A DNA stretch of 64,000 bases from Glaucostegus cemiculus (Eukaryota), in the NCBI GenBank assembly GCA_976551045.1, contig CDPCPM010000213.1, positions 558,001 to 622,000 on the forward strand, given 5' to 3'. Positions 1-64,000 of the stretch are shown piece by piece (position 1 is the first letter of the stretch; each line of letters opens with the position of its first letter). The notes beneath the pieces were generated by a model. That model ran no database searches and was not told the DNA's origin. It saw only the letters and a list, made by a program, of their open reading frames with translations. The translations under genes and the position numbers were made by a program.

Positions 1-115
1 TCTTGTCTTCAGCACCTTGCCGCAGGGCAGGCAACAAACTGACCATGGGCAGGGCAGGGGATCCAGATGCTCCCAACCTGGAGTGGGCTCGAAATGCAGT
101 GCTGAAAATCTGCAG

Positions 116-175
116 TAAAAACAGAAAACGCTGGAAATACTCAGCAGGTCAAGTGGCATCTATGGAGAGAGAAGA
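116..175 (-). mobile_element. Penelope-like terminal-repeat fragment (ribozyme part missing)
   Basis: aaaacagaaaacgctggaaatactcagcaggtc...gcatctatggagagagaa matches the family copies at 42160 and 57885. A second small fragment lies at about 583-620 (+). Confidence 0.65.
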
Positions 176-685
176 TCAGAGTGCAGCGCTTCTGTTTGCT
201 GACTGGGTAGAAGAGGCCCAAGAAGCTAACTTGCTACCTAGTTGCTCATTTCAATAACCACTTCCAGAAAGTTGCCCTATATTGACTGAACTTCAGAATT
301 AAGTAATTGACTGCAATGTACTTTGAGACAACTTTAGGATGCAATAAAAGCTGGCCAAATACAATGCCTCTCTTTCTAGTTTTTCACTCAGCAAGTGATT
401 AAAAATAAAACATTCTGCATTGAATTGCTCTGCCACCATCTTTTGAAATGCCATTAAAGCACATAGAATTAAGGAGCAAATTGTATTCAGTCTGCTACAT
501 ATTCTAATTGAAAGAACATTATCTAACTCCGAACATTACAAGCAAACAATGTTCAGTTCAAATGTAGGGGTCAAGATGAGTGCCAAAGATGCTGCCTGAC
601 CTGCTGGACATTTCCAATGTTTAGCATCAGCAAAATTTTGCCCAATAACCAGTCAATCAGTACCGAATTCTTGTCAAACTGAAAT

Positions 686-1011
686 ATAAGGTAAGACAAG
701 ATATCTTTATTAGTCACATGTACATTGAAACACACAGTAATATACATATTTTGCGTAGAGTGTTCTGGGGGCAGCCCGCAAGTGTCACTGCTCTTCCGGC
801 TCCAAGATAGCATACCCTCAACTTCCTAACTCGTACGTCTTTGGAATGTGGGAGGAAACCGGAGCACCCGGATGAAACCCACGCAGATATGGGAAGAATG
901 TACAGACTCCTTACAGACAGCGGCCGGAATTGAACCTGGGTTGTTGGCACAGTAATAGCGTTATGCTAACTGCTACACTACCATTCCTGACCTACGTTAC
1001 TGTGCCTGCCC
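686..1011 (-). mobile_element. tRNA-derived V-domain SINE, tail type A (Rex1-like tail)
   Basis: tRNA-like head at 925-985, V-domain ggaaaccggagcacccggatgaaacccac, tail with aataaagatatctt on the minus strand. Close match to copies at 8821, 12290, 41490 and 47380. Confidence 0.85.
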
Positions 1012-1624
1012 TAATCTAACTAATATAGTTAGAGTATGTGTATTAGACTCAACAAAATGACAAACTTTCCAATTTTTTAATTTTTTTGACTTTCAGATTA
1101 AGCTCACTGATCTAATTTGCAGCTTTGCATTTGTAATTATCTTCATTGCAGGCACCATCTCTTGCAGGGTTTCATACTTTTTGGCATTTCTAATTATAAT
1201 TGTCAGTTTCATTTATAGTTTTTTTTGTCAGCATTGTGCTTTTTTCTGTCATCTTGCATATCTGAATCATTCCTGGTGTAACACAAGAGAAAAAGCTATT
1301 CCCCCTTATTGTTCTTATTGGTTACTGATTAACCTTGCCCACTTGACAGAGGTCCTGTCTTGTGTGTTCTCTCTATGATGTTTCTGTACTAGGGTTCAGG
1401 ATTCTTTTCCAACACATTTTTTGTTAACCTTCTTCCCTTTATTTCAATCTCATTGTACAGTCCTCTTGAACTCTTGATTACTTATATTCCCCTTCAGATC
1501 ATTTCACTCACCGTTCTCTTCACTTCTGTCTTTCCACGATCTCTGCACTGTAGCCTCCGTTCCAGAACTCCATTCTTATCCTGGCTGCTTGCTCACTCTG
1601 GTCCTCATGAAGTCCCAGTCACTT

Positions 1625-1810
1625 TGTTCTGCTGGATGTTGAGCTGACCATCAAATCCATCACAACCGCCATTACCAAGGTCAGCTATCTCTAGCACTGT
1701 ATCATCACTTGCCTCCTCCTCAACCACTGCTGATGAAAACCTCACCCTTGTCTTCATCATCTGCAGACACATTTAGTCCAATGTCTCCTTTGACAGCCTG
1801 TCACCCTTGT
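1625..1810 (+). mobile_element. degraded L2-type LINE fragment
   Basis: Pyrimidine-rich sequence resembling L2 ORF2 3' part (gctgatgaaaacctcacccttgtcttcatcatctgcagac). Recognised by eye. Confidence 0.35.
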
Positions 1811-2158
1811 GTCTGTCACTTCTGCACCTCCCTTCCTGACCCTCTATCTTCAGCCACTGGTCCTACTGCAGTCTTGGCCCTCACTGACCAAGGTTATATT
1901 TCTGTTACCCTACACCCCACCCCATTGCTTCTCATTTGTAACCCTGCCATTTCTCTTTGTCCAGATGGCTATGGATTCTTTATATATTACAATGGGTAAA
2001 TGGCTTGGAAATGACCAATCAGCTCAACCAAACAATGTAAGTTGTTGCTCTCTCCTATATATATCCAATGAAGATCAAAAGAGATTCAAGTGAGAAATGT
2101 TTCACCCAAATGAGAAATGTAAGATGCACAAGGACTGCATCTTCCAAACTCTGTATAG

Positions 2159-2283
2159 AGTCCTGATGCAGGGTCTCCACTTGAAACATTGACAATTCCT
2201 TCCCCCCTACAGATGCTGTTTGAGTTCCTCCAGCAGTTGTTACTTTTGCTCCAGATTCCAATATCTGCAGTCTTGTGTCTCCA
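2159..2283 (+). mobile_element. Penelope-derived short element with decayed hammerhead motif
   Basis: gtcCTGATGCagggtctccacttGAAAcattgac...cagatgctg...gagttcctccagc...ccagattccaatatctgcagtcttgtgtctcc. Confidence 0.75.
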
Positions 2284-2994
2284 TATAAAGATTGTTAGCT
2301 CCCTAGTGTCAACTGCCTCTGGTCTCTTCATCCTCTGTGAAACACTGAGGGACAATTCTCCAATTACAGATGACATCAAAATGTAAATAATTAATGCAGT
2401 ATTTTTTATTAAGCTGAAATTGATATGTATTTTCCCCTTACTCAAAAGCATAGGAGACGTGTGTCAGCACCATTTAATAAAACGGTGATCATATATACAT
2501 ATTTCCCTGGATGGAGGAGAGGTAGTTTTCACTGTGACTGAAAGTGATGAATTATTACCCTACCTTTAGTTTTCACTTTCTGGCTTTGTTCTCATCCTCT
2601 GGGCAGAACTTGGCCACTGGTACTGAAAAGGGAACAAAAGATGTAAATCCACCTTCCACCGCTTTGGGGCACTGCCTGTTGGTGTTGAAACACTCACGGT
2701 TTTGCTGGTTCCTTTCCAATGTATATATAGCTAGTAGGTGTGCCTTGTAATGCCATGATTTTATGCTATATCGTTTATATTTGCATTTCTCTTTGCACCA
2801 AAGTTTCAAAAATTGAGGGCAGATCATTCATATAAATTGCAGACCAGGTTTTCTGTCGCGGTCTATCCTGGTTCTGAAGCATTTCTCATCAAAATTACTA
2901 CTTTGCAGTCTGCCGTTTACAGTTTCTCGAGTAAAGTTGGAGACTTGATTCAGTTTGTCTTCATCCATTCATTTTAATCTAACGATGTTGCAAG

Positions 2995-3075
2995 TTAAGG
3001 CCACGCCCAGATGTCGCTCTTTATTTGCATATCAGTGGAACCCTGGCACTGATTGGTGATTCGCATCTGAATGAG
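2995..3075 (+). promoter_or_regulatory. RND2 proximal promoter motif cluster
   Basis: GCCACGCCC (Sp/KLF) 3000-3008, CAGATG 3008-3013, octamer ATTTGCAT 3023-3030, reverse CCAAT box CTGATTGG 3049-3056, CATCTG 3064-3069. All lie within about 250 bp of the start codon. Confidence 0.7.
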
Positions 3076-3244
3076 GCGCTCCCGGCTCATAGTCTGAGAG
3101 CCCCGAGAAAGCAAGTCAGTCAGGTTGAAGCAGTGAAGTATAGGGAACCACGGCACAGGGAGCTCCTGTACCGCAGTCTGGATTCTGCTGGATAGCTATT
3201 TGTTAATGAAAGGAGGCTCCGGCCACCAGGGCCAGAATCAAACC

Positions 3245-3346
3245 ATGGAGAGTCAGATCGCTCGCTGCAAGATTGTTGTGGTTGGTGATGCACAGTGTGG
3301 AAAAACTACTTTATTGCACGTTTTTGCCAAGGATTGTTATCCAGAG
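3245..3346 (+). CDS. RND2: RND2 coding exon 1 (P-loop GDAQCGKT); alternative in-frame start at 3206
   Basis: ATG at 3245 is in strong Kozak context (aaccATGg). It encodes [34 protein letters not shown]. Donor gag|GTTGGT at 3347. Confidence 0.95.
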
Positions 3347-3838
3347 GTTGGTATTTTTTTAAATATAATTCTTTACGCTGGAGTAAAGGGGATTTGAACG
3401 CACAATCTGGTTCATTGAGTAACCAGTTCACATTAAGCAAAAAGGGGAACTGGTTACTCAATGAAGTAAATGCGTCCCAAACTGGTATACAGATGCTGCG
3501 ATGTTACATTCTCGGCGCACGAGCCCCTTCTATTTTAATTCGCTAATGATAGTTGCACCAAAGAACTTTTTAAAAAAATACAGAACTGTGAGGAATATAT
3601 AAAATATGGAAGTTTAGATTGAAGAATTACTTAATGTGCATTTTGCAAATGATCTTCCAATTGCACGGTAGCGCTCTATAGCAAGTTTTTAATACACTTG
3701 AGTGTTCTGGAATTAAGTCCTATCTTTATGTTAAATGAATTTGCTACAGATAGCTGTTAAATATTTAACTGATTTTTTAGTCACTTTATATGTTCTTTAA
3801 TCTCATTTTTAATGCCATGTGTTGCGCTTTCATTCCAG

Positions 3839-3926
3839 AATTATGTTCCCACTGTGTTTGAGAACTATACGGCGAGTTTTGAAATTGACAAGCAAAGGAT
3901 CGAACTAAACATGTGGGACACTTCAG
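3839..3926 (+). CDS. RND2: RND2 coding exon 2 (effector loop YVPTVFENY, start of G3 WDTSG)
   Basis: Acceptor ctttcattccAG ends at 3838. The exon is 88 nt, encoding [29 protein letters not shown](G). Donor cag|GTCAGT. Too short for the ORF track. Confidence 0.97.
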
Positions 3927-5239
3927 GTCAGTGAACTGTTTGGTTGATAGGTACTCCTATTTTAATAAGGACCCGTGCCTCTCTAGTCCAGTGTCACTGC
4001 GCTGCTGTAACCCAGGTCCTGAGTGACTACTTGTCTCCGTGCTGACTTGTGTTGGTTCAACTAAACTGAACGCAGACCCTGTGCGCCACTGCGCAAATTC
4101 AGCGCAACTCCCGTACCCTTCCAGAGGCAGATGCTGTAAATCAGTTCATTCTCCGCTTAGTCTAACTGATTGGGGATAGTGTGTATCAAGACTTTTCTGA
4201 TGACATTAAAAGCAGAGTTAAACCATCTGACACCGTCACCGACAGGGCGTGCAACCGGCTCCCTTGTGGAGTGCATCTGAACGCGTCCATTAATTTGATT
4301 GTGGTTTACATTAATCTGACGGCATTAAGGAGTCAATGCAGATGTGCAATGAATATTTTAGCAAATGATCATTGATAATTAAGAGGGATATTACTTAATT
4401 CATTAAAACAATCCCTGGGAAATTTGGATAGTAGAGAGTGATAAAGGTCTCTCAGTGATCCTGCAGATTGCTTCAGCTCGGTTGTACAGACCCGGGTTGC
4501 GTTGAGCGGTGTCCTTGCCAGTGGGCTGGTGTTTGGTCTGTTCTACCAGACTCTGGGCTTTGCAGGAATGGGACTTTGGACAAAACGTGTAACAAAATGA
4601 TTTCGCTGTTTTCATCCCAAGGCTTAGGATGGGGGAGATGTTGAGGGAGTGGGTTGCTAGAGACTGAGAGCTATTGAAAGATTCACAGTGGAGACGGGAG
4701 GCAAACGTTGCTCTTATGGCATGGTGTCCGCTCCATTCTCTCCCCCAAACAGTAAAGACATCTCCCGAGACACAAGCGACTGCAGATGCTGGAATCTGGA
4801 CATATCCTGAGCTCATTTCATGAAAACTTGAAGAGGACAATAATTTTCAAAAACAAACTATTAAACCATTAGGCGCACCAAAGGTATTTTTGGTGTACTC
4901 TGCAGTGGTGCAAACGGTCTTGTTTCCCAGGCGTCAGCAGTACAGCTCCGAAACTGGCCACAGAGAGGCGGTCGAGTGACTGAGGGGCACTTGGTGATGC
5001 ATCGCCCTCCTGGCACTGGATGGGAGCGTGACTTGGCGTGGCTGAGATTGGGAGAAGAGCTCGTAGTGGTTCTCCTTCAAAAATTATTAACCGTTCCTGC
5101 AACTCTTGGGGCATTCCAAAAGGAAGTCTTCCGGCTTTGTGGGCTACATCCCGTATTGCCCCTTCTAAACTTCCCACGAGTTAGGCATTGAAAGGAGCTG
5201 TGACTAAATCCGACTGACCAGCATTGTCCTTAATATATC

Positions 5240-5720
5240 GCGCAACAATAACTTGTAACACAAAAGGTGCAGTATAAATGAAGTCCCAAACTACATCATT
5301 TAAAAACGAACTTCAAGTCGCCCAGGGTGATATGATAGATGACAAGGCAGCAGGTTCGAAGGAGTGTCTTAAAGGAAGAAAGGGAGGCTGAGAGGGTTAG
5401 AGAGGGGCCCTACAAGGGGCCTTGGTAGCTGAAAGCATGGTTGACAATCAGTGGAGTGACTAAACCTGGGAGTCTACAAAAACCTGAGACTACGGGAATT
5501 TAGTGACTTCAGAGTGCTGTTGAACTGGAGGGAGTCACCCGGAAGCAAGCCGGTGCAGGTATTCAAAAACAAGAATGAGGATTTTGAAAGTTGTGGTGGT
5601 GCCAATCACGGACCCGATGGTGCAGAGGTTTTTGGTTTTGCGTTTAGGAGGCTGGCTAGAAGAGAATTGCAATAGTCAGATTGAGCAGTGGAAAGCTCAC
5701 AGCAGCAGATGAGCTGAGAC
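5240..5720 (-). mobile_element. old L2-type LINE 3' region
   Basis: Starts gcaacaataacttgt and continues aaggagtgtcttaaaggaagaaagggaggctgagagg. Similar to copies at 16222 and 54020. Confidence 0.5.
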
Positions 5721-8700
5721 AGGAGTCTCCGTTAGTCCATAACCTGGTGTCATATGGAAGCCTCTTGACAATATCCATCATTTAAACCACAAAGTATATG
5801 ATTTAATTTTTTATATTCTCATAAAGACCATGGGCTGTCCGACTTGCCCTGTCATTCAACAGCTACTTCAAGGCCCAACCTCAACATATTTTATCGTAAC
5901 TCTCTATCCCTCTAGTTTAGAGAGTGAACTTGGTTTGATTATTGGCACTACTGAAAACGTTGATTCAAATATCCAGACAGATCTTGGGTAAAATAAATCT
6001 CTGGCTATCTGATGACCTGACTAAATATTCACAAAGCCAGTACTTTTAACATTGCAGGTATATTTTTGGTTCGATGGTCAATTGCAAATGCTATAAATGT
6101 TCCCATGCATTACAATAGCCTTGCCATTCAGTCAGACTTCCTGCCCTCAGTGGCTCTCAATTCGATGACCTGCAGGCCAGATCCTGTCAATGGCTGCACT
6201 CCACAATGATTTAGAAAACAGGAGCAGGCTCCTATGGGCTGATAACTTGCAGCTGAAGATTCCCAGTCTAGAGTAAAATGGAAAAGGTGGTACTGAGAGA
6301 GCAGTTGATGGCCCCTGTTCCCAAAGGCGAAACAGAATCCTCCCTCTGTGAATTTTAAGGCTTGGTGTCTCCTAAAGACAATGTATTGATTTGCTTAATG
6401 TTTTCAACCTTGAGGATCCCTTTCCTGTGGCCAGTTGTCCTTCGTCCTGGATGTTCAATAAATAATTTGAAAGAGCATTTTTAATTTTGTGGGAAACATA
6501 ATGAATTTTGGGTCAGTGGCAAAATTATTAGTGTGTCCTTATCCTGAAAACTCATTCACTGTACTTCTTATTATAAGCAAAGATACAATTGTGATTTTAC
6601 AGTTAATGATTATTTTCATGCAGTATGATCTAGTGAATGATTTTTCACCTCTAGTGGCTGCTATTTAGAGCATCCCTCTATAAAAAGAGACCTGCAATCA
6701 GGAATTAGGACCCAGCAGAGGTCTCTTCCAGTGTAGCTGCTCCCTGCTGTCCCTTTCAGTCCTCTTTCGTATGAGGAGTATTGTCTGAAGCTACAATGAG
6801 CCTTTCCAAAGATGAATTCCTGCATCAATAGCCTAAAGAGAGCTTGAAACCACTGCTTTTGCCCTTGAAGATCATCTTTCATGTTTAAAGTGCCTGATGT
6901 GTGTCACGCTGAAAGCAAAGGCTGCACTTTTCCATGTTTTTCTTCTCTGTCACTGGGGATTTATTTTGCAGGAAATATGAACTGCAAGGATTTGCATTGA
7001 TTTACTTGGATTCAATGACCATAAAACCTGTTAGACCGTAAGAGGGGAAATATTCTGTTACCCAGGCATGTTTAATAGGGTGAATTAGAGCAGTTGTAAT
7101 TGATTTATAAAACAAAGTTCTAATTAAATTTAATAGATTTATAAAGGAGCTCTACAGCCTTTTTTTTTTACCTACTAGGAGTTTTCAGTTAAACCAAATG
7201 CAACCTAATGTTTTACCTGTTCCTGTGACCGTTAGTGGTTGGTAGCACTTACTAGGGATAGGTTACTCTGAAACTGAGCTTTCCTTTCTAAAATGTTTAC
7301 TCATTGATTAAATCAAGATTAACTTCTAAAACAGAAATAATCAGAATCAAATGATTATAACCACTCACTTTAAACTGGAAAATACATTTATTTATTAAAT
7401 AAATAGAATCTGACAATGCTGGGAATACACAATTGGTGAATAGGTGATGGAAAGGAGTAAAATTGGTCCGTCCTAACTGTGTGTCTGTGGTCAATATGCT
7501 AGACTGCCTTTTCTTATTACTTTACTGATGAAAGAGCCATCAATTTTTTGCTAATAATATTGCAGTTTCATCTTATGGTAGATTTCAGTAAAACCCTTTT
7601 AGTACATCAATGGCTTCCAATTAAATACAATGAATTTTGTACAAATGAACTATTAATTGCTTCATCGCCTAACATTCCAAATTATATAAGTACATTTGTT
7701 GTTTAATCTGTCTGCTACATCTAATTGCTTTTGTGTAATGTAACCACACAAATTATTTTTCTTAATTCTCTAAACACTGCAATAAATTAACCCTGTCTGC
7801 TATTTTCATTCATTTAATGTTTTAAAAGCCCAAGTAAAACTAGCTGAATTAAAAGTGTGCCACTATAATTTAGAAGTTCCATAAGGGAAATTGGTAGCAC
7901 ATGTGAGTGCTCTGCATCATTTTCAGTGAAATGGGAAAATAATTGAATGTGTTTTCATCTTTCTGTAAACAAGGAGATTATTTTGGGACAGGCCCTCGCC
8001 TCACACAGGATTCTATAGTGTGGGAACCTGTGGTTTCTGATAACAAGTTTCCTCGCTTTCTCTGCAGCTTGAGGAATGTTGATGAGATTTTGTACATGAA
8101 TAGACTAGGGCTTAATTCTGACCTCTTGTTAGTTCCCAGAGCTATAGGCACCCAGTGCTGATAGAAGATTGATTGAAAGGGGGATGCTAATAATCACTAC
8201 TTCCATTTTAACTGCATTCCTCCCAACTAGCATTTTCTTTAATCCAAAATCATACTGTAAATTCTTTGGAATGCTTACTTTTAATCTTGAAGGAGTTTGG
8301 CAGGTACATGATGCAGCAATTTATTTGGGAATTGCATTGGCTTTGTCACTTTTACTAACTCCTGTTTCTCATCATAGATGCAATGCAATGTTTTTTTCTA
8401 ATGACCTTAGAATTCAAAATGCACTGAACTTAAATTACATTGCTATAGTTTTTACTTAATATAAATCTGGAATGTTGCCTAGATTTGTCAGAGAGTTAAT
8501 GTTAATCAAATTCAGTTTGCAAAGGACCTAGAATTCTAATTTTAATGAGGTCACCCTGTATGTTCCTGATGCAGAAATCAGGTTGGGGGCACTGAGGGTG
8601 ATTTGCACATAGAAATAACAGGTTGAATTTCTGGAGTGACACAAAATGACCCAGAAATATTGTCTCACTTCGGAAAATATTGAGCTTTCAACTCATAATG

Positions 8701-8756
8701 TCAATAACAGTAGCTTTATGCAACTGAATTTCCAGCGAGTACTCATAGAGAGAAGT

Positions 8757-9397
8757 AGCACAGAAACAGGCCTTTTGGCCTATCGAGTCCATGCTGATGA
8801 TTAACCGCCCATTTACACTAATAAGATATCTTTATTAGTCACATGCACATCGAAACACAGTGCAATGCATCTTTTGCGTAGTGTTCTGGGGGCAGCCCGC
8901 AAGTGTCACCACACTTCCGGCGCCAACACAGCATGCCCACAACCTCCTAACCCGTAGGTCTTTGGAATGTGGGAAGAAATGGGAGCACCAGGAGGAAACC
9001 CACTCAGACACGGGGAGACTGTACAAACTCCTTACAGACAGTGGCCGGAATTGAACCCAGGTCGCTGGTGCTGTAAAATGTTACGCTAACCGCTACACTA
9101 CCATGCAAGCCCAACACACTACCGTGCCTACCCATGTAATCCTGCATTAACCTCGTTATTTTTATTCTCGTCACATTCACATCTGCTCCCTCCAGATTCT
9201 ATCATTCACCTACATACTATTGGCAATTACAGTGGCCAATTATCCAACCAACATGCACGGATGAAAATGGCAAAGCCAGAGGAAATGCAAGTGATCACAG
9301 GGAGAACATGCAAATTCCACACGGACAGCACCCGAGGTCAGGATTGAACCCAGGCCTTTTACACTGTGAGGCAGTGGGTATACTAGCTGTACCACAG
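8757..9397 (-). mobile_element. older HE1-like SINE interrupted by a younger SINE
   Basis: CR1-like tail cacagaaacaggccttttggcc at the left. V-domain and tRNA head cacagggagaacatgcaaattccacacggacagcacccgaggtcaggattgaaccc at the right. Confidence 0.75.
8821..9134 (-). mobile_element. tRNA-derived V-domain SINE, tail type A, full length
   Basis: Colinear with the 686-1011 copy from ataagatatctttattagtcacatg to ccgctacactacc. Confidence 0.9.
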
Positions 9398-9426
9398 TTC
9401 CACTTGTTGGTTGGAATTAACTAGTT

Positions 9427-10021
9427 GGCGATCTGCATCTCTCCCTTGCCAGTCACTTCAACTCCCCCTCCCACACTATCACTGATATGTCAGTCCTCGG
9501 CCTACTCCACTGCCAGGAGAATTCCAAGCGCAAACTAGTGGAACAGCACCTCATTTTCCATCTTGGAACCTTGCAGCGTAACAACAGAAACATTGAACTC
9601 TCCCTCTTTAAGTAATTCCTCCCCTTCCCCACAACTCCACCCCCCACCATACCTCTCTTCTGCCCTTTCTTAGCCTTTTTGTTTCTACCCCTTTTTCCTT
9701 TCTCTCCTTACCTTTGACCCATCCCCCGGTGGATCTGCTCTCCCCTCCTCTCCCACACCTGGCTATCACAATCCCTTAACTGCATCTACCTATCACCACC
9801 TTGTACCCACCCTGCCTCCTCTTTTGTCCACCTATCACTGCTCTGCTTTTCCCTCCTTATATATTGGGCTTCCTCATTTCCTATCTTCAGTCCTGAAGAA
9901 GAGTCCTGACCCAAAACGTTGACCGCCTGCTTTTGTCCACGAATGCTGCCTGGCCTGCTGAGTTCATCCAGCATCATCGCGTTTTTCATCTAGATTTCAG
10001 CATCTGCAGTACTTTGTCTCC
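9427..10021 (+). mobile_element. Penelope-like retroelement 3' end: GIY-YIG C-terminus, pyrimidine-rich UTR, hammerhead-bearing terminal repeat
   Basis: 9427-9615 reads open as GDLHLSLASHFNSPSHTITDMSVLGLLHCQENSKRKLVEQHLIFHLGTLQRNNRNIELSLFK*, resembling the PLE endonuclease C-terminus (HFN..H...EQ.LIF.LGTL). Then cagtcCTGAAGAagagtcctgacccAAAAcgttgaccg at 9888-9925. Confidence 0.85.
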
Positions 10022-11574
10022 CTATTTGGCTAAAATTAGCTAGAATCATACTAACACATTATAATGAGTTGATGCAGGCCTGAGCATGTGTTGTATCCTT
10101 ATCAGCATGTGTCTGGATGTTGGGACTAGGATTTGCTGGGGTGGCATGGAATTCCTTAGCTTCCAGATATGTATGTAGTAGGCCTTCCCATGAAGAATAT
10201 GGGTTAGGTCCTGATGAGCACCACATCCTATAGAACTGCATTGCAACTTGTGCACAGAAGAGGAAAAGGTGAAAACAAAAGGTGTCAGAAAAATCAAACA
10301 AAAATACTATTTGGGTGTTTTAAATTACCATAATTACAAATGGTGCATTTCTCCCAACAAACCCACTTTCCCCTCTCTCCTGGCCCTATTGCTGCTGCCT
10401 TCTCTCCACATTATGGGTCTAGTAATATGCCGTGTCACATCTGGGGTGCTTCAGGAATTGATTGTTTTGCTTTGGCCAAAACAGGGAGAAATCTTAACCT
10501 CGGAGAGTGGGTGGGTTTTATGATGGCAGGAGATTAAATTCACAAAAGCAGGCAGCAGTTCAGATATGTTTTATGGGCTTACTAACTTCCAAATTTAACT
10601 TGAGTATATCTTACAGCAATTGGGAAATCCCTGCCAGGGAGGTGTGTTGTTAATTTAAATATATTAATGCCTTATTAGGAGCAAACCTGCTCCCCAAGCT
10701 CTATGAAACTCATGAGAAATAGAATGGTGTTAGATGGGGATTGAGAAGCTGAAAATATAATCTTACAATAAATTCCCTAGCTTCACATCTACTCTCATAA
10801 GTGACTGTGAAAGATTTTCTTCAGAGGAGTTGTGTTGGTTTTTTCTCCCTTAGTAAACTTTGGTGAAAGCATTGTTGTTTAGTGTCCACATTTTTGAGAT
10901 AGCTTTGGAACTTGCTTACTGCAGTTGGCTGGTCTCCAACAAGATTGGAAAATGGTGCTGCTCAGGTTGTAATATTGCCCGACCCTGAGGAAGAATGGAC
11001 CAAGTTATCACAGGAACCTTGGGGTCGGCAGGAGTCACCTGCTGACCCAGCTGCGGCTGTAAGAAAGGGCTCGTGTCAGAGAAGAGCTCAAAGGAAGTGA
11101 CGCCCTACACATGGTATATTCAGAACAAGGCTCACTCTGCCCTACGTGCTGCAACAACAATAACCCAGGAGGCTTAGACCAGAGACCGGCAGATCTCCGC
11201 CCTGGCCTATTGCCATCCAGTTTTGGTGTTGACTGCAGTCTTTTCCTTCCCATAAACAGGGAAGATGATGGCCCCGTCCCTGTGAATCCATGTGGTGTAA
11301 CATCCAGCAGCAGAAGTCAACAACAGAGGGGATGGATTTAAGTTGGATGGATTAGAGGTTGGGGGGTGCTGTTGAGGAAATGTTTTTCACCTGAAGACTA
11401 TATAGTTCTCTCCTTGGAAGTTTGAAGGATGCAGAAACCTTAAACACATTTAAAAGGTACGTGGATGAACACTTGAAAGCCATGTCTTTACCAATATTGT
11501 TTATCAGTTAGCATTGATGGTTCACTTTATAAATACTTCAATTCTTCTGATATTCCTCTCCCACTCCACATAAA

Positions 11575-12185
11575 GTCATAGAATTCTTATTGCAAAGTAG
11601 GAGGCCATTTGATCCACTGACTTCATGCTGTCTCCATTTACAGCAAAATCACTATTCTAGTTCCCTGGCACTATCCTGATTGTCTTAGAAATTATTTGCT
11701 ATCAAGTGCCGTTCCAATTCCCTTTTGGAAGCACTGATTGATCTGTCCCCGCCATCCTTGCAGGCAGGTGAATTTCATAACTACATTCTGCTTTTTTTAA
11801 TTTATTTTTTTCTCCCACTACTTTTTGCTAAAAAATTTAAATTGTGCCCTTTGGTTCATGAACCAGTTGGTAATGGGAGCAACTTCCCTCCATTTACCCT
11901 GTCCAAACCAGTCCTAATCTTTCACCCTTTTGTTAAATCCCCTCTCGACTTTCTTTGCTCCAAGGAGAAAGACCACAGCTTCTCCCGGAAACAGAAGTCC
12001 CTCATCCCTGGACCCATTCCAGTGAATGTTTTCTGTACTCTTACTGGAACCTTCACATGCTCCTTGAAGTTAGGTGACCAGAATTGGATACAAAGCTCCA
12101 GCTGTAGCTTAACCAATGTTTTATTCTGGTTTGATATAATTTCCCCAACTATTGGGCTCTAAGATCGTAATTATGAATGCCAGAA
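11575..12185 (-). mobile_element. CR1 LINE 3' fragment
   Basis: ORF 11922-12116 (LELCIQFWSPNFKEHVKVPVRVQKTFTGMGPGMRDF...SLEQRKSRGDL) matches the CR1 ORF2 C-terminal motif. A small opposite-strand CR1 piece lies at about 11375-11480. Confidence 0.85.
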
Positions 12186-12233
12186 TGCATAATCTCACTT
12201 CTGGGGCAGTCAATAGACAGAACTGGGAACTAC

Positions 12234-12528
12234 ATGTTGGCGCCGGAAGTGTGGCGACACCTGCGGGCTGCCCCCAGAACATTTTATGCATTCCCACCGC
12301 TGTCTGTAAGGAGTTTGTACGTTCTCCCTGTGTCTGCGTGGGTTTCCTCTGGGTGCTCCGGTTTCCTCCCACATTCCAAAGATGTACAGGTTAGGAGCTG
12401 TGGACATGCTGTGTTGGCGCTGGAAGCGTGACGACACTTGCGGGCTGCCCCCAGAACACTTTACGTAAAAGGATGTATTTCACTGTGTGTTTCAATGGAC
12501 ATGTGACTAATAAAGAGATCTTATCTTA
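12234..12528 (+). mobile_element. tail-type-A SINE, 5'-truncated, with duplicated 3' domain in front
   Basis: atgttggcgccggaag...cccccagaaca appears at 12234-12290 and again at 12411-12470. Ends aataaagagatcttatctta. Confidence 0.85.
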
Positions 12529-13897
12529 CATAAAAAATAATTACATCATTTTAGACAAATGTATAGTTCTGTGCTTTCCATCTTTCCTAAATTGCTACCA
12601 TATCATTTTCTTTTAAGAATGCAAGCAAATGCTGATAGCTATACAGGGTCATAAAATCTGTTCCACCAACAATACCTGTTAATGCCTTTTTGAAGAATTA
12701 TTTTTTCAAAACATTAATGATGAGCCTAACCCTGATTCTACTATTGGGAGGCTGAGGGAGGTGGGTGTAGGGGGCCACAGAGAGGGAAGTCAGTTGGGAG
12801 CTTACATAAGCAAGACAAGATAGGCATCCCCTCCACAGAGCACCCGGTGATGGCAAAAGCAGCACTTTGACCTGATGTTAAGGTGCCCTAATGCTCCAAT
12901 TGATGCATTTATTTAAATGATCTTCTCTGTTATCTCTAGTGGACAGGCAGTTATTTAATTTGTATCGAGGCCCTCCTCCACAGCCCAATCCAACCAAGGC
13001 ATGGTCTGGCTCAGCTTCTTCCATAATAAACCAAACCAACTCCCACATGATTTCTGTGCTGTTTCATTCTGAACTAACTGTCTGAACGTAACATCAGAGA
13101 TCCGCATGGAGTTAATTCCACTGACTACTGCAGTTATCACTTTGTTTTTTTCCAACAATTTTTTCATTCACTTGATCAAAATTGTCACTTCCAGACTGCC
13201 GGGGTCCCAGAGCTGAGTGTGAGCAGCTTGTTATCAGAGCAGCTTTATCCAGGATTTTGTACACAAGCTGCTTATGTGTCCTGCCAGTTTGAGCACCCAC
13301 AAAGGTCACAACCTCTTGATCCCTCCATGTGGCCTGTGTCACTCTGAAGCCAGATAACAGACTGAGCTTTTGCACTCTTGATTAGCAATCCCGATTAATT
13401 GATCAAGGGCTTGGAATGCAGATTAATAAAGAGGAGCCAAACCCAAGAACAGTGGCTCAATTATTAGTGCATGGAAGCAGCACAAACCACTCTAGCCCAC
13501 ACACAATTAATGCTCCACTTACTGAAAAAGATTGAATTGTGCTTTAATAAATCATAATCCTACAGCAGAACCAAATGACACTAATGTCAATTTAACAGCA
13601 ATGACCCTCTCCAAATTCTGACCCACACAGGAAATGTTACGGGGACAATACAACCACTATTATGGTTTTCATTGGTCTCATTATTTCCACATGGAGTTTA
13701 AAATCCTCTTGGCATTCTTGGTCGCTCACAGATTCTATAGCTTAAGACTTGAGCCTGGGAGATAAAAAATAAGGGAACTCCTGTGGTTAACTATATGACA
13801 CTGGCAATATTTGCAGATGGGTACTTAATATAATGTTCCTCTGTACGATACTTTAGTGAGGTATTTAGTAATAGATTGTTGGATGTGAACGCCTTCA

Positions 13898-14297
13898 GGT
13901 GTGAGTCAGTGGGTAGCTCTTTCTCAGAAGGTTGTGGGTTCAAATCCCTTTGCAGTTCCACTTAGAAATCTAGACTAATGCTCCTGTGCAATACTGAGAG
14001 AGTTCTGTGCTGTCAGAATTGCTGCTCACTGACAATAAACAGAGGATCTGTCTGCTCTCTGGAGTGGATATAAAAGATATGAAGAAGAGAATGGGGTGTA
14101 TTACCGATGTCCTGGGCAGTATTTATCCCTAAATCGATATGATAAAAATGTCACCTGGTCCTTATTGCTATTGCTGTTCCTGGGAGCTTGCCGTGCACAT
14201 ATTCATGTGTTCCCTATATAACAAGGGTTACTATACTTCAAAAGTACTTCATGGGCTCTAAGGCAGTTTGGGGTAACTTGAGGCCGTGAAATGTGCA
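13898..14297 (+). mobile_element. Deu-domain SINE (SacSINE1/AmnSINE-like)
   Basis: tRNA-like head (cagtgggtagc...gggttcaaatccc), Deu core gtggatataaaagat...gaagaagag...gtcctgggcagtatttatccct, L2-like tail cttcaaaagtacttcat. Confidence 0.75.
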
Positions 14298-16221
14298 GCA
14301 TCTCTGACCTGCTGTACTTTCAGTACTGCGATTTCTAAACAATACTGAAAAGGATTTGAGCCCACAACCTTTGGAGAAAGAAAGTTTTTTATATATTACA
14401 AGTCTGTCTACTAATGTAGCTATCAATTATTTCCAGCCTGATAAACTGCAAAGACATAAGTACATCTGCAGAGAATAATTTTGCTGAATGTGCCAAGCCA
14501 AGGAAACTTTCACACATATATTTACAGTGTTGTCCTACTCAACAGCCACAGGATTTTTAAATCCTAAAATATAGGACGAAATCTGTAATGATGTGAATGT
14601 CAGAAGATTGTGGAGATGTTACTACAATGTAATCACAGGTGTTAGTTATCGGTGAGGTGTCATGCGAAGTCTTACTTTTTACAATGTAATCAAAAAGTTA
14701 AACAAAATCAGATTTTCCTATCCTATGGTGATGGTAGCAACTTATTTATTGATGTCCAAACTTTGGAGGCAGTTTATGGTGTTTGGTGTGCTTGCGTGAT
14801 TGACCTTGTATCATGTAACAGATTGGAGGGAGCAGTCTTTACAGTGTGATCCATTGTTTGGCTTTCATTGCTGCAGTGACAACTAGGATTGGATTTGGTT
14901 TTCCATCAGTGTATAAGGCGACCACATTTTCTTTGTCTGGTTCATATTTGGCTCTCCACATGCTGTGTAGAGGATAAAAAAGGAAATTATGAATGGTGTA
15001 AATCTGTAATAAAAATAGAAAATTCTCTGAATGTTCAAGAGGTTGTTCAGTTTATGAAAGTGAATATGAGACAGTAGGTTAACATTTGGAATGGAATCTG
15101 CCTTGTTGCTTGCTGTTTGACCTGCTGTACATTTATAGCACATTCTGTGTTGATTTAATTTACACCTGCTGAATTCTAAATTTTTTAGTCTCTTGTTGTC
15201 CCTTTTCACATTTCATTATTTTGTTGGACTGGCTGTCTGTACAAAGGATGTTATGATGTTGAATGCACCAATTTATTCATTCAAATGAAGCTTGCTGTGG
15301 ATACAATTTACAATCACATTAAAACTAACTGCAAATAATTCAAATGGATTGCATGTTTTTGCTTTGGGGAGTTTTGAAATAGCCTTCATTCCTGGGAGCA
15401 CCAGACAGTTTGTTTTCTAAAATAAAAATTAAAGATGTAAATATATTAAGGGAATTCTTTCTCCCTAATCCATGCAGCTCAATGTTTCTTCAGCCTATGT
15501 CTGGATCAGCTGGAGTAACACATACGCTAAGAAGCTTTCTGCATCTGTCACTGTCATTGTGTACTGCGGTGTCTGGGAACTGGGTTGTGAGTCGCAGGTG
15601 GGCAGTAAGATACAGCTGCAGAGGACTGTGCACAGCTTAGCCCCATTCAGTGTGCTGGTCCTAGTGAGTTATCAAACATTATTCCACAGCAAGTTAATCT
15701 AAAAGGATTCTGCCACTAACCAACTTGAATTAATGCATGTAGTTCACTTCAACTTAGAACATTTTATCTCCCCTCTCTCACTATAAACCAACGCCCTAAT
15801 CTTTTTAAAAAATTAATCATTGTCAGTATGTGATGGAGGGGGAGTGAAGCCAATTGGAGGGAAATGTGTTATGTTGTAGGACCAATCTTTTTTATCCAAA
15901 GGATTTTACCATTGATCCATAATTCCACTCAGCGTGGCTGTAGGCCACAAATGGTTTTGAGTTTATCTCAAAAGTGCTGAGCAAAATCACAGTATTTATT
16001 ACAAGAAGAGCAAGGCACACCCTAAAAATAGACAGTGTCCCTCAAAGATGTCTGCTTCAGTTTTCTAATAAATCATCACTAAGGTGAGGGAATTATTTTC
16101 GGAGGACCTCATCTTTGCTTTTCTATTCCTTCCCTCTTTGTCTTCATCTAAACAGGAGCATAAACTGTGGAAGTTACTATAATATCCATGGCGGTGAGAC
16201 GATTTGTGATATTGGTGAAAT

Positions 16222-16515
16222 GCAACAACTTTAGGTTATATAGCACCTTTAATGTGGTAAGACATCCCAAGGTGTTTCATTAAACAAAAATTGATGTGGA
16301 ACCACAGGATTCAGGGAAGATGTTCCAAATCTCAGTCAAACAGGTAGCTTTAAGGAGTATCCTGCAGGAGGAGGGAGAGTTAGAGTGGGTTGGAGGCCTT
16401 AATTGCAGAGCCTTGGCAGTGATGGCATGGCTACTAGTGGTGGAGCAACTAAGTTTGGCGATGATCAAGTAGCTAGAATTGAAGGAGGTCAGCTATCTCA
16501 GAGGTAGGGAGGTAG
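16222..16515 (-). mobile_element. L2-type LINE 3' fragment
   Basis: gcaacaact...tatatagcacctttaatgtggtaagacatcccaaggtgtttca is the reverse complement of the terminus seen at 54520-54578. Confidence 0.6.
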
Positions 16516-19500
16516 AATGTCAGCTGCAATCCTCCTTTATCTGGCCTTGCCCCACAGAAGTTACTCATGAGTGAATTTTGTCTGTAATTAATTTGGCAAC
16601 AGAGATCTTCTGTAAATAGGCTGTCTGTCTGTTTACACTGTCAGATCCTAATTAACGTTAACTGAAAACGTGCAGCATGAGTCCTCATTTAAGTTGTGTA
16701 GAGTTTGTCACTGTGGAGTGATAATACTAATTTGTGGAAATGCTTTGAAAAGCAATCAGCAGTGTGGGTACTTGCTTCAGACTGAGTTTGAATGAATCTA
16801 TTGTTTTTGGTTTAAAATAATGGGGAAAACCTTGCTTGCTGGAGTTGACAGATTTTTGCCATAGAAACTTCAGTAACTCTTGGGATTTTTGTGCATGCAC
16901 TGTTGTATGTGAAAGACTGAGACTTGCTGCGTAACAGATGGTATTGCATCTCTCGCTATGATCAACTGCTAGACTCTACGTGGAGTCTAGCAGAGGAGAT
17001 CAGTCTTGTTGGGATTTCCCCAGTTTAATGCTGCAAAATCACCTTTGCCAGGCCATAGATTAGAGGCATAGGGATAGGTAGGCTATTTTTTATTTCATTA
17101 TATTTTATTTCAGTTTATTTTAAACAATTATTTAACATTTTTAATTTACCTCAATTTTAATAATTATTTAATGCCTCTAAGTGTTAGTGTGGGGCCTTAG
17201 CAGTAGGCCACCTGAGGCCTGGTCATCTCTGGGATCTCACCATCAGTCTCCAGGATATGGAAAGCCACCAACATTGGCTCTCCATATCTGGAGCTGGTGA
17301 GTACAGGAGCACAGGGATTGCAGGCTGTGGTTCCAGGCTCCTTGATGAACCAATGCATTACATACCAATGCCACAGATGGGAACTGACTTTGAGCCAGAA
17401 TACTGGCAAATATTATTGTAAATAACCGCTGCACTACGTTCTCAGTGATAAGTTGCATAGAATGCTGGTTTAAATCTTACCATGGTAGATTGTGAATTTG
17501 TTTTAAGACTTAAAAAGCAATTGGACAAATCCAAGTTGATGTTAATATTATTGCTGTTGTAACTGTTAGCATAAATACGTCTTGAAGGGAAACTCTCATT
17601 ATTAAAGCAACAAACTATTGAGATCATATTGAGCCCTTGTTGGTTATAATTGAGTTTCTGCCAAGGTTTGAAGAGTTAAAATCACAAGATTGGACTATAT
17701 AAACCAACTTTTTCACTACCATATTGATGGAAAATTATTTTTTTTAATTGTCAAGTGTATGATAAACTGTCATTGCATCTGAATGTTTATTGGTAACAGG
17801 AGAACTAATCAGTTTATAGAAAATTGTGCAAAAGCCAAAAAGCTACACTGTGATGCTAAAATGTGTGACTGAATAATACAGGCAAAAGGAAAAATACAAT
17901 CTCTTTGGAGATAGCAAATTAATTTCCTTGTGCCATTGGAGATCTTGAGTTATGTGGTTCAGCATTATTCTTCAATTTCTTTTCCTAATCTATCACTGTC
18001 AGCTATTTATACTCAATTTTAAAAAATGCTGCACTGGAATTTTAGAATGCTTGAGTATTCTAGAATACCATGAGAATAAAGTAGGCAGTGCTGTAAATAG
18101 CTCTCTATATATAGTTGGACTGGGAAAAGTGAAAAGCTCAGTCTGGTATTTTACTGAAGTCATCCAGTAAAGACTTAATAATGTCCTGACATGGTCTTTC
18201 CTTCTTTGGACTGAATTTGGGAAATGCATCTATTGGCTGCAGATATGCACTTTAAAAAGATTTTACGTTTAAAATCTTTCTCCCACTCAGTTAGGTTGCT
18301 TAGCCTGTTAAGAACATTATGACATTCATAAAGCCATAGGACTTTGGGAAAGGAATATTGTGTTTCCTCATGTTGAAAGCATTCTGTTCACTAAATGATT
18401 GATTCCCTATTTCCCAAGCTCATAGACATTAAAAATCAATAAAGATATTGTAATGAAGCACAACCATTTGTGTTTTTTTTCTGCAGATCTCATTTGTTAT
18501 GTTTTAATTATGTATAAATGTGAAGTTGATGGTAACATATTCAGTGACTTAATGACTCGTGTGCAGTGGAGTCTCCCTTCCTCGAAATCAAAAGGGCTCA
18601 AAACATTGGCCTAAATCAGCAGTTTTAGTCAAGCCGAACCCCCTGATGGTTTCAGTAAGGTTTACTGCATTTTTCACTATGTCTAATTTCACATTTACAA
18701 TTGTATGAAGAACATCAAATGCTAAGAAACTACATGGTTGAAATGATTTTTGGGACAAAGCCATTTATAAGTAGTCCCTTTGTATATGCTTACAGGGATA
18801 CGAATCTTTCCTCATAGCACCTGCGTAGGTTTGTTGGGTGGAGCTAGAGGTAACCTCTTCAAAAAGCAACTGCTGGATTATGTCTTAACTAATTAAATAT
18901 TATAGATTCTGCAATGCGACGTGTTTTCCATGAGAACTGTAGGAGAGCACAAAGGATGTGAAGGGAGATTAATTGACTGACCTCTACCAATGACAGCGGG
19001 TGCATGGACCGCAACACGGTAAAGTCCATACAGCAAAGCAGCATTGTCAGCAATGCCCAGTTAGAGGGAAGCCATCAGCACACAGTAGGATATGGGAGAG
19101 TTGGGAGAGAAAAAGACCTCAGTGTTAAAGAGTATCATTAACATGGCCCGCCACATATGAAGATTCTCATTTACTAAACAGTCTCTAATGATAATGACAC
19201 TAAAGGTGTCAAGAATAGTTAGTTTAGTGCATCATTGTACTTAACTCAAATTAACCAGTTATATTCTCTAAATACAACACACATGGAATTAACAATTAGG
19301 ACACAATATCAGAGAATCTAGAATGATGGAGCTAAGGACAACTGAAGCCTATTCTGACAATTTCAGGTACTCAGCCAAATCTCAGATGTTCCCACTAACT
19401 CTGTGTGTGCTTGGGGTGTGGCTTGCCTCACGATCAATAGGTAGTCATGGAATGAGGAAGCCTAGCGATGCACCCACCTGGAAGGATTCTTAAATTCACC

Positions 19501-19816
19501 CGATTCGGCACCCAATTGTTTTCGATGTGATTTCAGGATTTTCACTTAAATCCTCACCCCATCTTTAGATTTCCTTTGCCTGAAGGCAGCAGACCTAAGC
19601 TGATGTTTTACTAGCCTGAAGCTAAGTAATGTTCTAGATGTATCTCATCCATTCTCTTGACGATCTATGTATCTCTGTAAGATCACCTTTTCAGACATTG
19701 CTCTTCCAGTTTAGTAAGCTTTGTCAGTCTTGCCTCTTCATCCTAACTTCTTATGCTCTGGATTAGTCTGCTGTCTATTTATCTCCACAAACAGATCTGC
19801 CCAAAATAAAAATAGC

Positions 19817-20290
19817 CTTGCATTTGAAAAACACGTTTCCTATTCTTTGCAAATATTCCAGAGGAATACTTCAAAGCTGTAATCACTGCTGTAATGTAGG
19901 GAACATGGCAACCAATTTGTGCTTAGCAAGATTTTGCAATCAGTATAGAATTGCTCAAGGACAAAATGAGACCATTCAGCCCATCAAAACCATGCCAGCT
20001 TTTTGAAGAGCAATCTTCATTCCCATGCTCTCTCTGTGGAGCCTTTCTAGTTATTTTCTCATGAATGTGATAATGACCAGTTAATCTATTTAAGTGATGT
20101 TAGTTCATGGATTAAATATAGTCCAGGACACGAGGAATCCTCCCTACCACTTCTTTGAAATACTAACCAAAGGATCATTTAAGTCCACCAAGAGAGTAAA
20201 TCAGTTTAACATCTCATCCAGAAGATAGTATCTCCAACAGTGCAGCAGTCCCTCAGCACTGGACTAGATGATCAGCCCAGATTCTATGTA
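19817..20290 (-). mobile_element. Deu-domain SINE with a nested CR1 3'-end piece (about 19944-20060)
   Basis: Reverse complement of the 13898 element, interrupted by tagaattgctcaaggac...gaccattcagcccatc. Confidence 0.7.
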
Positions 20291-20989
20291 ATTTATTCCA
20301 TTGCCAAAATATTTGCCAGTTCAGTATGATTTTCTTGCCTTGAATAGGAAGGAGATGAATGGAAGGACTAAGCAACTCTGACAGTTTGCCTGTATATCAG
20401 CTGGAACAGAAATTACATCTGTGACAATTGTTCTAAAATAGTTAAATTTCTGGACTGGGCATTGGGATTAATGAATTTATTAACATGCAACAACAATATT
20501 ACATTGTGCAGTGGAGTGAAGCTCAACTACCTCTGTTTGTCAACTTCACCACAATGTCATGATTCAAGTCTGCTCCAGATATTAGATTAGCATGGATAAT
20601 ATCCAAGGAACCTGATCACTTTGACCTTCCCAGTGACTAATTTACACATTAACTGTATGATTGGATGCCTCTTGCTCTTAATTGCAGGGACAAGATCAGA
20701 GATTGTTTGCAAGTAAGAACAAAGACTAGAATAGTTCTATATTTTAAAATATTTCATTATGACTTTGAAGTAAACAGAGTTGATAATAAATATACATTCT
20801 GAAATTCTTGACTGAAATCTCACCTCCAGTTGCAGAATTGGATGAATACTGTGTGACTTAATACCAATGTATCAAACACTTAAACATGTGAACATTATGC
20901 TGCTGCTGGTTTGAACAAATGTTAATCTCCCTTCCCTTATAGTCTTCACCCCACCTCACGATTTTGCCTGCGGCGCACACCTCTCTGCT

Positions 20990-21255
20990 TTGTTTTTGTT
21001 CATTCCTGGGATGTGTTTGTTGCTGGCACAGCCAACTTTGATGGCCCATCCCAAATTACCTTTAAGTAATTGGTGGTGAGCCATCTTATTTGAACTGCTA
21101 CTGTCTTTCTGGTAATCATTGTTGGGTGCAAGGTTCTTGGACCCAGCAAGGGTGAAAGTCAAGCAATATATTTTCAAATTAGAATTGGTGAGGAATCTGG
21201 AATGATGGTGTTCCAGTGCCTCTGCTGCCATTGTGCTTCTTGGTGATGAAGTTAT
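20990..21255 (-). mobile_element. CR1/L2-group LINE 3' fragment
   Basis: ttcattcctgggatgtg...gctggc...gcccatcccaaattacc...ggtggtgagcc. A related piece lies at about 30430-30680. Confidence 0.5.
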
Positions 21256-22660
21256 TATTTAAGAGTAAAATAATATCTGTTGTGCGGTCTGTAGGTGCAA
21301 AATAAATGACATCCCAAATACTCTGCTAATAAGAGGGCTTAGTGCAATGCAACTATTGATTCTACACTTTCTTAGATTAAAATATTCAGCATCAAATGAG
21401 AAAACTAGTGGGTAAATATATGATTTTCATAAGGAGGAATGGATGACTGACTTAATTTTCTTTTAGAAAAAAGATGCATGTGCTAACTAATATGATAATA
21501 AATCAGATTGGTGTTTTTATCTTTCTGTTTACTTTGTCAAATGCTGGATTAGTATTTTTGTACCAGTGCCATTTGGCAATTGTTTCAGTTAGCTAATGTT
21601 AAAAAAATTGTTCCCAGAAAGGATGGTAGTCTGTGGTTTTCTTTATGCTGTCGTGCTGATTAGTTAAATATTAATTTATGAAAGAGCTTATGTTTGTACT
21701 TCAGCTTGAAAAGCAATAGATCTTTCAGAATTTACTAAAATACTTTTTTTTGTTTAAATTCTTACGTTAAGTATGCAATAGAACGTAAATGTTCACACTT
21801 GCAACTTTTTTAACAATGTTACAGAAAGTGAATGCTCTGCAGATTTAGGAATTATGCTTTAATGTAAATGGGAGAGAATCTTAGTCCTTTTGCCCATCTT
21901 GAGTGCTTTTAAATTGAACAGAATTAGTTTAATAACATGTTCTGTTACGACAGCTATCCCATTAAATTGGCTTGGATCTCCTTGTCATTGGATTAAGACC
22001 TCATTCTGTCAAGACTGTGTGGTAGCTGGTGCGCACAAACCATCCCATGTTAATAGTATTCACATCTTCTACATAGTGGATGAAAGCCATCCTTACCTGA
22101 GGGACTGCCAAAGAAGGAGAAAAGGATTGAAAGCTAAATCCCATTTACATTTTTTACATTCCAAAATCATTGGCTAAATCACTTAAAAGTTCTTTGGTAT
22201 GCAAAGTAAGTTGTTGTGTCCGTCAGTAACATTCCAACCTACAGATTAAAGAAGAGTTAGAGAAAGCCACGCGCTTAAATGTGTAGGCCCAAGAATACTC
22301 ATTTTGGGTGCAATTGATCATCCAGGTCCAAACTGAATTCTAGCTGCACCAATCTTGAGGAGTGTTAGGAGGGAGGATTGTCACTAGCACATTGAGGCTT
22401 GTAAATCCATTACTGTGTAGCATGTCAATGACTCCGCCAGTTGTGGGCCAACTGCATAAAGAGTCAGTATCTCCTGAGGCTGGGCCTGAGATGCTTTTCC
22501 TTTACTGCGCCATTAAAAGACTGCAAAAATAATAGATTAGCCCAGGATCATGGGGTGGTGAAAGGAGGAAGGCTGGCATTTATGCATCAGATCTTCCACT
22601 GGGGGTTTGGGATCATGAAGGACCTGATCTGGGGGAATTGGCATTTTGGCTGAGAGTCTT

Positions 22661-22920
22661 TTTAAAAATTTTTTTTAAAATTTTATTTATAGTGTGGTAA
22701 CAGGCCCTTTCAGCCCAACGAGTCCGCGCCGGCCATTTTAAACCCCCAAATTAACCTACCCGTACGTCTTTCAGAATGTGGAAGGAAACCGGAGCACCCA
22801 GAGGAAATCCACACAGACACGGGAGAACGTACAAACTCCTTACAGTCAGCGACGGGAATCGAACCCTGATCGCTGGCGCTGTAAAAACGTTGCGCTAACC
22901 GCTACGCTATTGTGCTGCCA
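22661..22920 (-). mobile_element. tRNA-derived V-domain SINE, tail type B (CR1-like tail)
   Basis: Reverse complement of the 46309 copy. Flanked by a 6-bp direct repeat agtctt (22655-22660 and 22922-22927). Confidence 0.9.
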
Positions 22921-23934
22921 AAGTCTTGAGTTGGAGTGTGGAAGATCTGGACAGTGGGAGTGAAATGGGATGGTGATGGAGTGAGGGTTGAAGAAGTTCA
23001 GCTTGATAAATAAAGAGGACCATTCAGAGTCTGATTCTTAGAGTGAGGTCTGTTCAGGAAGCCTTCCTTTAAGTGGCGCTGATGCAAAGCAAATAGCTCT
23101 ATAAAACCCCAGATGTTCTCTGGTTTGCATTAGAACCACTTGAATTAAAGTAACACTCTGGGGCAGAAACCTTGCCCTTCCCACCAGCATAATGTGGGAT
23201 TGGAAATGCCCTCCGAAATTTCCAGAATGGTACAATTGGACTTTGAATCATGTCTATTCCAGAAGAAAAATGATTTTCACATATGCAGTGCTGCAATCAA
23301 AAGCAGCCCTGGGCCTTTGAATTTCTAGGCTGTTACATATCAAGTTTTTACTAAAGCTTCAAAGTGAAACTGTCAAAAATAAAATCTGCCATGAACAAGC
23401 AACATTGAGTAGTATTTTAAAACAAATGGTTTAATAAGCGTCTGTTTGCTTTAAAAATATCTATTGATGTAGTTGAGAATGGAACCTGGTGCAGTTTAAC
23501 TAATACAGCTGATAAGGGCTTATCACAAAGAAAATTTAGGTCTTTGAATTGGTGGGTCTAATTCACAACCCGTGAATAACCAGGACTCAAATGCTGAAAA
23601 TATCTCCAAAAACATCTTCAAAATCAGTTGCTAGTCACATTGGCGTTTTGTATTCAATTTTTAAAAAATGCTAAATTGAAAAGAAGTTTTAAAGTATTCT
23701 CTCTACAGCTTTAAAACAAAAGCTCTTTATGTCTGCGAATGGGCCCAATTGACAGAAGGTGATTTACCTGATCTGGAGTCAAAAGGAACTTGTGGTCTTC
23801 CAGTGTGATATTTCTTAAACTAATGCACAGAAATAGTGTCATCTATTATATCAGTGATATAGTCTATGAAATGTATGAACTGTGCATAGAAATGTAACAC
23901 GTAGGAGCTGCTGTCAGCATCTGCAATTTTGTCT

Positions 23935-24700
23935 GCAGGTCTGGACTCCCTATCTAAGCAAAGATAGCCTTGTGAGAGAGGGACTGCAGCAAAGATTCAG
24001 CATATTGATCCATGGGATGGAAGATTTGTCATACAAGGAGGGATAAAGCAGACTGGGTCTTTATTGTCTTGAGTTTAAAAGAATGAGAGGTGCTCTCATT
24101 GAAAGGTACAAACTCATACAGGACTTGACGTAGTAGATGCAGAATTGATATTTCCCCTGAGTGGTATGTCCAGAGCCAAGGGCTAGACTCAAAATGTGTG
24201 GTAGGCTATTCAGGGCTATGGAGAAAAGAAATTTCTTCACTCAGATGGGGTGAATCTCTGGAATTCTCTATCCAAGAGATTCAGTCACTGAGTATATTCA
24301 GGAAAGAGTTCGATAGATATTAAGGGATAGTGAGGTTAGTGGAGGAAAGTGACAAAATCAGTCATGATCTTACTGAATGCCAAAGCTGGCATGAAAGGTC
24401 AAGTGGCCAACTCCTGCTTCTATTTCTTATGTTCCCACTTGGTCTATTGTGCCTACTCCACCAGTCAATAAGATTCTTGCTGATCTCGTCTGCTCCAGCT
24501 CCACTTCTTTGCTGTTCTTCACAACCCCTAATTCTGCTATAGTCCAAAATTCAGTCTGGCCCTTGATAATATTGAGTGACTCTGCCTCAACTTCTCTCTG
24601 GGGTGGAGAAATCCAATAAGTCACAGCCATTTCAGAAAATAAATTCTCTTCATTTCTGTCTTAAGTGAGCGATCCATTATCCTGAGGCTTGCTCCCTACA
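23935..24700. mobile_element. two CR1 3' fragments tail to tail (+ 23935-24435; - 24445-24700)
   Basis: Plus piece: tggactccctatctaag...tttaaaagaatgagaggtgctctcattgaa...aatttcttcactcag...actcctgcttctatttcttatgttc. It is followed by an inverted CR1 UTR. Confidence 0.75.
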
Positions 24701-25634
24701 GTTTCCCACTATTTTCTTATAATATTGCAAATAATGACAAGCTAGCTGTGTGGATATTGTATTAGTAAGCAGAATATAAAGACTGTTAACTGTTGCCCAC
24801 TGCTACAACATAAGAAATAGGTTTAACACAGTTTTATAAATGTTATTTCAATTAATTCAACTTAATGAAACTTTGAAGTCAATCCAAAAGCCTCTCCAAA
24901 ATCCTTCTGGCATGAAATTGCATTGAGATGATTCATTGTAAATGCAGGTGTATGTGTGCCAGATTGCACACCTGTTCTAACCTTGCATCTGAGTCATTTT
25001 GTTCGTCTTGGGCTTAGTCAGATAGTAACTTCATTGTGATAAACTGAATGCATGGATTTTTCCTTGGGTTCTTCCATAACTGTGATTTATCTCTCTAAAG
25101 GCCATTACACCCATACCTTGTGACAAAAAATTCTCAGCTTTCAAAAAAAAAATGATGGTAATACTTTGAAATCCTTTGGTTTGGAAAACTTGGTGATAGC
25201 AAATCTGGCATTCAACAAACTGCTCAAGCCTAGTAACTGCAGTGTATTAAGGTAGTGTTCAGTGGGGAGCCTGTGCCACTTTTGTGACAAGTCCCTTTGA
25301 GGAATTCAGCTATTATGCATTCAGCTATTGTGCTCCATAGAGTCAGCATCATCTGCTAAAAAAGCCTTCCATCTGAGAGCTTCTACTATTGGGAAAAGAG
25401 GATATAGCAGAGGAGGTTGACTTCTGGAGTAGACTGGAATGAGGCTGATGAAAAAGGGGGAGGGAGATAATGTTGGGGGTAGGGTTTGGTGTAAATCCAA
25501 GTTAGGTCCAGTTTAGTTGGGGAGATGATGCGGAGAGAGATGGAAGATGCCAGAGCTGGGTACCTAAGGATGTTGTCAGTGAGGTGGGGTGGCAGCTATC
25601 ACCAAGAAAGAACGCTGAAAGAAGAATGCATCAA

Positions 25635-25755
25635 CACAATGGACATCATACTGTGATGCCATGTGCCTACAATGCTGCTGCAAGTCAGTTTTTCATTGCA
25701 CCTGTGCATACATGTACTTGTGCATATACTATAAGCTCGACTATGATGTTGACTT
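25635..25755 (+). mobile_element. Rex1-type LINE 3' terminus
   Basis: gctgctgcaagtcagtttttcattgcacctgtgcatacatgtacttgtgcata followed by a gact-type microsatellite tail. Confidence 0.5.
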
Positions 25756-28369
25756 TTTCATCTCACATACACCAACAGTGGGCCAGTTATGGTCAGGTCC
25801 CCTTTAATAACATTGAAATGAGTCTCAACTCTCTGACTGTAAGAACTTCACTGGATTTGCCAGCTGCCTACCCATGGATGCATGTCATTGGCGATGAAAG
25901 ACATGAGGGCTTTTGGAGAAACTCTACCTTGTAGTGTGTAATGATGTTACAGTACATCAGAGAATACTACCTTGTAGTGCATTATATATAGTGAATGAGA
26001 GAACTTTTAGGTCACCTGTTTTGAAGCAGGGAAGTTTGATGGGATTGTTAATAATCAGAAGGGGTTTTGGTAAAAGGAGAGAAACTGTTTCTATCAGCAG
26101 GCGAGTTGGTGCACAATGGACATAATAGAAGTATCCACGGGGAGATGAGAACTTTTTCTTTGCACTCACTGTGATGTGGAATGTGATGTGTGAAAGGTTA
26201 AACATCAAGTTTCAAAAAGGGAATTGGATAAATACTTAAAAAGGAAAATAAAATGCACAACTTTCAGACGCTAATTGGATAGTTTGTTGAAGCCACTGCA
26301 GGGATGATGGGGAGAATAGCCACCCCCTGCTTTATGTGGTTCATCATGAATGAGATTATACTACAAAAATCACAATTTTGCTGTTGGTCTCAAATCCATT
26401 GTTGCACAAACCTTGTGGTCCTGTTGTGCTTGGTACTGATGTAACATTACTCACTGATTTGAACAACAATGCATGATTTCTGGACTCCAGATCAAACAGG
26501 GGCCCAACTGCATCTAGGCAAGGCATATTAAATAGGGGAACAAATAGAAGAGAAAAATTTCACAAATTGCAAATTTGAGAAGGCCAAATATTATTGCAGC
26601 CCCCCCCCCCCCCACCTCCTGGCCCCCTCTATTTCTCACAACCCCTCACCCCGGCAGAAGTCAGCTGCACTAAGGATAATTCCAGCACACAAGCATTGCA
26701 TCATTGATTTACATTATAGCTTGGATGGCCCTTGCCTGTTTACTGTTTAGTTGGAAAACTGAGAAGGCCCTGTTTCTAAGTAGTAATTCCAAAATTCAGC
26801 TTGTAAGCATATGCTTCAAAACCTTCCCCACCAACCCCTCAAAAACAAAAAACAGGGTTTGTCACCCTTCAAGCAAAACCTAAAGCAGTTCATCATTAGG
26901 AATAGCATCAAATCACCTGATACCAAAACTGTTCCTGTGTCCCCTATAGCTCTCTGCTGAGTGAGTGAAATAGGGTCTTTCCCTTTTCAGTCTGTCTAGG
27001 CCCCTCATAATGTAATGCACTTTGATTTAAGTCTGTCCTCAGCCTCCTTCTTTCCAATAACAACTCCAGCCTAGTCAGTCTCACCTCAGAACAACATCTG
27101 GCAGCATCTTTTTAAATCTCTGCTCCCCCACCCCCCCTCTCTTCTCCTATCACATCTTTTCTGTATTGTGTTGCCCAGAACTCTGCACAGTAACTCAGCA
27201 TGGCTTCCCTGCTCCTATTATCTAAGTGTCAACCAATTAAAGCACTTATCTTGTGTGCCTTTTTAATCACCTTTACGTGGACATGCACTCCAAAGTCTCT
27301 CTACACTGCTGTATCAAATCTCATCCCTTTCTTCACATTACTGATTTTGAAAGCTTGTTTCTGGGCACACACAGACTCATTCTTTTGTTCTTCCTGCTGT
27401 GCATAAACTTCAACTCTGTGTGTATTTCTAAAGAATTGTATGTTGGGCCAGAACATGTTTTTTTTCTCTCCCTCAGGAGCTAAGTGCTGCTTTCAGATGT
27501 CAGATCTAAACCTCCACATGCCGATCTAAAGTAATAAGATCTGTGTTGATGTTGGCAGCCGGAAAGATAGAGATGATTGTGAAAGAAATTCTGAGTGAAA
27601 CTCAACTTGGGACTCTGATTCAAATGGAGTATTTATATTGACATTGAAGAGGGACAACGATGGCTGTTATTGTTGGGGGATATTGGGATGATTGCCAGGT
27701 GCTTTAATCCATCTCTCTGTAATCCAAGACTGAACAGTGGCTTTCTTTTCTAACATTCAGACGATACAAACACATTAGGTGTTATTCATGTGCATATCAT
27801 TCTTTAAGGAAACAGCTTTTTTGGTACAAAGGCAGTGATAGGAATTGGGGAGGATGAAGAGGCTAGTTTCATTAATGGGTTCTCTGTAACGGGTTATGTA
27901 TGCTTTCTAGTTTTAGCATATCCCATTTTGTGATTTGGTTTGCTTGCACTGATATATATTTTAAGCTTGTTACATTTATGGGATTTTTACTGAGTTTGGG
28001 AAACAAACAGAAAGACTAAGAGAATTAAAAGAATGTGTAGATCAGTGCATGGCTGAGTAGAGTAAAATAGCAAGTTAAATTATTGGACCAGTAGGAAGGG
28101 CTTGGATCATTGATTCTGGAGATGAGCATGGGATTTTAAATTCAAGTAATTGATTAAAACTAGAATTAAAAGACTATCTATAATTGTAGCTATAAATCTA
28201 TTGGATTGTCATTGAAAACTTACCTGGTTTGCTAATCTCCTCCAGGGAAGGAAATCTACCATTCTTATCTGGTCTGGCCACATGTCACTCCCTATTCCCA
28301 TTTCTCTTGACAATTGGCAACGCTGGCCTTGTGAATCAGGTTCTCAAAGATTTGTCCAGTAATGGATTT

Positions 28370-29095
28370 GAAACACAAAGTAGCAACAACAAAATTCTAA
28401 AAAGACATACGGGTAGGTTAATTTGGGGCTTTAAAATGGGCGGCGCAGACTCGCTGGGCCGAAAGGGCCTGTTACCATGCTGTAAATAAAATTTTAAAAA
28501 AACAAGTAGTTAGGAAGGCAAATACAGTACATGTTGACTTTATTGCAAGGGATGGTGTCAAAAGTAGGGAAGTCTTGAATCAGTGGAATACTTTGTACTA
28601 TTTAGTGTTTTTTTTAAGAAAGGACATACTTGCCTTGGAGGCAGTGTGGAGAAGACTCACTAGGTTCATTCCTAGCATGAAGGAGTTGTCTAATGACGAA
28701 ACATATACCAGATTAAGCCTACATTCTCTGCAGTTTAGAAAGATGAGAGACAATCTGACTGAAATGTATAAGATTCTGAGGTGGTGAGTGAGCTAAACAG
28801 GATGGATGCTGAGGGAAGGTTTCCTTTGGTGGGTGATCTAGAAAGAGGTTTAATTTCAGAAAGAAGGATTGGCCATTAAACGGTGACGAAGAGGAATGGC
28901 TTCTCTGAGGGTTGGGAGTCTTTAGAATTCTCTATGCCGGAGAGCAGTGGAGTCCAAGTCATTGAATACATTCAAGACGGAGATAGATTTTCAGACATTA
29001 GGCAAATGGAGGTTATGGTCGCCAGGAAGGAAACTGAAGTTGGGGGCCAAGCCACTGTCAGTCATTTGGCCTATACTGCTCCTATTTTATTGTGT
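28370..29095 (+). mobile_element. CR1 LINE fragment with nested tail-type-B SINE 3' piece (about 28395-28500)
   Basis: ORF 28575-28787 contains RKDILALEAVWRRLTRFIPSMKELS...RLSLHSLQFRKMRDNL (CR1 ORF2). SINE piece: gggtaggttaatttgggg...gggccgaaagggcctgttacc. Confidence 0.85.
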
Positions 29096-29339
29096 TTGTA
29101 GCTTTGGACATTCTAAATCCTGTAAGTGAATAATAAATTTTAAAAACTGATTTGAAGAGATTATACAATGAATAGAAGAGGCAGTTATGAGGTGACTCCA
29201 ATGAGTTTATAGCAGAACATAAACTTTATGACCAGCAACCTCAGGAAAGAGGACAAGCCAGAAGACTGGTGTAGAGGCTTCTGTGCCTCACACATTTGGC
29301 AGAAAAGGCAATTGCATGACTTACACTAGATTGTAGAGG

Positions 29340-29590
29340 ACAGACCTCTCATATGGTAAAAGATGAACTCTTGATCTCCAATCTAGCTCATCACGGCCCT
29401 TGCAATTTATTTGTCTAACTGCACTGCACTTTCTCTGTAACTGTAATGCTTTATTCTGCATCGTGTTTTCCTTTTTACTACCTCAATGTAATTCTGTATG
29501 GTGTGATCTATGCGGATGCCACACAACAAAAGCTTTTCACTGTACCTTAGTACATGTGACAATAATAAACCGATTCCATTTCCAATTCCT
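29340..29590 (+). mobile_element. Rex1-type LINE 3' UTR
   Basis: ctgcactgcactttctctgtaactgtaa...aaaagcttttcactgtaccttagtacatgtgacaataataaacc followed by a ccaatt-like tail. Confidence 0.65.
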
Positions 29591-29844
29591 TGCATGACCC
29601 GATCTGTGCTCCCATGATGTGATGTTCAACTTGGACATCACCAAAGACTGAACATCTGTTCTCCTATGGTCAAAGTAATGATCATACTCATGCTTCATGG
29701 AAGCTTGAATGAAATCTTCTCAGCAACTTAAGTGAGGGTATAAATTGAATGTAGTATCACAGGGAAATTCCTGTTTTACCACATACACTTCTATTGAAGG
29801 TCAACAGAATTTACACATATCCATCAAAACAGAATGGTAAAATA

Positions 29845-30247
29845 ATGCACTTAATTGGAAGTTTCCACAACTTCAAACTATTCCAAAGGATCCCACCAGC
29901 AATGAAGTACTTTTTGAAGAGTAATCATTGTTGCAAAGCAAGATCTCACATTTGGCATCACGATTAAGATCAGATCATCTATTTCAGGCATTTGTTGAAG
30001 AAATAAATGTTGGCCAGGAAATCAGAGGAAACTCTCCTACAATCTTTGAATATATTTTTAGAGTATCTTATGTCTATGTGAGAAGACAGGCAAAGCTTCA
30101 GTTTGATGCTGCTTGCAAGACAATGGATCTGTGACAGTGTAGCATAGTTCCAGTATTGTACTGAAGTGTTCGTCCACATGAGAGGGAATTGAACCTATGA
30201 GCCTTCAGTGTGAGAGATAAGACTGCTACTATCATGTGACAGCTGCC
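29845..30247 (-). mobile_element. Deu-domain SINE (old)
   Basis: caatgaagtactttttgaag...aaataaatgttggccagga...actctcct...gggaattgaacc. Confidence 0.65.
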
Positions 30248-32841
30248 AAACTACAAAAGTTAATGCAGCCATTCAGGAAAGCCCGCAAGGAAATTTCTAG
30301 CTATGTTCCTGAGCAGCAAGAGAAGGTGGGAAAGAATATTTTGATATAATTTCTGCAGTGCCATCAAATGAATCAACTGTAAAGTAGTATAGGTCTGTCT
30401 TTTGATTTTTTTAAAAATCTAAATCAATCTGGATCAAGGAACAATAAAGAAATGGTAAAATATTTCCAAGTTAAGATGGTGATTGATTTGGAAGGGAATG
30501 TGTAGATGGTGACATTCCATGTGCTTTTGCCCATGAACTTTGAAGTGGTGGAGATGTGCAATTGAAGAAGACTTGGCAAGTGTAATTTGTAGATGGTACA
30601 CAGTGGAGAGAGTGATTGCTTAGGGGGAATTGGGTGCCAATCAAGTGAAAAAGCAGTTCCTAGGTAGTGTTGAGCTTTGGGAGCAGTAAAAATCCTTTCA
30701 CATTATATTTTGTTTTCACATTATGCACCATGCATTGTGATCAAATTTCTCTTTCTTGCAAATTGCTTCTCTCCAAAGGCAAATTTCCGGTTAAAGAAGA
30801 GAGATACAATTATGGTAATCACAACAATCTTAATAGGTTATCGAAAGGCAGATACTGGGAATTTCTATATTAAAACAGTCCAATGTGACAGATACTTTCC
30901 TGTGCTGTAGTCAAAGCCACTTGTAATTCTCATTATTGTGTTTCTGAGTACACCAACCATTTGTAAGACACTAGACATGACCAGCAGCGAAAGAGTTGAA
31001 CCATTTTGCCCAAAACTATAGCCCCTTGGTGTCAATAACATCGGCCTGACATCACAAAAAAAATCAACCCAACAAGAGAATGCTATTCAAAACACCACCT
31101 GCAATTACAGTGACTGAATACAACTGGATTCATGTTGAGATATATCCTTGGCATTTTGTCAGTTTTAATCTTTTAATAGCAGGATGTTGGTGGTAATCAT
31201 GTGAACTACCACGGAATTATAAATATCTGAGGGTAAAATCTCTTCACTCAGTTTCTCATGCGCATTGCTGAGCTTGGTCAACAGTTGGTTTGGGAGGACT
31301 TCTCTCAAGGCTGCTAAGGCCGACCCTCCCCAACATCATACTTTCTTCCCACCTACCCTGCCTATTTTCCCCAGCATCCCCCAAATGTAAGTTGTACATG
31401 TGTGGGAGTGTTTGGCCTGAGGGCTGTTTGGACAAGTTGCTGGAAGGTTGCCAGTGCTCTGGTAATGCACTACCAGAATGCAAAGCCTGAACAGCCAGTG
31501 CCTTCAGAAAAGGGCGACAAACAATGAGTGGATTGTCTTTTACTGACTCTTGAGGGGACAGTGGACAATGTTTTGCATTTTCAATGCGTGAATTCACTAT
31601 AAACCGAAGTCTGCTTAAAATCTCTGATGCATGGTGGGATCCTCGTCAAAAATATATTAATCATCTTCTGTTGTAAGCCAGATTTTTCAGACCTGCAGAG
31701 ACTGCCCTTGTTATGTGCACTGGTCAGAATATTTATAACTGTTCCAAGCTCCTTGAAACTCAAGACACCAATATACATACCACCTTCCTTTGACCTACCA
31801 TTGTCATTGAATGAGGACCAAAGTGGCTATTTGGCTCATCATGATTGTAATGGCTTTTGATTTTTTTGAAAAAGTAAAACAGCATGCATTTACAAAAGGC
31901 CCATTGTGCTGTATGTACTTACATAGATACAGTCATGTTCAAGGTTCCCCCACCCCCTGATCCATGGGGATCCTGCATCTGTAACAAGTTACATTGACAG
32001 AGCACCTTTAAGAAAAGGTCCTAAAACTCTTCATGGGGTTAGGAAAGAGAAATAGTAGGAAACCATGAAGAGAGAGATTAGAGGGAATGTAAATTTGGAT
32101 TCTGTAAGGTTAAAATGAGACCCATAGAATTGAACCAGTATGACTGAAGATCCTGCTACAAACCATGGAGTGGATAGCAGAGTAAACCTTCTGTTAAAAA
32201 TGGTGTAATGTTTGAGGTGGCAATTTTAGCCAACATGCACTCTTGTAATGAGGGTATCATCTGTAAGTTTGTCTCTTGATGACAGGATAGCATGAATGTT
32301 GGCAGTCGTTCATTAGAAGAACACTGAAAGGAAGAGAAAAGGAGACATATGTATTTGTATTATGAAAATTAGCTTTAATGGGATTTGATTGCCAACTGCT
32401 TTGACAGTCACATTCCACACATGAAAGGCTAAAACTTCTTAAAAGAACCATGATTAAACTGGCACCTGCCTTCTGTGGTAAACTTCAGTCAATCTATCAC
32501 TGAGAAGTCTGCGTTCAGTCACACGAGGTGATATCACATTACTGTGTACCACTGTATGAAGAAGCATGCACATCACTTCCTTCTCATGTGTATTTCATAA
32601 GAAAGATCATTGATATCTGTACATTGGTATCTGTACCTGATTTGGAGAGTGACCCAAGACTGGAGGCATAGAACTATATTTTTCAGCAAATTGAGCTATG
32701 TTTTATTTATTTTCAAATATACCTCCAATTCCCAACTGGTTGTTTGTTAACCTCTGGAAACCAATCAATAAATGCACGGTAGATTTACTGTGTGAATTCC
32801 TTAAAACATATCTACTGCTTTGTTAAACTTCCTAGATTTAC

Positions 32842-33172
32842 AACACAATCAAAGAACAGTACAACACAGAAATAGGCCCATCAGCCCACTATGTCTGTGC
32901 TGGCCATGATGCCAATTTAAACTGCATGTCTGCATATCCATGGTCTATGTCCCTCCATTCTTTGCTTGTTCATATGCTTGTCTAAATGCCTTTTAAATGT
33001 TGCTATCATATCTGCATCCATCACCTTCCCTGACCGTGCATTCCAGGCACCTACCACTGTCTGTGTCCTCCTCTCACCATAAAGCTATACCCTCTAGTAT
33101 TTGACATTTCCGCCCTGGGAAAAAGACTCTGACTATCTACCCTATCTATGCCTCTCATAATTTTATATACTT
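32842..33172 (-). mobile_element. CR1 LINE 3' end
   Basis: gaacagtacaacacagaaataggcccatcagcccac...gcattccaggcacctaccactgtctgtgt...ctatctatgcctctcataattttatatac. Confidence 0.85.
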
Positions 33173-35071
33173 ATTGAGTAAACTTATTGTTAATACACCC
33201 AGGAAATACTACAGTTTGCTTTTAATAAAATCCTCATCATAGTAATTGCTAAAAGGTATCTCATCGCTCATTTAAGATTTTCTTTTACCAGCTCAGCTGA
33301 TTTAGTATTAAAAGTGCATTCAAAGGTATTACCAGTCTTACTGTTTGGAATGGCTTTGTCTGTTATGGATCTTTCATCTCTACAGTCTGTCCATGGCTTT
33401 CTTCATTAAGACTGTGCTTTCTCATAATGTTCAGGTGCTAGATGTAACAGTCTCACACTCCCAACACACTCCAATCCCATTAGGCACTGATAATGAGAGC
33501 CAAATTAAATCATGTTTTTGGACAGTTGCCAAATTAAAAGATTATTTGGATGTATCTTGCACTTATTATATTTTTCTTGCCCACAAACACACATATGTCC
33601 ATGCACGTGCAGTCACACGTGCATACACCCACACATATGTAGTTCTAAGACTAGTTCTGGTTTGACTGTTCAATCATATTGTAACTAATCTCCGATTTCT
33701 ATTTGTCATCTATTTGTTTGCAAGCCAGTCAGACAGGCCTGTCAGTCAGTGCAATCAGTAACGTTGCCAAGTGACAGATATGACTCTGTCCTTTCTGCCA
33801 AGTCATGTAATTATCAGATTTGTTGGGAATAAGGTTTTTTCCTCGTCATTCACTGGGTTGTTGTGGGGGGTTGATTTTAGCAGTAATGACCCAGCAGGCT
33901 TTTATTTCAATCAGCTGTGAAATCATCAAAAACAGGAGGTAATTTCTATTGTTTGCACTTACTGTATTTCACAGCTCTGAAATCCTTTTTAATATTTATT
34001 TCTTTCAAGAAATGCCTTTGTTGATGGTGCATAAAATCATGTCTCTCAGCTGTGACTGCCTCATTTGAAGAAAACTGACACACTGAGACAAGCTTTTTAT
34101 TTTAATGAGTGATTTAAGGGAAATGTTTTAACATTAGCTGAATTTTGCAATGAATGTATCAGCATGAGTCATTTGGTTGGTGCTGAGTTGGTTGGTCTTA
34201 GCAAGTGGAGACCAAAAGAGACCCTGCAATTGTTGTTAAGTATATACAGCTTCCCTCTAGGATATGGTGGGAGTAACAGCATCTTTGATTCTTGCTGGAT
34301 AATGCCTGAAGCACTCATCATTCTTGGCTGTAACACCACATGGGATGAAATTGCCTTCCAAGACTCATTTTCAATCACTGTCTATGGTTACTGGTCCATA
34401 CATTTAGTGAAGATAGTGATGAGTGTCCAGAAGCCATGGAACTGCAGGGCAGAATTAATGTATTCAGGAAGGGAGAAATATTGTACTTTTGGTTTCAGTA
34501 CACTTACAGCAAAGGATAATCATTTGCCCCAGTTGATACACGTTTATGCCACATAAGCCTTCTCCCAATCTAACCTCATTCTAACCTGGCAGCTTGTCTT
34601 TCCATTCCTTTTTCCCTCACATACTTATCCAGCTTTCTCTGAAATGCAGGTATGTGCAGAGCAGTTTAAATTTGCTGGGGTTTATTTTAGGACCATTTTG
34701 TGTGTTCTATAATGTTAAAGTTTGTGCACTTCATGTATAGCTCATGTTATTTGGATGGTTTGGGATGGGGTGGATTTCCATGCCCTTGATAATCTCATCC
34801 TTGTACCTGAACTGGCATTGATGGCATTCACCTTGTTACAGTTTGCTGGGTAAAGAAAAAATGGATACACCTGGTAACGCAATGGTAAAATTGGCATTCA
34901 TAGTCTTTAGACACCACTGGTACCCCAGGCTTCTGAGATCTGTTCAATGGTTTAAATAATTTTAAATGATTGGTAACATGATAATGCCAATGTATGTATG
35001 TTGGATGCCACAGATACCAATGGTGCCAGTAACACTCCAGGTGCTCATTGCTGTCTGCCAGTTCAAGCCAA

Positions 35072-35222
35072 ATAACAAAGGAGACTGCAGATGCTGAAGT
35101 CTGGAGCAACCAACTGCTGGAGAAACTCAGAAGTTTGAGCAGGGTCTCGACTCAAAACGTCCACAATTCCTTCTCTCCCACAGATGCTGCTCGACCCTCC
35201 AGCAAATTGTTGCTTTATTGCA
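35072..35222. mobile_element. Penelope-derived fold-back (inverted dimer) element
   Basis: Left arm gagactgcagatgctgaagtctggagcaaccaactgctggagaaactcag. Centre cagggtctcgactcaaaacgtc. Right arm cccacagatgctgctcgaccctccagcaaattgttgct. Confidence 0.7.
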
Positions 35223-35699
35223 ACAACAGGATTAAACTTTTGTTTAAATTAAGTTTATTTTTTCTTGACCACGCTCTTTAACGGGCACAACATAAAAGAC
35301 TAATCCAGGGTTGATGGAAGTTCCCATTTCTGCAAGAAAAGGCGCCCTTTGCGGTGGTGTCCAAATCAATGACGAAACAAATGCAGAAATAAACACTACC
35401 TACAGGGGGCAGGTGGGGACTCAAAAGTCCATCTGCCATCACAGGGTTGGCCTGATCTTCAGGTGTATGTATGGCCTGGATGTGTTCCTCGTCTTACAAA
35501 GTGTCTCTGCAGTTGTGGCTGATAAAATTCCGCTGTGCTGCAGCTTTGCATCTGCAAAAGCTCTCTGGTGAAGGACCACAGTTTAGCGTCCGTCAGTTAC
35601 TGGACATCGAGGAGCTGAGTTCGGTCAGGAAGCCCCTCGAACAGTCGAGGGTGTATCACCCCAGGGAGCCACGTTAGTGGCAATGGTTCTATGTAAACG

Positions 35700-35912
35700 G
35701 GAGACACAGGAGAAACTGCAGACGCTGGAAATCTGGAGCAATGCACACAAATCGCTGGAGGAACTCAGCAGGTCGGGCAGAGACCTTTCGATTGATATTT
35801 CGGGCTGAAACCCTTTAACAGGACAGGAAACCGAAAGGTCTCGGCCCGAAACGTCAACCCTCCATCGATGCTGCCTGACCTGCTGAGTTTCCTCCAGTAC
35901 TTTGTGTGATGC
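35700..35912. mobile_element. Penelope-derived fold-back element with two opposed hammerhead remnants
   Basis: 35738-35780 is the inverted complement of 35871-35912. ttgatatttcgggctgaaacc pairs with ggtctcggcccgaaacgtcaa. Confidence 0.8.
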
Positions 35913-36207
35913 TGTGTAAAAATATAATTTACCTCTACTTGAATGCATTGACCAAACGACATGAAGAATGTGAAGAGTTTTGCATTGTTTATTCTTTTGT
36001 ATATTTTTTATTACGAATAAGATGTAATTTTGAAATAAAAAGCATGTACATCTGCCGCCCTATCTCGAGCAGTCACTGTGGAGGTTCTCTGAGTCAGCCG
36101 GAGATTGGGGGTTTGAGCAGAGGAAGAGGAGCCTGTTGCTGGCTGCCTGTCCCTCCGACCCTACAACCACCCTCTTCCAGCTGCAGGACCTCAGTGTGCC
36201 CAGCAGC

Positions 36208-36210
<3 letters not shown>

Positions 36211-36238
<28 letters not shown>
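36211..36238. repeat. (TG)n microsatellite, about 14 units
   Basis: tgtgtgtgtgtgtgtgtgtgtgtgtgtg. Confidence 0.95.
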
Positions 36239-38567
36239 GGGTGGGGTGGAATTGGCGACGCTTGGATTCGAGACCCTGATTTTTTTTTCTTTACTCCCAG
36301 ATTACAGCATCTGCAGTCTCTTGTGTCTCTGTGCCAGAGAGTCCCTGAGGGAGCAGCGGCAGTCGATCCAAGAGGCAGCAGAATTGGCCGAGTTTCCCAG
36401 GCCCCTGATCCCCTGGTGCTTTTAAAAGCAGCACAGGCGAGGGCAGCAGGTCAAACTTCCTGCCGGGGGTGGGAGAGGAAAATTCTCTGCCTGTTTGGTT
36501 GGGGGAGCAGGCGCTGCCTCCATATGCTATTTCCATATACCAGACTCCTAATTTTGGGTCGTACCACGAAGGAAAATCCAGCCCCAAGCAGTGACATTCC
36601 CATGGGATGCGCTACTGCTGTCTGCGTGTGGGAACGAGTCCGCCTTTGTTTCACCCCAGTCACTGGGACCACCGCAGCTGCAGCTCGCAGTTACAATGCG
36701 AGTTTGTAGTATCAAAGTCTCACGCCAGTCCCAAGACAAGCTTGAGCAAAACCTTAATATTAGGAAAGATCATCAAGAAAAATTGTTACAAGGGGTAGAT
36801 TTTAAGGCAATTGAACGTAGGAGGGAGAGGTTGTGAGTCTGTAGGTTGAGGTGAGGAAGTCCGGAGTTCAGCCACAGAATGATCCTCGGGAAAATCAGCT
36901 GAATGTAAAACTATTGTGAAGTTCTGTTCAAATCCGCAGTGTCTGCAGAGACTTCATGTAGGGATGGAGTACACCCGGCGGTAATGGGATCTAAACACAA
37001 CGGTGGAAGTTTTAAAACTAAACACCAGACTAGAAATGGGGAAACTAAAGTAACACTTCTTAATTGAAACGCCTTATGACATAATTTTCGTCAGTAATCC
37101 AAAGCGGTAATATTGACAGTGTCTGGTATTATTGCGCTTGTTTCGGTTCAGTGGTGGCCCAACACTGTGAGGTGCATTGAGCCATTGTTGCTCCTGGTCC
37201 CGGATACTCTGCGGAGATGCAGCCGGGGCAGCCAGTCTCACGGGAGTTCCAGGCTTCAGCAGAATGGTTTCACTGGTTGCGGGTTTATTTTCCATTCTGC
37301 CGGGCCTCCTCACGCTATTCACTCCCCCTTCCTACAAAGGAACAATTTTATACATTATTATCCGGTAGAAAGAGTGTTGCTATGGCACGCCGCGAAAGAA
37401 ATCCAGCAACTCAAAGCGCTCCAACTCTCTCTTTAACAATGATGACGGGTCACATGCGCTTAATTGAATTACAGGAAGAAGTTGGAAAACTAATGAATTT
37501 GCAGAGACGTTAAATAATCAGTTAATTGGGAAAAAATCCTTTCCCTCACCGTTGTTACTCTCCTCCCCTTATCCCTCTTTCACTCACGCTCTCTCTCTCT
37601 TTCTCCATTTCCAGTTGTCAGTTCTACTTTAACATTGGCAAGGAATTGCTGGGAAAATAAATGCATTGGTTTGTGTCCTTGGACCGCGACTGGGGTGCTG
37701 GCCTTTTGTTCAACGCTGGGGCGGCTGGAGCTGCTTCAGTTTCAACGCTCACTGAATAGTTTAGTTATAACTGGTGTGGCAGATTAAAATGATCCCACTC
37801 AATCACTGTTTTGTGAAGAACTACTTGGATCTGCAGTGCGTCACTGGCACGGCTCCACTCTCTTTACAAAGTGTTGCACGTTCCCAAATGACACTGTTAC
37901 TATACTTTCAGAAATCTCTCATGCGTAGCGGTGGAACAATTGCCATTCCTCTTACTCGGAGGGAAATGAAAACAGTTTCATTATTGTAAAGATAAATTTC
38001 AGTGAGATACAGCTCGGTAAATGGAATCGTTTAAAATCAAGTTTGGTTCCTCATGAGGGTCAAACGATTTTACAAGGGTCGACCTGCTTGGTGTAAGCCT
38101 GTTTCATTACTGAGGAAAATAGTTTTCCAAAAGTATGTTTTATGTAATAAAAGCAATTGGAAATACTTGTTCAGAGATTTTAAACACTTGAAGACTCAAC
38201 AGGACAAATCATTGTGTGCAGTTATAGGCAAGCCATCCAAACTGAAGTGTTGAAACTGTTTTCAGACAACTGAAACTGTTGTCTGAAATCTGTAGGCCAG
38301 GATTGGGAAATCCTGGTGCTGTTTGGACATCATATTTCTGAGTGGGAAGTGTGGGCTTGGCTCAGTAGTTGGGTCCACAGAATGTTGATTCTGTTACTCC
38401 TCTTTTTTCCTGTTTCCTTTGATGTTATGTGGTTTAAGACCACCAAGATACTTGTTGTAGCACTAGTCAATGAAAGGTGGACCTGGGCAATAGCTTCCCA
38501 GGAATTAGTGTTGAAGTTGCAAATCTTAATGTTTGGCTTAAGGACAACCTGAATGATGTGCTGATTC

Positions 38568-38690
38568 GGATCCTGATGTAGGGTCTTGACCTGAAATGTC
38601 GACCACAGATGCTGCTTGACCCACTGAGTTCTTTCAGCATTTTGTTTCTTGTTCCAGATTCCAGCATCTGAAGTCTCCTTTGTCTTCACA
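38568..38690 (+). mobile_element. Penelope-derived short element with decayed hammerhead motif
   Basis: atcCTGATGTagggtcttgacctGAAAtgtcgac cacagatgctgcttgacccactgagttc...ccagattccagcatctgaagtc. Confidence 0.8.
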
Positions 38691-39349
38691 GTATACTGAT
38701 TATTGTGTGATGCTTGGAGCTGTAGTGTGTGGTGTTAAGTTGCATCAGGATTCCCGTTTCTGCTATTTACAGGCCGCCCCTTTAGAAAAGGACATGGTTC
38801 CAGTCATTTTAACAGGCATGCAGGAAAATTGATGATTTGTCACAGGCCCCTTCCCCTCCATTACCCTTACTGATCTATATCCCTGCCTGCCCCATCCCCT
38901 CTCCCACCAACCTCACATCCCTTCTCTCCCTCATATCTCTGCCTCCACCCCCACTTCCCCCACCTCATCAGCCATCAGGTTCTACCCTGGCCCCTGCCTG
39001 TTTTCTTCATGAGCTTTGTACAGGCACAGCACACAGAGGATAGGACTTCCCTCCGGATGCTGTGTGCTCAGACAACACTGAAATTACAAGTGGCAGACCC
39101 CAAGCAAAGCAGTCACTGGGGTGCCACATGGTGACTGATTAAAGCATCATCACAATGTATTTTGGGCAACGCTTAATATGTTGGAGCTGGAACCTGCTGC
39201 ACCTCAGTACTTTAAGGTGCAGTGACATGGGTTTTCCTGTATCTGTAGCATTTCCAATATAAAGTGGCATCTTCAATTCTGGACAAAGAAGGAAGGAAGT
39301 TTCATTATTAAGAAATGCAGTGCAACAGCTATTCAACTCCATGAATTTG

Positions 39350-40045
39350 TTCACCGTTTGGTTGGATCATAACTAATCTGCAGCTGAATCCTATTTACCT
39401 TTGCTCTATATCTCTGTAAATATACTTAAACATTTTTGAATTTTTTAACGGACTCAGCTCCTACAGCTCTTTGAAGGAGAGTGTTCTAGCTTGACATTAG
39501 CCTTGGTGGTTCCTAATTTCAATCCTGAATGGATCTATCTAATTTTAAAATCATGGTCTCTTGTTGTAAATCACTGTCAGAGGAAGCAATTGTTCTCCAT
39601 CCACTGGATTCTGTCTTACCATTTAACTACAATTCCATTGCATCAATCCACTAAACTCAAGGGAATACTTCCAGGCCTCATAATTTAACCCCTAGTGTTC
39701 CAGTGTAATTCTTTTGCAGTACATCTTTTCCAAGGCATCCAATCCAAAATTCCAAGCCCAAACCAAACTCACTATTTCAAAGCTGTCTGACCATGTTTCT
39801 ATAGAACTGAAGCATCACTTCTTTGGTTTTATATTCCAAACCCCTTGAGATAAAGAGCAACATTCCATTAGTCTTTTTGATTACTTTATGTACCAGTGCA
39901 CTAGCTTTTAGTGATTTGTGTCCTTGGATACCCAAATCCTTTGATCCTGCTTCCAACAATTCTAATATGTGTTCCCAGTTCCAAAGTCCATGACCTCACA
40001 TTTTCTCATATTGAACTCTGTTTGCCCTAGCTTTGCCCATGTTCA
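39350..40045 (-). mobile_element. CR1 LINE fragment
   Basis: ORF 39777-39959 contains KDLGIQGHKSLKASALVHKVIKKTNGMLLFISRGLEYKTKEVMLQFYRNMVRQL (CR1 RT C-terminal region). Confidence 0.8.
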
Positions 40046-41189
40046 ATGTCTAATCAAAGACAACTAAATATGCGGAAATTAAATATTAACATAATTAATT
40101 TTCTGTGTAATTGAAGCTCTTAAATTTTATTTTACATATGTTTCTTATTATAGACTGTTTGTCATGAAATTTTGTTGATTTTATCCCACATTCAAAGTCA
40201 GCCCAATGAAAGATGAGGAAGAAGTTCATTCCTGGTTACTTGTTCTACATGTACAAAATGGTAGTGGCTGCACATTGTTCTTAGCTTTGAAAACTCTTTT
40301 CCATTGAAATCAATAGATTTGTATTTCCATGCAAAAAGAATGTTTTACCATATTGTGCATTTGGCACAAGTGACTGAGGACAGGTTTCTATCTCACCGAT
40401 CCTACACATTGGTGTAAAACATCAATAAAAATTTCTTGTCTGTAGCCATTTGCGGATAAAAATATGTACAATTGGACCCATTCAATAAAACCAGGGGAAC
40501 AATAAAAATACACAATACATCAGCAATATAACTGCCAACCCACAAGGGTTTTGCTGGAGTGTGCAGTATTTCTTCCATCCTTTAGCTTTCCAGTTCTAAC
40601 ATTTATTTTGTTTCGTGGACAATAATAAATGCCACAAAGAAAGGTCTACCTGGTGCCGACTGGCTTTTTCTGTAGCCAGGGTAAAGACTATAAATTCATC
40701 ATACAATGAGTGAGAAATGGCCCTCTTTAAAGTGCTGACCACTGAAGAATGAAAAGACTATTAACATTCCAATCAACCCTTTCCAGACCTCTAGCATTGC
40801 CGTGCAGGATGGTTGATGCTGCGGAGAGAGCAAATAAAGGTGAACTTCAAGCAGCTCCCCAGCAAGCCAGAGTGTTTGTGTGTGAGCCTTTCAGGAAAGA
40901 CTAGTTGACTTCCTGAGGTACTGCAGGTAATCTGTGGCTTGCTGATGTTAACTGATAACCTGGTCTATTCCTTTGAGATCACCTCTCAGGTACCCACTGT
41001 GAAGAATTTTGCAAATAGATTGTGAGGTCAGCCAGAGTTTAACTTCTGGCCGGTGGAGCAAGATGTAAGGAAAACAATTTGAGAGAAGTTCGGGAGAAAA
41101 ATAGTTGCCCAAGGAATTGTGTAGCAGATAGAACTCCCTCGTCTCATTTCCATCTGGATTTTATGTTGCCAGTGACCCATCAGATTATG

Positions 41190-41675
41190 GAATTAAGTCC
41201 CACTCTAGCCACTTGTGTACATTAGATAGACTGAGAAGAGTGTGTACTGAAGGAGTATTGCCCTGGCAGTGGTGTGTTGGATTTGAATTTCACGCTTAAC
41301 TGAATCCTTGTCTACTCTGTCAGATGGATGTAAAAATCACATGGTGGCATTTTGAAAGCGAGCAGTGGGATTATCCCTGGTGTCCTAACCAATATTTATC
41401 TCTTAATCAACACCATCAAAAATAGACTATCTGATAATGTTGCTGTTTGTGTGTGTACTTCATTGGTTGTAAAATGCTTTCAGCTGTGTGACGTACGGGT
41501 TAGGAAGTTATGGGCATGCTATATTGGCACCAGAAGCATGGCGACACTTGCAGGCTGCCCCCCAAATCACTACGCAAAAGGTGTATTTCACTGTGTGTTT
41601 CGATGTACATGTGACTAATAAAGAGATCTTAACTTATGAGGGGTGCTATAAAATGCCCGTCATTGTTTCTTTATT
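41190..41675 (+). mobile_element. Deu-domain SINE with a tail-type-A SINE 3' piece nested at 41490-41637
   Basis: cagatggatgtaaaaatcacatgg...ccctggtgtcctaaccaatatttatc...tacttcattggttgtaaaatgcttt, then the insert, then resumes ggtgctataaaatgc. Confidence 0.8.
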
Positions 41676-42159
41676 TCTTTTCATCCAGTGACTATGAATG
41701 AATGGTATTCAGCAATGATTCCTTCTGTAAGAAGATTAGCAATAGAATAAAAGCCCTGAGGCTGATACTGCAATATGGCTATCATTAGCAACTTTCTTTA
41801 TTAGCATATTATGAATATTTTAATTCATAATCTATTGCAATCTCAAATTTTATATTTACATAATTGTGCATTTGTTTATTCATTAATGGTATAGGAAAAA
41901 ATGACTCTCAGCAGTACCACAGTATGAATTCTTGTGTTTGCCTCATTTTCTCAGTCCAGTCCTTTAACAGAGACTTTTGTAGATCCAGTTAAGAAAGGAA
42001 TATGATACAGGATTAGCACTGATGGTGCTCATTTCACTGGCAGACATTCATATCATTAATTTTTTGTACATGATTGTTGTTGGAATGGTTTAGTAAAATT
42101 TTGTTAACTGCTCTCATTTTTTAATAATAATTAAATGTGCACATAACATCTCAAGGCTC

Positions 42160-42292
42160 TGACATAAAAAAATCTACAGATGCTAGAATCTGGAGCAAAA
42201 CACAAAAAGTGCTAGAGGAAATCAGCAAGTCAGGCAGCATCCATGGAGGGAAAAAAAGTTGACGTTTCAGGCCGAGACCCTTCATCAGGACC
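42160..42292 (-). mobile_element. Penelope-derived short element
   Basis: Full family unit: ctacagatgctagaatctggagcaaaacac...gctagaggaaatcagcaagtcaggcagcatccatggaggg...gttgacgtttcaggccgagacccttcatcaggac. Confidence 0.85.
42258..42291 (-). ncRNA. minimal type-I hammerhead ribozyme motif, intact core
   Basis: Minus strand reads gtc-CTGATGA-a-GGGT-ctcg-GCCT-GAAA-C-GTC-aac. Has both conserved boxes, a GUC cleavage triplet and palindromic ACGU helix III. First helix-I pair is mismatched. Confidence 0.65.
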
Positions 42293-43649
42293 CTTCTCGA
42301 GGCTCTGCATTCTTCTATAAATACTGATGTTGCTCACTAAAGAAAACTTGACTTAAAAATGCCTAGAATTGGATAGCATTTCTTTATCACTGCACTCCTA
42401 GCAGTCATGGAAATCTCTTGTTTTTTAAATGTATAAAATACAAACTCATCCTATATGAATTATTTTACTGAGCTAAGTAAATTGAATTTAGCTGCTCTTG
42501 CATGCTTACTGATGCAGAAGAGCAGAGTGTTTAAAGGGTTAATTGAAATTGGATCTATATTGAAGTTTTTTTTCCAGTTTGTAAACAACCAATGGAAATA
42601 TATTTACCTGCAAAATTATTTTATCTGCAACGGTCTTGGTGTCAGAATTAATTCATTGTCCCATGCATACATATATTTTCTTCAGCCTCTCAAACAAGAT
42701 TTCCTTTATTTATGTATAGCTGCCACAGCTTAGAACTCATTAGTTTTTAAGTTTTATGGTGTGGTCCCAAGATCTCATTCCGCTGAAACCACTACAAATA
42801 GCTAATGTTATGTTTATTGGACTAAGGTATTCTGTATGAAGTTTTAAATTTTATTTAAGATAAAGGCAACTTTGATCCTTGAGGCAGTCAAAAAATATTC
42901 TGATGTTATCTCTGTGTCTTTAAAAAGCAAATGACTGAATTTTTAAAGAACCAGTTCCTCTAAAATGTAGATTTGAAACTATAACATTTGTGTATCCAAT
43001 ATGTATATTTTAGCGGCTGCTGTGAAATTAATCATTGTTCTATTCCCCCCTGCACCTGAAATCCTGGCCGATTGCCCAGTGCCCTCCCATGTTAGTGTAC
43101 AGACTTTAGTTATAGTGAAATTAAGTAAATGAATGATTTATGATGCCACTCTGATTGTCCTTGCCTGATGTGTGTTCTGGCACTACACAAACTTACCTTT
43201 ATACTTGTCTTGCATTTAGCTTCGTGTTAGCACTCTCACCTTTAACCTGATTAGTTCTAGATACCACAGTTAGGTATTGCAATGTTTTTGCTGGATTTAG
43301 GGTTCTGTACTGAGGAACCCTAGTTTCCAGCAGTCTGATCTCAGACTCGAGAAGTAAACTTCTGTCTTTATCCTGATGACACTGTAGAAAATAAATTCTT
43401 AAGCAAAGGCTTGGAATCTCCAACAGCAGCTGTAGTATGTTCCTCCCATTCAATGTAGTCTGCACTGCCAATTTGCTGTTTCCAACCAAGCAATGCTTAA
43501 GACTTGGGCAGTAAAAGCAAAAATCTTTCCCCAGAAGTCAAAGTACATAATAAATCAATACTGCCTTAACTGCATTGTGCAAATTGTGTGATGTTATCAG
43601 TTTTACCAAATACACTTAAGGAAGACCATCTATATATAATGAACCAAAA

Positions 43650-43750
43650 GCAGTTCTGTTGAAACATTAACCTGAAACATGAACTATGTTTCCCTCTCCA
43701 GAGATATGGCCTGATCTGCTGACTGTTTCCAGTATTTTCTGTTTTTATCA
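43650..43750 (+). mobile_element. Penelope-derived short element, old
   Basis: cagttctgttgaaacattaacctgaaacatgaac...ctccagagatatggcctgatctgctgactgtttccagtattttctgttttt. Confidence 0.7.
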
Positions 43751-45269
43751 CGTATTATGAGTTTTCTATATCCCTCCTGCAATGGAGCTGTTCAAATCAT
43801 TTCCCTAAATTTCACAATTCACCATCCATTGGATTTTTGGATTACGTGACTAGATCTAAACTCGCCTTGGACTTTGCAATCCAGCTGGACAGACAGCTCA
43901 GACAGATATATCTAAAGTTACCTAAAGATAGACAACACACATCAAAGATTTTTCTCTCTCCAGTGCTGTCTATTTAGTTGCCCAACACCAGTCTCCTATT
44001 GAATGAATCTCATAAAATATGATGCATTTTTGTACCAGGATCACTCATATGTCAGTTTACTCAGCAAAGTTGCTGTCAGAGTTAAATCCATAATAGATTT
44101 GTTTTGAGAAGATTTCCAATATCCAGTAATTCTGTGTAAATAGCAAGTTATCTAGAACTGGCCTTTTTGCTGCAATCTTCCCTGGAGATTGTCAAAAATG
44201 ACCTTGGCGAAGAATAATGTAGCCGGTTTTTCACTTCCAAGTGAAAATAAATGCTTCATTTAATGGTTTCAAGGAAAGTACTTTTCATTGTGTAGGGTAA
44301 TATATTGGGGAAAAAAATCTCCTTTTCTAATTTCATGAGTTTGTCAGAAAACTAGATTTTTTGGTTATCTGTTATTTGAAATTGCAAAGTTATTTTAATC
44401 CACGGGTATTAATAAGAGAGATGGAACGTAATACTTAGTTCACTAAGGCATCACGTTAGCTCTGATAACATTGTCTTCATCTTTTCAATATCGGCTTCAG
44501 CTTCTTTGCATTTATTTGGAGTTAGCTTTGGATCAGTGGTAGCATTCTGAGCAGCTTGATAGGCTATTTACATTACAGTACATTCATCTCCCATTCCTTA
44601 GTCTATTTGCATCCAATTCTACTGAATGCCAATTTATGAATTATATGAACTAGAGGTTACCAAGGAATGATAAGGGCTCAGAACCACAGACCTGGACTCA
44701 TCCTGACAAGAGAGGAGCAGTAAATGCTGTCGTCTAAAGTTAATGGCTTCTCTTTTAGTTCTTAAGCCCTACGGCCCACGATAGTCTGTGTCGACTATCA
44801 ACTGCCCATTTACACTCATCCTACGCTGTCTTATTTTATTCTCCCCACATTCCCATCCACTGTCCCAGGTTCTACTACTCACCCACACACAACTTGTGTT
44901 AGCCTAATACACCTACTAACCCTCTCTTTAAAGGAATGAAGGTCCTATTCACCTTCAGAACATAAAATAATTCAAACTGGATCAATATTTTGTGACAGGT
45001 CTTTGCTCTCCTTAATCAATAATATTATTTTCCACATTGATTGCTTAAGTCTATCCAAAATAAGAGAAAACTAGCCTCTCTGTCAGAAGAACATAAACTA
45101 ACCAATAGCAATAGGTCTGATGTGGTAGTGCTGGCTGGTAGACTGTTGTGGTTTTTTGATTATAATCCAGTTTATACTTTGAAGGCTGTGGTCCATATTC
45201 CAAATTGGCAAATTGTCAAAATGGACTCTCTTAAGTAAAGTATTATTGGTAGAATATTCTGAATGGTTT

Positions 45270-45528
45270 TTCTTCCTTTTTCTCAGGGTGGTGAATCTCT
45301 GGAATTGTCTACCCTAGAGGGCTGTGGAGGCTAGATCAATGGGGATTTATTTAAAGAGAAAATAAATAAAGATTTGAAAGATCAGGTAATAGAGAGCTAT
45401 GGAGAACTGGCAAAGAAAAGGAATTGAGGCCTGGGACATATCAACCATGAACATCTGAATGAGTGGACAGACATGAAGGGCAAGAATGACCTACTTCTGC
45501 TCCTATTTTCTTCTGTTCTTATGTTCTC
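45270..45528 (+). mobile_element. CR1 LINE 3' end
   Basis: tctcagggtggtgaatctctggaattgtctaccctagagggctgtggagg...gacctacttctgctcctattttc...cttatgttct. Confidence 0.8.
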
Positions 45529-46308
45529 TGGAGGGATATACCAGATGCCTCAGGGTCAGAAAAAAGTCTCCCATAAATGCCTGGCTTTAGTTTGCAATTT
45601 TTGTGCAAGTCCTAAGCTTGCTGGTTGTGATTTACTGCCTTACACAGTGACATCTGGAGTGTGATGCCCATCATGAAAATCTTCAGATGATTGGATTGTT
45701 GATGGCTTTGATTGTAGTTTGACAACCTTTAGCAATCATTTACATTGGTCAGAATCTAGTAGTGAAATGGTAGTAAAAACAAAAATGGCTTTGATATAAA
45801 TGGAATAACTTTATTAATAAACAGCTGCTCAACTAGATGTAAAAAGATGATCAGTTACAGCATCTTGTCTAAACTCTATATGCCTCATTGTGAATTCTAC
45901 AACGCATGGTACTGCAAAGGTCTAGATGCAATGTTGCAATAACAGAATTTGGTTGCACCTGAGGCCTCTGTCACACCATTGGATGATACACATTTTCACA
46001 TTTGACTGGAGGCACAAGACTGCAGATGCTGGAATCTAGAGCAAAAAACAAGCAACCACCGAACCTACTTCCCAACGCTGGGTTTTGGTTTAGTCAGGCA
46101 AGGGGGCTGGGGGGGGGGAGCAGGGAAGCAGATTCATTGGAGACTTGTAGTGTTCTTCATGCTGAAATGTTCTGACACTCTCCTGTGTGTGGGTAGTTGG
46201 GGTGGGGAGGGACTAGGAATACTGCGGATGTGAGGGTTAGAGGGAGGTAGGAATGAAGGTCCAGGAGATCAGCTTGGTTTGGGAGGGAAAAAAAAATTGG
46301 GGATATTG

Positions 46309-46568
46309 GGCGGCACGATAGCGTAGCGGTTAGCGCGACGCTGTTACAGCACCAGCGATCGGGGTTCGATTCCCGTCGCTGTCTGTAAGGAGTTTGTACA
46401 TTCTCCCGTGTCTGCGTGGGTTTCCTCTGGGTGCTCCGGTTTCCTCCCACATTCTGAAAGACTTACGGGTAGGTTAATTTGGGGGTTAAAAATGGGCGGC
46501 GTGGACTCGGAGGGCCAAAAGGGCCTGTTACCACGCTATAAATAAAATTTGGAAAAAAAATTAAATTT
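46309..46568 (+). mobile_element. tRNA-derived V-domain SINE, tail type B, full length, young
   Basis: Pol III A box TAGCGTAGCGG 46319-46329 and B box GGTTCGATTCC 46363-46373. CpGs largely retained. 6-bp direct repeat atattg at 46303-46308 and 46569-46574. Confidence 0.92.
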
Positions 46569-47374
46569 ATATTGCAGATTGCAGAGTCAGGGGTTTGCTG
46601 GAGATGAGACTAATGGGAGGGGGTGGATGATGATGGGGTATACAGTTGAATTTAATGCAGGGAAGGATCAAAGGTTTGGGTAGACATTCCATTTACCTGG
46701 CAGTCATTCCCATCCAGTTTTGTGCTGCAAGACCATGGTATCCCAGGGGCATCCAGTGGTGGCACTTTGCAGGAAATGTACTCCGATTTCCCTGCACTGC
46801 TCCAAAAAGAATGATGCTATCCCATGCACTCCTGATGGAGAAATCTTGTCACCACTGGAAGGGTGACTCACTGGGATGTGGCTGGTTGAATTTTTCAAGT
46901 GTAAAAAGCAACCCGGACACATTCGGTGTTGAGCTTAACTCATGGACAGACATTAGTTTTCCCATTAGATGACATGTCAACAAAGGCCATCTTGGTGTTT
47001 ACCAAATGCCTGTTAATGTGGGTGGCAAACTTGGAAAGTGTCATCTTGGCTGGAGATTGCTGATGGCAGATTTTAACTACCCTTGGCATGTAAGAAGCGA
47101 TGTGCACTGTTCATTTGAATTTGATTCTGGTTTTCCTAAGCTCCAAAGCATTATGGTTTCCAGCAGCAATTATTAAAATGTCTTGGCTACTGGATCGTTG
47201 GCTGTGGTCACCATGTTTAATTTTGTTTGCCTGGAATTGGATTATGTAATGCCATGTTTTCCTACACAAGAGGTTCAATTTCATTGAAAGGTCAGGTATA
47301 AAGAAAAGATTGACACTTCTTTCCATGTCGTTCCTGCTTCAGACATGCTGGAAATTGGAGGAAGGGAGGGGCAA

Positions 47375-47560
47375 GATATGATAAGATAGATGAGATATCT
47401 TTATTAATCACATGTACATCAAAACACACAGTGAAATGCATCTTTTGCATAGAGTGTTCTGGGGGCAGCCCGCAAGTGTCACCATGCTTTTCGGGTGTTC
47501 CGGTTTCCTCCTACATTACAAAAGACGTATGGGTTAGGAAGTTGTGGGCATGCTATATTG
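47375..47560. mobile_element. tail-type-A SINE with internal inversion
   Basis: 47375-47490 is the 3' tail on the minus strand. 47491-47560 is the adjacent upstream segment on the plus strand. Confidence 0.85.
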
Positions 47561-48250
47561 CAGTAACATCCAGGGGTATACAAGGCATTCTCCAACATCA
47601 CTTCTGTGAACTTGGATTTTTAGTTCACTGATGTCCAGCTTTGTGCAGGGTCTGATCTATCCCACATCCCGGTTCTCCCTCCTGAACCACATCCCTTCAA
47701 CTTCCTGGGTCATGTTCCTTCTCCCACAATCCCACCCCAACTTGAACCAGTATTTAATTTCCTTGGTCTGCTTCACAGTGGGGCTCAAGTGCCTCTGAAT
47801 CCAAGGTGATTGTCCTCTGAGCAGAACATTAGCATGTCTTCATTAGCATACCTTCCTAAACCTGCCTTTACTGGAGCTGTTATGCTGAATGGTAGAAAAA
47901 AGAAAACCAATGATTTGATAAAGTGGATTTTATTTCACTTTTTTATTCTTCAAACTCTTCCTCATTATAAACAATTGCATCTATTAACCAGCCAATACAA
48001 TCATATAATCTGATGTGCCATTCACTTGCTGTTTTACAGGTGTACTCACCCAAGCATAAAGCTTTCTGACAAATTATATGCTCAGCAGTTTTCTGTTTTG
48101 CTGATGTCTACATCCTGCTGTGGAAAATTTCTGTTTAGTGCATTTGTTTTATTAAGAAACTATATATCGCTTGGTCATGACAGAGCCTGCATAAAATAAC
48201 TCACCTTCTACATCCCGTTTTGACATCTTTGCTTTTTTTGTCCCCTCCAG

Positions 48251-48360
48251 GATCAGCATATTATGACAACGTTCGCCCGCTGGCCTATCCTGACTCGGAT
48301 GCAGTGCTAATCTGTTTTGACATCAGTCGTCCGGAGACTCTAGACAGTGTTTTAAAGAAG
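48251..48360 (+). CDS. RND2: RND2 coding exon 3 (switch II)
   Basis: Acceptor ctttttttgtcccctccAG. The exon is 110 nt, encoding (G)[36 protein letters not shown]. Donor aag|GTTGGT. Confidence 0.97.
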
Positions 48361-48649
48361 GTTGGTGTCTGCCTCTGGTTGTTTGAAGGAAGTAGACCAG
48401 TTGAGTTGCACAAAGGAGTTTAAAGGAAAAGTATTAGCACTGCTGGAAGGCAGAAATTACCTTCTGTATACGTTTTAGCAACATTGATTCGCACAGTTGG
48501 GTGAAACTTCTGTCTGTGCTATTTTTATCTAGATTTTACTCTGAGGAATTTGTGTTCAAACAACGTTATAGTGAACCCAGATACCTAATCAAACCAGATA
48601 ACCAATTCATTTCTACAGTGTAATTCTTAAGATATGCTTTTGAACATCT

Positions 48650-49104
48650 TCAGAATCAGAATCAGAATCAGTTTTATTGTCACAACCATATACATACATA
48701 GTATGCATAGGAGCGAGATACCGTCCTCCTCAGGTGCTCGTCCCATTAAATAACAACCAACAGAGACACACAGACACACTTAACAGAATAAACATTAAAA
48801 AACATTAAATATTAAAAACTACGGAAGTTAAAATTAAATTAATACGCAGATTAAATTAAAAATGGCCGGTAAATAAATAAATAGTTATTAAAGTGAACGG
48901 GCTGGTGTCGGGCATTTAAAGTGCTGGTGCATTTCTGTGCACCTAGCATCTCTTAGTGTTAACAAAGGAAGATGGAGGGATGAGAGAGTTTGCAGTTCTG
49001 ATGGCTTGCGGAAAGAAGCTATTGTTCAGCCTGGTCGTTCTTGCCCTGATACACTTAAGCCTCCTCCCTGATGGCAAAATTGTAAAGAGGTGGTGGGAGG
49101 GGTT
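48650..49104 (-). mobile_element. Rex1/Babar LINE 3' end
   Basis: Minus-strand peptide NPSHHLFTILPSGRRLKCIRARTTRLNNSFFPQAIRTANS is the typical Rex1 ORF C-terminus. Ends gtgacaataaaa(ctgatt)n; seen on + as (cagaat)3. Confidence 0.85.
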
Positions 49105-52100
49105 GAAAATACAAAGCTTCAGGAAAGAGAAGCATCTAGAATTAATATTGGAGTACTTTCGTAAAGTCCAGCACAGAAGCACAGACATGATAAACCAAAT
49201 GATAAGTGAAAAGTCAGATATATTAAACAGAATGTATTTTTCCTTCCAGGTCCTCTCTGAGTCAGACATGCTAGTGAATGGAAGTGGTCAGATATTGTTA
49301 CTTCCATAATTCTGCAGCTAAAATTTAGTTTTTTTCTATTAAAAAAGATTTTAGAACTGGAAAAATGTCCTCTTTCCTGAGAGTATGGTTGCATGTGTGA
49401 ACCTGCAAGAATAAACTTTACAACATAATCTTGGATCCCATCAAGACGAAAGTTCAAAGGTAATAATAAATACCCTTGAACTATATTCTTGAAGCCCAAG
49501 CAGATTTTGAGGCCCAAACTTTAACTTTTAATTAAAAGTTGTGTTGGCCAGAGAGAATGCAGCACTGTCAGAACTGCTGTCATTCAGATGAGATGATAAA
49601 GTGGGGTTTTATGAAAATTAATGTTTGAATGTAATTCACAAGAGAGGACAGATAAAAATTGACAATCGGGGAAAAGAGTGAGTCAGAAAGCAAATTTCAA
49701 GCTATAATATCTCAGTGGCATGTTTTTATAGGGTCATGTTATGAACTTTTTGTAATACCCACTGATTCAAGTCAATGGTTTCCTTGGCATTCAAATGTGT
49801 CAGTCACAGCTTTAATAAGGGTAAAAACTCTAAGGCTAGAAACCAGAAAATGTTGCATTCTAGCAAAAGGTCAGATTTTAAATGTTAATTTCTCGTTTTG
49901 CATCGGCGTGTTTCTGGTACTTATTGTTTTTGTCACAGTTGTGATGGTGGTAAATAGGCATATTTTTTACCCTCTTCTTCAGGAATCAAATCCTGAACTC
50001 ATGAAAGCTCCCCACAGGGAGGGAACAATATTTGAAAGTTAGAAAGTTTCATGCTATTTTAACCCTACATAAGAGCAGCATAGTCTGGCAGAAAGTTATC
50101 TGAACTCTTGATAAAGGAATAAATGTATCACATGGGAAGTGACAACAGGTCTTAAAGGGTGAGAAATTCATTCTTGGTCTCATGCATCAAGCATGCAGCT
50201 TGTAGCATTAAGCTGTAGAATCACATCTCTGCAGTTTGGTTCTATTGTTTTCAATGGAACCAAACTTTTAGAAGCAGTGTGAAGATTGGGAACAGTATTC
50301 AAGGGCGACTTTTTACCTTAGATGTTTTCTTTAAATGTTGAAATGATTACAGTGGCTAAATACCTTATCATTTTGGAATAGAAAGACTTCATCCTTAAAT
50401 TGTTGCTGTTTTTATATTTTAGAAGACTCTGCTGATAATGTTGCTGAGGAAATACCTTGCCTTAAACCGTAAATCATGGAATCAAAATAAACCCAAATTT
50501 TGCTTTTCAGTAATGCAGGCAGGAGAACCTCTGGCCTATTGATCCTGTTAATCCCACCAACCGAATCTGTAGAAAATCCTTCTTGCCCAATCATTCCTGC
50601 TATACTGCATTTTACAATAAAATGTGTGATACTAAGCAGCAGACAATGAGTGTTCAGATCAATGGTGCATGTTTCAAACATGAGTGAATATAACTCCCTT
50701 GTGATAGGCATTTTAGGATTAATAGTTTGAGTTGTGGTAGACTCCCTGACACAACTAACACCTGAGAACACTTTTTTTCTTGCAAGATCGTCTCATTATC
50801 TCATGTCTAGCATGTCTCTCTGCTTTTTATGAGATTCATTTTTCCCTGAAGATTATCCTGCTCTTTAGTAGAATTTTGATAGCATGGTAAAATCATACCA
50901 TGTTAGCGTTTGATGCTCTCACAACCTGCATAAATCTAATGTAAAATTGCAGCAAATGACACAGCACTGACAGCATTTGTGAACATTCTAAAAAAATGGA
51001 TATTGAAATGTGTTTAAAACATCATATTTTAAGACCAACTTATTTTCTAATTGGAGTTGTTAGAACAGTAAGATTATAACATTTTCCAGTCTTTCAAGAA
51101 AAAGAACACTGAAGTTAGACTAATTCAGATAACTGGTGAGGAAGTCCTGCTAATTTGAGTATAACTGCATTGTACCTTTGCGATTGAGCAGAGAGAAAAA
51201 GAATGAAGGTTTATCCCAAGAATTTACATGCTTTGGAAAGCAACATCTTTGGGGGAGAAAAATGATTGAAGTCAGCCACAAATGATTGTGAAGTGAGCCT
51301 CTATCTTAAGGTGAAAGTAGGCACCTCACATGTGGTTATTCTTCTGTGCAATCTCTTGTAGACTGCACATTCCTCTATCCAGTATATTTATGTATGCTGT
51401 CCAAATTGGTATATGAGCAGATGGCCATATTTTGAAAGAATATGTTGATGATATTATACCACAGTTACTGTAGCTGCCTCTTGTCACAAATGATGAGTTA
51501 CTGTATATCATTGAGGACATTTGGAAGTTATGTACTTTCAGTGCTGGGGCTGTGTGTGGTGGGGGAGACAAGGGGATGGTGTCTGAGTGTGTGTACATGT
51601 GCAAAATCAAATCTGTCAGCTTTCCAGCAAATAAACCAAACCACCTCCCTCAGCTCGCCTTTGAAAATGATGCCAGTGTTTACTAAGAATTTCCATTGTA
51701 AATGCCAGCTGCACTGATGATCAGGATAGTCTTAATCTGAAAGGGCTTTTGCTCCTATTGAAATTGATGTGAAAAGAAGTCTTGGCAGTTTCTGCATGTA
51801 CCACTGTGATGTTAGCACTGGCATACTAAAAATGAATGCCACCATTTCTTCTTGCAGTAATTCTAATTCAATTTTTATTTAAAATTTTCAGAAGAGTACT
51901 AATGTATTAAATTTGCTAAACTTGTCGAAATGTAAAGTTGCTCAAAAGCTAATCAACTTTTTCATTCATGCAATTGAAAATTTACTGCATATGCATTATG
52001 GGGAATGTATGTTGGTAGGTGGCATATCCAGGACACACATCAACTCTGATCTCATACTTGAGATCTGTCAGGATGTCTAAGTGAGCTAGTTAGACATCCT

Positions 52101-52227
52101 GACATAGCAATAAAACACTAATAATCCACTATCTGACTATTCAGAAATCTCATCTGGCTCACTGGATGTTGTTTCCCATGCTCCCTTTCCACTTGCCAGA
52201 GCCCCAGTCCACCTATATAAAAACTAG

Positions 52228-52305
52228 GTACACTTAGCAGGCCAGGCTGCATCTGTGGGAAGGGAAACAGAGCTAATATTTTAGGTTGAAGACCCTTTGT
52301 CAGTT
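52228..52305 (-). mobile_element. Penelope-derived short element, old
   Basis: acttagcaggccaggctgcatctgtgggaagggaaacagagctaatattttaggttgaagaccctttgtcag. Confidence 0.65.
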
Positions 52306-54019
52306 CCCTTGCTCCCTTTCCACACACACAAACCCCAGTTTCTGCACTCCCTTTACTTTTACCTGATTCATTGGAAAATTTATTGTATAACCATGTAACA
52401 TCTAAAATAAAAGTGAAGGTGCGTTGGGGTACTAATAAAAACAACATACAATAGTGCAGAAAATTTGCTAGTCTAGCATTGCAAATTCCCAAATGTGCCT
52501 GATTATTAGAGTTTCACTTTACTGTTAGTGTTATACTATTCAGTACCTAAAGTTCTTCATGTATTGGAGAAGGGGATGGGGTGCAGTGGGAAGATGCTGG
52601 GGAAAATTAGCTGGGTTTCCTGATCTTGCTAGCTGTCCAGGAACCCCAAATATAAAATGTCAGAAGTAGATGGCATTTCACCCCAGATCCCGCCAGCGGG
52701 TTGAATTAAAATTGCAGCCTGTGGATGACCTATTGAAGGGCAACAGGCATGTAAATCTGTAGCATGGCAAGGGGCTATCTCTTCAAGATGGGACGGAGAT
52801 GGATAAACTTAACTGAAGACAATTGATGCCAGTTTCAAATAACATACAGTCTAATGAAATTCTGCTGTGTGATTAATATTGAGTTCTGGAGGGACCAGAG
52901 AGAAGCAAACTGTGGAGAATCACCTTACTGGCCAACACTTAAAGAATTGCACTCTGTATGAACTTGGGATGTGCTAAATGCAGTGCATTATCACTGGTGT
53001 GATATAAGTTCTTTGCAATTTAGCTCTGTGCAAATCATTGTTTCAGTTCCACTGTCTGAATTTTTCAGGTCTTGAAACTCAGAAAAGTTGGTCTTGTATT
53101 GATCCAGCCCTAGTGGTCTCCTGCATTGGTTTTGACTAGTGAAAGGAGCCGGAGTGGAGTTTTTAAATCTACCCCCTTACCCTCCACCTCTGGTATCCCC
53201 ACTAATTAGCCATGGGGTCTGTTTCTTGCCAGGATATCCCATTGCTTTTGTGTGGAATGAGGAGTGTAGGTATTGTGATGCTCAAGGCATTACAAACATT
53301 ACAGTTATGTGGGACATGCTGGATGAGGCACAGGACCTTTTCCTGCCTGTCAATTCTTGTGTGATTTCAGATCTGTTGTTTGTGTCTAGAAATGTGGAAA
53401 CCGGTATTGTGAACTTGAAATTCCCAGGTTGGGGTAGGCGGTGTTGCATCTTGAGTGAGTTTACAAACTTTCTATCTAAGTTTTGTTGGTAATGGAATTG
53501 GGGGCCTCCATCTTGTGCAGATGTTGTTTGGAGATGCAGGTAGTCTTGGCTGGTGGGAATGATTTCTGGTGAAGGTGCCATCAATTCAAGTTTTCCAAGT
53601 ATCAGTTTCTTCTACAGTAGCTGTTTCAGTCAAAAGTTCCTTTACCATGTCAGCAATACACCAGCCTAAGATTCCTGAATCCCGCCATCACTACCATCAT
53701 TGAAGTGGACAATCCAAATGACATAGCAAATAATGAGTAGGGTCACATTCCCTTCAAAACACATGACATAGACCCGACAAGTTCTCCTCAAACGCACTTC
53801 CAATAGTGAAGCTAAGGCCCAGGATATTCCAGCCCCATATTTTTATATTTCAGTCCAAGAGAATTATCTGTGCTTGTACCTGTGCTAAACATGTTCAGTA
53901 AATGTTGGTCAGTTCATGCAAGAGTGTTGCTCATGCACTGAGAAAGGACCAGCTTTCTCCAAGACCTCCTATTTCACCCTCCTTGACACTTGGCTCTTTT
54001 CCAGTTCTGCCTTATTCCT

Positions 54020-54580
54020 TGGCATCTTCTGAATCCCTCATCTGCCTTCAGATTAGATTAATTCAATAATTACCTGGTGAATCTCAAAGTCTTCCTTTAT
54101 AAACAAAATATTGTCAAAAGCTCTGCCTCTCTCCTAAGTCACATCATGCCCTGTTCAACAATCATCCCTTTACTTCCTGCCTTCCATTGTCTCTTGGCCA
54201 GGAATGTTTTCATTTCAAAATTCTCACTTCTGTTTTTAACTACCTCATCCCTATCTTTCCTCTATCTTTACAACCCTCCGAGATCTCTATACTTACGACT
54301 GCAGTAATCTTGAGCATTCCTGATATTAATTGTTCTGCTATCAGCGAACATGCTTTCAGTGGCCATGTTCTGTAATTCCTACATTTATTCTTTGTCTTGC
54401 TACCTTGCTTTTCTCCTCATGCCACCCCTTAAAACCTAACCCTTTGATTAAGTTTTTGGTTGTCTGCCATAATTGTTTATATCTGGATTGCTATCAAAGT
54501 TTTGTTTCCTAATACTTTTGTGAAGCACTTTGGGATGGTTTGCTGTAATAAGGACATTGCGTACATGTAAGTTGTTGTGA
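54020..54580 (+). mobile_element. L2-type LINE 3' region
   Basis: catccctttactt...ccattg...tttcaaaattctcac...tgtgaagcactttgggatg...gtaagttgttgt. Confidence 0.65.
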
Positions 54581-56221
54581 GCCTGGACGACTTGGACTAA
54601 CAGGAAGACTGTTGACTTTAAGAAGTAAATGATCTGCCAGGGAAGGGAAAAAATATCCAAGTTACATTAGCTGTATAGTCAGCTACAGGCAAGTTCAGAG
54701 TTATTTATGTAAAAAGGGCAGGCACATTGGGACAATATTTAACATTTCTGCTATATTCCAATATGCACAGAGCATCTATCATACCACAGATAGGGCTTCC
54801 CTACCCTGAAATGGAGTCTTAATACACATTGTAAAGTTAGCATGCAGGCTGCTCTAGATTACTCCTGCCTACACAACTTTCCTTATACTCAGTGTATTAC
54901 TGGCTGGAGACCCTTCAGTGATGTACGCTCCACTTTAAGTCTTCAGTCTTAAAGTTTTGTTTTACTACTTCTTCCAATTTTCATTGCTGATATCTGAAAC
55001 CAAATGCACTGGCCAGCTGTTATAAAATGAACATTTTCTGTAGATCTTTGAGTTGTTTTGATTTTGCTTTTCACTTGTGAAGTTAACTAAACTTTACTTC
55101 ACGGTCACTTACAGATCATTCATTGGCTTCAGCTCATTGGAGCAATTATACCCCAGAAATCTACAAGTATCCTTGACACCTCTTTTCGTTTGTGCCAAAA
55201 CTTAACACTGAAAGCATAATAAGGGCTTACTCCAAATAATATTCCTCATTCAAAGTCCAGCGTATCTCTGACAGACTTTGCATATCCCCATAAGGCTCAG
55301 CAAAGGCAATACATAAACATGGGCTTAAACTGTTGCTTAGGCAACTGTGAGTGAAGCTTAGTTCCCAACAGCAGTTCGATTCAGTGTGTGGCCAGTAAGT
55401 TGCTTTTCCCATGGCTGAATTGGTTTGCTGGGGTCTCCCAAGATCTGGTTAGATTAGAAGCTTCAATGACGTTGAGGCAAGGGAAACAGGTGAAAAATGA
55501 GCAGTGGGCCAGTGCGGAGAGGAGGATGTGGCCATTTGTTTCCCCTATTCTCTTGTTGGTAATCATGAGTTACCTTTCCCTCTGTGTTAATCTCCTTTAA
55601 CAGCTGGTGTTGCTTTCTGGATTTAGCCTGAGCTCTGTTTTTCTGTAATGAGGCTGCTGCTCAGCTTCCCTGTGTGATAAAACATACCAGAAACAGACAA
55701 TGGTTGGATCTGTTCTCCACATCCTTTTTCTCTGATCCCTAAATCACTTCAGTTCAATCTTTTGGTTGCAAGTAAATGAGCCTTGTCTCATCTGACATCA
55801 GTCAGCATAAAAACCGTACTGTAGACTAGACATTAACATTTGACCTGGTTTTTCAGTGCAACTATGGACAGCCTTCTTAACCATACTGGCTAGATTCTCT
55901 GTAAGTGCAAATGTGCTGCAGGCTGTTTCTCAAGCTCACTTTGACACACACTGTCTCCTGTTCCAACTCTGTCCTTACTAGGCCCTCAGCACTTTGGAGT
56001 TCCTTATCTTTTTCCATGATTTGAAACCAAAGAAGTGTGTCATCTAAAGACTGCTTCCTGATTTATCATGTCTTTTGTCTTTTGATGCCTTTAAGTCATC
56101 TTTTTACCTAGGATCTTCAGTGTTAAGGAATGACTAACCACTTGAAGGCTTGAAGTGAGTGCCTAGGTAGAGGCTCATTCAACAAATGAGAGAGGTTTTA
56201 AATCTCAGTCAAGACCAAGAT

Positions 56222-56557
56222 AACAGTGGTGCAGCAGTTAGGGCTGCTGCCTTGCAGGTCCAGATACCTAGGTTCAGTCCCGAGTTCTGGCACTCTCCTT
56301 ATGGAGTTTGCATTTTCTACCTGTGTCTACATGGGTTGCCTTTAGGTGGTCCAGTTTCCTCCTTCATCCTGAAGACATGCTAATAGTTTCTGTAAATTGC
56401 CCCTGGTGTAGGTGTGTGACAGGAGAATTGGGAGGAGTTGATGGGTACATTACAGAAAGTAGGTTACAGGGAAGTAATTTCCGCAGTGGGACTGACAGAA
56501 ATGCTCTGAGAGCTAGCATAGATTTCATGGGCAGAATGAGTCCTTCTATGTTGTAAG
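56222..56557 (+). mobile_element. HE1-like tRNA SINE (older)
   Basis: A box gtggtgcagcagttag, B box ggttcagtccc, V-domain tggagtttgcattttctacctgtg...catgggtt...ccagtttcctcc, CR1-like tail atgggcagaatgagtccttct. Confidence 0.8.
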
Positions 56558-57885
56558 GAAGTATAGAAATAAGGGTATGGAAATGCATGGACATCTGGCT
56601 GGCTGATTCCTTCTGCAGTCAAATAGACTGATGGTGTCATTTTATATCCAAATAATGGCTACATGTGAAACACAAGAAGATGACCAGTCCCAAGAACCAT
56701 GTAACCCGCTTTAGCACAAGAGATTTATCTGTGCAGAACAGTTGACTGGTCAAGATAATTAGCAATGTATATGAAATTCCATAGTTAAAACCTTGTAAGG
56801 GAGTGACCGGGTGGATGCTGAGATTTCAGAAGCAGGGGTCATAGTCTCAGCATAAGCAGAAAACTTTTAGAAATGAGATGAAAATAGAGTTCTCACTGAT
56901 AGGAATTCTCTACTTCCAAGTACCATGGATCCTCAACCACTGGTTATATTCATGGCTGACATGAAAAGTATCAGAAAATACATAGAATTACTTTCCCAGG
57001 ACAAATGAAGATCCTTTATGAACGCTCAAATTCTAATCTGTCACAGGCCTTCACTGGCACGCATTCCGAAGCTTTACGTCATTTACTTATAACCAGTAGA
57101 TGTCATAATAATTAGTGTTGATGGAATAAATCAAATTATGAGCTTTAATCATGTGGGACTCTGGCCATTATATGAAAGCGGTAAATTAATGACCTAGATA
57201 ACTGCCTGGCAACAGTTACAGAGACGAGCAATCTGTCAAGACACTGAGCTGGCAATGAGTGTTGGTATAATTGCACTTTTGAACACAAAAGGCAAAACGT
57301 TCTGAATCTGATGTTTAAATGTCGAAGGTTAATCAAAATGGCTTTGGTGGTTTATGAATGGATGGCCTTGTTATCCCACACATGAAGGAAACCACTTGCT
57401 CTAGTTGATATATTTTACAGCCATTTTTACTGTTCTGTTACAAGTTCATTCCACAAAGGCAGTCTGCACCTAGCCAGCCTGTGGATGCCATAGAAAAAGT
57501 TAGGAATTCGATAGTGGTGGTCACGGATCATGTATAGTGGGGTTGGTTTGTCACTGATGTATGTCTGACCTCTTCTGCACACCCCTCATTTTCTTTTACT
57601 TCCAGATGCTTTGGGATTCAAACAGATTCATGGAGATTGTCACTTTATTGTTGGATTGGCTGGAGCACAACTTGCTTATATTCATTGAGTTTAGAAATAA
57701 GAAGTTGAACTCATTTGATGTATAAGATTGAGAAGGAATTAGAATGAATAGTTCTAAGATAGATGCTGAGAGACTCTACCTGATAGCTGCAAAAGGTTAA
57801 GGACTATAACCTCAGGGTAAGGGGTCAGACGTTAGGACTGAGATGAAAAAATGTGAGTAAGTACAAAGGGTTCTAAAACTTTGAT

Positions 57886-57985
57886 ATAAAAACAAAAAAG
57901 CTGGTGACACTCAAAGGGGCAGGCAGCATCGGTAGAGAGAAAAGCAGAATTAATGTTTCGGGTCAATGACCCATCATCAGAACTG
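57886..57985 (-). mobile_element. Penelope-derived short element nested in CR1
   Basis: taaaaacaaaaaagctggtgacactc...caggcagcatcggtagagagaaaagcagaattaatgtttcgggtcaatgacccatcatcagaactg. Confidence 0.8.
57947..57985 (-). ncRNA. minimal type-I hammerhead ribozyme motif
   Basis: Minus strand reads cAGTT-CTGATGA-t-GGGTC-att-GACCC-GAAA-C-ATT-AATT. Intact boxes, perfect 5-bp stem II, 4-bp helix I. Helix III palindrome decayed (ACGT to ACAT). Confidence 0.6.
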
Positions 57986-58179
57986 TAAATCTTTGGCATT
58001 TTCTACCAGAAGGAACTGTGGATACTCAGATTCAGTATATTCAAGGCTGAGATTGGTAGATTCAAGGAAATCAGAGGATATGAGGACCGGGTGGCAAACA
58101 GGACTAGAACATCCACAAGCTTACTGAATGGTGAAGCAGACTGGAGGTGCCTTTTGGCTTTTCTTGATCACGTTCTTAC

Positions 58180-58420
58180 CTGCTTCATTGTGGGTGGTAC
58201 TTTGGGATTGAGGATGACTTGCTTCCTCTCCAGTTCGGAGGTGATTGATGAGGCAAATCCAGGACTTGCAGGTTCTGCCTCTGTCTTTGACCAGGCAGGT
58301 GGTGAGCATTTTGTGAGGTGGTGGACCCTTTACGCCAAGCTTCTGTGTGTTCCTGATGCACGAGCTCAAGGTTCGCCATTCCATCCTGAATGCTTCTCCT
58401 TGCCCTCTGTTCTTCCCAAT
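58180..58420 (-). mobile_element. RTE-type LINE 3' end
   Basis: Minus strand TTCLVKDRGRTCKSWICLINHLRT resembles the RTE C-terminal C2H2 finger (C..CGR.C.S.IGL.SHLRTH). Followed by gaagcaagtcatcctcaatccc. Confidence 0.55.
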
Positions 58421-60084
58421 GTAAGTAACAATAACAAAGTGACTGGCAAGAGTTAATACATGTTCCAGATGAGTTTGGTGATATTGGTGTCAGCCTTTGT
58501 TGTTCATTTTGATCCTCTCTTTTCTCCCACTCTGCTTTATATTTCTTGCCAGCTTGGCTGGGAACAATCAGCGAACCACAGCAGGAGTATTTGACTGACA
58601 GGCTGGACTTTGAATAAAACTCAATAAATCTGAGCCCGTTGCTGATTGGTTTAATTAATGTTTGGCAATTTCATTGAGCCTTGGTTGCAATTACCAAGAA
58701 AATATTTAGATTTCTAATATTTCAGTTGTGGTTTTGAATGCAAGTTAGCAGTTATGTTCCTGTTAGTTGGAATTGGTTGAAGCTGTGTAAACTGAACTTT
58801 TAGTCAGCGCAAGGTGGCTGTCCTTAATTGTCTGTTCATCTGTGTGCGGGAAAATGCATCAAGGCAGCGTGCAATGAACTTCAGATTCAACAATGGTTCA
58901 GTGAAGTGACAGCCTCTGAGAATGTGTCTGAAGCCCAAGGTATTTGGGAGTAAAGGAGAATGATGAGGAGTGTGTGGAAGAGGTCAGGCACACAGCGATA
59001 ACAAATCAACCCCACTATACATGATCCGTGACCCATCATTGGTAAATTCCTGACTCAAATGCCCCTCTCTACGGGGGTCACAGTAACTCTAATCCTTATC
59101 CAACTTCCTGAACTGTCAACACTTATGGGAACCAACAGCAGGAAAACTGAGGGCTTGGATCATTATACAGGTCACAGTTCACATGGGAGGGTGTCCTTTG
59201 GGGCTACACCATGCAATCTCCATTTAGTGGTATGAGAAAGTAGAGCTGCAGAAAATGGTAGGGGCATGTTCATTACCAGTGAGCGAGTTGATTTACTTTA
59301 ATCCTTTAACAGGGTAAAACCAAAGCAAATTATGTTAAATAACATTATCTAATAACTGATAAAGCAACAAAGATGTTGTCCCTTATTAATTTTATCAGAG
59401 TGAGGGTAGGATTCTTTCAACAACAGAAGGAATGCTCTCCTATTTTGTATGCGTCTATTCTACTTTCAAAACACATGCTTTGTAGGAAACGTAATTATAA
59501 CACTATTAGATTATAAAGACACAAAGCTCTTTCAGTTAAAAGGAGAGGGTTTGGGGGCACACGTGTGGATCATTAAAACAGCTGATGTGGCGCACGTCTG
59601 CTGATACCAGTGCCATTCTGTTGTTTCCAGTTTGACCTGCTCTTCTGGGTAAAGAGCATTTGTTGGAAAGTAATGGGGCTGCCATTTTAAATATGAAAAT
59701 TGGATCTTCATGATGTCATTGAGTTGACTGTAACGCTCAGAGTAAGGACTTGAACGGGAAGCAAATTTGAGCCCTTCCTTGAACCACTGACACCCGTGGT
59801 TTCCACCTCACAAGTTTCTCTCCTTTACGTGAAGCCCACCCCACTTCACCCCTCCACTTTGCTGAGTGCCAGAGACCGCTTCTTTGATGCCTCACCAGTT
59901 ACACAAACCTCAGTGCTGCTAACGCAATGTTGCCCCAAGCAGGTGTTGGGGTGGGGTGGCAAAGGGTTAAAATCCCTGCCTCACACTGGGTAGTGCCACT
60001 CTGTGCTGTTGGCCTCCTTCTGCAGTGTCTGTTTTACTGTTCTTTCACCTTTGCGGTAGTGTTGTATGGTATGTAGCAACATGC

Positions 60085-61146
60085 ATTCATAGATCAATGC
60101 AGCACAGGTACAGGCCCTTGAGTCCATCCAGTCCATGCTGACCATGGTGTCCACCCAGCTAGTTCCAACTTCCTGCATTTGGCCCATATCCACTAAGCCC
60201 TGCCCCTCCATGTACCTATCTTTAATGATACCATTGTACTTGCCTCAACCACTTCCTCTAGCAGCTCGTTCCATATACTTACCACCCTCTGTGTGAAAAA
60301 GTTGCCCCTTGGGTCCCTTTCAAATCTTTCCCCTCTCGCCCTGAACCAATGCCCCCTAGTTCTGGACTTCCCTGCCCTGGGGTAAAGACTGTTACCATCC
60401 ACCTTATCTACGCCTCTCATAAGGTCACCCCCATTCTCCTACATTCCAAAAAACAAAGACCTAGCCTGGTTAATTTCTCCCTATAACTCAGGCCCTCTAG
60501 TTCTGGCAACATTCTCATAAATCTCTCCTGCACTCTTTCCAGTTTAACCATGTCTTTCCCATAACAGATGACCAAAACCTTACACAGCACTCTAAGTGTG
60601 GCCTTACCAATGACTTGTGCAACTGCAACATAATGTCCCAACTCCTCTACTCAGTGCCCTGACTGATGAAGGCCAACATGCTAAATGCCTTTTTCTCCAT
60701 CCTGTCTACCTGTGATGCCGCTTTCAATGAACTATGCACTCATACTCTCAGGTCTCTTTGTTCCATTACACTCTCTAGTGCCCTACATAGTACAAGTCCT
60801 GCACTGGTTTGACTTTCTAAAATGCATCACCTCACACTTATCTGTATAGAAATCCATTTGCTACTCCTTGGCCCACTTCCCTAACTAGTCAAGATGCGTC
60901 ATTTGCAAACTTACTGATCAAGCCTTGTCCATTAGCATTGAATTCATTTATATAACTAACAAATAACAAGGCTCTCAACACCAACCCCTGCAGCACACCA
61001 TAACTCATCGGTCTCCATTCTGAGAACAACCCTCAACCATTGCACTCTACTTCCCAGCTCTGAGCCAATTTTGAACCTACCTAACCAGCTCTCCCTGGAT
61101 TCCATGGAACCCAACTTTCCAGACCAGCCTACCATGTGGAACCTTT
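60085..61146 (-). mobile_element. CR1 LINE, about 1.06 kb 3' portion (longest LINE piece in window)
   Basis: ORFs 60417-60641 (YGKDMVKLERVQERFMRMLPELEGLSYREKLTRLGL) and 60193-60420 (SRTRGHWFRARGERFERDPRGNFFTQRVVSIWNEL) are CR1 ORF2 motifs. Confidence 0.92.
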
Positions 61147-61242
61147 ATTTACATTTCATATATAAATAAAATGCCTTTAGCTGCAATCCTTCAGAATTTT
61201 ATTATCCTGTCACGAATGATCACTTTAGAATAATTTTTTTTA

Positions 61243-61411
61243 AGCAACAAGCAATCTGCTGGAGGAGCTCAGAGGTGTGAGTTGCATGAGGATTTCAACT
61301 TGCAACATCGACAATTCCTTTCCTCCCACAGATGCTGCTCGTACCTCTGAGTTCCTCCAGCAGATTGTTTGTTGCTCCAAACTCCGGCATCTGCAGTCTC
61401 TTGTGTCTTCA
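61243..61411. mobile_element. Penelope-derived fold-back element
   Basis: 33-nt inverted arms at 61243-61275 and 61344-61376. Family terminus ggcatctgcagtctcttgtgtc. Confidence 0.85.
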
Positions 61412-61859
61412 TCTTTTTAAAGTCTTCATTTCTTGAAAATCTCATGGTTAATTGACTTGGTGTCTGTAATCAACATAAGTCTGAGCAGCAGTATACAAGT
61501 CCATTTTAAGAAAGTTGAAACGTGGTTCACGTTAACTGAACCAGACAATGGAATATCTATCTAGTCTTAAGGCTCCATATAAACACAAGCAACAGATAGG
61601 TAATTGCTGATTTAAATTATAGAATTTATTCTTCCAATTAGCAATTATGCCTCATGCTCAAAGTCAGGAGGATTGGGTCATCAAGACTTGACCTGGAATA
61701 TGTGGCTCCTTCCCAGAACATTCCCTCAAAAGATTAAGAATCACCAAATCACTATTGGAGCACCGTAATGTTTTTGTGGTTTGTGAACAATTTGGAGATT
61801 TGTTGTTTCATTGCCCTCTCAAATGGTCTGATGCACATTTTGCTTCTTTTTCCTTTCAG

Positions 61860-61994
61860 TGGCAAAGTGAGACCCAGGAGTTCTGTCCCAGTGCCAAAGT
61901 GTTGGTGGTTGGGTGTAAGATTGACATGAGGACAGATCTGAATGTCCTGAGGGAACTCTCCAAGCAGAGGCTTATTCCAGTTACACATGAACAG
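61860..61994 (+). CDS. RND2: RND2 coding exon 4 (G4 CKID, Rho insert)
   Basis: Acceptor cttctttttcctttcAG. The exon is 135 nt, encoding [45 protein letters not shown]. Donor cag|GTATGT. Confidence 0.97.
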
Positions 61995-62007
61995 GTATGT
62001 ACATATT

Positions 62008-62320
62008 ATGATAGAAGAGGAGGCTGTTTGGCCCATTGGTTCCATGCTGGCTCTCAGCAGAGCAACCCTATCAGTCCCATATTTCCCTGTAACCTATTCC
62101 CTCTCACATGCCCATCATCTCCCCTTAGATTCTTTTGTTGCTTACCTACAGTTGTCAATTAACCTATCAGCATATCTTTGGGGTGTAGGTGGAATCTGGA
62201 GTATGGGCAAGAGTGCAATCATAGGGAGAATATGGAAACTCCACCCAGATAGCACCCAAGTCCAAATTGAGCTCAGATCTCTGGAGCCGAGAGGCAGCAA
62301 CACAAACTGCTGTTCCACAC
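62008..62320 (-). mobile_element. HE1-like tRNA SINE (older), immediately after exon 4
   Basis: ggaggctgtttggcccat...catagggagaatatggaaactccacccagatagcacccaagtc...gaggcagcaacacaaactgctgttccac. Confidence 0.75.
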
Positions 62321-64000
62321 TAGATTATTTCTCTTTATGCACTTGAGGTGGCTGAACTTTGAGGGGTATACCTGACCTTAAAAGTGAGTTTTATATAGAA
62401 AAGGTTGTACATTAAGTAAGACAACTGGAGAGACACCAAAGTCCATATGGGGCAGTGGGGGTGGAGGTCATCGCCTGCATTCTGTTGGAAATCGGGACCT
62501 ATTCCAGAGAGATAGATAACATGAGCAAGTAAGAAGAAGCACTGACTACTGCATACATTTCAGTCCACTGAAGGTCCCATTGATTCTATAGACTTCAGCA
62601 CTGTTTGAAACATATTCTAAACCACTTAATTCAGTTGCTGAGGGAAATACATACACCACTTGAAAGTTGTGAAGAACCTTGAATACCTGAAGTTAATCCA
62701 TAATGGGCAGACGTTTCTGTTACTGCTTTTAATTTTTTTATTTACAATGAACTCATGGTTGCCTGGTCACTGAAGTCATTTTTTCAATGGAGCAGAGTTC
62801 CTGAAGCTGAAATGGTTCAGGAAGCTTGAAGTGCTGCACATATTCTTTCATTAATCTGAGAAACCACAATGACATGGCTGGCTTCACAATCCCTGCAGGA
62901 CAAGCCCTATGTGATCGTCTCACACACCAATGAACAAAAACCTTTGACTCTCTTCACCACCCACACCTCTCTCCTTGCAGCAAACAGATTTGTTGAAGGA
63001 ACCACTCACTGCTCTGAAGGACATTACCTTATCTTTGGTTAAACAAGATAGCTGTGGGATTTACCATCTGAATCACAAGAAGAGATTAGATTATACAGTT
63101 ACCATAATTTCTGTCAGAGTTTTAAATAATCATAGACCCACAGGACAGAAGGGACTACTTGACCCACATGTGAAGGAGATTTTTAATTAGTCCCACTTCC
63201 CTGCCCCACACAGATCCTGGAGTTGGGGCTATTCAGTATGCTCTGTATGTCAGTGAAAGGTGTTATTTTTGACATCAGCACTATCAATAAAAGAATAACT
63301 GTTCTGATTTGATAACTGCAAATTTATCGTGTTAAACAGCACCTAGTTCCTGAAAAATAGGTGTATCAATCATATTAATTGCTGTCATTTTTAAAGTCCA
63401 AAACAATATGTAATGGTGTCTCAATTCGGAATTCATTGGTTACCTCTTCCATCACACTGCTTTATGTCTCTTTGTTTCCCTGTAAAGCTTCACAAAACAG
63501 CACAACTTAAAGAACTGGTTCTATCATGCTATACAATTAACAAAGCATGTGGCTGTATTACATTCCATCTACTTAACTCAAACAGCTGCAACAATACCTG
63601 ATAGTCCACAGGTGGCTGTTTGTCTTTAATTATACTAATATTGTTACACTGGGTACCAAATCTCTTTCCACAAAGGCTGGGCCTTATTTATATACCAGAC
63701 TGCTTTTCACAGCTCAATACTTGGATTAAAGACTGTTCTGTCTTTTACAGATCAGTATGAAATTAAGTAGCTGTTCCCTTAACAGGCATGAGGTTGATTG
63801 ATAGGATTCAAACAATAATTTGATGTAACATGTCTAGAATACTTAGAACTTCAATGTAATCTTTTGAAGATCTAAGTTGTTCCTATGTTTAAACATTAAT
63901 TATTTTCTTCATTTGTCATGAGAGAATCCTTTCTGAAATGCAGCCTTTAAGAAACTACCCAATCGTATGTGAGATGAAATGTTTAGAGGTGTCTAATGAG

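What the first reader, a model, noticed from the sequence alone, without database searches (positions are those of the whole stretch)
116..61411. Dispersed family of short Penelope-derived elements carrying a minimal hammerhead ribozyme
Seen: about 15 related pieces at 116, 583, 2159, 4766, 9888, 35072, 35700, 36297, 38568, 42160, 43650, 46008, 52228, 57886 and 61243. The fuller copies start right at the motif [gtc|agtt]-CTGANGA-n-GGGTC..GACCY-GAAA-CGTH-[gac|aac] and continue cagatgctgcctgacctgctgagt..ccagc. Known: CUGANGA/GAAA/NUH is the hammerhead core, and Penelope-like elements carry minimal type-I hammerheads with a palindromic helix III thought to cleave as dimers. Inference: most copies here lack any ORF and begin at the ribozyme, so they may be a non-autonomous 100-150 nt ribozyme-defined retroelement (retrozyme-like SINE equivalent). 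Two helix-I variants co-vary (gtc/gac and agtt/aac), which suggests at least two subfamilies with conserved structure.
Basis: partly seen in the sequence, partly recalled or inferred. Interest (0 to 1): 0.75.

Follow-up and report, generated by a model that had tools for sequence, protein, structure and literature searches.

The report
Penelope retroelement end-pieces with decayed hammerheads
The scattered short repeats are real end-pieces of Penelope-like jumping genes that carry a known minimal hammerhead ribozyme motif, mostly broken by mutation, and many begin just before that motif, likely because copying ran off the start of the parent element's RNA.

Summary
All 15 named pieces are real (profile search; reversed-window control empty). 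They are 3' terminal-repeat (pLTR) pieces of Penelope-like elements (PLEs), probably Neptune clade, in a cartilaginous-fish genome. One copy (9425-10025) runs upstream through a pyrimidine-rich UTR into a GIY-YIG ORF end. The set shows PLE hallmarks: target-site duplications, two 3' ends 30-40 nt apart (the PLE 'tail'), three tail-only pieces and three inverted pairs. The minimal hammerhead is the published PLE motif. Only 2 of 8 copies keep the core, and each of these has a broken helix, mostly by CpG decay. Covariation does not exceed shuffles; it is one C-G/U-A swap between subfamilies. That is about 30 nt upstream of the cut site, so cleavage does not make these ends, and nothing is tandem: not a retrozyme. 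Most likely they are run-off cDNAs from the parent RNA's 5' pLTR (inferred); independent mini-elements are not excluded. The scan reported the same kind of element in other shark and ray genomes.

The parts
9425..10025 (+). 5'-truncated PLE insertion (601 nt): ORF end, pyrimidine-rich UTR, hammerhead, tail; flanked by a decayed 18-nt target-site duplication (9407-9424 / 10026-10043, 14 of 18 alike)
   Evidence: p_null 0.003
9421..9615 (+). Open frame whose last ~57 codons match the C-terminus of a PLE GIY-YIG endonuclease domain; stop at 9613-9615
   Evidence: 130 relatives at E<=0.001; 54% identity to skate P0013, E 2e-19
9616..9889 (+). Pyrimidine-rich 3' UTR / upstream part of the pLTR (77-78% pyrimidine in the last 100-200 nt); high-copy in four organisms
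9890..9923 (+). Minimal hammerhead motif of the long copy (C3 at 9893); position 12 reads A instead of G, one helix II pair broken
42162..42294 (-). Short copy (133 nt), core letters intact, helix I closing pair mismatched, with tail; starts 6 nt before C3 (42288); 13-nt target-site duplication (42295-42307 / 42149-42161, 12 of 13 alike)
   Evidence: (0 of 300 null pairs score as high)
57888..57985 (-). Short copy, gtt/aat helix I type, core letters intact, palindrome broken, no tail; starts 5 nt before C3 (57980)
   Evidence: (p_null 0.05)
2161..2283 (+). Short copy with tail; position 9 reads C, helix II and palindrome decayed; starts 2-6 nt before C3 (2163)
   Evidence: (duplication p_null 0.18)
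38567..38691 (+). Short copy with tail; position 9 reads T, palindrome decayed, internal deletion; starts about 6 nt before C3 (38573)
   Evidence: (p_null 0.18)
43651..43748 (+). Short copy, gtt/aac helix I type, core broken, no tail; starts 5-13 nt before C3 (43656)
   Evidence: (p_null 0.29)
52209..52314 (-). Short decayed copy, core broken, no tail; starts 5-11 nt before C3 (52303)
   Evidence: p_null 0.03
35073..35217 (.). Inverted (head-to-head) pair: minus arm with tail, plus arm starting inside the hammerhead and lacking the tail
35700..35907 (.). Inverted pair: minus copy with tail (C3 at 35821), plus copy starting at helix II and lacking the tail
61240..61411 (.). Inverted pair: short minus arm without tail, plus copy starting inside the hammerhead, with tail
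100..181 (-). Copy that starts downstream of the core, near the predicted cut site
583..623 (+). Short, weak fragment of the conserved middle block
   Evidence: E 0.014; E 5e-5
4768..4805 (-). Tail-only piece (about 38 nt)
   Evidence: E 9e-6
36290..36329 (+). Tail-only piece (about 40 nt)
   Evidence: E 1e-5
46013..46048 (-). Tail-only piece (about 36 nt)
   Evidence: E 6e-7

Best explanation
The repeats are mutated end-pieces (hammerhead to tail) of the terminal repeat of Penelope-like retrotransposons, likely of the Neptune clade, likely inserted by the parent element's own reverse transcriptase and endonuclease, and the short ones likely arise when copying starts at the internal site about 120 nt downstream of the hammerhead in the upstream repeat and runs off the RNA's 5' end a few bases before the hammerhead. 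Shown here: PLE ORF end on one copy, target-site duplications, two 3' ends, tail-only pieces, inverted pairs, clustered 5' ends, decay of the motif. Taken from papers on other PLEs: internal initiation, transcription start inside the pLTR, ORF start inside the pLTR. Inferred and untested: that the 5' cluster marks the RNA start, and that fold-back of the cDNA end gives the inverted pairs. On this reading the ribozyme is a passenger: it is under selection only in the autonomous parents.
For: Long copy 9425-10025 joins ORF end, UTR, hammerhead and tail inside one 18-nt duplication. Its ORF end matches 130 proteins; the top named ones are from whale shark, skates and stingray, and long relatives carry RT plus GIY-YIG (P0065, P0110, P0052). 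The linker CxxxxCxxC is in P0013 and in 11 of 24 relatives long enough to show it; PMC8557442 gives a linker zinc finger as a mark of Neptune and Nematis. Duplications score at p_null<=0.05 at 8 of 14 loci tested, so short copies were inserted at that length. 3' ends fall in two groups 30-40 nt apart and 3 pieces are that interval alone, as for the PLE tail, which PMC11167929 maps between two RT start sites. Stem II start to tail end is 119 nt at 42288 and 125 nt at 9893, against 111-118 nt in the anole element. In contigs of four organisms, UTR and ORF end are also high-copy (ORF-end depth 0.38-0.54 of hammerhead depth), contigs bridge UTR and hammerhead, and the family goes on upstream of 9428 (148 contigs in X3). 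All 15 changes at the two CpG sites of the motif are TG, CA or TA (11 copies, one row read by eye), and G12 reads G in only 48-62% of laid depth. PMC11167929: hammerhead mutants insert normally in vitro. PMC2377424, PMC8557442, PMC3846280: transcription start or promoter motifs lie in the pLTR, and the pLTR plus tail hold the first 12-22 codons of the ORF; here a conserved ATG opens 13-26 codons in 8 copies, 2 of them with a stop.
Against: No RNA start was mapped and no full-length element with both pLTRs was available, so the run-off step is inference. In D. virilis the RNA starts 46 nt plus an intron upstream of the hammerhead, not 5-10 nt. The 5' ends scatter over about 12 nt. Only 1 of 15 loci carries UTR or ORF, and subfamilies B and C were not linked to any ORF. 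A search for proteins beginning with the unit's frame found none. Six of 14 duplications are not above the null. The depth step at the hammerhead is only 1.6-1.8 fold and the tool warns that contig depth is no copy number; local divergence of this copy shapes the profile. The anole data are from a Poseidon-clade element, not Neptune.
Confidence: 0.55

Rival explanations
1. Some subfamilies are true non-autonomous mini-PLEs: short masters of 100-135 nt that are transcribed on their own and copied in trans by the PLE protein, a SINE equivalent.
For: 6 of 9 simple copies share a start zone and several have duplications; 14 of 15 loci lack UTR and ORF; three subfamilies are visible; in subfamily C position 9 is not A in 3 of 3 readable copies, which would suit a lineage freed from ribozyme selection. 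pLTR sequence suffices for mobilisation in trans (PMC3846280) and putatively non-autonomous PLEs are described in algae (PMC8557442).
Against: No internal promoter source found (no tRNA, no Rfam match); no deletion shared between independent loci; the family of the 9893 copy has abundant UTR- and ORF-bearing members; no single sharp 5' junction among the six best-supported loose ends of any of the four runs, whereas the 3' junction at 10017 is there in all four (2191 rows not shown).
Confidence: 0.24
2. Ordinary 5' truncation of cDNA begun at the downstream pLTR, with a hot spot where the reverse transcriptase stalls after the hammerhead helices or at the pyrimidine tract.
For: The cluster lies at the border between a structured motif and a 77% pyrimidine tract; breakpoints of all 3 inverted pairs lie in or beside the motif on at least one arm; PLEs are known for heavy 5' truncation.
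Against: Laid depth is roughly level from the UTR into the ORF end rather than falling steadily (with the likeness caveat); the helices are short and weak (about -10 to -13 kcal/mol for the two best copies).
Confidence: 0.15
3. A retrozyme: units cut out by tandem hammerheads, circularised and re-inserted.
For: Non-LTR retrozymes are reported as PLE pLTR derivatives, also in a chondrichthyan, with dispersed monomer derivatives (bioRxiv 10.64898/2026.07.22.740005).
Against: No tandem unit in the window; ends do not match the cut site; 3' ends are the PLE tail; the motif is the minimal form, while retrozymes of PMC7229834 carry canonical type I motifs; no copy is fully intact.
Confidence: 0.03
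4. The 5' cluster marks a splice acceptor (pyrimidine tract, then CAG, just before helix I), and short copies come from spliced RNA with a very short first exon.
For: The long copy reads as pyrimidine tract plus CAG three bases before C3; in D. virilis the intron ends at the 5' end of helix I (PMC4209133).
Against: No GT..AG joint landing at 9890 among the 15 best-supported joints in DNA contigs (156 not shown); no shared leader upstream of the short copies.
Confidence: 0.03

Closest known systems
Minimal hammerheads (min-HHR) in the pLTRs of metazoan PLEs, including fish Xena, Poseidon and Neptune (Cervera and De la Pena 2014, PMC4209133)
   Same: Type I layout, extra base after position 9, helix II of about 5 pairs, short helix I, no helix III but an ACGU palindrome; most motifs single and dispersed, read there as probably truncated PLEs; several consensus families per genome.
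   Different: That paper (parts read) names no cartilaginous fish and does not map copy ends; here 5' ends cluster 2-13 nt before the core, and one subfamily may have a non-A at position 9.
Poseidon element of the green anole, PAc (Frangieh et al. 2024, PMC11167929)
   Same: Internal 3' ends about 110-125 nt after stem II, an optional tail between two ends, hammerhead not marking copy ends.
   Different: Here the ORF end looks Neptune-type; the ORF start is not shown; no activity tested.
Insertion architecture of endonuclease-bearing PLEs (Craig et al. 2021, PMC8557442; Arkhipova et al. 2013, PMC3846280)
   Same: 5' truncation, adjacent inverted truncated copy, 30-40 bp tail at one end, target-site duplications, solo pLTRs.
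   Different: No full-length or partial-tandem element lies in this window.
Non-LTR retrozymes (PMC7229834; bioRxiv 10.64898/2026.07.22.740005)
   Same: Non-coding, hammerhead-bearing, related to PLE pLTRs.
   Different: Those are tandem repeats with a hammerhead in each unit and circular RNAs; these are single or inverted pieces bounded by PLE ends.

Membership tests
Endonuclease-bearing PLE (Neptune-type) | C-terminal GIY-YIG endonuclease upstream of the pLTR | tested here: met
   9421-9612 matches GIY-YIG C-termini; 1 of 15 loci
Endonuclease-bearing PLE (Neptune-type) | Telomerase-like RT in the same ORF | tested here: inconclusive
   Not in the window; relatives P0065, P0110, P0052 have RVT_1 plus GIY-YIG; no RT tree built
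Endonuclease-bearing PLE (Neptune-type) | Extra zinc-finger motif in the RT-EN linker (Neptune, Nematis) | tested here: inconclusive
   Truncated away in the window copy; present in P0013 and 11 of 24 relatives long enough
Endonuclease-bearing PLE (Neptune-type) | Optional 30-40 bp tail | tested here: met
   Two groups of 3' ends; 3 tail-only pieces; tail on one arm only in 3 of 3 inverted pairs
Endonuclease-bearing PLE (Neptune-type) | Adjacent inverted 5'-truncated copy | tested here: met
   35073, 35700, 61240
Endonuclease-bearing PLE (Neptune-type) | Target-site duplications | tested here: met
   8 of 14 loci at p_null<=0.05; two at <=0.003
Endonuclease-bearing PLE (Neptune-type) | Full-length ORF between two pLTRs (partial tandem) | not testable with these tools
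   No genome held; none in the window
PLE minimal hammerhead | Core CUGANGA, GAAA, UH with helices I and II | tested here: met
   Core intact in 2 of 8 copies; 81% of helix cells pair against 17-46% when slid; the rest are decayed
PLE minimal hammerhead | Palindromic positions 15.2-16.2, no helix III | tested here: met
   CG kept in 4 of 11 copies, the other 7 are CpG-type changes
PLE minimal hammerhead | Covariation within families | tested here: inconclusive
   Score 0.306 against 0.284 shuffled, 150 of 500 shuffles as high; one C-G/U-A swap, 3 against 2 copies; only 8 rows
PLE minimal hammerhead | Self-cleavage as a dimer | not testable with these tools
   Needs bench work
Non-LTR retrozyme | Tandem units, at least two with a complete hammerhead | tested here: not met
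   No such array; neighbouring loci 455 nt or more apart
Non-LTR retrozyme | Unit ends set by the cut site | tested here: not met
   5' ends about 30 nt upstream of the cut site in 6 of 9 simple copies; 1 copy (100-181) starts near it
Non-LTR retrozyme | Expressed as linear and circular monomer RNAs | not testable with these tools
   Only DNA contigs could be laid
SINE | Head derived from tRNA, 5S or 7SL RNA with an internal polymerase III promoter (definition recalled) | tested here: not met
   No tRNA gene; no such Rfam match at these loci
Non-autonomous PLE family | Short masters with diagnostic changes not found in ORF-bearing copies | not testable with these tools
   No genome; no shared deletion among independent window loci

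The most novel reading that the evidence does not exclude
Cartilaginous fishes carry a true SINE equivalent of Penelope elements: 100-135-nt non-autonomous masters that start at the hammerhead, end at the internal reverse-transcription start, spread in trans, and in at least one subfamily (position 9 not A) no longer need a working ribozyme.
Probability: 0.22. Interest if true: 0.55.

Novelty: new member of a known kind. Interest (0 to 1): 0.27.

Why it matters
The element and the motif are known kinds, and these copies look like decaying relics in and beside an Rnd-family GTPase gene with no sign of a host role. The one point of wider use is the 5' cluster. If it marks the RNA start, short copies would be the PLE counterpart of strong-stop cDNA, would map PLE promoters from genome sequence alone, and would explain why genomes hold thousands of single minimal hammerheads. 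If it marks short masters, PLEs would have their own SINE-like parasites in vertebrates. Either can be decided with one assembled shark or ray genome plus 5'-end RNA data.

Tried and rejected
No whole genome is held, so no genome-wide consensus or end plot could be made. Rfam: no match at gathering score; the E<=10 list holds only chance-like families, the top one being the inverted pair at 61256-61363 folding as a hairpin. Pattern scans: viral contigs 0, prokaryote genomes 0, metagenomes 4 hits that match only 20-26 nt of the profile and were dropped as chance. Protein-to-locus search with P0013 in viral contigs: none. Word-index protein searches with the ORF end and with the 41-codon frame of the 42288 copy found nothing (weak evidence); Pfam did not recognise the 64-aa ORF end itself. 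No RNA holder listed. One search, table 6, lists no place where many molecules begin or end; contigs cannot show starts. The dip in cover at 9587-9701 follows divergence of this copy and was not used. Homodimer folding of the two best copies gave intermolecular helix II pairing, not the ACGU dimer; energy folding is not a test for ribozyme dimers and was not counted. P0004, P0006, P0022 and P0066 are gene models in which a PLE end is fused to unrelated sequence and were not used as full-length parents. Lunse et al. (PMC5785218) is not held. Host function (exaptation) was considered and rejected: no copy is intact and changes follow CpG decay.


Full report
Observation. Self-comparison of the window shows a family of roughly 130-nt repeats. 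The 7 places that were not seeds score E 8e-11 to 0.014, and each seed is recovered when left out. A sixteenth, very decayed candidate at 15111-15175 scores only E 0.43 and is not counted among the 15. The 15 loci sort into 6 simple copies starting just before the hammerhead core (2163+, 38573+, 42288-, 43656+, 52303-, 57980-; numbers are C3), 1 long copy (9893+), 2 copies starting after the core (100-181, 583), 3 inverted pairs (35073, 35700, 61240) and 3 pieces of about 40 nt holding only the extreme 3' end (4768, 36290, 46013).

Setting. Exons of an Rnd-family small GTPase lie near 3246, 3840, 48250 and 61860; the last matches Rnd3/RhoE and Rnd1/Rho6 best in the PDB (E 2e-12). Twelve of the 15 loci lie between the first and last of these exons, on both strands. 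The named relatives of the element's protein are from whale shark, skates and stingray, so the host is most likely a cartilaginous fish.

What the pieces belong to. Upstream of the 9893 copy lie about 275 nt of pyrimidine-rich sequence and then an open frame ending at 9615. HMMER over 1.84 billion representatives finds 130 relatives of this 64-residue piece. Of 12 relatives scanned, 6 show GIY-YIG at E<=0.01 and 4 of these also RVT_1 (one of the four, P0004, looks like a fused gene model). The piece is 54% identical to the end of skate P0013, which has two cysteines before YIG and a CxxxxCxxC linker. PMC8557442 names a linker zinc finger as the mark of Neptune and Nematis, and the 2026 preprint found Neptune and Poseidon in vertebrates. 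So Neptune is likely; no RT tree was built. The long copy sits in an 18-nt duplication (14 of 18, all four differences transitions): it is one 5'-truncated PLE insertion. No other locus carries UTR or ORF.

PLE hallmarks. Duplications score at p_null<=0.05 at 8 of 14 loci tested, against 0.7 expected; the clearest bounds a 133-nt insert at 42162-42294 (12 of 13). Six loci were not above the null, and 583 was not tested. 3' ends fall near profile positions 90-109 or 133-140, the three smallest pieces are that interval alone, and each inverted pair has it on one arm only. This is the 30-40 bp tail with adjacent inverted copy described for PLEs (PMC8557442; PMC3846280), and PMC11167929 maps the tail between two internal RT start sites, 111-118 nt after the start of stem II. 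Here stem II to tail end is 119 nt (42288) and 125 nt (9893).

Evidence from other DNA. Contigs of four organisms were laid on 9380-10069 at 80% likeness (14,440 to 62,074 records per run). Summed depth over the ORF end is 0.38-0.54 of that over the hammerhead, the step at the hammerhead is 1.6-1.8 fold, listed contigs bridge UTR and hammerhead, and in X3 148 contigs continue upstream of 9428 with 0.74 agreement. The 3' junction at 10017 is among the six best loose ends of all four runs, with low agreement, as unique flanks give; no junction near the hammerhead start is among them (2191 rows not shown). The tool states that contig depth is no copy number, and depth follows this copy's own divergence, so these are orders of magnitude only. 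They show that this subfamily has many long members, and leave room for a short class.

The ribozyme. The layout matches the minimal PLE hammerhead of PMC4209133. A strict descriptor finds 2 loci against 0.10-0.25 in shuffles. Of 8 copies with both halves, 2 keep all core letters; one of these has a mismatch at the helix I closing pair and the other a broken palindrome. At the two CpG sites of the motif, 15 of 22 cells in 11 copies are changed, all to TG, CA or TA (row 52303 read by eye because the script mis-parsed it). In laid contigs G12, the general base (PMC6155905), reads G in 48-62% of depth, while the broken helix II position of the window copy reads G in 96-98%. The helices pair in 81% of cells against 17-46% when slid, but the covariation score (0.306) is reached by 150 of 500 shuffles. 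Three subfamilies can be seen; in one, position 9 is C, C or T in the 3 readable copies.

The 5' cluster. Six of the 9 simple copies start 2-13 nt before C3, by homology, by duplications, and because their upstream flanks are 34-57% pyrimidine against 78% for the long copy. Under exponential truncation the chance of 6 of 10 in one 12-nt zone is about 5e-6 or less, and 4e-5 or less for 6 of 13 (crude model, zone chosen afterwards, n of 10 included the weak 15111 locus). But the cut site lies about 30 nt downstream of these ends: an RNA opened by this ribozyme would have lost the core that the copies carry. Cleavage therefore does not define the unit. With no tandem arrays and PLE-type 3' ends, a retrozyme is unlikely.

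Mechanism. PLE transcripts start inside the upstream pLTR (PMC2377424; PMC8557442; PMC6765202), and that pLTR holds the internal RT start and the first codons of the ORF. Copying begun there would run off the RNA end after about 100-135 nt and give inserts with a whole, uncut hammerhead at the 5' end, with or without tail. Hammerhead mutants insert normally in vitro. This needs no new element. It is inference: the RNA start was not mapped, and in D. virilis it lies further upstream. Independent short masters (0.24) and a stalling hot spot (0.15) remain. Identity as PLE end-pieces is much surer (about 0.9) than the run-off step.

Literature seen. PMC4209133 and PMC11167929: parts 1-2 of 4 of the text; bioRxiv 10.64898/2026.07.22.740005: parts 1-3 of 5; PMC8557442: Introduction and passages; PMC2377424, PMC3846280, PMC6765202, PMC7229834, PMC6155905: passages. 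No supplements were opened; those of PMC4209133 and PMC11167929 may list shark motifs or end plots. PMC5785218 was not available. Eight searches listed no paper on hammerhead-bounded short PLE copies in sharks or rays; Repbase and Dfam could not be searched. Earlier notes of this scan describe the same kind of element in other shark and ray genomes, and one reports the same 5' pile-up; they are unchecked and not counted as support.

Verdict. Real, correctly spotted, a new member of a known kind; interest 0.27.

Noticed in passing
window 3246-3347, 3839-3927, about 48250-48360, about 61860-62000 (+): Four exons of an Rnd-family Rho GTPase gene spread over about 59 kb; the RND2 label is recalled, not from a call.
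   Followed up: partly
window 686-984, 8821-9114, 12234-12529, 22667-22922, 41490-41636, 46306-46562, 47381-47563, 56226-56522: A second, roughly 300-nt dispersed family; it resembles the elasmobranch HE1-type SINE (label recalled).
   Followed up: no
window 15005-15175: Very decayed candidate inverted pair of the same PLE family (E 0.43; sequence shown).
   Followed up: partly
window 2163, 35139, 38573: A subfamily in which hammerhead position 9 reads C, C or T instead of A; may be a fixed non-canonical core.
   Followed up: partly
window 3408-3468: A near-perfect 61-nt hairpin in the first intron of the GTPase gene; not part of either repeat family.
   Followed up: no
window 28422-28787 (+) and 48943-49287 (-): Open frames that look like C-termini of LINE reverse transcriptases (CR1-like and Rex-like labels recalled).
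   Followed up: no
P0006, P0013, P0066: Public gene models in which a PLE endonuclease end is fused to a host protein (a neuromedin-U receptor, a DUF4518 protein, a NYAP protein); probably annotation artefacts or exonised repeats.
   Followed up: no
window 9880-9892: Pyrimidine tract followed by CAG three bases before the hammerhead core, like a splice acceptor; D. virilis Penelope has an intron ending at helix I.
   Followed up: partly
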